Source: Raja brachyura (taxonomy: Eukaryota). Taken from it: a DNA stretch of 64,000 nt. Shown here in pieces: positions 1 to 64,000 of this stretch; position 1 is the stretch's first letter; each line of letters opens with the position of its first letter. The translations under genes and the position numbers were made by a program. The notes beneath the pieces were generated by a model that was given only the letters and a program-made list of their open reading frames with translations, did no database searches and was not told where the DNA came from. The DNA lies in contig OY740786.1 of the NCBI GenBank assembly GCA_963514005.1, forward strand, positions 21,700,001 through 21,764,000. The letters run 5' to 3'.

Positions 1-232
1 CACACAATATTGGTGGTTCAGTATTGATGTGGATAGAGAACTGGCTGGCAGACAGGAAGCAAAGAGTAGGAGTGAACGGGTCCTTTTCAGGATGGCAGGC
101 AGTGACTAGTGGGGTGCCGCAAGGCTCAGTGCTGGGACCCCAGCTATTTACAATATATATTAATGATTTGGACGAGGGAATTAAATGCAACATCTAGAAG
201 TTTGCGAATGACACGAAGCTGGGGGGCAGTGT
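1..232 (+). mobile_element. CR1 RT fragment
   Basis: [23 protein letters not shown]; closely similar to the CR1 at 55490-55710. Confidence 0.9.
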
Positions 233-323
233 GCACCATATTTTTAAAAAGTAAACTTAGAAAGGTCTTAATGTGTGGGTAAGTGGGACTTGTACAGACA
301 GGTAGAGGGTCTGCTCATCTTAC

Positions 324-532
324 CCTGTGCACGGGGTACACCCAGAGGCACCGTCCGCACTGGCCTTGCAACAGAGCCAGTGCCCATTGAGATAGGCCGA
401 AGGGTGGTACGTGGTCAGTCGTTTCTGGTTGCACTGACTAACTTTGGTCAGGATGTCCATCCAGTCTTTGGCCTCCACACAGTTGTTGGCCTGGATGTAT
501 AGCGCTCTCTCGGGCTGAATGACTTGGAACAT
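324..532 (-). CDS. RASA3: RASA3 exon ~21 (PH C-terminus + Btk zinc motif), 209 nt
   Basis: cag|ATGTTCCAA...TGCACAGG|gtaag; [55 protein letters not shown]...CTPCTG. Confidence 0.96.
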
Positions 533-3500
533 CTGATTTGAAGCAAGCACAAGAATCAATTAGCTCAGATGCTGTATTAACCCAGGTGGCAATCTTAAAT
601 TCTCCTGTTTTCTGCAATTTGGATGGAGGATTGCACAGTCAAATCCCTCTATAATCTATCCCTCCCCATCTCCAGCCCTCCATATCCTACCACTTCCTAC
701 CTCCATTCATCTATAGCCTACTCCTCTAATCCTTTATAACCTTTCCTCTTTATGTCTCCAGCCCTCCAGAACCTGCTCCATCGTATACCTCCACCCCCGT
801 ATTAGTAGTCTCTTAAGCATCCTGGATTTTAATCCCTCTGTTTCTGGCAGCCGTATTTTGAACTCCATATACCTCCACACACAGTCTTTGTGTCTCTCGC
901 CCCTTTAAGACTCTCCTTAAACTTATCTTTTTGACCAGGTTTCTAGTCACCAGCCCAACTCCTCTTTCTGTGGTTCAGATTTTGTCTAGCGAGCATGCAA
1001 TCTTCCCACATCCAACTGTGGTCCTTTTCCACCCAGTCTGAGCCCCAGCGTTAAACACTTCAGTGAAAATTTCCAGAATCTTCCATCTTTACGTCGATGC
1101 ACACAATCTAACATTCTACTCACATTTTTCATTTTGAATGATTCTTCCTCTAGTTTCTCAACTGCGAGGATATTTTCAATTGGAATATTGTACAGTGGGT
1201 GGTCGCCTAAAAACACCAGGAAAAGAGCTCATTAAAAAAAACAGTTCCTTCCAGTGTGGAAACTTGTCTGAAGCTTTCTGGCCAAGTTCATTGTCTAAAT
1301 CATCAACCAACTGAACAAACCCACTCATATAGTACACAAAAACAGGCCCCACATTGCCTCTGCCTCATGCAAGAGGATTTGAACAAAGATTAAGGCGTTT
1401 AATGCAATTATATTGGACCCAGATGAATCTATGCGTTAAATATGTTGTTGATCAGCAAGGATGTACTTGCACTGGAGAAAGTGCAGCAAAGGCCAGCAGA
1501 CTGATCCTGGGATTTCATTGCCATGGCTGAGCAGGCCAAGACATTGAGGATTTTTAAATCGGACGTTGATAGGTTGTTTACTAGTAACGGCATCAAAAGT
1601 TACAGGGAGAAGACAGGAGAATGGGGTTGAGAGTGAAATATAGGTCAGCCATGATCAAACAGCAGAGTAGACTCGATGCTCCAAATGGCCAAATTCTGCT
1701 CCTATGTTTTATGGTCTTATGGAATTCCAGACTGGATTTATTGGAGACTGCTTGATGTTGATGATACCCCCTTTTGGGCTCTACTCATGTGGAATCTTAC
1801 TGAACCTCCACTCTCGACAGGAATTCAAGGCATAGAAGGGACAGCAAACTGTGAGAGTGGGATGATGGTGGTGCAAATAAAGTCATCAAGATGGACAGGG
1901 ACGAGGACAATGCGAGGAAACCTGCGTTGGTGGTGGTCTTGGGGCTGCCTCATGCCAGCCTCTCCCAGCCCTCTCTATTTCCTCAATGCCATCTCCTTCT
2001 ACCCCCTATTCCTTCATCTGTTTATCAAGCATCCCCTTAAATCCATCTCTGCTCTGCACCTCACCCACTGTTTGTGGGAGTGAGTTCCATTCTTCCTGCT
2101 CCCTGGGGAAAGATGCACAACCACTATTTTCTTCCAAGTTATCTGACGGATCTCAAGCAGCGGTTGCTGAGTGGAAAGTCATAGTTTACACCGAAGATTT
2201 TTTAATGCTTTTGCTCCCATGTGCTCCCTCCTGTGATACTCAAAACTCCATTGATGCCATGACAAGATCTTGCTCTCAACATATGTTCGTGTGTGCTGGC
2301 CTCAGGAAGGCAACTGAGACCTGGAGCTTCGGAAGAATCATCAGGGAACATAAAGCCAGTGAGGATCCAGGCCCCAGAGGAACACTGTTCCTGTACTAGG
2401 AGGGAAGAGCTATGAGCCACTTCACCTTTGTGCTTGTGATAGGTGAATTCATGGTTGCTCAAGCGAAACCACCTCTTCTTAAAATTCTTGATGCCGAAGC
2501 GATTTCTTCCTTGTGCCCTCTTGATCATACACCTAAATGGAATTCCAAAAATATCATTTGAAAGGTTAGTAAATAAAGTCTTTACCAGGTAATCAAGGTA
2601 TAGGAGCCTAAAAACTGTCAAGTCCAGGTTCAGGAGCAGCTTCTTCCCTACAACCCAGGCTCTTGAACACAATGAACTCCAACTAAACTAACATTTGCCT
2701 TGGTTGGACAAGGGAGTTTGGGCTTTGTTTTGTTTCGCATTACATTTATTTATTTAGAGTTCCAGACATCTGATGATACAGAGATGGATAGCTGAAGAAG
2801 GATTGACACAGCGAGTAGCCTTTAATTCCTTGACTGGATAAACCATCCAGATCACCATGATGTATTAGTTTTATAGTCTGCTTTGACGGTAAATTGTTGC
2901 ACCATACATGACCTTGGTTATTTTGTTTATTTAATTTATATACAAAAACACCCAGAACTTGGCAGTGCTATCATCTAAACTCTTGACTTTGCCAAGAATT
3001 ATATCTAATCCCAGACTTGCAAAGATTGCCTACTCATCTCTAACACTGCAGCTTTCCATCTGACCCTTGTTAAATATTAACTGTTTTCTCTGCAAAAAAA
3101 CAAGCTCCTGACCAAAGAATGTGAATCTCTGATTTCAGATGTTAGCAACAAATCTGGGAGCGTGCTTAGTGCCCACATTGGTGGAAGGAGAAGTCAGAGG
3201 AATTGGAATGGATGCTGAAGATACTCAGTTTCAGAACTCATATTCCAGCAACTCTTAGCTCCTCACTGCACCACAAGTGACAGTGAGAGAGCAGGATGGA
3301 TTCATAAATGTTCAAAATTATATAAAGGGGCCTGGACAGTAAATAAGAAGCTGTTTCCAGTTGCAGGAGGATTGCCGGCCAAGGGATGCAGAGTTAAGGA
3401 GAGTAACAACAGAACTGGTGGAAAGTGAAAGGAACCACATAGATAGCGGTTTTTCGGTGCGATTGGGAATGCACTGTCTGAAAGGGTAAAGGTGAAATAT

Positions 3501-6500
3501 ACTCAAGAGGAACTTTCAAAGTTTCAAAATAAAGAGGAAAATCGCAGAGCTATGAGGAACATGCCTGGGAGTGGGACAAATCCAAGAGCTAGCACTAACA
3601 TAATGAATCAACTGCCAGCAGTAGCACGATGGATCAACTGCAAGATTCATCTGATTTTAGTGGGGATTCAGTGTCAAAACCTAAAAGCTGGATTTTCTTC
3701 CTTCATGGAGAGTTTAGAATGCGGGAGGCACACTTAACCCAGTTGTTTAGGATGAACAAAGGGTAGACACCAGACCTCCTGCAGCGTAATATGTGGTAGC
3801 CCACTGAGAGCGAGTTCTGTATATGATGGTGGATGTTATGAGACTGCATAAATTCTCCTAAATGTCTGAGTTTCTATGACTCACTGGATTAAAGGAGAAT
3901 TGGAATACAGCTGAAATAATAAAAAAGTTGGTCTTGTAAAAGTGGTCTTCAAGAAGTTGGATTGTTGTAAAAATCCACCTAGTTTATTGATCTCCTGCTC
4001 AGAGGCTAATATGCGACTGCTGTCCCACAGTAATGTAGTTAACTCTTGCCCTGTGACCCGGTTAAGCAAAACCCTCTTCTATCCTGGGTGTCCTTGTATA
4101 TCAGTCACTGAAAGTAAGCATGCAGGTACCGCAGGCAGTGAAAAAAGCAAATTGCATGTTGGCCTTCATTGCGAGAGGATTTGAGTTTAGGAGCAAGGAG
4201 GTCCTACTGTTGTACAGGACCCTGGTGAGACCGCAGCTGGAGTATTGTGTGCAGTTTTGGTCTCTTAATTTGTGGAAAGGACATTATTACTATTGAGGGA
4301 GTGCAGCGTAGGTTCGCCAGGTTAATTCCTGGGATGGTGAGACTGACACATGATGAAAGAATGGGTCGACTGGGCTTGTATTCACTGGAATTTAGAAGAA
4401 TTAGAGGGGATCTTATAGAAACATAAAATTCTTAAAGGATTGGACAAGGTAGATGCAGGGGAAATGTTCCCGATGTTGGGGTAGTCTAGAACCAGGGGTC
4501 ACAGTTTCAGAACTGTGACCCCTGGTAGGCCATTTAGGACTGAGATAAGGAAAACTTTTTTCACCCAGAGAGTTGTGAATCTGTGGAATTCACTGCCACA
4601 GAAGGCAGTGGAGGCCAAGTCACTGGATGTTTTCAAGAGAGAGTTAATTTAGCTTTTAGGGCTAAAGGAATCAAAGGATATGGGGAGAAAGCTGGAATTG
4701 GGTACTGATTTTGATCAGCCATGACCATATTGAATGGCGGTGCTGGCTTGAGGGGCCGAATGGCCTATTTTCTATGTGTAGAAGAAAAAAATTAAAATCT
4801 CCATTTACTTAATTTTGATCGGAATTAAACAAGGTGGCGATTGGCATCTCTCGTTGACCAGGTGCAGCAGAATATCATGGGAATTTGGCAAAACAAGTTT
4901 CAGACGTATTATCTCTTGTTTGGGAATGCATGGCATGGTGAATTAAAGCACAGCAAATTAGGACATAGATAAGGAAGCCTGTTTCTCAGTGGAAAGTTAC
5001 TGAATGCTGGATCACAATGTGACAATGTAACTAATGTGATCAAGAACACAACAGCAATAGCTGGGTTGACCACCCGTGCCCCCTTCCACCAGTAGCGCAG
5101 AAACGTTGCAGAAATGGGGGCTTAAGATTGGCTTGGAGAGGGGACAGTGGTTGAAAGATGAGATCGAATAATGTCAAGATGCCCTTGTATTATGTTTGAC
5201 GTGTTAACCATCTGTTGTTGAATAAGATTAACATAAACAAAAAGTATATTAAGACTAATTAAATAATTAATACCCATGTAGTAGATAATAATAACAAGAA
5301 AACATATAGCCAAGGACGAAGTATATTTTCGTATAGTTGTATCTAACAAAAAAAAAGTTGTTTTCTACACTGTATAACTGTCGGCTAATTCTGCTGCAAA
5401 GACAAAGAAACGGTGAGCAGTTAACTGCCACCATCTCTCCATGATATCGTGCAATAAAGCCTCTTGAAGCGAACCTCAAAGTCTGTTTTTCCTTTAATTT
5501 TCCTCTGTCAATTTCCTCAACACTATGTTCCTATGTCTCTATCGAGTAGTTAGGTCACCAGCGTCAGTTTAGTTTCGTTCAGTTTAGAGATACAGCGTGG
5601 AAATAGGCCCTTCGGCCCACCGAGTACGTGCCGACCTGCGATCCCTGCACACTTACACTATCCTACACACACAAGAGACAATTTATAGTCTAAAGAAAGG
5701 TCTCGACCTGAAACGTCATCCATTCCTTCTCTCCAGAGATGCTGCCTGGCCCGCTGAGTTACTCCAGCATTTGGTGTCTACCTTTGATTTAAACCAGCAA
5801 ATGCAGTTCTTTCCTACCCAGAGACAATTTACAATAATACCAAGCCAATTAACCTACAGACCTGTACATCTTTGGAGTGTGGGAAGAAACCGGAGCACCC
5901 GGAGAAAACACACGCAGGTCAGACCGTACAGACAGCACCCATAGTCAGGATGGAACCCGAGTCTCTGGAGCTGTAAGGCAGCAACTCTACCACTGCGCCA
6001 CTGTGCAGTCCATTCTCCTCAGGGGAATGGCAACAAACATTGGTCTTGGAATGTAGGTCACATCATGCAGGGTTTTCTGTGCAAAGGTTACTCATAAATA
6101 GTTTCATTTGAGTTGGACTGGAAAAAAAAATGTATTTACCGCAGAGAACAATGAGGTTTATGAACTCACCCTTCCTTTAACACGATTGGCTGCTCAATGC
6201 TCCTGTGGTCCTTTCTTCCGGAGGAGGAGATTAAATCTAGGAACTTCATACAGATCACAAACGCAGTGTTAAAGGGGGCACATCTGGACGTACAATCTGC
6301 CAACAAACTCCCTTTCTCTGCAAGTATGCGACTGTCTGTGTATCAGAGGAGTTGTGACCCTGGAAAAATCCAGAGATCTGTCCCCAGACAATTACGCAAT
6401 TTGACATTTCCTTCATTTAAGAGTATTTCTGTCAAAAAAAATTAAAAACAATCTATTTTCCAAGATCAGGATAAGTTTACAGATGTTGGCTCATAAGCAG

Positions 6501-9500
6501 TGCTTTTACTGATTGAGAATTTTATATTTGCAACATCTCAAAGGGAGTCTTTGGGATTCCGATAAAAATCTAGATAAACAATAGTGGTAAAAAAACCTCA
6601 GCTGCTCAGGCACCCAATCCAAACTGACTCCAACAGACCCTACTCCTAACGTCACCTCCAAAAAAGCCAAAATAATTCCAATTCAACCCCAACTGAATTC
6701 TCCCACCACCACAAAAGAATATACCACCCAAACCCCACCCCAAATAGAACTCCAATCATGACCCATCCCAACAGATCCCAGATTTCATCATTACCACATC
6801 CTCACCCAGAGCAACCCAGCACTATAACCATGTCCACAGCACTCCAACCCAATCCCCAGCTCGTTAGGATGCCAAACTTAACTCTGCCTCAACAAGACTC
6901 CATCCAGTATAGTGGGTGGCAGTCAGGAGAGCATAGTGGCGTGCAGGGTAGCACAGTGATGCAGCTGGTAGACCTGCTGCCTCACAGCTCCAGCGACCCG
7001 GGATTGATCCTGACTTCGGGCCTTGTATATGTGGAGTTTGCAAGTTCTCCCTGTGACCGCGTGGGTTTCCTCCGGGTGCTCTGGTTTAGTCCCACGTCCC
7101 AAAAATGTGTGGGTTTGTAGGTTAATTGGCTTCTGTAAATTGTCACGCGTGTGCAGGGAGTGAGAGAACATAAAAGTTGTGTGAATGGGTAATGGATGGT
7201 CTGTATGGACTCAGTGGGCCGAAGAGCCTCTTTCCATGCTGTATCTCTAATCTAACCCTAAACTCCACCTCAATGGAATCCCATATTCAAATACAACCCC
7301 AAAGCCAATCTACTTCTAATCACAAAGAACATCACTAAAACCAAAACTGGCTACAGACAGGTCAAAAGATCTCTTCCATTTAATCGTGTGGATGTCTAAC
7401 ATGTTTTTCACAATCTCATGACACCACAGGTGCCAATGAGGTTCTTTGAAGTGTTAGCATTGCCATAATGCTACCAATTCCACATGGCAAGATAAATGTA
7501 ACCTGGCCTCAATTAACTGATGGATAAATATTGGCCAGGACATTAAGGTTAGATTTCACGGGCAACACGGCATATGATGAATACGTTTTTGAATCTTCAA
7601 GATGGATGTTTTTCAGAGCAATTATGACCAAGGCATCTACATCAATAAAATATTACTTACGTTTCTTACAGCATCTGTGTATTTCTTATCATTAAAGTGC
7701 TCGTAGAAAGTGGCCATGTAGGATTCCTTAAAACTTGCCTGCAGATGAAATTGAAAAACATGTTACTCTTCAAGTGGGTAAGCAAGGAGATATCAGTGAG
7801 GTATTTATTGGCATTCCATTGTTAATCACTAAAACCGGGGGCTGCGAAATTCCATAATGACATTGCTCAGCAACAGAATTGGAGGCTTTTTGTTCACTCA
7901 GGGGATGTTGGAGTTACTGTCAGGGAGTGGCTGACACTCATAGCTCAATAGACAATAGACAACAGGTGCAGGAGTAGGCCATTCGGCCCCTTGAGTCAGC
8001 ACCGCCATTCAATGTGATCATGGCTGATCATCCCCGGTTTCCCGTTCCTGCCTTCTCCCCATGTCCCATGATTCCGCTATCTTTAAGAGCCCTATCTAGC
8101 TCTCTCTTGAAAATATCCAGAGAACTGGCCTCCACTGCCCTCTGAGGCAGAGCATTCTACAGAATTCAACATAGAACATAAAACATCCCCACACAGCAGG
8201 ATCAAAGTTTCCCACTGTGAGGGAAGGCACCAAAGTCAGTCTCTTCCTCAGATGTTCCCCACTGTTCACCCGTGGTCGGGGCCTCCCCGAGCCCTCCACA
8301 GTCACCGCTACGGGCGGCCAGATATTCAGGCACCTTTGCCGGGGTGATGTAAGTCCGACATCGGGGCTGGGGGATGTCCTCAACGGCCTGAACCTTGAGT
8401 CGGCCCCCTCCTACCGGAGTCCCTGGCTCCCAAAGTCCGCAGCGCACGGCGGGTGGAGATAAAACACTGGCAGCCCTCGGCAAAGGGCCCCAGGATTCCA
8501 TGGAGTTGTTCACTCCGCCCGTGTTGGAAGCTCTCCAAACCAGAGCTCCACGATGTTGGAGCTGCGGCCCAACGCTCCGGAGCTCCAAACGGCGACCCAG
8601 GTATGCATCGCCCGATCCGCGGTGAATCCAGCGTCGCACCGGCAGGAAAGGCCGCTCCGATCCAGCTGGTAGGCCACGAGGTGGGGGGCGAGGACGCGAC
8701 TCGGAGAAATAGTCGAGTCCCCGCCAGGAAGCGACTGGGAGTTAGTTTCCCCCTTAACCTGCCCCCCTCCCCCAGATATAAAAGTTAAAGACTCCCCCAA
8801 AAACAAACTTTAAACTGACTAAAAATAAAAAAAAGATGGAAAAACAAACGGGCTGCAGGTAGAGGCTGCTGTCAGTGCAGCGCCCCTAGTGACAAATGAG
8901 CGAGGGCTATATGTATGTAGTGATGATTGTATTTAATCTATGAACCACTGTTGTTTGTTATACTATTCTTATACCAATGTAAAGCACTTTGGCCAACGAG
9001 AGTTGTTTTTTAAATGTGCTATATAAATAAAAGTTACTTGACTTGACTTGACTTAAACACTGGTTCACTGGTCCAGGGCTCCCGATAACAAGTCCAGTAA
9101 CAACGACATTATGGAATTGAACAGTACACCTAATTTGCTGTACAAAGGGTCTTCACACATAATATTGTGGGCTGATTTCAGCAGCGTTATAAAGTTGAGT
9201 GGCATGAACTAGTTTTTTTTTATTAATTCACTAAACAGTGATTACCAAGGGTGATGTATTAAAAGCAGATGACCAACCATGTTTTTAACATTTACTAAAC
9301 AATGTAAAATAAGATCTTTTATGAACAAACAGGGACGTGGCAGATAAATCAGAGTTGCACGCATGTTGAGAGTTTACATACTTTGTTACAGATTCAGAGG
9401 CAGATCATTCCAGGAGATCGAAAAGCCTTTGCACATACCATAAGCAAATGTTGGCAGCAGGATCACATAATTCCTTAAATCTACTCCTCCGTGGGTGCTT

Positions 9501-12500
9501 GAGAACATTTCAAATAATCATAACAAATTATGAAGCATGTCGGAAGAAATTGTGTACGCTCCCAATTCCCAGAAGGAAGAATGGACTGACAGGCCTTTAT
9601 AGTTTGTTTTACGATACAGCATGGAAACTGGCCCTGCAGCCCACCAAGTCCATGCCAACCATTGATCACCCCGTTCAAATTGAATCTTAGATGGACAACA
9701 TAGTGGATTCTATTCTATGTAAATCCACTTTCGCATCAATTGTCCACATGTTAGGGGCAATTTACGGAGGCCAATTAGCCTACAAACTTGCGCATCTTTC
9801 GGATATGAAAGAAAACCGGAGCACCCGGAGGGAAACCAGGCAGTCACGGGAAGGACGTGCAAACTTTACACAGAGAGCAACCGAGTTCAAGATTGAACCC
9901 GGGTCTCTGCCGCTATGAGGCAGCAGTTCTACTAGCCAGGGCTCTCACTTAATTTTTTTTCTCTGTTGTCAGCCGGGCAACCTAGGCAGCGTTTTAGATT
10001 GCCAAATGACAGATTAGGTGGTCATTTAGGATGGCGTGCGATAATGTGCTCGGACAAAGGGCGTAGTTACCAGTCGGAATTATGCTCAATGAAGCATTCA
10101 CATATTATTTCTGCTTCAAATAAAGTCACAAACTAAACATATTCACCAATCAAGACATGATATATACCACAATGACATGCAGCAAAATTATAAAATACAG
10201 TATCTCACCTTTTTTTACACATTGCAATTAATGCAATTTCTATTAGTTCTTTCCACTTCCAAACAAAAAGTGGTTGGATTATGCAAGCATGTTTTGGACC
10301 GAAACTTATCATGACATGTCCATAGCATGGGTCGTTATTGCTATTGGCACAGAAACACTCTCGCTTCCCACATAATTTATCCATAACAAAATATACAGGT
10401 TGCAAGGACATTTCTAAAGGCATTTTATGATAATAGTTGTTAAAACCGACTATACCCATCTGACAGGTTGTCATTACACTAACTGACAAGAGATGGCCAA
10501 AGGACATAACTGCAGCAAATGTTCTTTTGGTAATATGTTTAAAGTTGTCAAAACACCACATTAGCGGACATTCAGATTAGATGTAACTGTTGTGAACAGC
10601 AATGAAGATACCCAGTTTGTAAACACGAGATTAAAAAAAAATTATTGATAAACGCTGTTTCCACTACAGAATTAACGTTAAAATTTCTCCTGAACTGAAA
10701 TATCTCCTGACCAAATTTGTGATGTATATGACCGACTGTAGAAGTAAAACCTGGATAAATCCAACGTATAGTTGTGAATGTTGCTCATTAAATAACTACA
10801 GTACTGATACTCCATATTAAGAGCATTGATTTGCCATTAAAATGAATTCTGTAATAACGTGTTAACGGTAGCAGTGACAATCGAACACTGCAGTTTTAAT
10901 GTTTCAATTGTTCACAATTTAATTAATCCATCTTTATGGACTAAAACAAATAATAACATTGGGAATTAAAACACATTTCATTGCATTCCGTTATCAAACA
11001 TAGTCAATGTTCGCTCTGAAGACATTTCCAACACAATAGTGTCGGGGGAGGGGGGGGGGGGGGGGGTGTGAATCAGTGCGGGATGGATAGATGGTGGGTG
11101 GGTAGTTGAGAAGGCAATCGGTGCGGAATGGAAAGATTGAAGCGGGTAAATTAGTACGTGTTGGTTGGAGCATGTAAAATTGTGAGGGGAAATCGCGGGC
11201 AATGTCAGTGGTATTGAGTGGGGGGATCAGTCCGGGATAGACGGGGGAGATCTGTGCAGGATGGATGGGGGGGGTCAGTACAGGATGAATGGGAGTAGAC
11301 AAAAATGCTGGAGAAACTCAGCGGGTGAGGCAGGATCTATGGAGCGAAGGAAATAGGCAAAGTTTCGGGTCGATACCCTTCTTCAGACTGTTCCCCCCAT
11401 TCTTCTTGAATGGGGGGATCAGTACAGGATGGACGGGGCGGGGATCAGCGTAGGATGAATGGGGTGATCAGTACAGGATGGATGGGGTGGGGGGGGGGGG
11501 GGAGAGGGGACAGTACAGTGTGGATCTGAGGGTCTGTGCAGAATGAATGGTGATCACTGCAGGATGAATGAGGGGCTCAATACAGGATGAATGAGGGGGT
11601 CAGTACAGGATGAATGGTGGGGCCAGTAAAAGATGAATGGGGAGATCACTACAGGATGGCTGGGGGGGATCGGTAAAGGGTAAATGGAGGGTGGGTTCAG
11701 TACAGGATGAATGAGCGGATCAGTACAGGATGGATGGGGGAGCAATGCAGGATGAATGGGGGGTGCAGTGCAGGATGGATGGGAAAGGCGGTGAGTACAG
11801 GATGAATTGGGGGACAAGTGTAGGATGGATGGGGGGGTGGCAGGAGAATCAATGCGAGGTGGATAGGGAGATCAGTGCAGGATGAATAGAGGGGGGGGTT
11901 GATGGGGAGGGGAGACCAGGGGGTGTCAGTGAGGACTGAATAGAGGCGGGAATGGCGATCAGTGCGGGATGGAGTGGAGGGGTCTCAGGATAANNNNNNN
12001 NNNNNNNNNNNNNNNNNNNNNNNNNNNNNNNNNNNNNNNNNNNNNNNNNNNNNNNNNNNNNNNNNNNNNNNNNNNNNNNNNNNNNNNNNNNNNNNNNNNN
12101 NNNNNNNNNNNNNNNNNNNNNNNNNNNNNNNNNNNNNNNNNNNNNNNNNNNNNNNNNNNNNNNNNNNNNNNNNNNNNNNNNNNNNNNNNNNNNNNNNNNN
12201 NNNNNNNNGTCATCGCTTATCAGACAGGGATGGCATCATCGCCCCGCTGCCTTGGCCGTCCCTGTCCACCGCCAAGTGCCGCCGCCAAAGGGGGAGGCAA
12301 TTGGGATCTCCTCGCCACTGCCTCCCCTCCTCCAACAGGAAGGCGCGGGGCTGAGCATTGCAGCTGCTTCAGACGGCGGAAGGAGGCCTCCCCCTCCCTC
12401 CCTCCTCCCGGCCTCGGCGTGTGGGAGGGTTTGTTTTGAAAGCAGCGGCCGCTATCAGGGCGGGCGGGATGCGGCATGAGGAGGAGTAGGTGGAGCCACT

Positions 12501-15500
12501 GTCGCTGCTGTGTGGGGCCGTCATTCGCTCTGACCCTCCGTCACTACAGTCGCCGCCGACACGAAACGTCACGTTCCTTTTCACCAGAGATGCTGCCTGA
12601 CCCACTGATTTACTCCAGTTTTTTGTGTCTATTTTTGGTATAAACCAGTATGTACAGTGCCAAGCCGGGCAAAATGACTTGGTATTTAGGTTACCAGGCG
12701 GAACTTTGGGTGGTCAATGGCACCCGGGCAACCGCTAATTTCAAGCCCTGCTAGCTATGCCACTGTGCCACCCATAGTTCTGTGGTTCCATCTTTCTGTT
12801 GTTCACTCTCAAGGCATCAGCTGTTGCTAGCAAAGCTGGGGTTAAATGCCCATTGCTGAGAAAATGGCGTTGAATCACCTTCTTCCTGAATTATTGCACT
12901 CTATATGTGAAAGATGGTCCCACAATGGTGAGCGTCTTGCTCTACCATGTCAGTAGGCAGTTCAGTCGTTTATTGTCAAATGGGATGAAATTCCTTGTTC
13001 ACATGAAAGTTACCGAGCAAATAGTATACACGGTAATGATGGATACAACAAGATAATACCATGCCACATGAAAAACATCAAAATATGCAATGATTGTAAT
13101 AGAATCTAAAGTAGTACAAAAAAACGTAAGTGCAATTACAGAATTACCTAATGAGGTAAAGTTAAGAGTAAAAGCACGTGGTGATATCTCCGGGAAGGGG
13201 GTGGGGAAGAAGCTGTTCTGAAGTCTGAATATCCGAGCTTTTAAGGCCCTGTACATTCTCCCAGAAGATAGAGGTGATAAAAATGGAATAGGCAAGTTTT
13301 TTTCTCTCAAGAACTTTATTGATACAGTTTGGTTAAATAATAATATAACATTGATTTTCACAATAACTTTTCATGGAAATTTGCCTTTTTGTTTTGCTTA
13401 AATAACTATGGAATGTTCAGCTCTGCTAAGGTTCTGTCCAATTGTCCACACTCCCACCAAGCATAGTTAAAGCATGTAAGATAGACACAAAATACTGGTG
13501 TAACTCAGCAGGTCAGGAAGCATCTCTGAAGAAAAGGAATAGGCAATGTTTCGGGTAGAAACCCTTCGTCATACTTATTAAAGTCTGAAGAAGGGGTTTG
13601 ACCCGAAACGTCACCTATTCCTTTTCTCCAGAGATGCTGCCTGACCCACTGAGTTACTCCAGCATTTTGTGTCTATCTTCAGTGTAAACCAGCATTTGCA
13701 GTTTCCTGCTACACAGTTAAAGTATAGATGGGAATGGTGAATTGGGACTACTGCACCGTTAAAACATTACATTCTCCATTGGAGTGTGGAATAAATGAAT
13801 AAGACGACTTACAGACTTGGATTTCGATAAGCTACCCAAGGTCTGGATGGTCTTGGATACCAGAGTCAGGGTCCGTGCTGTTAACGGGTCCTGAAGAGAA
13901 GAGATGATTACCAGATCCTGATCAACACATTCAAACGGTAGTAAGCTGGAAAAACAACCAGGTTCTATAAATGCAATGTTGGTGAGGAGAAACCAGGGAG
14001 CACGAGGGGAGATTCCATGTTTATTATTTTGTTATCTTCAGTTTCCCTCCCAATTTTTGTAATTTGAAATCGATTTCACATCGGAATAGTTGAATGCCAA
14101 TACCTATCCTGTTTACCTTCATCTTGGTAATAGAATGATAACGTAGTCAATCACCACTTGCGGTCATTAATAGCAGTTGAGGTCAGGTTGCAGCTATGCA
14201 CTATGTTGCTTAGACAGTACCTCAATACCTGAAATATTATGTGTACTTGTGGTCACCATACTATAGTAAGTATGTGGAGGCCGTATAGATGTGTACAAGA
14301 GGTTTACTAGGATGCTGTCTGGATAAGGAGAGGTTGGACAAACTAGGATTATTTCTTTCTGGAGTGTTGGAGTTTGAGGAAAGATCTGACATAAGTTTAC
14401 AAAATCGAGAGACATAGGTAACGTGGGCAGTCGCAGTATTTTTCCTAGGGTGGCATGTCAATAACTAGAGGGCATAGATTTAAGGTAAGAGGGGGAGGTT
14501 TAAAGGAGATATAGGAGGAAATTCTTTAAACATGGTATGTTCTAACAAATAATCTATTTTAATAATGGAGGTTGAGTGATAAATATTAACCAGAATACTG
14601 GGAAAAACTCCCATAGCTGAAACCTGGGTTATCCTCTGACAGTGCATGCTCCCTCAGTACTGCGATGGAACGTTTACCTGGGGTCAAGAGTGAGAGAGGG
14701 GCTTATGTGCTTCTGGTGGAATGCATTACCAAGTATTAGTTAATATTAAATCATTGAAACAGGAATGTCTTGTATAGTTAATGATTTACATAAAGGGTGG
14801 AATAGAGTCAATTAGGTGCCTATGCATGTAAGTGAGTCCTTATATTGAAGGACCCACACTGTGGGCAAACATGAACTTTGCCTGGTTCCCAATATGATGT
14901 TCACATGTCCAGTTCTATTTGCTTGCCCTCCGTACTCTATAGAGCTAGGTTTTTGAGAAGGCATGATGACCATTGCAACAGACTAGTTCCTGATGTTGTT
15001 TGTTCTGGGCAAAGTCTACATGACGTACTTACTGGATGGTGAAGGTGGAGCTGGAACAGGTTCGGTGAAAGAATAGCTGGCGCAAAGAATCGCAGGAAGA
15101 TAAAACTGCTTACAGCTGTGTACCGAACATCTAGATCATCTAGAAAAACACAGTTTCCAAATTAGCAGTGGATAGCTATGCTTCGATTACAAAGATGTTT
15201 TAAAGTATATGAACTCAATCTTAGGACCGACTGTGTTTCATCAGTTAATGCTAAACCACAGCCACAAATATCACAAAAGGCAGCATGACAGCATATTGCC
15301 TCTCAGTACATCCCTAAACTATTCCTCTCTGGACTTCTCCAATTCTGGGTTTTCCTGCATCTCTGAACTTAATAATCTTCAGCTACTAGAATTTCCTCCC
15401 CACAATTCTTCACCTCTCTGCCACATTCAAGTTGTGCCTGAAAACTTTCTTCTTTCAGCACGCCTTTGCTCAACTTTTCTAATGTTTTCTGGATTTTGGG

Positions 15501-18500
15501 TCCTGGATGAAGCTGCCCCCGAAATACGAGTTCTTGAAGCTTTGTGGGTTTTTTTTTTTAAGAGTAGTTACTATTATGCAGGCAAGCATAAGGCAAATAG
15601 CAAGCAAGTCCAATGCTGGTGAATGATACATGTTGGCCAGGATATTGGATGAACTCTCTTCAAATAGTGCTAAACTAACTAAATCTGCCTTGGCCAGATT
15701 GTACAGGTTTATGTCCATGCATAACAGAGAGTGTTAAATAGTCCTCTATCCCTATAATTATATATAATTGTATACTATTCACAGGCCATTCAGCCCCTCA
15801 GTTCAATAGTAACATCCTCTCATCGCTCTCCATTCTTTGATCCCTCTCTCCTTCGTGTGCCTTAAACTCATCTCTGTTCCTCAGCTCAACCCTTCCCAGT
15901 ATGACTAGGTTTTACATTCTCTTTGCTCCTGAATTTCTGATTAGATTTTTTAGTGACCATCTTATAATGATGGTCATCTGGTTTCTGTCTCAACTATGTG
16001 TAAATACCTTCTCTACATTCATCCTATTAAACTACTTCTGAATCCGATAGCATCTGATTAAATTAATTCATGGTCTTCCCCTCGGCTATTTTAGTCTTTC
16101 CTGATCATTGTAACCTCTCAGTCTGCCAGCTTTGTTGTAAATCTGCTGCTGTTTCTCCAGTGTTTTAGTGTTCTCACATACAATGAGGAGACCAGAACTG
16201 TGCACTGTGATGCAAGTCTGAGCTAACAATGATGGCTGGAAACCTGAACCCTTCACATTGTTCCATGACTAAAAAGGATCAGCAGCAGGTTAATGATTCT
16301 GAACGACAGCACACGCTACCTTGGAATCTCTTGGCAGCAGACTCCCTCAGTGAGAAGAAAATGTCACACATGACCGTGGGGCAACTCATGCCTGACGTTG
16401 TGATGACATTGAAAATCCTTTCAACGTATTGCCTGAGGTTATCCTGTAACACAATGGAACAATGATAATGGTGTGTAATACTCATACATTTAGCTCCACA
16501 AGACAGCACAGTTGAAATAGCAGAAGCATCACCTTTGGTCATACTGAGTTGGTTATATGATTAAAGGAGTTGGTCGGATGGATAAGAGAGAAATTACTTC
16601 CCATGGCAGAGCTAGGAGCTGGGGAATGGGCAAAACAATGGGACCTCATTGAAACATACAGAATAGTGAAAGGCTTAGATAGAGTGGATGCGGAGAGGAT
16701 GTTTCCACGGTCTAGGACTACAGGTCAGAGCTTCAGAATGAAAGGACTTTCTTTGAGTAAGGAGATGAGGAGGAATTGTTATTTTTTAGTCAGAGGGTGG
16801 TGAATCTGTGGAATACATTGCCACAGAAGGCTGTGGAGGCCCTCAGTGAATGTTTTTAAGGCAGGAATAGATAGATTCTTGATTAGTACGGGTGCCAGAG
16901 GTTATGGGGAGAATGCAGGAGAATGGGGTTAGGAGAGAGAGTTAGATCAGCCATGATTTAATGGTGGAGTAGACTTGATGGGCCAAATGGCCTAATTCTG
17001 CTACTATCACTTATGATCTTACGATCTTACGATCTGTGCAACCTCACAATTTTGAACGGATTTGACTCACCCCTGATTCTCGCACCACCCAACTCAATTT
17101 GGGGCAACTTACAGTCAGCACATGAATGAAAAGCAGATCATAAGGGAAACCCATGTACTCAAAGGGGAAATATGCAGATTTCATCCAGACTTTGAAAAGT
17201 ATATAAAAGGAAATACCAATTTGAATCTTCTAGATTATTATTGGAATACTAATCCAATTACATAACCTCTATAGGACCTGAAATTCAAAAGTGATCTCAG
17301 TTAAATAGAATGATGTCCTGGTTAGATAACGCTGAAGGTTCTCACCATGTTGGACTCCAGGTTCTCACCATCCTTCAGCTTAACTGGGTCAATTTCACAG
17401 GACTTGTGAACTTCACATATCTGTAACATGGAAATGAAATTCTGGTTCAATAATCATCTGTACTAACAGCTTCTAAACAGATTAAACAATGCAAAATGAT
17501 TCCAGCCTTGTGGTCCCCCCTTCAACCAAAGACACCCCCTCTGTAAACTACCTCTAAATCAAGAGATAGTGTCATTCTGCAAATGTTGAATCTTCACAGA
17601 CCCCAATGATGCGTGTTTGATTCACCACAATTATGATTTTTGTTATTGTGGTTCTATTGTGTTGGCTGTTTAAGAAAGTAATTTTCTAATTCTGGACATT
17701 CTTTTTCCAAGTTCCTTTCCCTGTGTGCCGACTGTTGTGCAGCTGAGTGTGGGCAAGTGTGAGAAAGTGTATGTGTATATAAGAATGTATGTGTAAATGT
17801 GTGAGAGAGACAATGTGCAAATGTATGGGTGATATGTGTGTGTATTCAAGAATACAAGTGTATATGAGTAAGAATAACTGCACGTGCAAGTGTGTGCAAG
17901 AAAAGGTTGTGTGTGCTATATATATGAGAGGGACTGAATGTGGGTGAGATAAGTGTTTGAGTGTACACGCAAGTGTGTCATGTACTTTGTGTCAGCGATT
18001 GATCGAAGCAGCCTCCCTCGCAGTCCTGGTTACCTCGTCGATAACGGGCTTCAGTGTGACCTGCAGGTAGTGTCTCCCCGCCAGTTTCATTGTCTCATCA
18101 ATGCACTTGGAGGTCAGGGAGTTGCCTCGGAAGATGGTGTTAGGATCTCTGGAAAGAAACAGACTGGTATCACAACCGGCTCGTGAGATACAGGATCAGA
18201 GTCTATTCTTCTCCCTTCCATGGACAATATTACGAGCAGCCTCTTGGAGGCTCATGCACAATCTTTAACTAAGAATTTGTCTCCTCTTGTCTATCCAAAT
18301 AATTAAAAAAACATAGTGGTACAGTAGTAGAGTTGCTGCGTTACAGCGCCAGAGACCCGGGTTTGATCCTGCCTATGCTTGTCTGCAGAGAGTTATGCCC
18401 CTGTCCCACTTAGGAAACCTGAACGGAAACCTCTGGAGACTTTGCACCCCACCCAAGGTTTCCGTGCGGTTCCCGGAGGTTTTTGTCAGTCTCCCTAATG

Positions 18501-21500
18501 GTCGAAAGTGGTTTCCGCTTCTTCTATGTTCTATACCTCCAGAGGTTTCCGTTCAGGTTTCCTAAGTGGGACAGGGGCATTAGTAGGTCCTCCCTGTGAC
18601 CTGCGTGGGTTTTTTCAAAGATCTTTGGTTTCCTCCCACACTCCAAAGACGCACAGGTCTGTAGGTTCATTGTCTTGGTGTAAGTGTAAAATCATCCCAA
18701 GTGTGGCTGGGTAGTGTTAATGTGCGTGGATTGCTGGTCGGTGCGCATTGGTGGGCAGAAGGGCCTGTTTTGGGGCTCTAAACTAAACTAAAAAAAACTA
18801 AACAACCGATTCCATTTTTACAATGTCATGAATGTAGAACTATCCCCTGGGGTTTTCCACAGGAGAGACAAAATGTGACTATTGGGCCATGCTACATGTG
18901 TAGGCTGTGTTACATGAGATGAGGTTTGTGTTGGGGAACCAGGCAGCTGGAGTTAGGTTAGCCTGTGCTAGACCCATGGAAGCTGGGTGATCAGGACCTT
19001 GAAGAGACCTCAGGAGGCTGTAGGACGGCAGGAGGTGAAGGGATAGTAAGAGCACTAAATATTATTAAAGCTTTAACACCCTTTCAACGTTGTGAACACA
19101 TTTGTGCTCTTCTAAACCTGGTCTTGTGCACATTGCTCCATTTACGTGGAGAGATGTGAGCAGAACGGTGGAAATGTGGGGAGGAATGAAGCACGCTGGT
19201 GCGAAGAAGAGTGAAAACGACAGCTAGACTGTGGGATTATCACGATGCACACATCACTTGGAATGAGACACTGATTTACTTACAAGGTCCTGTTTATTTC
19301 AGCGTTAGCTATGGCACTGATGAAGGGAACAATCCTTCCGTAGTGCAGGAAGAGCCTGACCAAGGGCATGGCAGCTTGCTGCTTCTCACGGCACACTTCA
19401 CCCAGCACGTGGGCGGCAGACGAAGAAACGGGCTGTGGTGGCAGCGTGGGCACGTGTGCAGGGAGAGGGGTGGGGTGAGGAAGGAGTGCGGGGTGAGGGG
19501 CAAGGTGAAGGGATGATGGAACGGGTTGAGCCGAAAGAGGTTCAGCAGGGCGAGGAGGGATTGAGGAGAGAGGTAGCGTGAGCAGGGAAGGGGTGAGTGT
19601 ACAGGAAGGGGTAGGCGTGGGCCAGGGAGGAATGGGTGAATATGGGAGCAGGAAGGTTAGGGAGAGGGGAAGAACAGAAGAAGGGGAGCAGGGATAATGG
19701 GGAGCACAGAGTATGGGGTGTGAAGGAATAATGGAGGGAGTGAGTGTAGGAAGGAAAGGCATGTGATGTGAGAAGAGTAGGTCGGGGCGGGCAAAAATGT
19801 TGAGCATGGTTGTGGGGAGTGGGAAAAGAAAGTGGGAAGAGAGGGATGTGGGTGCGGGAACAGAAAAGGGCGAGTGGAGAGGTATTTAGGAAGAGGGTTC
19901 AGTGGGAAATGGGGTGCAGGAAGGAGGAGAGGAATGAAACCAGAGAAAACACAAGTCAGATTACACTGCAGGCAAAATAAACCACCATTCAACTTCATCC
20001 ATAGCTGTGGGAGAAAGGTTTACAGTGCTGGGGATACAGCTGGTACCTCAAGGCAGCCTGTTGACCTTCCATGTCTGCTAGAGCTGCGAGTCTAATGCCA
20101 TCTCCCTGATCTTTCCCCAATTATTTCTCATTCAGACATTCGCAGTGTAAAATGCATCGCCTACGGTTACCCACAATCACCAGGAGAGGGCAGCAATACA
20201 CTGCAGGGCAACCCAGTGAACGAGGGTTCTGGTCTTCCTAAACAAAGTGGCTCATAAAGGTAAAGGGACACAAAGTGCTGGAGTAACTCAGCGGGTCAGG
20301 TAACATCTCTGGAGAACATGGATAGGTGACATTTTGGGTCAAGACCCCTCCCCATTTGAAAGGTCTCAACCAGAAACATTACCGAACTGTGTTCTCCAGA
20401 GATGGAATAGGACTAGGAATACTGTATTATCACATGTGACAAGGCACAGTGAAATTCTTTGCATGTATACCCCACGTATACAAATGCTGCCTGACCTACT
20501 GAGTTACTCCTTCAAAGTATTCCTTCTCTCCATAGATGCTGCCTCACCCGCTGAGTTCCTCCAGCATTTTTGTCTACCTACTGAGTTACTCCAGTACTTT
20601 GTGTTCTTTTGCGCGTTAACCAGCATTCTTATTTATGCATCTTGGCTCTAAAAGATGCTCATTACTCACAATTCGACACCGGAAAGTGCGAGCTAATTTC
20701 TCAGCGTGAGATTGGTGCCGCTTTAAATCCCCAACAATGAACTGTGCATAAACTCTATAGAATTTCCAAATGGGAAGGCCACGGCCCATCAGACTCACGA
20801 GGTCTGGCACTAGCTGCTAGCAGAGCTACAGACTTGTAGAGGCAATGACCCAGGTCAAATGCTGACTTTGGGCACTGTCAATGTGGAGTCTGTACATTCT
20901 CCGTGACTCTGAGTGCTTTGGTTTCCTCACAAAAGCACGTGGGTTGTTAATTGGTCACTGTAAATGTCCCTTGGTGGAGTATAGGTGGTAGGATGTAGGA
21001 GTTGATGAGAATATGGTTGATGGTCAGCACAGACTAGGTGAGCCAAAGGCCTGTTTCCATTCTGTACATTGCTATGACTGTACTATACAGCACAGAAACA
21101 GGCCTTTGAGCTAGCTGAGTTCACGCCAACCATTAAGCACCCATATACCTTAATCCTACACTAATCTAATTTTATTCTCTCCACAATCTCATCAAATCCC
21201 CCCCAGATTATACTACTCACCCACACACAAGTGGCATTTTACAGTGGCTAATTAACCTACAAACTAACACACCATTGGATGTGTGAGGAAACAGAAACAC
21301 TTGAATGAAACCAGTGAAGTCACAGGGAGAATGTACAAACTCTGCACAAACAGCACTGTAGGTTGGAATTAAACCCGAGTGTTTGGAGCAATGATCCTGC
21401 ACCTCTCCTATCAAATGTGTTACTACACAAAAGCTTCCACTAAACCCTGACGTCTCCCATTACCTTATTCTAATCTCCTTGGATTGTTCTAGCTTCTTGT

Positions 21501-24500
21501 TCCCCAAGTTTCACTTTTGCTGATGTCAGCCTCATGCTTCACACTCTGCCAAGGCCAGGTCTGAAGAAGTGACCCAACCCGAAATGCCACCTGTCCGTGT
21601 TCTCCAGAGATACTGCCTGACCCGTTGAGATACTCCAGCGCCCTGTGTATTTTCAGCATTATCATGTTCATAAGCCACAGGAGCAGAATGAAGCCATTTG
21701 GCCCATCGGGTCTATTCCACCTTTTAATCATGGTTGATCTATCTTTCCCTCGCAACCCCATTCCCCTTCTCCCCGTAACCTTTGACGCCCTTACAAACCT
21801 GTCATTCTCCACTTTAAAAATACCCAATGACAATGAGCCATCTATTTACACTATACATCAATGATTTGCCCTCCACAGTTATTTACAATATACATCAATG
21901 ATTTAGATGAAGGGATTCAAAGTAAAGTAACATTAGCAAATTTGCAGATGACACAAAGCTGGGTGGCAGTGTGAACTATGAGGAGGATGCTATGAGAATG
22001 TAGGGTGACTTGGACAGATTGGGTGAGTGGGCAGATGCATGGCAGATGCGGTTTAATGTGGATAAATGTGAGGTTATCCACTTTGGTAGCAAAAAAGGAA
22101 GGCAGATTACTAACTAAATTGTGTCAGGTTGGGAAAAGGGGAAGTACAACGGGATCTGGGGGTCCTTGTTCATCAGTCAATGAAAGTAAGTATGCAGGTA
22201 CAGCAGGCAGTGAAGAAAGCGAATGGCATGTTGGTCTTTATAACAAGAGGAGTTGAGTATAGGAGCAAAGAGGTCCTTCTGCAGTTGTATAGGGCCCTAG
22301 TGGGACCACACCTGGAGTATTGTGTGCAGTTTTGAGGAGGGACATTCTTGCTATTGAGGGAGTGCTGCGTAGGTTTACAAGGTTAATTCCCGGGATGGCC
22401 GGAATGTCATATGCTGAGAGAATGGAGCGGCTGTGCTTGTATACTCTGGAGTTTAGAAGGATGAGAGGGGATCTTATTGAAACATATAAGATTATTAAGG
22501 GTTTGGACACGCTAGAGGCAGGAAACATGTTCCCAATGTTGGGGGATCCTGAACCAGGGGCCATAGATTAAGAATAAGGGATAAGCCATTTAGAACGGAG
22601 ACGAGGAAACACTTTTTATCACAGAGAGTTGTGAGCCTGTGGAATTCTCAGCATCAGAGGATGGTGGAGCCGGTTCTCTGGATACTTTCAAGAGAGAGCT
22701 AAATAGGGCTCTTAAAGATAGCGGAGTTAGGGGATATGGGAAGAAGGCAGTAACAGGTTACTGATTGGGGATGATCAGCCATGATCACATTGAATGGCGG
22801 TGCCAGCTCGAAGGGCCGAATGGCCTACTCAATAGACAATAGACAATAGGTGCAGGAGTATGCTATTTGGCCCTTTGAGCCAGCACCGCCATTCAATGTG
22901 ATCATGGCTGATCATCCCAAATCCGTACCCCGGATTACCCCAGATATCCCCTGACTCCGCTATTTTTAAGAGCCCTATCTACCTCTCTCTTGAAAGTATC
23001 CAGAGAACCTGCCTCCACCACCCTCTGTGGCAGATAATTCCACAGATTCACAAATCTCTGTGAGAAAAAGTGTTTCCTCGTCTCCATTCTAAATGGCTTA
23101 CCCCTTATTCTTAAATCTTACTCCTTACTCCTTATACTCCTGCACCTATTATCTATTGTCTATTGTGGCGACGAATTCCACAGATTCACCACACTTTGAC
23201 TAAATAAATTCCTCCTCATCTCCTTTCTAAATTACATCCTTCTACTCTGAGGCTGTGCCCTCTGGTCCTGGACTCTCCCTCTAGTGGGAACATCCTCCAT
23301 TTATTATAAGGGTTATAGGCAGATTGAGGGCCAGACTGTTCTCAGGTCCTGAGACTCTGGATAACATGAAGGTCAGGCTCATGACCTGGGTTAAGGGTGT
23401 CATTCATTACTCGTACCTCAGCATCTGCTGATTTGATGGTAAGGTCCCTCAGAGCATCGTAATAATGACATGGAAATACGTGGTCTTCAGTGTAAACAAT
23501 GTTCAGCCGCAGGGAGCCCAGGTCGACCAGTTTAACGGGCTTTCCATTATCCCTGGGATGCAGAAAGTACCTGTGAAATTTGCAAAACAAAAGAGCAATT
23601 ATGGAAAAAACGTTTCCATCATGTCAGAGTACAACATTATGATCCGCATTTCCTGGTTCAGGCTCGATCCTATTCCTTAACAATTCAGTAGTGTGCTTGG
23701 CTGAGGAGGCACACAGCTGCTTTTCCTGCTCACAGAATATCAGCTGCCCCTGTGGTGAGCACCGTTGCTCTTTCCATCTTCCATCTGCAACTAACTGCTA
23801 TGCAAAAACGCCTGAAAATTAATCAACAAATGGATTTATCCAATTCCAATGTAGGTTTATGTTACTCAGACAGATTGTGGCTATATACTGTTTACCCAAG
23901 ATAAAAGACTAATCCTGTACACTAAAGCTGCTGATAAACAGTGGCAGGCCAACCTTATCACCAATCCACCCAAACCTTCAAATAAAAACAGGATAAGGTT
24001 GAATTTTCCCGGTTCTTATTTCAGATTCCCCCATTCTTGCTTTCCCGTCTGCAGCCTCTGTTTATTTACACCCCACGCGGTTCCACTTTCACCACTTACA
24101 GTCGATAGTTATTGAGTAGGGTGCACACGCCTAAACACAGTCATTGAACATAACTCGTTATCTGTTGCTCACTCTGCTTCTCACAGAGATGTTATCAAAC
24201 ATGTCAAGCCCTCAATTACCAAGCTTGATGGGACGGAGTCAGCTTTAGAATCTTCAGCGGAAGCCGCAGTTCTCCCAGAAATTCATCGCCAAACTTTAAG
24301 TTACTGGCATTCCAAAGTCCAATCCTGGAAAAAGAATCAACCCCACAGTTGAAGACACTGAAATAACTACTGCTTATTAAACTGTGGTCGTTATCTTAAC
24401 GTCTCAAGTCTTGCATGTGTTTTAATTAGATAAGGTGGTGTGACAATTGCAGTTATATATTGTATCATGGAAATGACTAGGAAGCTAGAAAAAAGGAACT

Positions 24501-27500
24501 GCAGATGCTGGTTTATAACAAAGATAGACACAAAGTGCTAGAGTAACTCAGCAGGTCAGGCAACATCTCTGGAGGAAAAGGATGAGTGATATTTCGGGTC
24601 GGGATCTGAAGAAAGGTCCTGACCTGAAACGTCACCCATCCTTTTTCTCCAGAGATGCTGCCTGACACACCTAGTTACTACAGCTCTTTATGGGATTACA
24701 GATGCTGGTTTACAAAAAAACACAAAGTGCTGGAGAAACTCAGTGGGTCAAACAGCATCTCTGGAGTACATGGCTAGGTGACCTTTCAGCCCAGGACCCT
24801 TCTTCAGACTTCTTCCGATCCAAAATATCACATATCCATGTTCTCCAGAGATGCTGCCTGACCCGCTCAGTTACTCCAGCACCTTTTGTCTTTTTTTTCA
24901 CTTACTTAGGAATTGGCTGCTCCTACCAACCTGGTTTGGATCTCTGTGTGACTCCAGTCCCACACCAACATGGATAACCCATAACTGTGGCTACTGACAT
25001 GTTCATTGATGGTATGAGAAGAAACTCAATAGCACCATATTCTGAGAATAAAATAAATAAAACTGCTCCAGTGAAGTTAATACTACTCCAAACTCAAAAG
25101 TGAAAGCTGACCTATACCATGGTGCACCATTGACATTTCTAATAGAGGATGTTTCCACTAGTGGGAGAGTCTAGGACTAGAGGTTATCGGCTCAGAATTA
25201 AAGAATATTTCTTTAGGAAGGAGATAAAGAAGAATTTCTTTGGAGTCCAGAACCAGGGGCCACAGTTTAAGAAAAAGGGGTAAGCCATTTCAAACGGAGA
25301 TGAGGAAAACATTTTCACACAGAGAGTTGTGAGTCTGTGGAGTTCTCTGCCTCAGAGGGCAGTGGAGGCCAGTTCTCTGGATACTTTCAAGAGGGAGCTA
25401 GATAGGTAGGGCTCTTAAAGATAGCAGAGTCAGGTGATATGGGGAGAAGGCAGGAATGGGGTACTGATTGGGGATGATCAGCCATGATCACATTGAATGG
25501 TGGTGCTGACTCGAAGGGCCGAATGGCCTACTGCACCTATTGTCTATTTAGTCAGAGGTGGTGATTCTGTGGCAATCTTTGCCGCAGAAGGCTGTGGAGG
25601 CCACGTCAATGGATATTTTAAAGGCAGAATATAGATAGATTCTTGATTAGTACAGGTGTCAGGGGTTATGGGGACAAGGCAGGAAAACGGGATTAGGAGA
25701 GAGAGATAAATCAGCAAAGATTGAATGGCGGAGTAGACTTGATGGGCCGAATGGCCTAATTCTGCTCCTATCACTAATGCCCTTATGATCTCACTGACCG
25801 CTCACAGCAAGTCTTGTGCAAACTGTTTCCAAAGTAAGTGAATCCATGCATGTGGCAAACAGCCTCGCTGGGATAGAACACAGTTCAGAGTTGGAACTGG
25901 TTGACTCATTGCAATTCTAGAATCCATTCCTTATGTACACTGTAGCTCTGCTGAGAAATGAGAGAGAAACAAATTTTGCTAATTAATATGGTCACATTTT
26001 GAAAGTATGCCATGAGTTGCATTCATATTGGCATCTAATTGGTTACTCTGCTGAATAATCTAATATCCAAGAATTAGAAGGGCACATTTCAAGATGTTTG
26101 TCATTAACCAAATCTTGAAAAAAAACATTCTTGTGGTTAGTGATATAACTCCAGTTTTTAAAAACACATTTCCTGTCAGCGCAGTGGTATTCAAATGTTA
26201 TGTTTGCTGCATGTCACTGTGAGAGGATGTACCAGCGACAGTTCTGAGCCACAACAGCGCTGAAAGGAAACTATGGAAGGAGAGGAAAAACAGGATGGGA
26301 TTGCATAATACTTGGTGAACTCTTGCACAGAGTAACATCAGGAAGTGGTTTGCATTTAATGAAGGAACTATGGGCAATGAGTGAACCAGCACCACGTGCT
26401 TTCCTAACTTAAACAAAAAAATAATGCTGTATTCTGTTGATGTTTGTGGAGGGAATGCTGGACAAGAGCTGAAGAATATTTCCAGTTCTTCATAAGATGA
26501 GAAAATACATTTGCTGGAAAACTTAAACGAAAACATGGAAAGGCACAGCGGTTCGGGCATCCACTGAGGCGAGAGAAATAGAATTAACATTTAACGCGAT
26601 AAGCTCTCAACACAGCAAATGAAAAGTCATCAACCTAATATTTTAGCAGTTCTTCTCTGCACAAATGCTGCCTGATCTGAGGGGTGTATCCAGCATTCTT
26701 TTTTCTACTCCTTGCTCTCTGTCACTAGGTTAACTCTCGCATTCCAGGTTACCAGTAGAAAGCACAATGCATTGGCCTTTCACCCCATCAGCCGTCAAAT
26801 ACAGCATTGCCTTTCACCCCATCAGCCGTCAAATACAGCATCACCTTTCACCCCATCAGCCTTGCATTCCAAACATAATCCTCCGACATTTTCCCACCTC
26901 AACGGGATCCCACCACTAGTCACATCTTCCCATCTGCACCCCTTTCCGCAGAGACTGTTCCCTCTGCAACTCCCTGGTTCACTCATCCCTTCTCACCCAA
27001 ACCACCCCCTTCCCAGGTACTTTCCCCTGCAACCGCTTTAACTCCCCCTCACATTCCCATACTGACTTTTCTGTCCTGGGCCTCCTCCGCAGTTCAGAGT
27101 GAGGCCACACGCAAATTGGAGGAACAGCACCTCATATTTTGCTTGGGCAGCTTACAACCCAGCGGTATGAATTATGATTTCTCTAATTTCAAGTAACCCT
27201 CACATTCCCTCTCTCTCCGTCCCTCCCTCACCCTAGTCGTTCTGCTAGTTTCCCCGTTTGTATCCCTCTGTTATCACCTCTTTCGCAGCCAACAATGAAC
27301 CATTGTGGGCTCCACGTTTCCTTGGTCATCGGTGCCGGCTGTGATATTATGAACGTTTTCATACCTCTAGTTTTCCTCACATCTGACCCTCAGTCTGAAG
27401 AAGGGTCTCCACCCAAAACGTGACCTATTCCTTTTCTCCGAGATGCTGCCTGACCCGCTGAGTTACTCCAACATTTTGTGTCTATCTTCGGTGTAAACCA

Positions 27501-30500
27501 GCATCTGCAGTTCTTTCCTGCACAGCTGCAAATAACTTCTTGCCTTTGATTCAGTGGGGCATGTGGGAAAAGTCAAGTGCTGGAACCAAGCTTAGGAATG
27601 AAAGTGCCTCTGAAGCAGCCGTCAGAAAACATTCTTACCTGATCTCCATCTTCTCCACGTGCTCCTCTTCAACATCGAAGTGTGATTTTCGACTGTAGCT
27701 GCAAGGCTTCGTCACCTGCATTGCAAGAAGTCAGTGAGTTACATGTCCTTCAGTGCACAGGGAGCCCTCAGTGTAAACTATGACAATGGTTAAGATGAGC
27801 ATTACAGCTTGCAATGGCTGCTAATGCCAAAGACTGGAACCCACACCATACCTATAATCACCTGGCCAGATACATATTGGGTACGAGCCTCCATCCTTTG
27901 TAGGGAGAAGGATGCTCAGCACAAACCTGTGTTGTTACATGTAACTGAGCTGGATGGTGGAACAACAGCCAGAATGATCTGATATGCACAGCACAGGCGC
28001 GATGGGTCGAACATCCTCTTTCTGTGCTGATTTTGAGAGTGCAACTCACCTTTCTGCAACTCTCTGTGCGTGCAGCAAGACACTTCCGAGATCTAATGAG
28101 TGAGTTGGAAGTGGGATGATGGAGAGTGAACAGGGGAAACAGTAATGGAGCGGGTGGGATAGAATAAGACACGATAAAGAGTCGGCTAAAAAGACGAGAT
28201 AAAGGAACAGATCGGAATGGAATGAAGAGCAGGAGATGAGGGAGGGGTATGTAGGAGGCAGAAACTGCTGATGAACAGAGAGGTTAAGGAGAAAAATTGA
28301 AGACATGAGAAGCTTTTGAGGGCAATTAGTGAGGGAGGTTGTAGGTACTACAGGCCAAGGGAGATTACACAGAAACCCAAAATCAAAGACAGTTTCCTAT
28401 GTGATAGTTCAGCCAAGTTACACCAAGTTTTACAACCGATTATTTTTGCTGAATGTGAGAAAGAAATGTTATTGTTAGTCTAAGCAGTGGTTTAAGGGGT
28501 TTGACCTGGGAGCTGCAGATCTTCTGTGGGGAGATTATGAGTCTGCACCAGGGACTTACATCATAGTTGCACACTGTCGCAATGGAACATCTGCTCATGA
28601 GATCCGTGTTGGGAAGTGTGCATAGGGAATGTGGCATGGGAGATCTGCAGTAGTGTCCAACCTGGAGCAGTACAGTAGTCTGTACCAGGAGTCAAGAGTG
28701 TTTTATTGTTATATGTCCCAAAACAGAACAATGAAATTCTTACTTGCAGCAGGTATGTGATCAGTCGATACCATAACAAAACACAAAAACTTGCGCAATA
28801 AATGTTAAAAAACAATTTTGTGCAAAACCGAAAAGTCCGGTGCCTAGTGCAATAAAGGCAGTTTTTCTTAGTTGAAGACCGTAGTGTTCAATAGCCTAAT
28901 GGTTGTTGGAAAGAAGCTGTTCCTGGACGTTACAGTTTCCAGCTCTTATACCTTTTTCCCAATGGCAGGAGTGAAATGAGCATGTGGCCAGGATGACGTG
29001 GGTCTTTGATGATGCTGGCTAGCTTTTTGTGGCAGCACCTACTATAGTACCAGTGATGGAGTGGGCAGTGCTCAACACTTTTTGTAATCTCCTTCGTTCC
29101 AGGGCATTCCGACCTGTTGAACCAGGCCAGTGCAGAGCCTTCACAGGAGATTCGCAATGACAGATCCGTGCAGTAAATCTGCACTGGGAGTCTGTGCTGT
29201 ATACATGTACATTATTATGTTGTTTTATTAACATTGCCCTGCACAGCAGATATGCAGAAGTCTGCAATCGAGGCCCGACCAACAAGTCCACATGGGGATC
29301 TTGTGGGATCGGCACAGGGTCCACATTTTTTTTTCGAATAACAATGTCATGATGATTTATTATAAAAATCTAAGCATACATCTTCCTATCATCAGTGCAA
29401 CATTCATACAGATGAACTTGTGCAGAACAATCCTTTGAGAAAAAGTAACTCATATTTTAAACTGTGACTGGTAAATGTAGAAAATTAATTCTCAATAAAG
29501 ATGCTATTTTGCAAAAAGATGGAGCCTGCAGCTCCTCCTTGTGTCCTGTTCGTTAATGTAGAATGCGTTAACTACATCACTGAAGAAAGAGAATTGCACA
29601 ATTGTCATCTAAGTTTTGAATAATTGACCGTACAGTGGAGCCTCATTTATCTGTGCTTCCTTTATCTGCATTTCTCAATTATTCATGGAATTCCAATTAC
29701 AGTTTATGAATTAATCTTTCAAATCATTCTTGATTCAGCTGCGTTTATGAGTGGTTACAGGGTCCACGTTAGGAGGTCTGAACCTCCTGGTGGGGTTTAC
29801 TTCCTTGGCTATCTCTACAGCTGGCTGGTACATTAAGTGGGTGGAAGGGAGAGTGACGCACCCATGTGACAATGATGCCCACTCAGTCTCAAACAGACTG
29901 AAGCAGACTGGCCATTCCCACCACTTGGTCGGGTGAAGAATGGACTTAATTTTCAGATAATTTCTTAAGAACTTACCTCAAAATAGAACATTTCATCAAA
30001 CTGTGGATTGTTTGTCTTTCGTTTTACTTTTGTTTTCTTAACCTCTGACCTAACACCAGAAAACAGAGTCAGATATCTGGTCCATGCACAATATGAAGAC
30101 TTATCCAACAGGAAACAAAGGCAAAAAGGCAGCATCCTGTACAAGATGGAGCCAAGATAAAATCAAAACACCGTGGAGATATTCTGCAGGAACACAAGTT
30201 CATAAATTCTAGGAGCAGAATTAGGCCATTCGGCCCATCAAATATACTCTGCCATTCAATCAGTAGGCTGATCCATCTTTCCCTCTCAACCTGTTGCCTT
30301 CTCCCCATAATCCTTGTCACCCCTGCTAATCAAGAATCTGTGAATCTGACACATAGCATCTTTGGCCAGAGGAAGATTGGATTAATGTCTGCGGATTAAC
30401 TTCCTATCCCAGTGCTTCTCAGGGTTCAGATGTGAACGAACGGGGGTCTATTTTATCCATACGTAAATTACTAGATTAGACATCATATTTTATTCTTCAC

Positions 30501-33500
30501 TGGTCTGTACTTGTCAGTATTTATCTGATCGTATGGGATTCTGGAGCTACAGATTAGAACTACATCCTTCCGTTCAGGTTACAACCCCAGAAATATACCA
30601 CATGTAATAAAGAATAGTGGAAACAAAGAACTGTAGGTGTTGCTTTACAAAAAAAGACATAAAGTGCTGGAATAACACAGAGGGTCAGGCAGCACCCCTG
30701 GAGAACATCAATAGGTGATGTTTCGGGTTGGGACCCTTCTTCAGATAGTCTGCTTTATTTCCATGTCCTCCACATAAATCGTGATAATTAACGATCCTTC
30801 GCCACCTCTCTGATCACCATCATTACTTATGCCATTCCGTTTCTTCTGGTTTCCATCCAAACAGAGAAATCCCCTTTGTTTCCCCTCTTTATGTGCAACT
30901 TAAAGCGTGTTTGATTTCTAACTTCTCCAATGAAAGATCCTGGACATAAAATGTTAGCTGTTTTGCTCCACTCTGCTGGGTATTTCCTACAATCTCCATT
31001 TCTATTTCATTTTTCCAACATCTGCAGTTTTCTCTTTCTGAACAAAACTGACTGCAGTCAGGATAGTATAAGAGACTCACTTTATAAAGATGCAGGGCAG
31101 CCAAATACAGCAGTTACATTATGACTGTTGACATAGCACAAGAAAGCTTAGACATTTTATTCATGTGATATTGACAGTCATTCTTCGTAGAACATGATAT
31201 GTGGTGAAAACCGTGAGAACTGATAACACCAAGAACTGATGCACAGTAAGGTTTGTTACATGGAAATCTATATTGGATGTTCCGGCAGGTACCAAACCTA
31301 TGATAAATAATTGCAACTTAATGGATACCTGGATGGGCTTGACAAGGTAATCGTCGCATATGGATCACATTGGCCGTTGACTATTGGCAGATCTTGGCAC
31401 TCTAAAACACTGGAAAAAGATTTAAAAGAACAAAGTGTTTATTAAAATGAGGCATTTCTTTCTGCTCTTCTTGCTACACAATCTGCCCGTGGTGGGGTTT
31501 GAGATGGAATTAGTCCACCAAACACTGAGAGCATCCTATGCTTCATGCTAAGGTGATGTTCTCAGTGTTCTCCATTCTTCTATGGATATTATTGTTTTCC
31601 TTATTGCACAACATCACCATCAGTCCCCTTTATTAGTATGCCTTTCTCCCTGCCATCCACGTAATCCTGTCTCCTGGGATTTACCGGATCCGATTAACCT
31701 AATACTCCTGTGCATGCCATCCTATATTGGCTCCCAGTTAAGTAATAACTCAATTGTAAACTCTCTAATCCCTCCATCGTCTCACCATCCCATTCTCTGC
31801 GGAAACAAGATGATGTGATGTAACAGCCACTGAAATACGTGACCCAGTGGCACAACTAAACAGACAAATGACACGTGAAGCATGTTGAAAACCAGGGGCT
31901 TGAAGCTTTGATTTGAAACTTAAAACCCCATGGAAATTTCTGAGCAGGAAATCGTTTTATAATTTCCAGTGTCTGTTCAGCAGGAATATATGTACACCTT
32001 TCTCCCACAAAAACAATTTAAAATAGCCTCCATGAACAAGTTAATGCTTGTTGCATATTTTGCTTGCATATACTGTCTTTCAGTTCATAAACACAGTATC
32101 CATTCCCTTTCAGTAATCTGCCAGAGTTCCACATTAGTCAAATAATGCCAAGGCACTTGAATGGAAAGAGACTGGAATATCCTTGCAAAGGAAATCGCGA
32201 CAGAATAACAAAATTGTACTTTTTCTTTATAGACTAACGATAGGTTTGGCATTTTGACAGTGGTTGGTTTTTACATTGTGAGAGCCTGCTCCGTTCAGCG
32301 CTTGACCCACACACTAGTCTTACTTACTCTGTAATAAAAGAAATGTCAGTATTTCCAGACCCTGTGATAGTTCACCACTTCAGAATGTCACAACGTGCTT
32401 CAGCCGCTAAAGTAACTTCAGTGTTCAGTGCCTTACGTTGTGCTTCAATGGGCAAAAGCTGCCATGGACAACAATGTGACAGTGACCTGATAAACAGTGA
32501 CAGCAGTTGCGGGGTGACTATTAACTACGGTGGTGCAGCGATAGAATTGCTACCTTGCAGCGCCAGAGATCCAGGTTTGATCCTGACTGTCTGTACAGAG
32601 TTTGTACGTTCTCCCCATGACCGCGTACGTTTTACCCGTGTGCTCTAGTTTTCTCCCACATTCTAAAGACATACAGGTTTATAGGGCAATTGGATTCGGT
32701 AAGGATAGTAAATTGTCCCTAGTGTGTGGAATAGTGCTAGTACAGGGATCGCTGGTCGGCGTGGACTCGGTGGGCAGAGGCCCTGTTTCCACATTGTATC
32801 TTGAAACTAAACTAAAGTAGTGCTGCAGTGGTATTGATAACAACCTCCCGAGAGAGCAAACACCTCCAAACAACAATGCATCCCATGACGACTGTTTAAG
32901 AGAGAATTTATGTGTTGACCATACCAGCAATAAAAGCAGAACCAGCCATTTCTCTTGTAGTTGAACGTGGGAGTTTGCCCTGTCCAAACTGGACCTGCCT
33001 CTAGAACATTACACTTCAACTGCACTTTAATCAACTGTAAAGCCAGTTCAAATGTCGAATGTTTAATTGTCATGTGCATTGAAAACGGAATAATGAACAT
33101 TTTATTTGAAATTCTTACGGTTCAGTTACTTTGCTGTAAACCTGCCCTAGCTCTTCCTTCACCTCTTCCACAGGCTATTTTCCTTTTCTGCATGGAATCA
33201 CCTTTATAAAGAAGTTTCTTGCTTTCACGCCTCTGTGTCTCAGCCACTCTCTCCTCACCCCTAGTTCACTGCCTATTGTCTGGAAGCACAATGATGTCCC
33301 TCTACACCAGGAGAGTCGGAACCTACTTTTAAACTTGATGCAAATAAATTATGAGTTTGACTTAGAATCTAGCCCAATTTATCAGGTTAGTTTTACGAGT
33401 GGCGAACTTGAGTGAGGGGCAAAGTCGATGACCTTTAACTGAGAAAACACGCTTTCAGAATCAGCAAAAGACAACAAAATATTTCTGAAACCAATGACGA

Positions 33501-36500
33501 TGCTGAATCTTTGACCATGAATACCTAAAGTGGCTGATGAGATTGATTGATTGAAAGATATATAAACCTTTGGCCCACCAAGTCGATGTGATCATCAATC
33601 ACCCGTGCACACTAGTTCTATGTCATCCCACCTTCGTATTCATTCCTTACACATTAAGGACAATTTATAGGGGCCAATTGACCTTCAACGCCTACATGTA
33701 ACATGGACATTGATCAAAGTAATTCTGCTCTGGAATCTCCGGGAAAAAGGAAATAAAATCATTTTGTGACTTAGAGCACTTTCATTTATCAGTTATAAAA
33801 ACTTGGACAGAGTAAGAAGAACTACCAAAACGTGTGAAGCAATCTCGAGGAATACATCTAGTAACAATAATATTGGCTGGTAACAACAACATGCTAAAAA
33901 TTCCATTGCATTGCTTTACAGCAATAAGCAATGACAATTAACACAATAAGGAGTGAAATGAGGTAATGAATGATTGTTTTTAAGAAAATTTGACCATCAT
34001 TCAAATTTGAATAAAATGAAATAAAATTGAAGGAAATTTAAACTTTAAATTGTACTCTCCAGGCAACTAGGTTTTCGCTGGCTTGGGACCATGTACGATG
34101 AGTCTCATACTCACCATCTATCCCCAGTCACATTATCCCAACTCCAGATCCCTGGTTCTCACTCCCAATGACCTGAAGCCCAGGCCTGATTCCCCAATTC
34201 TCCAATCCAATGTTCTAACATCCTCAGATTTCCCCACACCCAAAGCCTCCGGGTCTCCAACTCCATTGCCCAAACCTTCCATCGTCTCCCAGATAGCTCA
34301 AATCCTTCTATTCCAACTCTCGTCTGAATCTTTAATATTCAATCATGGCTATCTCTCCCTAACCCAATTCTCCTTTCATCTCCCCATAACCTCTGATAAC
34401 CGTACTAATCATGCCTTCAAAATATCCATTGACGGCCTCCACAGCCTTGTGTGGCAAAGTATTCCACAGATTCGGCACCCTCTGACTAAAGAAATTCCTC
34501 TTCATCTCCTTCCTAGAGGAATGTCCTTTAATTCTGAGGCTATAACCTCTATTCCTAGACTCTCCCACTAGTGGAAACATCCTCTCCACATCCACTCTAT
34601 CCAAGCCTTTCACTATTCGGTAAGTTTTAACGAGGTTCCCCCCTCATTCTTCTACACTCCAGCGAGTTCAGGCTCAGTGCTGTTAAATGCTCATCATATG
34701 TTAACCCACTCATTCCTGGGATCATGTTTGTAAACCTCCTCCGGACCCTCTCCATGGTCCGCACATCCTTCATCAGATATGGTGCCCAAAATTGCTCACA
34801 ATAACTCCAAATGTGGCCTGACCAGTGCCTTATAGAGCCTCAACCTTACATCCCTGTTTTTGTATTCTAGCTCTCTTGAAATATTTCACTCAATGAAATC
34901 CTACTCTACCCGCTCCCTTTAACTACTTACTCTGTCTAATCCCATTCTCTTCTCACTCTGTACATGCTGACTATTTCTCTTTATCTAGCTACTACCACAC
35001 ACTACTATGAAAAAAAGTGATTGAGCTCTGTAGCAAGAATTGTTTGTTCCAGTCCAAATGTTGTCTCGTTTTGACATTGGCATCATTGGTGCGTGACCTT
35101 TCTAGTGCCAGTCTTATCTTGGGCGTTGTTTTGTAGCAAAATCTAATCTGCCACTAGCTGAAACAAGCCAGAGGTCATTGTGCAGAAAAGATTTATGTTT
35201 GTCTGGGAGGTCAATGCTGGCTCATATTAATCTTCTGGTTTCCAAGGGTTATAAGTTTAGAGTCTGTAAATGGTGCTAAGATGTAGACTATCCATTATCG
35301 AATTATGAATCTAATTTCATACCTTTCTTGGGTTGAATTACCATTGGATCCTATACATTTGGACATATTTTAAGTTCTCTCCATTTCCTTGAGTAGAATC
35401 ATGGGACAATGGAGATCTGAACCATTCATTGTGTACAGTCACTAAATGTCTTCTGGTGATTGAGACCTGTCTGTGGACGGGAATCTGAAGTGATCACTTT
35501 TTGCATTAACAGGTGTTCATCACAGTGTTCTGGACAAGAGAGGTCTCCTGGATTAGCTTCACCTAAAAAAAATCAGATTTATTTTTGTTCTCTGCTTGCA
35601 GGAAAGTTTGCTGTCATGAGGAAAATCTGAGTTTCTTTCCTCAAATGTATGATTCTCCCAGCTGTTTTAAGATGGGAATAGGAATGTTTGTATTGTAATG
35701 TGCAAAGTATTACAGAATGTGGATTCGACCGGATGGAGCAGAAGGTCTTTGCATGCTTGTCATTGTTCTTGAGCTAGAAAGTACATTAGGTCTCGCACTA
35801 ATTGCTCCCTTGAGACAAATTCCACCTTTTCTTTAGCAATGGTGAACGCTAAGATCACACAACAAATCTCACTGTATAGTCTATACAACATGAAAACAAG
35901 ATTAAGGAACAAATAAAATAGTTCTTACCGTGTAGCCAACTTATGGCAAGTGCTCCCACAGTCAGTGATGACTTCACTAAGTCTCAGCTCCAGGTGAACT
36001 TTGCCCTGAAATGGTCATTTACATAATCATAATATAGTAAGTTCTCCAATAAATCTTTTATTTAATGAAAAAACTGAACACTTGCATTTCTATACATATT
36101 ACTTCAGATGTCTTAAACAATTAATGGCCACTGACTTCCATTTTTAATGCAATCATGTAAAGAACATGGTATAAGGCGACGCGGTGGCACAGCAGTAGAG
36201 TTGTTGCCTTACAGTGCCAGACACCTGGGTTCGATCCTGACTACGGGTGCTTGTCTGTACAGAATTTATACGTTCTCCCCAAGACCTGTTTTCACCGGGA
36301 TCTGGATTTTTCCGACATTCTAAAGACGTATAAATTTGTAGGTTAATTGGCTTGTGTAATTGTAAATTGTCTCTAGTGTGTAGGATACCGTTAGTGTGCG
36401 GGGTTCACTGAATGGTGCGGACTCAGTGGCCGAAGTGCCTGTTTCCGCTCTGTATTTCTAAACTAAAACTAAACATTGTAACCAATATGGTCACAGTTAT

Positions 36501-39500
36501 GTTAAGAAATGTTGACTCTAAAATACAAAATGTAAGAATGAATATATGTAGACGCTGTGTTAGGCTCCACACAATAGGATAGCACAGATTTACTGCAGCA
36601 CTGCTCAGCATGAAAAGGTTGTAATATAAAGAAAGACGGAAAAAATTGAAGCCATTTTCGCCAGGTGCTGATTTGATAGTTGAAGGCATGGGATGGAGCA
36701 GACGGAATACTGCTTCCAATCACTGAGACTAGACAAAAAAAATTATACATCGATGGATCAAGGAGATTATTGCATTGAGAATAATGAAATTGGTGGGTGA
36801 ACCTCTGGAGTTAGTGAATCAAAGACCATGTCAACAATTATGAAGACACAAGGAACTGCATATGCTGGTTTACAAACAAAACACACAAAGTGCTGGAGTA
36901 ACTCAGCGGTCAGGCAACATCTCTGGAAGACACGGATATACATGTCTTCCAGAGATGCTGCCTGACCTGCTGAGTTGCACCAGCACTTTGTGTTTTTCTT
37001 TAACAATGATGAATATGTTTGAGAGAAATCTGAAGGAAATTGGCAAGAAAGATTTGTAAATACAGTGGTTGCAGGAGGTAAGGAGAATGTAGGATGAAGG
37101 GCCAACTGCAGCATTGACAGCAGGCCAGGCCAGTAATGGACAACAAATGACCTGCAAGTGGCAAGCCCTATTACTTAGTTAGTTAGTTTATTATTTTATA
37201 ACCATATAACCATATAACACTTACAGCACGGAAACAGGCCTTCTCGGCCCTTCCAGTCCGTGCCGACCATTTATTTTCCCCTAGTCCCATCTACCTGCAC
37301 TCAGACCATACCCCTCCATTCCCTTCCCGTCCATATACCTATTTTGTGACATGTTGTGAAATGCAGTGAAACGCTTTGTTTCGCATCCTACCCAGTCAAA
37401 TTGTACTACACACGAGTGCAATCATGCATAAGTAAAATAGTGAAATGGTTGTGTGGATAAGTCGATCCTCTTCCGGGACAGCAAGCAAAGAGTCGCTGCA
37501 TTTTGGCACCATCTTACTAACTGAATAGGTCAGATTTCCAAGTAAAAGCTTTGAGGAACATAAGACAATAAAGGAAATGAAGACAGAGAGGGTTATGGGG
37601 AACAAGAGAAAGATAAAGAAGGGAGGAGAGGAGTGAAACACGTAGTCAGATGGAGGGCATGAGAAAGAGAGACAGACAGAGGAAGACAATGAAGGAGGGA
37701 ACAAGAAGTGAAGGAAGAAAGGAGAAGTAGAGATGGGAAGTAAGAGAAAAAGAGACATGAGAGAGGAGTGGAAATTAAGTTATGCATTAATTGTGCTGCC
37801 GGTGACTCTGCCTAAGGGCATGCCTGAGACTTCCTTCAACGATGACCACTTCCTGTATACCACGACTGAGAGAGAAGGAAAACTGTGTGATTTGCAAACT
37901 CTCTCAGCCCCAAACCAACCTGTCGCTGGAATGAAAATGACCAGCAAAGTTGGAAGTGTGAGAAGTGGCAGAGAGCACTGTACTTCACATGCTGGATTCC
38001 ATCTTCATATTTAGCAAATCCAAACAATTTTTTCACTGTGGAGGTGAGGGGCCTCTCAAAGTAATCGGTAAAATACTTCCAGCTTTTTGGTCCACAAAAT
38101 ATTCACCTGTGACGAAGGGTGATTTCAGTTGCAGTCAGCCGGCTCCCTTTGTGTGACTTCTTAGCCCAGGGCCAAGCCACAACTGGCTGCGTGACATGTG
38201 GAAATAGTCCAAATGCAAAGGCTGGCCAAATCTGGGATCTAAATCCTGACCTACCAGTCCACAGTGCAGGATGCAAACCTTGCAGGTGCCAGCTCACCTG
38301 ACTGCTGCTCCTGGCAACTCCACAAGCTAATGACTTCTTAAACTCACTTCTGCATGTGGAACATGGATACAATTGGATACTGAGTTGGATGATCAGCCAT
38401 GATCATATTGAATGGCGGTGCAGGCTCGAAGGGCCGAATGGCCTACTCCTGCACCTATTTTCTATGTTTCTATGTAATTCCACCAGTACATTGATGGGGT
38501 GAGATGAGAAAGGACAGGAATAGATAAATGCTACGCATAATCACCATTATGGACCAGATGGGTTAGATTTGTGCTGAATGTTCTGTGTAACCTTGCATCA
38601 GTATTGAGGCTCCACTTCCAGTGTGGTCGTTCTCTGGTGGGAATGCCACCCTGAGAAACAACTGGAGCCCACCTCCACCTGAAGTGGAGAGTATTCCAAA
38701 TCAAGGGGATTACTAAATAATGGGAAACACCAGAGGGAGATTGATGCAATGGAATATTATTTTTTTTCTCTCTCCACAGTGCTTGATTTTTTTGTTTTTA
38801 TTAGAGTGTCAGCAATTTTTTTTAACTTTTCTACTAAATTATGTAGAATTTATCCGCTGTCCCGGAGAACTCTCCAGCTCCTTTCCGAAGATGTGCCACA
38901 AGACCTTTTGTGTCCTTGGTTAATGGGAGGATGGAGAGAATCCGCAATGGGATAGGGTTAAGGTGGTTGGGAAGGGGAGTAATTAATTCATCATGTTACA
39001 CTGTTGAAGTATGAACTTAAAAAGAATTTTCAGCTGTAGTATTGACCATTTAAAAGTATTAAAAATGGCAGCCAATACTTTCTCCCTTCCCTGATGTGGA
39101 AAAAATTCAATGTAAATAGGGAAACTAACAAGTGGACTTAGGTTACACAAAAAGCTGGAGAAACTCAGCGGGTGCAGCAGCATCTAAGGAGCGAAGGAGA
39201 TAGGCAACGTTTCGGGTCGAGACCCTTCTTCTGACTTAGGTGCCTGCTCCAACACCAGTTTGCCCTGACGTAACCTGTGCATTTCTGCTGAGCAGCAAAT
39301 ATAAATAGGCTGTTACCAAACAGGGAAACACTTCAGCGGTGTGACCTGATGCATTAATTACTCCTCTTCCCAACCACCCTAACCCTACCTCATTGCAGAT
39401 TCTCTCCATCTTCCCATTAATCAAGATCATAATAGGTCATGTGGCACATCTTCAGAAAGGAACAGGAGAGTTCTCCAGGTCTCAATGGAAATGTTCTACA

Positions 39501-42500
39501 TTATTTAATAGAAAAGCTTAAAAAAAACCCGACAGAAATACCCAACAGGGCAGTCAGCACTGTGGAGGGAGAAGCAAAATTAATATTCCATATCTCTAAC
39601 CTTTCATCCCAATACTTACTCTGGTGCATGTGTTGCAACACAAGGTGCTCTCGAATAATACTTCCCCGAACAACACCTTCAAATATTAATGTCTTATCGC
39701 TCTAGCCGGTTCTTGGAGAATGCAAGTGGCTGGCTGGTGTTCTTTTGGCAGTGGTTACTCTCGATTAGCTGCTCAGCTCCTTGGGACATCTCAAATTTGA
39801 GAAAGGAACTACAGGATTTTTCTTTTTCTTGAACTCACAAATTACAAATTTTTCTTTTTCTTGAACTCACCTGAACTTCTGAATCGGCATCTACCGGTTG
39901 CAGTGGGAACCAGGTATCCCGGTTGTGATACTTCTGAAGTTCATCCTTCTTGACAGCAACCTTCCCTGCAAGCAGAGAATAAGATATCTGCATGATCATG
40001 ATGTTGTCTTTCCAGAATACCCCCACCAGTTTACACACCAACTCAGTTGCTTGTTTTGTCCTCTAAACACCTGCCTCTTGCAAAGACACTATCCCTATGA
40101 GTTCCGCTGATCCTTACCAATCACCCCACCAGCCTCTGCAGTCAACACTTCTTTCTCCAACATTTCCGCCGCCTTCAACGTGATCCCACCACCAGTCACA
40201 TCTTTCTATACCCACCATTTTCCATCTTCCGCAGAGACCATTTCCTCCTCCCTTTGCAACTCCTTCGTTTACTCGTCCCATCCCACCCTAACCACCCCCT
40301 CCCCAGATATCTTCCCCTGTTACCACAGGAGATGCAACACATGTCCCTGTATCTCCTCCCTCACATCCATCCAGGGACGCCATTAATCCTTCCTAGTGAG
40401 ACAGAGGTTCACATGTAACTATTCAAACCTCATCTGCTGCATTCAAACGCTAAAATAATATATAATTAATAGCAAAAACTGACTGTTTTTGTGCACGTGT
40501 TGACTTTTGCTCATATGTTAAAACATGCATTTTCTGCTAAGCTGCACAGGAGAGATTCTGAACTTAACATTCTTAGGCCCCCTTCGGTCATGGCTGACCA
40601 TGGGAGGCTCCAGGGTGCTATTCCCTATATGGAGGACGACTGTGCGTGACATTGTTTAACGTGGGGAGACTGGTGCACAGACAGCTACCCCATGGTCCTT
40701 GACAGATCTGGGTCAGGATCCAGTGGCATGGAGTCCAAGACGACCGGAGACCCTTTTCTGCTGCAGCTTTCATCCGCCTTCCCAGCCGTTGTGATGCTCC
40801 ACTAAGGTCAGCCATCATCCTCTGACTGTTCCACCGTTGAGGTCTTGGTTGGATTGCTCTTTGTCAGAGACCTCCCCCTCTAACTTTCTGCCATGGGTGG
40901 CCCTACCAGGAGCACAGCTCTAGACGGCATCATTGTCAGGATCTCAGGTCAACACAAACTTCTCCACCACGACAAGGTGACAATCCACGGAGAAGACTTA
41001 GCATTATCAACCTTGAAAACCATTTTCTGAGTAACTAACGGTAATATTCACATCTGCTTCTCTTCCTGAAATTGTGAAATCCTGAATCTACTTTCTAATG
41101 GTTTCATGGTGAATACAAAGATTTTCCAGCTCCTGACGCATCTGCATAAGTTCTTATTCACATTTGGCTTTCATTAGCTGTAGGTCTTTCTTTGGTTGTC
41201 ATTACCAGTAGGCTGCTTAGAGGAACTGCTCATTGCTGTGTGACACCATGTGATTCAGTTTTCATATCTTGAACTAACAAACATTCCTTCAACTCGAACC
41301 CTTAAACGCACAGAATCGGGAACAGCTTCTTCCCATCCTTCGAAACAGATTTCTTTCCATCGTTGGTCGGTGACCTCGGTGGGCCGAAGGGCCGGTTTCC
41401 GCGCTGTACCTCTAAACTAAACTAAACCAAACGGTGGATGCCTATGCGTTGCATTTTTTAACATGGGGAGGATGGACAGCCAGCTCGTGGTCCTTGACAG
41501 AGAAAGACCTGGATCCAACAGCATGCACTCCACAATAGTTGAAGTCTCTCCCTGCAGCAGCCATCTTCTGCCTTCTCAGTGGTGCTCCACCTGCTGGCCA
41601 GCCAACATCCTCTGCCTGTTTCACCACTGAGGTCTTCTTGGGCCACACTTTGTCAGGAACCTCCCTCTCAACTTTGTTGCCATGGGTAACCCTGCCAGTC
41701 CCATTCATCAGTGATCGTGTAAGTTGCATGTAGGTTCCACAAGCAATTCAAATGGCATTTTAACTTTTAACACAATTATATTTAAGTACAGTGGCAAGGA
41801 AGATTTACTGCAATTAAAAAGGGGCTGGTTAAGACTGAACATGGAGTATTGTGCTCGGCTTGATCTCCTTACCTATGAAAGGAATATATCCATGCTGTAG
41901 TGTAGAGGAATGTAGTGAAGGTTCACTTGATTAGTTTGCCCCATGTGGAGAGTTTGAGTAAATTGGGTCTTTATTCCCTTGTGTTAAAAGACTGAGAGAA
42001 GATCTCATTGAAACGTAAAATTTGTACAGGTCTTGGCAAGGCGAGGAGTGTAGAACCACGGTATGGGGAACAAAAGAATAAATCCTAGCCAAAGACTGAA
42101 AAAAGGTTGGTTCCCTACCTGTTATCCACCTCACCTATAATAGGCAAATTCATCCAGAGGTTTCAAATGGTTAAACATCATAGCTCAGTTTGGAATTTAT
42201 GAGGTTATTTAATTTACAATTTCTCTTTATGAGACTTAAAGTGATGAATAATCTAATACTGAGTCACTTTGTGAATAAATAATCCAGTATAACCATTACT
42301 CAGGCTTTTGACCAAGCTTCACTTCAAACCTTCACTCAGACGGTTCTGATGAGCACATCTGGTTATACCCATTAGCCAACCCCCAAATACATAGCACACT
42401 TCTTCCATGGCTGCATCCTGTTTGATTGCTGATGGATGCTCAAATCAAACCGTTACTTGAATTTCTCACTCACTGCACCATTTTTAGTTTGTGAAGTGTA

Positions 42501-45500
42501 GTTACTTTCAATGAAGTATGAATCAATTTGGAATATTCTGTTACCTTTAGTTGACATGTAATTGCACCTAACGCTTCTAAAATAAATGCAATTACCCAAA
42601 AGCTACAAAATGTTCAAATCTTGTAAAGAGCTCTCTCAGTTGGACATTAAAGTTAACATGATATTACTTCAAAGAGATGGAGCCAAGTTCTCTCTAGAAT
42701 CATTAGCAATATTTATCCCCAACCAACACCACTGAACCAGAACATCACACAAGAAGACACAGAGTGCTGGAATAATTCAGCGGGTCAGGCATCATCTCTG
42801 GAGAAAATGGATAGGTGACGTTTTGGTTTGGGTAAGGATCATGACCTGAAACGTCACCTATCCATGTTCTCCAGAGATGCTGCCTGACCCACTGAGTTAC
42901 TCCAGCACTTTGTGTCTTCTTTTGTACTCCAGCATTTGCATTCCTTGTTTCTTCATCCTGCTCCTGATAACAGTAGCTTGCTGTTCCTCAACGGACTGTC
43001 TTGCAACAGTCTACATTTCATTGGTTGCATATTTCACTGGAAAATCCTGAGGTCATGCAAGGTATTATAGAAATACTTAGTAACTGGGCATGGGAAATAA
43101 GTGTAACACAATAGTAAAAATGTGTAAATCCTCACTAAATCCATGATTAGGCCAGTTTTAAAATGTTAAGTACCGATCTTAAACTCCATTAGCTCATATT
43201 CCTAGGAATAAAAGGCCATTTCATGGTGTCCCAATTGTGAGCTCTGGGCTTGTGGAATCAGAGGACAACACTGCTGCCATCATCGGTCTCCTCTGATTAA
43301 AGCCCAAGGCAGGATGACAGATTATGCAATCTGTTTATCTGAGCAAACACTCTGATGATGCATGCTGGAAACTCTGTTGGTAAGGAAACATTGAGCAGAA
43401 TGATTAATGCTGGAACAGTCTGCATCAGAATTAAAATGAGAACAAACGTTGACAGGTTTCCAGATCAATAGTGCAGTAGCCTGAGTGGCTCGAAGAAAAT
43501 CTCAAGCCTGCAGTCATCAAATGATCACATTTCCTCCAAGATCTCTGTGCTCCTTTATTTTCAACCTCTTGCGCAACTTTGATGCATCGCTGATGGCCAT
43601 GTCGTCAGCTGCCTGGACGCTGGACTCCAGAATCTCCTCAATAAACCTCTCCTTACCTCATCTGGAATCACCTGTTCAAGATGTCTATTAACATTTATTT
43701 CTTTGACCAGCTTTTCATCATCTATGAATGTCTCCTGATGGGAGCGCTTCATCCAAGAATGCTTCCACAAAGCATCATGAGACATCGTATTATGTTAAAG
43801 TTGACATCCAAGGCTCAGTCAGAGCTTTGTTGACTCTGAGTCAAAATATTCTGTGTCCGAGTGCCACTGGAGAGACAGAAGCAGAAAAGCCCAGGCCAGT
43901 GGACGACTGAGGGAATGCTGCACTGTCACAGGGGCTGTACCTGGGGTGTGTCATTCAGTTGGAGGAATAATGCTGAATCCCTCCACAAGAGCTCGCATGG
44001 CATCAGTGAGTTGAATAGTTACATTCTGCGATGTGACAATGTTAAAAAATGGGCATCTTAAGTTGAAGTTGTGATGCAAATCACTCTCGTTTGCATGTGG
44101 CACTCAAACCTCAACTTAAATCTTGAGGTCGAAAATGAAAACATAAAATGTTGGAAACAGTCACCAGATCAGGCAGCATCTCTGGAGATGGAGAGTTAAT
44201 GATTCATATTTCTTTGTCTGATGCTGTCTGGTTTGCTGAGTAGTTCCAGCATTATGTGCTGCTCTTTCAGAGTTCCAACATCTGCAGTTCTTCAATCAGT
44301 ATTGAGCTCTGTGATTGATTGATTGTTTTGCTGCTCTAGCTTGTGCTTCAAAGTTGTAGTATTTCAATTTACTAAAATGTCTGGTACTGTGTGAAGTGTG
44401 CAGAAAGTTAACATGGAGCTTCCAGCCTTTAGAATTTCTTCTGATCAACTTGTTAGCAAATGTGATTCTTATGGTCAAAATTACTTACAGCACAGAAGGA
44501 GGCCATGTGGCCCACTGAGTCTATGCTGGCTCCCACAGCAATTTCATCCACCCTCTTATTTCCCTGCAACCTATTTTACACCTTCTGCTCCTCTGACAGC
44601 ATGGTATTCCCTCAGTATTCCCCTCCCTCAGTGCAATGCTCCCTCGCCACTGCCCCTCCAACAGCACAACACTCCCTCCGTACTGTAATGATAATGGGCA
44701 CATTGGTTGACATTTTTCATAACTCATAGAACGACACCATGGCGCAGCGGTACAGTTGCTGCCTACAGAACCAGTGACCCAGGTTCGATCCTGACTATGG
44801 GTGCTGTCTGTACAGAGTTTGCATCTTCTCCCTGTGACTCTGTGGGTTTCCCCCAGGTGCACTGGTTTCCTCCTACACTCCAAAGACGAACAGATTTGTA
44901 GGTTAGTTGGCTTTGGTAAAATTGTAAATTGTCCCTTGTGTGTAGGATAGTGCTAGTGTACGGGGTGATCGCTGGTCGGTGCAGACTAGGTGGGCCGGAG
45001 GGCCTGTTTCCGCACTGTATTTCTTAAGTCTAAAGTAAAGTAAAACTCCGGGAGGATACCAGAAAATTGGAAACAGCCAATATGACTTCCTTGTTCAAAA
45101 AGAGTGAAAGGCAGAAGACAGGGAACTATCAGCCAGTTTGTTCAACAGCAATCCCTGGCATGATGCTAGAGTCAATCATCAAAGAGGAAACAGTTAATCA
45201 TTTAAAAATGCTGAATATAATTAAACCGTGTCAACATGGTGTTATGGAAAGTAAATCATGTTTGATAAATTTGCTCAAATTCTTTGAGGATGCAATGGGA
45301 AGAATTGATAAAGGGAAACATATACATGTTTAGATTTCCAAAAGGCATTTGACAAACTGCCATGTAAGAGACTGGTGCATTAATTAAAAGTCTATGGTTT
45401 TGGTCGAATTGTATTAGAATGGTTTGAAAGCTGGTAGTCTCATAGAAAGTAGAGAGCTAGAATAAATGGATTTAGTTGAGAGATACAGCGTGGAAACAGG

Positions 45501-48500
45501 CTCTTCGGCCCACTGGGTCCGCGCCAACCAGCGATCCCTGCATATTAACACTATCCTACACCCACGAGGGACAATTTTTACATTTTTGCCAAGCCAATTA
45601 GCCTACATACCTGTACGTCTTTGGAATGAGGGAGGCAACCAAAGGTCTCGGAGAAAACCCGCGCAGGTCACGGGGAGAAATTACATACTCCGTACTGACA
45701 AGCACCTGTAGTCCGGATCGAACCCGGGTCTCCGGCGCTGCATTCACTGTAAGGCAGCAACCGTGTCGTCCTGGGCTATTTTCAGACTGGAAAGAAGTAA
45801 CTCATGGAGTACCTCAGGGATCAGTTCTTGGCCTGCATTTGGTCACTATTTACATTATTGAACTGGAGGAAGGAACAGCATGTAAAGTTTCCAAATTTGT
45901 CACTGATATGAAAATAGGTGGAAGGGCATGTTGCCTGTGATACTGTGATTCTGCAACAGGATATAGATATGATGAGCAAAGTGAGCAAAGCAGACTGATG
46001 GGGAAGTATAAGATCATGCACTTGGGTACGAGAAATTAAAAGGCAGATTATCTGAATGGAGAGAGACTGTAGAATGCAGTACAGAGGAATCTAGGTGTTC
46101 TAGTAAATGAATCACAAAAAATTAGCAGACAGATCGAACAGATCAAATGGTATTTTGGCCATTGTAAAGCGTTGGGAGTTTAAAAATAGGAATGTTCTGC
46201 TGTTATTGTACAGAGTGTTGGTGTGGTCTGAAATATTGCATCTGGTTTTGTTCCCCTCACTTAAAAAACTATAGTAACATTGGAGGCAGTCCAAAGGAAA
46301 TTAATATCAGCTAATTCCTGATTTACTAGAATGTTGTCTGGGTTCCAGCAACTAAGTTACAGAGAAAGGTTGAACAAGTTAGGTCTTTATTCTTTGGAGC
46401 GCAGAAGGTTAAGGGGGGACTTGATTGCGGTCTTTAAAATGATGAAAGGGATAGACAGAGTTGACGTGGATAAGCTTTTACCATTGAGGGTAGGGAAGAT
46501 TCAAGGAAGAGGGCATGACATGAGAATTAAGGGACAGAGGTTTAGGGGTAACATGAGGGGGAACTTCTTTACTCAGAGAGTGGTAGCTGTGTGGAATGAT
46601 CTTCCAGCAGTAGTGGTGGAGGCAGGATCGATTTTAACATTTAAAAGTAAAGTGGATAGGTATATGGACAGGAAGGGAATGGAGGGGTATGGTCTGAGTG
46701 CAGGCAGATTGGACTAGGGGAAAATAAATGGTCGGCACGGTCTACAAGGCCGAGAAGGCCTGTTTCCGTGCTGTAATTGTTATATGGTTGTATGGTTCCT
46801 GATATGAGAGGGTTGGCCTACCAAGAGAGAGCAAATAGTTTGGGCCTATATTCCTTGGAGTTTAGAAAAATTAGGAGTGACCTTATTCAAACATAAGGTT
46901 CTGTGGTGCTTTGACAGCAAAGATGTTGGGAATGCTTTCACAAGTAGGAGAGTGCAATCAAGGAGGCATATGTATTAGGCGGGGCCAGTCATTTTAAATG
47001 TAGACTGATAAATAGAGTTTTATGTGGGGAAGTGTGAGATCACGCACTTGGGTATGAGACATTAAAAGGCAGATTATCTGGATGGAGAGAGACTACAAAT
47101 AAATGAAGTACACAGGAATATAGGTGTTCTCACACATGAATCGCAAAAAAAACACATTTAAAATCACAATCACATTTAAAATGACTGGCCCGTTCAGATA
47201 ATTTTAAATGATAAGTAGAAATGTCTTCTCACAATGAATAAAGACTCTATGAAATACTCTGCCCCAATGTATGGTGGAAGCTGGATCATTGGAGGTATTT
47301 AAAGCAGAGATAGATAAATATTTGAAATATCGAGGAATAGAGGAGGAAGGGGAAATGGCATAGAAGTGGAAATGCGGAGAGCACAGATCACCCATGTTTA
47401 TATTGAATGACAAAGCAATGACTTACTCCAGCATCTATTTTCTTATGTTCTTGGGTAGTGCTCTGTACTGCCCGACAGCTTATGAGACCAGCCAACATAC
47501 CCAATGTAGTACTGAAGTCCTGCACTTCAGAATTGGCTTATCCTTCAGCCAAACAGTTCCAGTTCAATGTGAAATTATGGAAAACTGCCCATGTACATCC
47601 TGTTTGCCAAAAATGCAGGACAAATTCAATTTAACTTAATAATCAGCAATTGAAGCTGTCGTCAACAGAGCTATCAAGCAGCAGCTGCTCACCTGCTCAA
47701 TCATGCCCATTTTGGGTTGCACCAGGACCACTCTGCACCAGACCTCACTCAACCTTGGGCGAAAATGGACCAAAGAACTGAATTGCAGAGGTGAGGTGAA
47801 AGTGGCTGCTCTTGGACATCAAGGCAACATTTGACTGGATGTGGCATCACGGAGGTCAATCGTTACAGCTCCAGGACATCACTTCAGGAGTACTTCAGGA
47901 CAGTGTCCTTGGCCCAACCATCTTCAGCTGCTTAATCCTCACTTTTGTTCTTCCTTCCATCATTAGGTCAGAAGTGGGGATGTTCTTCAATGACTGAACA
48001 ATGTTCAATTTTGTTCACTACTCCTCTGCAAATAAAGCAATCCATGCCTGCATGCAGCAAGACATAGGCTGGTAACATATTCTTCAAAAGAGTGATGGGC
48101 ATTGACCATTTCCAACATGAGACGGTCTAACCCCTTACCCCTGACATTTAACGGCCGACTCTCCATCGTCAATATTCTGGGGTCACCGTGACCAGAAACT
48201 CAACTGGAGCATTCACATAAATACTTCACTCCAAGAGCAGGATATCCGAAGGCGAGTAACTTACCTCCTGACACCCAAAGTCCTTCCACTGTATACAAGG
48301 CAGAAAGCAGGAGTGTGATGGAACATGCTCTACTTGCCTGGATGAGTACAACTCCAACAACTGTAAAGAGGCTCAACATCTTTCAGGACAAACCAGTACA
48401 CTTGGTCGGCACCACACCAACCACTCAAAACATTCATTCCATCCACTGCTGGTGCAGTGGTTGCAGTATGTACCAGCAAAATAATGTGCTGCAGTCACTC

Positions 48501-50601
48501 ACTCAGGCTGCTGTAACAGCACCTCACAAACCCTACACCATGTCAAGCAGGTGCATAACAACTTCACCACGTCAGATTCACCTCCAAGTCACTTGCTATC
48601 CTGATATGGAAACATATTACCTTCGTCATCAGTGGGTCTAAATCTCGGAGCTCTCTATCTGAGAGGAATGTGGGGGTACATTCCGCAGAAGGTCTATAGT
48701 GGCTTTAAAGGACAGCTCACAAGCACTTTCTCAAGAGCAACTAGGAGCGGGAAATTAATGTGAGCAAAGCCTATATCTTCCAAAATATATCAAAAATAAA
48801 TCCCTTGGCGCTGCCCTCCAACCATGTGGCGTTCCCTCAGACTGCCCTTCTGACAGTCTGACAGTCTCGTTCCTGTCATTCCCACAGTGTGGCCCTCCTT
48901 CAGTACTGGCCTTCTAACAGTGCTAACGTCAGGCTAAAGATTTAATTCAAATCTCTCTGAAGCGATAGGACTCATCACCCTCTATCAACACAACTGAAGC
49001 ACAGCTTCAGTTTAGAAGTTTGATGGGACATGGACTATATGCGCGCAAATGGTACTAGCTTAGATGGGACATCTTGGTTGGCATGGACGAGGGGCGCATT
49101 TCCATGTTGTATGAGTCTATATGAGCTCTCTGATGACGGTAGTCAAAGCCCAAAGATATCATGCACTGATGCTCGTATAACATTAGCCTGCTGTCAATGG
49201 CCGTTTGGGAAGAAGTTCATGAATTAGTAGTCAAAAGCATTGCTTGCTGGTGAAGCTTGGGACATTTCCATTACACTTATTAATGATTCACTATGCTACA
49301 GACTCATGCTGCCAATTAAATGGGCACTTATCCTGGATCCTAACTGGACCACTCTCTCTCATGTCCAGGGAAGTGGCTGGTAGTCAGCCTGTGGAGGATA
49401 TCTTGTGATAGGAATTGTCCACTTTTTGTTTCCTACCAAACTGCTTGATTCTACCTTGTTGCTGACAGTTATAGTAAATATCAGGAGTTGGTATATTCTT
49501 CACTCGTTTCATTGCTGTGGTTAAATAATTTAAATAACGCTCTCCTAGCCTGGAATATATCACTTGCCCCGTGTGACACACCCAAGATTAACTCCTAACA
49601 TGCTTTTGATACTTGACATGAAACCATTCCAGGTATAATGGTTGCTTGGCAGTGTGCCTCTGAGTCATGGGCAGAAATCCCAGGGGGGGGGGGGTATGGG
49701 GGACACACACGTCCCCCCCATGTTTTGAGAGGTGGGGGACAATCCCACCCATGTTTTGTATTCCGGATTTTGCAATTCGGTGAAAAAAAATCTATTAATC
49801 CTCCGCTTTCCGTGAAACAGTGGGGGTGTTAAGCGCTTGTTAAATATCTCTATTAACATCGTATTAACACAATGTGTCACCAATTGTGTTTTGACCTTCA
49901 AGTATTACTGAAGGTATTCACAGAGAATTTCTTAAAGCTGTCTGATGCGGGTACAATTACAATTTGAACTAATTGGATATATTGGTGGATGGGAAAGATT
50001 TAAACGGGTATCGGATTTAAATGGGTCAGGTCATTAAGGGCTCCGGTCGAACGGGTTTCCTGGGTGGCTAGCAGGTAAGTCCCTCATTCACGATCACTCA
50101 CGTTATTTGGTATTTTTTCCCATCTCTCTCTAAGCAACACTCTGTTTTATGGTTTCTGCAGACATGTGTCAATAGAGTATACTGACTTTACTCTAGAACG
50201 AGTATAAGAAATGCAAAGGAAGACACAAAATGCTGGAGTAACTCAGCGGGACACGCAGCATCTCTGGACCCTCGACCCGAAACGTCACCCATTCCTTCTC
50301 TCCAGAGACGCTGCTTGTACCGCTGAGTTAATCCAGCATTTTGTGTCTACCTTTGATTTAAACCAGCATCTGCAGTTCTTTCCTACACATAAGAAATGCA
50401 ATGGTATAATTCACTTGAGGAGATGCCAGCTACTTGTCAGAGTGCCACAAACAACAGACCAAAGGCAAATTAACTACTCAGCAAAGGTTCCACTTACCAA
50501 TAATTGAATCCCTTCGAAAGACATCTCTATCAAAAATATAAAACGATAGGTAGCGGAAGCTTCTTGGAATTTCACAATAGAAATCTTCACCATAAAACGG
50601 G
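324..50601 (-). CDS. RASA3: Ras GTPase-activating protein 3 (GAP1-IP4BP), partial multi-exon gene: 19 exons spanning C2A(part)-C2B-RasGAP-PH-Btk
   Basis: 19 exons with canonical AG/GT boundaries and matching phases splice into one open frame (1965 nt). Peptides match RASA3 as I recall it: [44 protein letters not shown] (arginine finger, codon 18127-18129), [51 protein letters not shown]. Exon numbering is inferred from human. Confidence 0.96.
1124..1206 (-). CDS. RASA3: RASA3 exon ~20 (PH), 83 nt
   Basis: ttag|GCGACCAC...ATGAAAAAT|gtgag; (G)[27 protein letters not shown]. Confidence 0.95.
2426..2532 (-). CDS. RASA3: RASA3 exon ~19 (PH N-terminus, basic loop), 107 nt
   Basis: tttag|GTGTATG...CACAAAG|gtgaag; [35 protein letters not shown]. 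Confidence 0.95.
4085..4780 (+). mobile_element. CR1 3' fragment
   Basis: LEYCVQFWS..., 3' UTR gatcagccatgaccatattgaatggcgg. Confidence 0.88.
5567..6006 (-). mobile_element. tRNA-derived V-SINE (HE1-like)
   Basis: tRNA-like head with A/B boxes, central V-domain, CR1-like tail gggccgaagggcct...ctaaac. Confidence 0.85.
5686..5819 (+). mobile_element. Penelope pLTR fragment inserted in an HE1 SINE with 12-bp TSD
   Basis: AGAGACAATTTA at 5674-5685 and 5820-5831 flanks a degenerate hammerhead/pLTR segment. Confidence 0.75.
6170..6243 (-). CDS. RASA3: RASA3 exon ~18, 74 nt
   Basis: tgaag|TTCCTAGAT...GAAGG|gtgagt; [25 protein letters not shown]. Confidence 0.93.
6948..7264 (+). mobile_element. 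HE1-like V-SINE
   Basis: Same head/core/tail structure. Confidence 0.85.
7661..7738 (-). CDS. RASA3: RASA3 exon ~17, 78 nt
   Basis: gcag|GCAAGT...AGAAAC|gtaagt; [26 protein letters not shown]. Confidence 0.94.
7947..8160 (-). mobile_element. CR1 3' end with (CTATTGT)n tail
   Basis: caatagacaatagac tail plus 3' UTR. Confidence 0.85.
8165..8890. repeat. Unclassified CpG-rich interspersed-repeat-like block
   Basis: Abrupt GC/CpG-rich block between two LINE ends; no recognisable protein in its overlapping ORFs. Confidence 0.45.
8905..9054 (+). mobile_element. L2-type LINE 3' end with (TGACT)n tail
   Basis: tgtaaagcactttgg...aaatgtgctatataaataaa + (cttga)n. Confidence 0.7.
9597..9936 (-). mobile_element. 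HE1-like V-SINE (5' tip displaced to 12756-12770 by the DNA element)
   Basis: Core and tail recognisable; head continues after the insertion. Confidence 0.8.
11040..11993 (+). repeat. G-rich degenerate minisatellite (~20-22 bp unit, CAGTACAGGATGAATGGGGGG-like)
   Basis: Many copies of (t)cagtacaggatg(a/g)atgggg with poly-G runs; runs into the assembly gap. Confidence 0.85.
11994..12208. other. Assembly gap (215 N)
   Basis: Run of n. Confidence 0.99.
13478..13716. repeat. Fold-back (inverted) Penelope pLTR pair
   Basis: Arms agatagacacaaaatactggtgtaactcagc... and ...ctgagttactccagcattttgtgtctatct; similar fold-backs at ~20266-20620, 24495-24690, 24697-24895, 36852-37000, 42753-42950, 44135-44292, 50220-50388. 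Confidence 0.75.
13583..13616 (+). ncRNA. Minimal type I hammerhead ribozyme motif in a Penelope pLTR fragment
   Basis: GT-CTGAAGA-AG-GGGTTTGACCC (stem II)-GAAAC-GTC-AC: CUGANGA and GAAA boxes, palindromic ACGT stem III, GUC triplet; stem I is very short. Confidence 0.65.
13813..13890 (-). CDS. RASA3: RASA3 exon ~16, 78 nt
   Basis: ttcag|GACCCG...AAGTCT|gtaagt; [26 protein letters not shown]. Confidence 0.94.
15033..15139 (-). CDS. RASA3: RASA3 exon ~15 (RasGAP FLR motif), 107 nt
   Basis: ctag|ATGATCTA...CATCCA|gtaagt; (D)[35 protein letters not shown]. Confidence 0.95.
16320..16443 (-). CDS. RASA3: RASA3 exon ~14, 124 nt
   Basis: acag|GATAAC...TTCCAAG|gtagcg; [41 protein letters not shown]. 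Confidence 0.95.
16640..17030 (+). mobile_element. CR1 3' fragment
   Basis: [22 protein letters not shown] + 3' UTR. Confidence 0.85.
17346..17420 (-). CDS. RASA3: RASA3 exon ~13, 75 nt
   Basis: acag|ATATGT...AACATG|gtgag; [25 protein letters not shown]. Confidence 0.94.
17745..17980. repeat. Degenerate (TG)n/(TA)n low-complexity tract
   Basis: gtgt/atgt repeats. Confidence 0.8.
18034..18148 (-). CDS. RASA3: RASA3 exon ~12 (arginine finger), 115 nt
   Basis: ccag|AGATCCT...GACGAG|gtaac; [38 protein letters not shown]. Confidence 0.95.
18311..18803 (+). mobile_element. HE1-like V-SINE interrupted by the MITE
   Basis: Head 18311-18395, core/tail 18583-18803. Confidence 0.85.
18396..18579. 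mobile_element. PIF/Harbinger-type MITE (184 bp) nested in an HE1 SINE
   Basis: Perfect 43-bp TIRs (18396-18438 / 18537-18579), TTA duplicated at 18393-5 and 18580-2, repeated GGAAACC/GGTTTCC motifs. Confidence 0.85.
19284..19432 (-). CDS. RASA3: RASA3 exon ~11, 149 nt
   Basis: acag|CCCGTT...ACCTT|gtaagt; [49 protein letters not shown](L). Confidence 0.95.
19460..19945. repeat. GA-rich low-complexity tract (pyrimidine-rich in the pre-mRNA, just upstream of exon ~11); similar tract at 37560-37770
   Basis: Purine-rich + strand. Confidence 0.75.
20806..21400. mobile_element. Two old HE1-like SINEs tail-to-tail (+ 20806-21080; - 21085-21400)
   Basis: Degenerate V-domain and tails in opposite orientation. 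Confidence 0.65.
21663..23300. mobile_element. Triple-nested CR1 cluster (outer -, inner + 21880-23165, innermost - 22830-23115)
   Basis: RT and 3' UTR segments in alternating orientation with CTATTGT tails. Confidence 0.8.
23417..23570 (-). CDS. RASA3: RASA3 exon ~10, 154 nt
   Basis: acag|GTACTTT...GCTGAG|gtacga; (W)[51 protein letters not shown]. Confidence 0.94.
24220..24324 (-). CDS. RASA3: RASA3 exon ~9 (C2B), 105 nt
   Basis: ccag|GATTGGA...GCTTG|gtaatt; (R)[34 protein letters not shown](W). Confidence 0.94.
24604..24637 (+). ncRNA. Minimal hammerhead ribozyme motif in a Penelope pLTR fragment
   Basis: CTGAAGA-A-AGGT CCTG ACCT-GAAAC-GTC; core intact, stem I weak. Confidence 0.55.
25143..25790 (+). 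mobile_element. CR1 3' end with a second CR1 3' end (~25243-25547) nested in it
   Basis: Two 3' UTRs; the outer element resumes at tttagtcagaggtggtg. Confidence 0.8.
26770..27525 (+). mobile_element. Penelope-like element fragment (ORF remnant + 3' pLTR)
   Basis: [39 protein letters not shown] remnant, [20 protein letters not shown] remnant, pLTR with degenerate hammerhead at ~27392-27425; 34-bp tandem x2.5 at 26776-26860. Confidence 0.8.
27639..27715 (-). CDS. RASA3: RASA3 exon ~8, 77 nt
   Basis: gcag|GTGACG...ATCAG|gtaag; [25 protein letters not shown](R). Confidence 0.94.
28690..29130 (-). mobile_element. Rex1/Babar-type LINE 3' fragment
   Basis: [26 protein letters not shown]; related pieces near 2600-2680 and 12960-13290. 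Confidence 0.7.
29977..30049 (-). CDS. RASA3: RASA3 exon ~7, 73 nt
   Basis: ttag|GTCAGAG...TTTGAG|gtaagt; (R)[24 protein letters not shown]. Confidence 0.94.
31329..31409 (-). CDS. RASA3: RASA3 exon ~6, 81 nt
   Basis: ccag|TGTTTTA...TCCAG|gtatcc; (R)[26 protein letters not shown](R). Confidence 0.94.
32527..32817 (+). mobile_element. HE1-like V-SINE
   Basis: Full head/core/tail. Confidence 0.85.
34340..34880 (-). mobile_element. CR1 3' fragment
   Basis: [22 protein letters not shown]...FFSQRV. Confidence 0.88.
35929..36005 (-). CDS. RASA3: RASA3 exon ~5, 77 nt
   Basis: tcag|GGCAAA...ACACG|gtaag; [25 protein letters not shown](R). Confidence 0.94.
36175..36473 (+). mobile_element. HE1-like V-SINE
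   Basis: Full head/core/tail. Confidence 0.85.
39871..39965 (-). CDS. RASA3: RASA3 exon ~4, 95 nt
   Basis: gcag|GGAAGGTT...GTTCAG|gtgagt; (G)[31 protein letters not shown]. Confidence 0.95.
40110..40445 (+). mobile_element. Penelope-like ORF remnant
   Basis: [22 protein letters not shown]...VRQRFTC, a Cys-rich segment as found before the GIY-YIG domain. Confidence 0.75.
40575..40995 (-). mobile_element. RTE-clade 5'-UTR-derived non-autonomous element; older related copy at ~41440-41705
   Basis: Minus strand begins ggattgtcaccttgtcgtggtggag...ggtagggccacccatggc...gaggtctctgacaaagag, resembling RTE 5' ends; the two copies align by eye. Confidence 0.6.
43815..43940 (+). mobile_element. Ancient DeuSINE (SacSINE1/AmnSINE-like) relic
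   Basis: ggctcagt...ctctgagtca...actgagggaatgctgcactgtca; related bits at ~7515-7545, 14570-14680, 15620-15670, 42680-42730, 48820-48950. Confidence 0.5.
44736..45044 (+). mobile_element. HE1-like V-SINE
   Basis: Full head/core/tail. Confidence 0.85.
45045..47450 (+). mobile_element. Old CR1 ORF2/3' region with a nested SINE and a younger CR1 (46323-46795, TSD TTCCTGAT, (TATATGGT)n tail)
   Basis: [20 protein letters not shown]; TTCCTGAT at 46315-46322 and 46796-46803. Confidence 0.82.
45470..45770 (-). mobile_element. HE1-like V-SINE nested in a CR1
   Basis: Full SINE in reverse, splitting CR1 RT sequence. Confidence 0.8.
47640..48760 (+). mobile_element. Ancient CR1/L2-group LINE RT remnant
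   Basis: [52 protein letters not shown]. Confidence 0.75.
49666..49840. mobile_element. Possible solo terminus of a DNA transposon
   Basis: CATGGGCAGAAATCCCAGGGGG...GGGGACACACACGTCCCCCC subterminal hairpin; no partner end found. Confidence 0.4.
50498..50601 (-). CDS. RASA3: RASA3 exon ~3 (C2A), 104 nt
   Basis: tcag|CCCGTTT...ATTATTG|gtaagt; [34 protein letters not shown](G). Confidence 0.95.
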
Positions 50602-51963
50602 CTGAAATGAGATATTATTCTTTCTTAGTTTACTTCAGCAATGGAAGATAAAAAACATGTTTTTTTAAATAAACAGACACCATTAGAAGTCTGATGTAGA
50701 GTCTGAAGAAGGGTCCCAATCCGAACCGTCACCTACTATGTTCATCAGAGATGCTACCTGACCCGCTGAGTTATTCCAGCACTTTGTCTCTTTTTTTGTA
50801 AACTAGCGTATGCAGTCCCCTGTTTCTACTGTTTGAAAACCTTCAGATTGCATGCAGTCAACAGGTTGTTAGTCAAGGTGGTGCCATGATGTCTAGATGT
50901 CAAGACCAACTCTTATCTGCCTGCACTTAATTTATATCTCTCCATTATCTGAATATCCTTGTGCCTATCTAAGTCTCTTAAATGCCACTGTCGTATCAGC
51001 ATCCACCACCACCTCCAGCAGTACGTTCGAGGTACTCACCCCCGCTATGTAAAAAAAAGTATCCCACACATTTCCTTTGTCCTTCTCACCTTAAAACTAT
51101 GCCCTCCAGTTTTTCATATTTCTATTCTACGCTGTCTATGTCTCATAATATTACATACTATGTATCATTATACATTAAATATCATTCCATTGAGTGTGAA
51201 TAAATGCAAAGTGAAAGATCAGAAGATAACTGTATGCAGACTAATGACACTGCCAAAGGTAATCTGTACAGAATAAGACTGCAAGGAATATGGAAGCAAG
51301 TTTGAAATGGCCACTTGCTGGAACATTTTAGTTTAAATGGACAGTAGCTGGAACTAGCTGCAAGGCAATTAATGTCAGCTTCTAGAGTCCGCAAGAAAGG
51401 TGTTGAGTTTGATGCTTCAAATTCGAAAATTATTCACCGATGCCAATTACTTGCTCAGTGCATTTGTTGCTTAAATTACAGCAGTAGGTTTCCGAATGGT
51501 GGAGACAAAATTCACAATGGAATTGGCAGCACACAGGTGACGGATCAGAAAAGGCCATTCAGCCGTACACACCTTCCCTCCAAAGCATTCACACGGAAGC
51601 CGACGTGCATTTCTGTTGCGTCTTTCACCTCCTCAGTATGCCCCAAAGCATTGAAGCCAATGATGCAGTGTACCAATGAAAGGCATACAGCAGCACATTT
51701 GTACAAAGATAGTTCCCACAAATCACAATGACCAGAAATTCCATTTTTAAGTGTTGGTCAAAGGAGATATTTTGTGAGTTAACAGAGAGGATTGAGGTTT
51801 TGTGAAGATTTTGACATTTTGGGTCAAGCCCCTTCTTCAGATCAGCTTGAAGAAGTCCTGACACAAAACTTCACCTATCCATGTTCTTCTAGGCCTGATC
51901 TACTGAATTACTCCAACACTTTGTGTCTTTTTTTATAAACCAGCATCTGTAGTTCCATGTTTC

Positions 51964-52017
51964 TAAACTAACTAACTAACCCAAGCAACCAACTAACTAC
52001 CCAACTAACTAACTAAC
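51964..52017. repeat. (AACT)n microsatellite, imperfect
   Basis: taactaactaac repeats. Confidence 0.85.
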
Positions 52018-52224
52018 TCTTCATAGAATCAATAGTCCAAAAGGCTAGAAGTTGTGGTAAATCCCAGTAAACACACATTTAACACCAGTTGGAATACTGT
52101 GTCCGGTGTTGGACACAAGACTAAAAGGACTCTGAGAGCTAACAGACGAGAAGATTCATGGATATTCTCAATATCTCCATGACCCATGGCTGCTCAAAAT
52201 TGACAGGGTGCACTCAGGATGGTA

Positions 52225-53798
52225 CAGTGCATTCAGAAAGTATTCAGACCCTTTCACTCTGTCCACATTTTGTTACGTTACAGCACAATTTTAAAATGAA
52301 TTTAATTTTTTTTTATCATTAAACTACACACAATACCCCAGAATGAAGATGCGAAAACAGGTGTTTAGAAATTTTTGCAAAGTCATTCAAAATAAATAAC
52401 TGAAATATCACAGTTCCATAAGTATTCAGACACTTTGCCATGACACTCGCAATTGAATTTAGGTTTATCCTGTTTCCATTGATTATCCTTGAGATGTTTC
52501 TACACCTTGATTGGAGTCCGCCAGTAGTAATTTAAATTGATTGGACATGATTTGGAAAGGCACACACCTGTCTATGTAAGGTCCCACAGTTGACAGTGCA
52601 TGTCACAGCAAAAGCCAAGCCATGAAGACAAAAGAATTGTCCGTAGACCTACAAGACAGGATTGTGTTGAGACACAGATCTGGGGAAGGGTATAAAACAA
52701 TTTTTGCAGCATTGCAGGTCCCGAAGAGCTCAGTGGCCTCCGTCAATTCTTAAATGGAAGAACTTTGGAACCACCAGGACTCTTCATAGACCTGGCTGCC
52801 CGGCCAAACTGAGCAATCGGGGGAGAAGGGCCTTGGTCAGGGAGGTGACCAAGAACCTGATGGTCACTCTGACAGAGCTCCAGAGTTCCTCTGTGGAGAT
52901 GGGAGAACCTTCCGGACAGACAAGCATATCTGCAGCTCTCCACCAATCAGGCCTTTATGGTAGAGTGGCCAGACGGAAGCCACTCCTCTGTAAAAGGCAC
53001 ATGACAGCCTGCTTGGAGTTTGCCAAAAGGCATGAGAAACAAGATTCTCTGGTCTGATGAAACCAAGATTGAACTCTTTGGCTTAAATGCCAAGCGTCAC
53101 GTCTGGAGGAAACCAGACACCGCTCTTCACCCGGCCCATACCATACCTACGGTGAAACATGGTGGTAGCAGCATCATGCTGTGGGGATGTTTTTCAGTGG
53201 TAGGAACTGGGAAACTAGTCAGGATCGAGGGAAAAATGATCGGAGCAAAGTACAGAGAGATCCTTGATGAAAACCTGCTCCAGAGCGTTTTGGACCTCAG
53301 ACTGGGGCAGAGGTTCACATTCCACAGGACAACGACCCTAAGCACACAGCCAAGACAACGCAGGAGTGGCTTCATGACAAGTCTATGAATGTCCTTGAGT
53401 GACCCAGCCAGAGACTGGACTTGAACCCGATCGAACATCTCTGGAGAGACCTGAGAATAGCTCCCCATCCAACCTGACAGAGCTTGAGAGGATCTGCAGA
53501 GAAGAATGGGAGAAATTACCCAAATACAGGTATGCCAAGCTTGTAGCATCATACCCAAGAAGACTTGAGGCTGTAATCGCTGCCAAAGGTGCCTCAACAA
53601 AGTACTGAGTAAAGGGTCTGAATACTTATGTAAATGTGATATTTCAGTTATTTATTTTTAATTACTTTGCTTTTTTTATTATGGGGTATTGGGTGTAGAT
53701 TGATGATAAGAAAAATAATTTAATCCATTTTAGAATAAGGCTGTAACGTAACAAAATGTGGAAAAGTGAAGGGGTCTGAATACTTTCTGAATGCACTG
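52225..53798 (+). mobile_element. Tc1/mariner DNA transposon, IR/DR type, full length, transposase pseudogene 52622-53608
   Basis: TA target duplications at 52223-4 and 53799-800; CAGTGCATTCAGAAAGTATTCAGACC TIRs with inner direct repeats (~52414-52438, ~53609-53633); MKTKELSVDL start, [36 protein letters not shown] (DDE triad); frameshifts and short deletions. Confidence 0.95.
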
Positions 53799-54580
53799 TA
53801 GAGTATCTTGAGCATCACGAACCAGGAGCACACAGTGGTCCAGCATAAAATGGTGCAAGGCGCATACCACCTCACAAACTACTCACCCACTTGGCCCATC
53901 CCGCACAATCTGTTATTCTGTATTTGTATTGTACTTTAATGTTCTGTTTGGCATTGCTTCAGATTGCACTGCAATCTATTGCACGGTTCTGCTGTTTTGC
54001 ATTCATTGTTGTATTTGTTGTATCTATCGCTACTATGTATATGTTTGCTCCTGTGAGCTTCGTGAGAAGGATGAATTTTATTACATCCTTGTGAGTATGA
54101 CAATAACCATCTGAATCTGTATCTGAGGTTACATTTTAATCAAATAACCTAACCAATTAATTTGATTGCTCTTTTAAAGAGCTAGGTACGTAAGTAAGTA
54201 AGTTTATTGGCCAAGTATTCACATACAAGGAATTTGCCTTGGTGCTGTGCAAAGAATTTGTCTTGGTAGGCCTGAATAGTAAGAGTAAAATGAGAACTTA
54301 CCAGTTTGAAGTTTGATCTTTATTTTATGAGGAGTTACGATGAGGGATTACGTGAAGACCCCCCCAGCACGCGTGCGCAACATTCTTCAAAGCAGTGGTG
54401 TGAAATCACAGATACCAAAGTTGACTAACATAGTAAGATAAGAGAGAACTTTATATACCAGTTGACCTTTATAATAAGAGAGTTTGGGAGCAGAGGGCAC
54501 GTAATCCCTCATCGTAACTCCTCATAAAATAAAGATCAAACTTCAAACTGGTAAGTTCTCATTTAATCTTAATATTTTAC

Positions 54581-56991
54581 ATAGAAACATAGAAACATAG
54601 AAAATAGGTGCAGGAGTAGGCCATTCGGCCCTTCGAGCCTGCACCGCCATTCAATGTGATCATGGCTGATCATCCAACTCAGTATCCCGTACCTGCCTTC
54701 TCTCCATACCCCCTGATCCCTTTAGCCACAAGTGCCACATCTAACGCCCTCTTAAATATAGCCAATGAACTGGCCTCAACTACCTTCTGTGGCAGAGAAT
54801 TCCAGAGACTCACCACTCTCTGTCTAAAGAATGTTTTCCTCATTTCGGTCCTAAAGGAATTCCCCCTTATCCTTAGACTGTGACCCCTTGTTCTGGACAC
54901 CCCCAACATCGGGAACAATCTTCCAGCATCTAGCTTGTCCAACCCCTTAAGAATTTTGTAAGTTTCTATAAGATCCCCCCTCAATCTTCTAAATTCCAGC
55001 GAGTACAAGCCGAGTCTATCCAGTCTTTCTTCATATGGAAGTCCTGCCATCCCAGGAATCAGTCCGGTGAACCTTCTCTGTACTCCCTCAATGGCAAGAA
55101 TGTCTTTCCTCAGAGACCAAAACTGTACGCAATACTCCAGGTGTGGCCTCACCAAGACCTTGTACAACTGAAGTAGAACCTCCCGGCTCTTGTACTCAAA
55201 TCCTTTTGCTATGAATGCCAACATACCATTCGCTTTCTTCACAGCCTGCTGCACCTGCATGCCTACTTTCAATGACTGGTGTACCATGACACCCAGGTCT
55301 CGTTGCATCTCCCCCTTTCCTAATCTGCCACCATTCAGATAATAGTCTACCCTCATGTTTTTGCCACCAAAGTGGATAACCTCACATTTATCCACATTAT
55401 ACTGCATCTGCCATGCATCTGCCAATTCACTCAGCCTATCCAAATCACCCTGCAGCCTCCAAGCATCCTCCTCACACCTAACTATACCCCCCAGCTTGGT
55501 ATCATCTGCAAATTTGGAGATGTTGCATTGAATTCCCTCGTCCAAATCATTAATATATATTATAAATAGCTGGGGTCCCAGCACTGAGCCTTGCGGCACC
55601 CCACTAGTCACTGCCTGCCATTCTGAAAAGGACCCGTTTACTCCTACCCTTTGCCTCCTGTCTGCTAGCCAGTTCTCTATCCACATCAATACTGAACCCC
55701 CAATACCGTGTGCTTTAAGTTTGTATGCTAATCTCTTATGCGGGACCTTGTCGAAAGCCTTCTGAAAGTCTAGATATAACACATCCACTGGTTCTCCCTT
55801 ATCCACTCTACTAGTTACATCCTCAAAAAATTCTATCAGATTTGTCAGACATGATTTACCTTTCGTAAATCCATGCTGACTTTGTCCAATGATTTCACCA
55901 CTTTCCAAGTGCGCTGCTATCCCATCTTTAATAACTGACTCTAGCAGTTTCCCCACTACCGATGTTAGACTAACTGGTCTGTAATTCCCCGCTTTCTCTC
56001 TCCCTCCTTTTTTAAAAAGTGGGGTTACATTAGCTACCCTCCAATCCTCAGGAACTACTCCAGAATCTAAGGAATTTTGAAAAATTATCACTAATGCATC
56101 CACTATTTCTGTGGCTACCTCCTTGAGTACTCTGGGATGCAGACTATCTGGCCCTGGGGATTTATCGGCCTTCAATCCGTTCAATTTATCCAACACCACC
56201 TCCCGGCTAACCTGGATTTCACTCAGTTCCTCCATCTTATTTGACCCCCGTTCCACTGCTATTTCCGGCAGATTATTTATGTCTTCCTTAGTGAAGACAG
56301 AACCAAAGTAGTTATTCAATTGGTCTGCCATGTCCTTGTTCCCCATGATCAATTCACCTGTTTCTGACTGCAAGGGACCAACATTTGTTTTAACTAGTCT
56401 CTTTCTCTTCACATATCTATAAAAACTTTTGCAGTCAGTTTTTATGTTCCCTGCCAGTTTCCTTTCATAATCTATTTTCCCTTTCCTAATTAAGCCCTTT
56501 GTCCTCCTCTGCTGCATTCTGAATTTCTCCCAGTCCTCCGGTAGGCTGCTTTTTCTGGCAAATTTGTATGCCTCATCTTTTGTTTTTATACTATCCCTGA
56601 TTTCCCTTGTTATCCATGGATGCACCACCTTCCCCGATTTATTCTTTTGCCAAACTGGTATGAACAACTTTTGTACTTCATCCATGCAGTCTTTAAATAC
56701 CTTCCATTGCACATCCACTGTCAACCCTTTAAGAATCACCTGCCAGTCTATCTTGGCCAATTCACATCTCATACCTTCAAAGTTACCTTTGTTCAAGTTC
56801 AGAACCCTTGTTTCTGACTTAATTTTGTCACTCTCCATCCTAAAGAAGAACTCAACCATATTATGGTCACTCTTGCCCAAGGGGCCACGCACAACAAGAC
56901 TGCTAACTAACCCTTCCTCATTACTCAATACCCAGTCTAGAATAGCCTGCTCTCTCGTTGGTTCCTCCACATGTTGGTTGAGAAAACCAAC
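54581..56991 (-). mobile_element. CR1 LINE (HER1-like), 5'-truncated, young, nested in the DIRS ICR
   Basis: Uninterrupted 763-codon ORF2 fragment 54679-56970 (APE C-terminus [29 protein letters not shown]), 3' UTR and (TTCTATGT)n tail; ATTTTAC duplicated at 54574-54580 and 56992-56998. Confidence 0.95.
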
Positions 56992-57179
56992 ATTTTACTT
57001 CGGAGTCACGTGAGTGACTACGTGAAGATTTCAAAGCTCTGTGATTTCATGCCCTGGAACGAGTCCATGCTCACACACTGCCAAGCTATGATGTAACGTA
57101 TTTCAGACATGAAACTGTGCTGAAAAACAAAAAGGTTTTTATTTCATACATAAAATAATAATGCCCCTACATTGGGTAA

Positions 57180-58169
57180 TCATGAAACAGAACTTAAAAT
57201 TTTCCCTGCAAATGTCTCGGGAGTGGCCACGGGTTTATTATAGAAACGCTGAAAAGTCCGTTCAATGCTCCAACCCGCTGTTGCAAGGATGTGGTTCATT
57301 GGAACTTCCATCATCCTTGCCGCCGATGTGGATGCAGCCCTGGTGGAGTGAGATTTGAAAACATTAGTATCCACCCCCGCTGCACCCAATACCACCCTTA
57401 ACCATCTGGAAATGGTTTGTACTGTGACCTTATAGTGAGGGCGTTTGTGGCTAATAATTAAAGCCCTCTCCATACCCCTGAGACTCAGGTGACCTTTATA
57501 TATCGCAATATACATGTCACGATGCAGAGCCGACAATCTGCAGGATAGGCCAGAAATTCTAATTTTTGGCCAGTGGATCCGGGTCTATCCTGTTTAAGTA
57601 ACCCCTGTGTAAGGAAAGTTATCTTGTCTTTTTTAATGTACATGGCGTCCATACTTAATTTATGTAGGGACTGGACCCGTTGTGCTGTTACAAGAGCCAT
57701 TAACATAACCATTTTATAGGTTAATTTATCCAGTGACAGTCCTGATATAGGTATCCATCCTCGAAGCATTATGCTTAGTCAGCACTATGCTTATGTCCCA
57801 TATATGGGTGTATCTGGGCCTGGGGGGATTGGAATTAAATGTACCCCTCATCAGTTTAGATACCAGTGGGTGTGATCCTACAGCCAGGTGATCACACCCT
57901 CGCCGCAGATAATTGGATAGGGCACTACGGGCACAATTGATGGCACTGCAGCTCAATCCCTCATCAAAATGGAGGGTAGCCTGGAACTCCAGCACTTCAG
58001 TGATGGTGGCTGTGTCGTATGAAGTGTTCGTTCTGGTGCAGAACACTTTCCATTTCTTCACATATGTGAGATATTGTCTTCTGATGGACTCCCTGCACGA
58101 CGCTGTGATGACATTTATCGTCCTGTCGGAGAGTCCGTAGTCCAGAAATGGCCTGTTCAGAATCTGCAA
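57180..58169 (-). pseudogene. DIRS ORF3 tyrosine recombinase, frameshifted in 3 pieces
   Basis: INCARSALS (N-domain), LVTAQRVQSL (catalytic R), FKSHSTRAAS (HxxR), AGWS..TFQRFYNKP (W and catalytic Y). Confidence 0.9.
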
Positions 58170-58183
58170 ACCAACAGGTTAAT

Positions 58184-60166
58184 TCAGTCATGCACGGATG
58201 ACTTTCCCCTGTCACAGGGTGTACCAAAAAGCTTGGACATTTGTTGATCCGAATGCAGGATTCTGCGGCCATATTTTGTACTACTGGGAACCATGTCAGG
58301 AACCATGTAGGCCAGTCGGGAACAACCAGGATACCCGAAGTGGTGTCTTGTTTGATTTTTTGTAAGGCCCAACTGATGAGGCAGAAGGGGGGAAAAAGCT
58401 AGAAAACAATCCCCCCCAATATAGCGAGAAAGCGTCCATCGCTATTGCCTCAGGGTCTGGTTCCCAATCAACATATGTTGGTAGTTGGTGATTTAATCTG
58501 GATGCAAAAAGGTCGATATCTGGTGTCTCATACCATTCTATAATATCGGCAAACACTTTCCGATCCAACATCCACTCGATGTTGTCGTTGAAATTGCGTG
58601 ACCTGGTGTCCACTACTGTATTTAGCTTACCTGGAAGGTAAGTGGCTGAGATCCATATATTCCTTTCCGGACACCAGTGCCAGATATTATTAACCAAATA
58701 ATCACATGATATCGACTTTATTCGACCCATATGCTTAATGTATGCCACCACAGTGGTATTATCAATCTGTAATCGTACATGCAAATGGTGCATGTCTGAG
58801 CAGTAAGCCCGGAGTCTATGAAATGCTCTCAGCATTTCTAGATAATTAATCCCTAGTGCTCCAAACAGGGTTAATTCTTGTGCATTCCATCTGCCACCAC
58901 ATGATGGTATTAGTTGCTCCCCAACCTTTTGCACTGGCATCAGTCTGTAAAGTAACCGTGGGATTCATAATCGCGATGGGGTTAGAACAATGCTGAATAT
59001 TGTCTATCCACCAATTTAACTCTAATTTAGCTTCCCCTGGTAGTTCCATAGGCCTATCAAAATGGCCTGCATGAGTTTTAAGAGCTAATATCTTTGCTCT
59101 TTGTAGATTTCGGTAATGGAGTGGTCCAAATTGTGCTGCTGGAAATGCAGCCACTAGTTTCCCAATCACTCTGACCGAATGGATGGTTTTCTGATGCTAG
59201 TGAGGCTTTTACATGCTTCCGTCAAGTCTGCCACTTTGTTTGGTGGCAAGGTGATAGACATTTGAACAGAATCGATAGTGAACCCCAAATAATCCAAGTA
59301 GTGGAGGGTCTCAATTTTGATTTATCTGGATGAATGATAAATCCCAGCTTTTGAAAAAGATGCTTTGTGGCTGATACTGCCAATGTAGCCTACTCTAAAT
59401 TTTCCTCTACAATGAGAATATCATCAAGGTAGGCCATAACAATATGGTTTTGTTTCCTCAAATGTGCCAAAGCTGTTTTATCAATTTGGTAAACAGCCTA
59501 GGTGCCAATGATAACCCGTTGGGTAAGGCCTTATACTGCCAAAGCTGTCCCATCCAGACAAATTTCAGATATTTCCGATGAACCTTGTGTATTGGTACTG
59601 AATAGTATGCACCTTTTAGGTCGATGCAAGCTATATAGTACCTGTTGGAGATTAGCTGTTTGGCTGAGACAAACATGTCCATTTTGAAATGGGCATACTG
59701 AACTGAAGTATTCAGTTCGGTCAAATATATAATTATGCGGCATCCGCCGTCTTTTTTGTTTTTGGTAAAAATGTTTGATACGAACTCTTGAGATTCTCTT
59801 TTTGTCTTCTCAATTACCCCTTTTGTGGTTAATCTTAAAAGTTCAGCATGGCCTTCTGTCCTTTCTTTTTTGTGAAAGTATAAACTTCCGGCTAGGTGTA
59901 TGCTGAACTGGGATGGGGAGTTCGTAAACAAATTCAATTTTATATCCCTGAATACTTTCCAACATGTAAGGATCAGAGGTAAACGTGCTCCACACATGAC
60001 GAAACAAGTGCAACCGTCCCCTAACCCGTGATGAGCCTAGACATGCTATGTTTACGAGGCAACCAGACCCACCTACCTCCATGGTTACCAGCGGTGCTGT
60101 GTTGGTTGTCTCTGTTGCTTCTTGTTCTGTTGTGTTGCTGCGTTGTGGGGTTGGCGCATTTTCCAA
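58184..60166 (-). pseudogene. DIRS ORF2: reverse transcriptase + RNase H + methyltransferase-like domain, several frameshifts
   Basis: RT: KKDGGCRII, CIDLKGAYYSVPIH, ALPNGLSLAPRLFTK, VMAYLDDILIV (YLDD ~59421-59432). RNase H: LQTDAS, GWG, INYLEM, QIDNTTVVAY. MT-like: PDIDLFASRLNHQLPTY..DAFSLYW..FPP. Confidence 0.9.
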
Positions 60167-61303
60167 GATGGTGGGCCGGCCTTCGAGCTTTCACCACCAG
60201 ATGGTCTTCGTTGTAGCGGTGCCAGATGGTTGCGTAGGGGTGCTGCCACCGCTGATATGGGGTTTTGGAGGTGGTTGGCACCTTTATCATGCCGATTGCC
60301 TTAGCCTCCTCATCCAGGTCTTTAACCTGCTTAGGGAGGTTGTCCCCAAACAGCAATGTAGGCGGCTGTGCACTGCTAGGCCTGTATAATCCCGCAAACA
60401 TGGGATTGAGTGCAGGTTTTATGATGCTCTTCCTGTAGCTGTTGATTTTAAACAGCGTGGTGCACAGAAGTGCTAGAGTGTCTTGCAGCTCTTCAGGCAT
60501 CTCAACCCCATTGACATTTCTGGCTACTGCTGTAATCCCAGCAGCTAGCAGTTTGAGGATTCTTTGGAGTTTCACCTCCTGGCTCCTTATGGTCGGGTTC
60601 ATGTTGCCCCAAATGGGGTTGTTGACAGCAGGTACATTAAGAGAAATACAATTCTCTGGCGCAAGGTATTTTTCTGTCGTATTGTTAATTGCTAGTTCCT
60701 GCAGCTGGTTCGTTGCCATGTAATTAATACTGGCAGCCGGCTTGGGATGCAATGGCAGACCTTTTTGGGTAGGTATAGCAAATTTATTGACCATACCCAA
60801 AAGTTCTTCTTTTGCGGCACCCCTAACACAGGTGAGTCTTCAGCCATGTCCCCTTCTTCAGGGTCAGCCCAGTTCTGACCCCCAATGCTCCCCTGCGAAG
60901 AGGGTGAGACATTTGGCAGTCCTTGATAGGAAACTGCTGTGGGTCTGCGAAGAGACCCACTGTGGCTCTGCCCCTGCATAAGCAGGTCACGCTGGAGCAA
61001 TTGCTCCACCATCCGCTCCATGCGGGAAAGACACCCGCCGTCACTATAGGCGAACGGGATCTCCTCAGGTCCGGACCCAGCCGAGTCTACGGACCTGTCT
61101 GACTTCCGGGTGGTTTTGCCGCCGGACCGCGGCGCACCTGCGGTCTGTTGCGGCGAGAAGTCGGGAGCTGCTGGCAGCACCTGCAGCTCTGGAGACTCGG
61201 CACGCTGCTGGCTGGTTTCCACAGCAGCGATTTTTGCCGCTGTTCTCCTCGATTTCCTGGACTCCATGCTGTTCTTCTTGGCTGTGAAAATACACACACA
61301 CAC
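60021..61303 (-). pseudogene. DIRS ORF1 (gag-like), frameshifted
   Basis: Overlapping ORFs 60692-61303 and 60021-60800; motifs PENCISLNVPAVNNPIW and LLFGDNL, located upstream of RT as expected for DIRS ORF1. Confidence 0.7.
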
Positions 61304-64000
61304 AGTCTTTTCCAGAATGGTAAGTACTTACCTCTGGTTGTCTTTTTGACTTATGCTGGAGGAGCGACGCTTCCTCCCGACTGTCGCTTCCGCAATGTGT
61401 TCGACGATATGTCGCACATGTGTGCTGGCGGGGTCTTCACGTAGTCACTCACGTGACTCCGAAGTAAAATGGCAGAATGGCTTGCTTCTCTGCAAAGTAA
61501 ATCTACAATAGTTTTGAGTATTCAGTTCTGGGGTAAAGGCATCACTGACAATGCACCACTTCCTCCCATTCCCGTCGCTCCTGAACTGAAGGGCTTCTGT
61601 TTCAGAGTGGAAAAGTCAACTGAATCCTTGTGTGTTTCCAGCCAGGTCAGATACGGACTGCTCATTTCCCCTCTCGAAAAGAACATTATTAGTGCATTGG
61701 TTAGGTATTAACATTAGGTGAGGTGACCAAAAGGTCAGGTCAAAGGGCTAACTGTTAATTAGCACCTTCTCGGAGAACTGAGAGGTTGAAATGCGGTGAC
61801 AAAAATGTAAAGTTTTTTTTGTTTGTTTTACATCAATATTTGCATTAAATAATAATTCTGACAAAATCTATTGGAGCATATCAACCTTATACCTCACAGT
61901 CTCACAATACAACTTTATTGAACAAAGGGCCAGCCTTCAAATAAAAAGAGTCAGGTTCCTAGACACTGCTCGAAATTGCAGCAAGCTGCAGCGAGGAATG
62001 TGATATTTCAGAAGACTCCATGGGGAAACAAAAATCGAAAGCATAATTTCTCCCTCTTCCATTTAGACCAACCCCACATCTTTCAGAACAAGATGCATGT
62101 AAGTTGAATATTTCGGCGGAGGGAAGCAGGGAGGGGATACCGGAGATTAATGTATTTGTTCCATGGTTGACTGTTAGAATGAGGCTTTTGTGCAGTTCAC
62201 CATCTGGTTTTGATTTAGTGCTATATGACACCAATTAATTAGCATTCATCACAAAGACGAGGCTCAGTTCGGGTGATTCAATAAACCACAGGTCCTACAT
62301 TCCTTCAGAATTTTAAGAATCCCAACATAATGGCTGTTGTTTTGGTCAGCATCAGATCATGATGAGCCATCAGCAGCAGTAATGTATCCCCTTCCCTCCA
62401 CTCCACACCCCACCAACAACTCCCTCCCTTCCCAGCCCTCAACCTGCTCTAACTTCACTTCTGCACCTAATCCCACAGTCTCCACACTCTCACCACCTCA
62501 ACATGACCTAACCCCCTGAACACACCTCTTGTTCCCTCACTCTGCTGCTATCTCAACGTATCCCCTCTCAGAGTGCCCTTTCTCTTTGAATCTCCCTCTC
62601 CCTGCCATATCCCACCCTATCCCTCTGGTTGACATTGGGATCCTCCTGGCTCTGATGAGAATGCAGAGCTCTCCTCATTGCTTTAGTCAACATTCCCAAC
62701 AAAACAATACAACCCATCAAAATAGATGAGTTGGCTATGCATCTCCTTGGCTGTTGCTGGGCTCTTTCTTTGCACCATAATCTGCCTCATTTGCCAAATA
62801 AGCACCGCTTACTCTTCCACAATCATGTACTGTGCGTGCATGGCTTTGGCACGCTCTGCTCAGCCAATACAACAGAAACCCTGTCCATGCAACCACCTCC
62901 CTCATTATCGTTTGATGTCAGAAGCATAGTAAAGATGAATCAACTAAATTGCTCCTCTCACTCAGCTCTATCGCTTGATGGAAGGAGCTAAACAAACATA
63001 ATGCGTTTCCCTGAGTAACACCCCCAGACCTCACATACACTCCTCCATGTTCCACCCATCATCTACTGGCCCCGGTCTCACCCTCACCCTCCACCCTCTC
63101 CTCCTTATCCCTCTCCACTCTCAGTCCTGATGCAGGGTCTCAACCCGAGATGATTCTCTCTCAGATTTTGTTCAACCCGCTGAGTTTCTACAGAGCTAGT
63201 TTTTTTGCCCACACTCATCTCTTGGATTACCTTGCGATCACTGACCTTGTCATGATACCTGACTGGACATTGGAATAGGAAAAGGCCACTTCATCCCTTT
63301 GGATCTGCTCTACCATTGACTGAAATTCAGAATGGTCTGTATATGAACTCAATCTCCCACCTTGCCCTGTAATCTTTAATCCCACTACACTATGTAAAAC
63401 CAACAATTCCTGTCATGACATTCTCTATTAATCCCCACGCTCGTCAAATTTTTGAGGGAGGAAGTTCCAGATTCTCACTACCCCTTGTGTGAGCTAGAGC
63501 TTGCTGACATCACCCCTGAAAGTCTGGCTCTAGTTTTAAGCTTCTGTCTGTATGTTCTGGGCCCACAACCCACACCATAAACAGTTTCACTCGTTCAACC
63601 CAAGCAAATCTTTCAATCCCCCTTTAATCTTTTACACTCAAGGGAACACAAGCCCAATGTGCACACGTGGACTTAATTGATTAACTCTGTAAACCCTGGG
63701 GACTGTAGGGGAATAAAGTGGATTGAAACTCTGAGCCCTGCGTGACAGAAATATTCCGGTCACTGAGATTGCTGGCTTACAGCCACTGTTCACCACTGTT
63801 CACTCACAGCAATCATCGGCAACAACAACAAAAACTGCTCTCAGCAGGTCTTCACACAGATTTCAGTTTTGTGTGCATGATAAAAAAATAGTGAGACAAT
63901 CTCACTTTAGTTTCCCAATAGAAAACAAACAAAAAGAACTTTGAATGGTCAATTGGCGGAGCTGAAGATGTAATGCCTCTTTATATGTTAGTCAAGGGAA

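Follow-up and report, generated by a model that had tools for sequence, protein, structure and literature searches.

Minimal hammerhead-ribozyme motifs recur throughout the introns of RASA3 in the 64,000-nucleotide stretch of Raja brachyura DNA analysed here (the window). The initial annotation, having seen intact cores only antisense to the pre-mRNA, suggested that self-cleaving motifs are purged from the sense strand. The locus raises the question of what these motifs are and whether their one-sided pattern reflects selection or chance. In our judgement, with a probability of about 0.88, they are ends left by 5'-truncated copies of an abundant EN+ Penelope-like retroelement (PLE), likely decaying neutrally, and the missing intact sense copies are likely a matter of chance. 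Published systems are compared below on the basis of excerpts of the papers cited.

Copies of the motif in RASA3

Protein-based mapping placed 17 exon matches, with 76-100% identity to skate or ray RASA3, on the minus strand between positions 323 and 50600, and further RASA3 exons bracket the window at C6:21780721 and C6:21692602. The host gene therefore occupies the minus strand throughout the window (1-64000) and all repeat copies are intronic, in line with the earlier assignment of the minus strand as pre-mRNA sense. The same exons were not among the matches of a RasGAP family search, and Pfam gave no domain in three short open frames containing RASA3 sequence.

An ungapped scan using the copy at 13583 as query found 15 places with at most 12 mismatches in 34 positions, 14 of which are family copies; the match at 60830 is a chance match. 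A profile HMM recognized 31 arms in the window (19 on the plus and 12 on the minus strand), and 16 of these span the hammerhead (10 plus, 6 minus). The roughly 15 copies of the initial annotation, and every lesion it named, were recovered where it had placed them. Nine head-to-head pairs account for 18 of the 31 arms, so these 18 are not independent copies.

The CUGANGA and GAAA boxes and the UH cleavage site are complete in 2 of the 16 spanning copies, compared with 110 of 459 elsewhere, and both complete catalytic cores (13585 and 24606) lie on the plus strand, antisense to RASA3. The sole strictly intact minimal hammerhead of the window occupies 13583-13615 on the plus strand, with CUGAAGA at 13585-13591, stem II at 13593-13604, GAAA at 13605-13608, a palindromic ACGU, a 2-bp stem I and a predicted cut after C13612. 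It belongs to a head-to-head fold-back insertion (13478-13717) made up of a tail-less minus arm with a broken core (13478-13575) and a tailed plus arm (13582-13717). The left copy of a putative target-site duplication, at 13465-13475 on the plus strand, matches 13715-13725 in 10 of 11 letters, and on the pre-mRNA strand the insertion is predicted to fold into a hairpin of -160.8 kcal/mol (z -19.9). The initial annotation had counted two fully intact plus-strand cores. Both do carry the core boxes, but the copy at 24604 is not fully intact: the plus arm (24605) of the fold-back pair at 24487-24692 has a 1-bp stem I, and its stem II closes with A-U rather than with G10.1-C11.1. In the adjoining fold-back pair at 24689-24927, the minus arm carries a GAAAG lesion. 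The observation that all minus copies are damaged held for the spanning copies, none of the six being intact. The damage in the listed copies includes truncation besides point mutation: that at ~42814 is the 5'-truncated left arm of a fold-back and lacks the CUGANGA box, which is also missing from the copy at 20326.

The remaining copies were delimited with the HMM. On the plus strand lie solo arms with broken cores at 5687-5822 (tailed), 21558-21655 and 63127-63194 (old), a solo tailed arm that has lost A15.1 (50699-50828) and a 5'-truncated arm without CUGANGA (12557-12661). The minus strand carries a solo tail-less arm with a broken stem III palindrome (11293-11390), a solo tailed arm with a CpG lesion at position 16.2 (30620-30745) and a solo arm that has lost U4 (39142-39237). 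Fold-back pairs are found at 36844-37002 (truncated 3' of the ribozyme), 42747-42949 (both cores broken or truncated), 44134-44293 (old, without a ribozyme core), 50214-50392 (truncated) and 51812-51965 (old, with broken cores), and a decayed pair (20260-20404) is accompanied by arm fragments within 20260-20626.

The parent element

The motif corresponds to the 3' end of an EN+ PLE, a pLTR plus a 37-nt tail that bears the hammerhead. The Penelope-type minimal type I hammerhead identity proposed in the initial annotation is thus upheld and extended by a parent, a full-length element elsewhere in the genome (L186). This element comprises an inverted tail-less copy (1-2971), a pLTR (3981-4616), an open frame of 1203 codons (4614-8222) and a second pLTR (7976-8598), with the hammerhead motif at the end of the pLTR. 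The frame, which lies between the two hammerhead-bearing ends, has an RT/zinc-linker/GIY-YIG arrangement with the motifs DKG, YIDD, CX4CX2C and VYCIRC...YIGET. The linker sequence CNRKRCYTC at residue 1070 has the CX2-5CxxC form of the RT-EN linker of Neptune, shared with Nematis. Pfam matches to RVT_1 (E 2.8e-4) and to GIY-YIG (E 9.9e-4) do not reach the curated cut-off; the protein has 1017 homologues at E <= 1e-20, and most of those listed contain RVT_1. The window is linked to this parent by a 5'-truncated copy at 26841-27526 on the plus strand, in which a GIY-YIG remnant (26841-27190; tblastn E 8e-9) is followed by a pyrimidine-rich UTR, a hammerhead arm that has lost G12 (27391-27526) and a tail; in blastn this copy is 77% identical to the full-length element.

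The family is abundant far above chance. An exact 33-mer of the motif occurs 9,355 times genome-wide, compared with zero for the reversed control, and the intact-core pattern matches 61,721 copies. At least 27 element copies are ~100% identical over 431 nt. The repeat is also visible in contig-level RNA runs of uncertain type, in which RNA ends, strand and level are not readable.

The 3' ends of 704 arms were bimodal, at HMM columns ~100 and ~137, ~37 nt apart. Among 161 head-to-head pairs, 75 had an arm of another length and were left unclassified; 68 of the 86 classifiable pairs joined one long and one short arm, compared with the 50% expected (p 5e-8). A TSD-like match of at least 10 nt was present in 32 of these 68 pairs, compared with 1.5% of shuffled partners. 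These insertions may have arisen through a nick made by the endonuclease and reverse transcription starting at either of two internal sites, a route seen in vitro for the anole Poseidon element (PMC11167929). Within the introns of RASA3 the copies lie in either orientation, and they probably decay neutrally.

Intact motifs on sense and antisense strands

We compared the strands in 28 other gene regions (1.89 Mb), with gene strands assigned by Pfam or protein exon matches rather than from annotation; several of the sampled genes are probably tissue-restricted. Outside the window the HMM placed 356 arms in sense and 367 in antisense orientation. Intact cores made up 61 of 229 sense and 49 of 230 antisense copies (OR 1.34, 0.87-2.06), and strictly intact motifs 28 of 229 and 37 of 230 (OR 0.73, 0.43-1.23). 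With divergence and pairing as covariates the ratios were 1.33 and 0.76, and both intervals spanned 1. An alignment-free count over the 28 regions gave 65 sense and 53 antisense intact cores, and 30 sense and 36 antisense strict motifs (CI of the ratio 0.50-1.39). Motifs complete in core and stems I and II were present on the sense strand in 14 of the 28 regions, and one 270-kb gene region held 11 strict sense copies; 24 of the 80 complete motifs stem from one gene. In the strand comparison, the genome-wide pattern gave 26 sense and 31 antisense matches, with 21.6 expected per strand. Purging of the sense strand was therefore not borne out. The comparison of intact-to-mutated ratios that the initial annotation had itself put forward as a refuting test came out about equal in the two orientations of this 1.89-Mb sample, which goes against its proposal.

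The annotation had also cautioned that CpG decay explains much of the damage, and our data agree. CpG decay is the main lesion and is equal on both strands: CpG columns are 70-83% identical, compared with 94% at other core positions, and none of 58 columns differs between sense and antisense at p < 0.05. CG persists in 722 of 1242 cells on the sense strand and in 698 of 1261 on the antisense strand, and unequal CpG decay between the strands was rejected as the source of any difference.

Within the window, none of six sense and two of ten antisense copies are intact (Fisher p = 0.50), as expected from the earlier caveat that two intact copies are not significant. At the 24% intact rate found elsewhere, none of six has a probability of 0.19. 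All nine spanning sense copies sampled in RASA3 are broken, an outcome with P = 0.085 under the pooled rate. Since intact motifs are about equally frequent on both strands of other genes' introns, the one-sided pattern in RASA3 is likely chance. The useful outcome is a negative one, that introns tolerate intact minimal hammerheads in sense orientation, and it agrees with published in vitro work in which such hammerheads were nearly idle without a partner or element protein.

Predicted activity and alternative readings

Among 112 core-intact copies, stem II, which follows a 5' unpaired base, has G10.1-C11.1 in 84 and GU in 16, with nearly no two-sided covariation. Stem III is palindromic and loopless, with ACGU in the family majority. 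Stem I consists of two pairs followed by an A-C mismatch in 81 of the 112 copies; of 101 copies that have both core and stem II, only 5 reach three or more pairs in stem I. An Rfam scan returned no hammerhead family among seven matches up to E 10, as expected for a loopless variant. The designed dimer is predicted at -12 kcal/mol, compared with a dimer minimum of -19 to -27 kcal/mol, and the predicted minimum-energy folds of monomer and dimer both differ from the hammerhead fold. Given the 2-bp stem I, the missing stem III loop and the long fold-backs, little cleavage activity is predicted, and the ribozyme motifs of these element ends are likely idle. A lone intronic copy would hardly cleave, as its stem III depends on a second copy and its stem I has only two pairs; paired copies would hardly do so either, because the upstream antisense arm would capture the sense arm in a long hairpin. 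Such a predicted near-absence of cleavage would leave little for selection to purge.

The proposal that intact cores survive only antisense to the pre-mRNA has the window's own counts in its favour, yet it is refuted for our sample by the intact cores and strict motifs standing in sense orientation in other genes (this would not hold if most of the genes in the sample were wrongly oriented or silent), and we consider it scarcely credible. A milder form, in which complete sense motifs occasionally cut the pre-mRNA, for example with the element protein or a partner copy, and are depleted less than twofold, is unlikely. The strict class leans antisense, so that the data fit a depletion of as much as twofold; its counts are 9 sense and 20 antisense in plus-strand genes (p 0.06), and 21 and 16 in minus-strand genes. 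In zebrafish, an intron with an efficient engineered hammerhead reduces expression as much as 20-fold (PMC11856399), and Xenopus introns contain fewer tandem retrozymes than expected (bioRxiv 10.64898/2026.07.22.740005). Core-intact copies are nevertheless commoner, not rarer, in sense, no alignment column differs by strand, and the density in sense does not fall short of what the genome-wide count predicts. A class found post hoc, in which core and stem II are present and stem I is missing, is in excess on the sense strand (17 versus 4, p 0.007), which can be taken in favour of mild depletion, although such depletion would itself predict no surplus of this class; a 0.29-Mb hold-out held none in sense and one in antisense, too few to settle the matter. 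A bolder version is a long shot: a still-active Neptune-type element whose ~62,000 intact hammerheads, thousands of them intronic and sense, would be latent protein-switched ribozymes, with host pre-mRNAs cut in trans once the element's protein is made, leaving both the mild (less than twofold) depletion and the stem-I-less excess.

Any orientation effect might instead reflect a splice-acceptor-like signal before the motif rather than cleavage. A retained spliceosomal intron counts among the traits of EN+ PLEs. Longer copies do have a pyrimidine tract and CAG immediately 5' of U2.1, ten copies have a donor-like site 79-112 nt upstream, and the D. virilis Penelope intron ends at helix I (PMC4209133). 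Copies with the tract and AG are, however, spread over both strands (31 sense, 39 antisense, p 0.40), and the only genomic locus with the apparent spliced junction that was read is not a spliced copy, making this reading very improbable. Spliced retrocopies found no support: the junction pattern has 20 genome matches versus 8,657 for the donor pattern, and the locus read lacks upstream element sequence.

Relation to known elements

As it stands, neutral decay of PLE ends joins a known retroelement class to a known ribozyme motif and is an ordinary case. The titles and abstract openings covered by our literature search report neither this family in skates or rays nor a sense/antisense bias of minimal hammerheads, and the family may already be catalogued in repeat databases. 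Like the minimal type I hammerheads described in metazoan PLEs by Cervera and de la Pena (2014, PMC4209133), the motif has CUGANGA and GAAA boxes, a single unpaired base before stem II, G10.1-C11.1, a loopless palindromic 15.2-16.2 and a location in the pLTR, and its copies are mostly dispersed singles with some close opposite-strand pairs. Its stems are shorter than in the Schistosoma families, with two rather than 4-5 pairs in stem I and four rather than 7-8 in stem II; helix I of the published motifs has 4-5 pairs, and two in the D. virilis variant. The excerpts of that paper name no cartilaginous fish among the hosts, and give ~4,000 copies in coelacanth and ~9,000 in Xenopus, compared with 61,721 here, the descriptors being different.

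The parent shares with Neptune/Nematis-type EN+ PLEs (Craig et al. 2021, PMC8557442) a single frame with RT, a zinc-finger-like linker and, at the C-terminus, GIY-YIG, a partial tandem arrangement giving pLTRs, an inverted 5'-truncated copy and a 30-40-bp tail at one end only. No difference in kind was seen in the parts of that account drawn on, the likeness being one of features rather than of an RT tree. The green anole's Poseidon element PAc (Frangieh et al. 2024, PMC11167929) likewise has a tail delimited by two 3' end points and a hammerhead at the pLTR-ORF junction. PAc belongs to a different clade and has its start codon at stem II, whereas the first Met here lies ~160 nt past the hammerhead core. 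Cutting by the PAc ribozyme required the protein of the element, and insertion did not depend on the ribozyme.

The young full-length copies, with two end points, one-sided tails and target-site duplications, suit studies of PLE insertion, and the ~62,000 intact-pattern copies would give great power for a genome-wide strand test in Raja brachyura. Non-LTR retrozymes (bioRxiv 10.64898/2026.07.22.740005) are also PLE-related type I hammerhead repeats of vertebrate genomes, but they form head-to-tail tandem units, whereas the copies in the window, which contains no head-to-tail tandem hammerhead array, are solo or head-to-head and tied to a coding parent. Among nine close same-strand core pairs, one is a 39-nt tandem.

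Identity of the hammerhead copies

Judged by their sequence, the motif copies are the minimal-hammerhead (min-HHR)-bearing ends of an EN+ Penelope-like element (PLE) with a linker of the Neptune/Nematis type. Many arms in the sampled gene regions (an arm being one copy of the element's 3' end, the pLTR plus a 37-nt tail) have as much as 1,047 nt of upstream sequence in common, which translates to the end of a reverse transcriptase (RT), a CX4CX2C linker and a GIY-YIG endonuclease. A full-length element at L186, a locus elsewhere in the genome, consists of a pLTR, a 1203-codon frame and a second pLTR with tail, and has an inverted tail-less copy upstream, the same layout as that described for EN+ PLEs by Craig et al. 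(PMC8557442). In the 2.7-Gb genome the exact 33-mer of the motif has 9,355 matches, a degenerate pattern for intact cores has 61,721, and the reversed controls have 0. At least 27 copies found by DNA search are ~100% identical over 431 nt, which marks one subfamily as very young. The 3' ends of 704 arms cluster at HMM columns ~100 and ~137; the tail of the anole PAc element is reported to be set by two RT start sites (PMC11167929). In 23 gene regions outside the window, about half of all arms begin no more than 5 nt from the first base of the motif.

With an HMM trained on the family, 31 window arms were located, 19 of them on the plus and 12 on the minus strand; 16 span the hammerhead. The copies and lesions named in the initial annotation are present in the sequence. 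Complete catalytic boxes occur in two arms, 13585 and 24606, both on the plus strand; the description of both as intact holds strictly for 13585 and not for 24606, which has a one-pair stem I and an A-U-closed stem II. A GIY-YIG remnant is kept upstream of the arm at 27391. A PLE linker/endonuclease remnant also lies at 40099-40446 (plus strand; tblastn E 1e-21); no hammerhead arm was detected downstream of it. The arm at 39142-39237 is nested inside a MITE-like element with 150-nt arms (38861-39479), and that at 11293 lies within a purine-rich minisatellite with a 23-26-nt unit (11220-11836), followed by a 215-nt stretch of N (11994-12208).

Intact motifs in sense and antisense orientation

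RASA3 lies on the minus strand and spans the whole window, with 17 exon matches inside and further ones on both sides. The exons share 76-100% identity with proteins of skates and rays, which suggests a skate or ray as the host. It had been proposed that sense-strand self-cleaving hammerheads are purged from its pre-mRNA, intact cores being found only antisense. This claim of strand-selective purging is not supported. Within the window, 0 of 6 sense and 2 of 10 antisense copies have an intact core (p = 0.50). In 28 gene regions outside it (1.89 Mb; gene strand from Pfam or protein exon hits), an alignment-free descriptor found about balanced numbers, namely 65 sense and 53 antisense for intact cores, 53 and 48 for core plus stem II, 36 and 44 for core plus stems II and I, and 30 and 36 for strict motifs (ratio CI 0.50-1.39), its reversed control giving at most 1 per strand. 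The genome-wide pattern gave 26 sense and 31 antisense in the sampled regions, versus 21.6 expected per strand. HMM scoring in 23 of the 28 regions found intact cores in 61/229 sense versus 49/230 antisense copies and strict motifs in 28/229 versus 37/230, a result unchanged with divergence and pairing as covariates, and 0 of 58 columns of the HMM alignment differed between strands at p < 0.05. Conservation is 70-83% at CpG positions, G12 and 16.2 among them, compared with 94% in the rest of the core, and does not differ between the strands, in agreement with the caveat, already raised in the initial annotation, that CpG decay explains many lesions.

Some results pull the other way. The strict class leans antisense, with 9 sense and 20 antisense motifs in plus-strand genes and 21 and 16 in minus-strand genes. 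A sense depletion of up to twofold is possible, on counts in which one gene contributes 24 of the 80 complete motifs, strands come from exon hits and the sampled genes are pooled regardless of expression. Copies in the 28 regions with core and stem II and without stem I number 17 sense versus 4 antisense (p 0.007, post hoc among ~70 comparisons), and 0 versus 1 in a small hold-out; purging alone does not predict such a sense excess. Many of these stem-I-less copies are truncated immediately before the CUGA box.

Head-to-head pairs

Nine head-to-head pairs account for 18 of the 31 window arms. Among 161 such pairs, 86 were classifiable by arm length and 68 of these combine a long with a short arm; 32 of the 68 have a target-site-like repeat of at least 10 nt, versus 1.5% in shuffles. 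The arm combination and the repeats together indicate that pairs are single insertions placing one copy on each strand. Intact cores are ~3-fold rarer in paired than in solo arms (OR 0.34; 23 gene regions outside the window).

Predicted ribozyme activity

Stem I has two pairs. Because stem III (ACGU) is palindromic and has no loop, the ribozyme is predicted to need a second copy; the minimum-energy fold of neither monomer nor dimer is the hammerhead fold. In pairs, the pre-mRNA would fold into a long hairpin, the antisense arm being transcribed first; for 13460-13730 the predicted hairpin has -160.8 kcal/mol. Published studies report no cleavage by single min-HHRs and little by dimers (PMC4209133), and an anole PAc ribozyme that cleaves only with the element's protein and is dispensable for insertion (PMC11167929). 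Intronic copies are thus probably nearly idle, which would leave little for selection to remove. The logic of the purging proposal holds for active ribozymes, since an engineered efficient hammerhead in an intron knocks down a zebrafish gene (PMC11856399). The features of note that remain are the family's very high copy number and its young full-length parent; counting copies across the whole genome would give ample power to settle a small residual effect.

Longer copies, among them L114:7050-7172 at another locus, carry a donor-like GT that precedes, by 79-112 nt, a pyrimidine tract with a CAG, putative splice sites recognized by sequence; this CAG stops one base before C3. Its placement is similar to that in D. 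virilis Penelope, where the intron ends at helix I (PMC4209133).

Other repeats in the window

A 771-codon LINE RT open frame lies at 54679-56994 on the minus strand, sense to RASA3 (Pfam RVT_1 E 3.6e-31); a 1025-codon frame in another gene closely resembles it, so the family is likely young. At 57180-61400 (minus strand) a fragmented element has an RT (RVT_1 E 8.5e-7) and further frames that we take to resemble DIRS gag, RNase H and tyrosine recombinase, Pfam matching none of these further frames. Terminal inverted repeats at 52262-53762 flank a broken, presumably Tc1-like, transposase-like frame, for which Pfam gave no match. A nested long inverted repeat of LINE-like 3' sequence lies at 22568-23114 (arms 102, 69 and 75 nt, 88-93%), and two short elements whose inverted arms match perfectly, over 44 nt at 18395-18580 and 67 nt at 54288-54564, are likely young MITEs.
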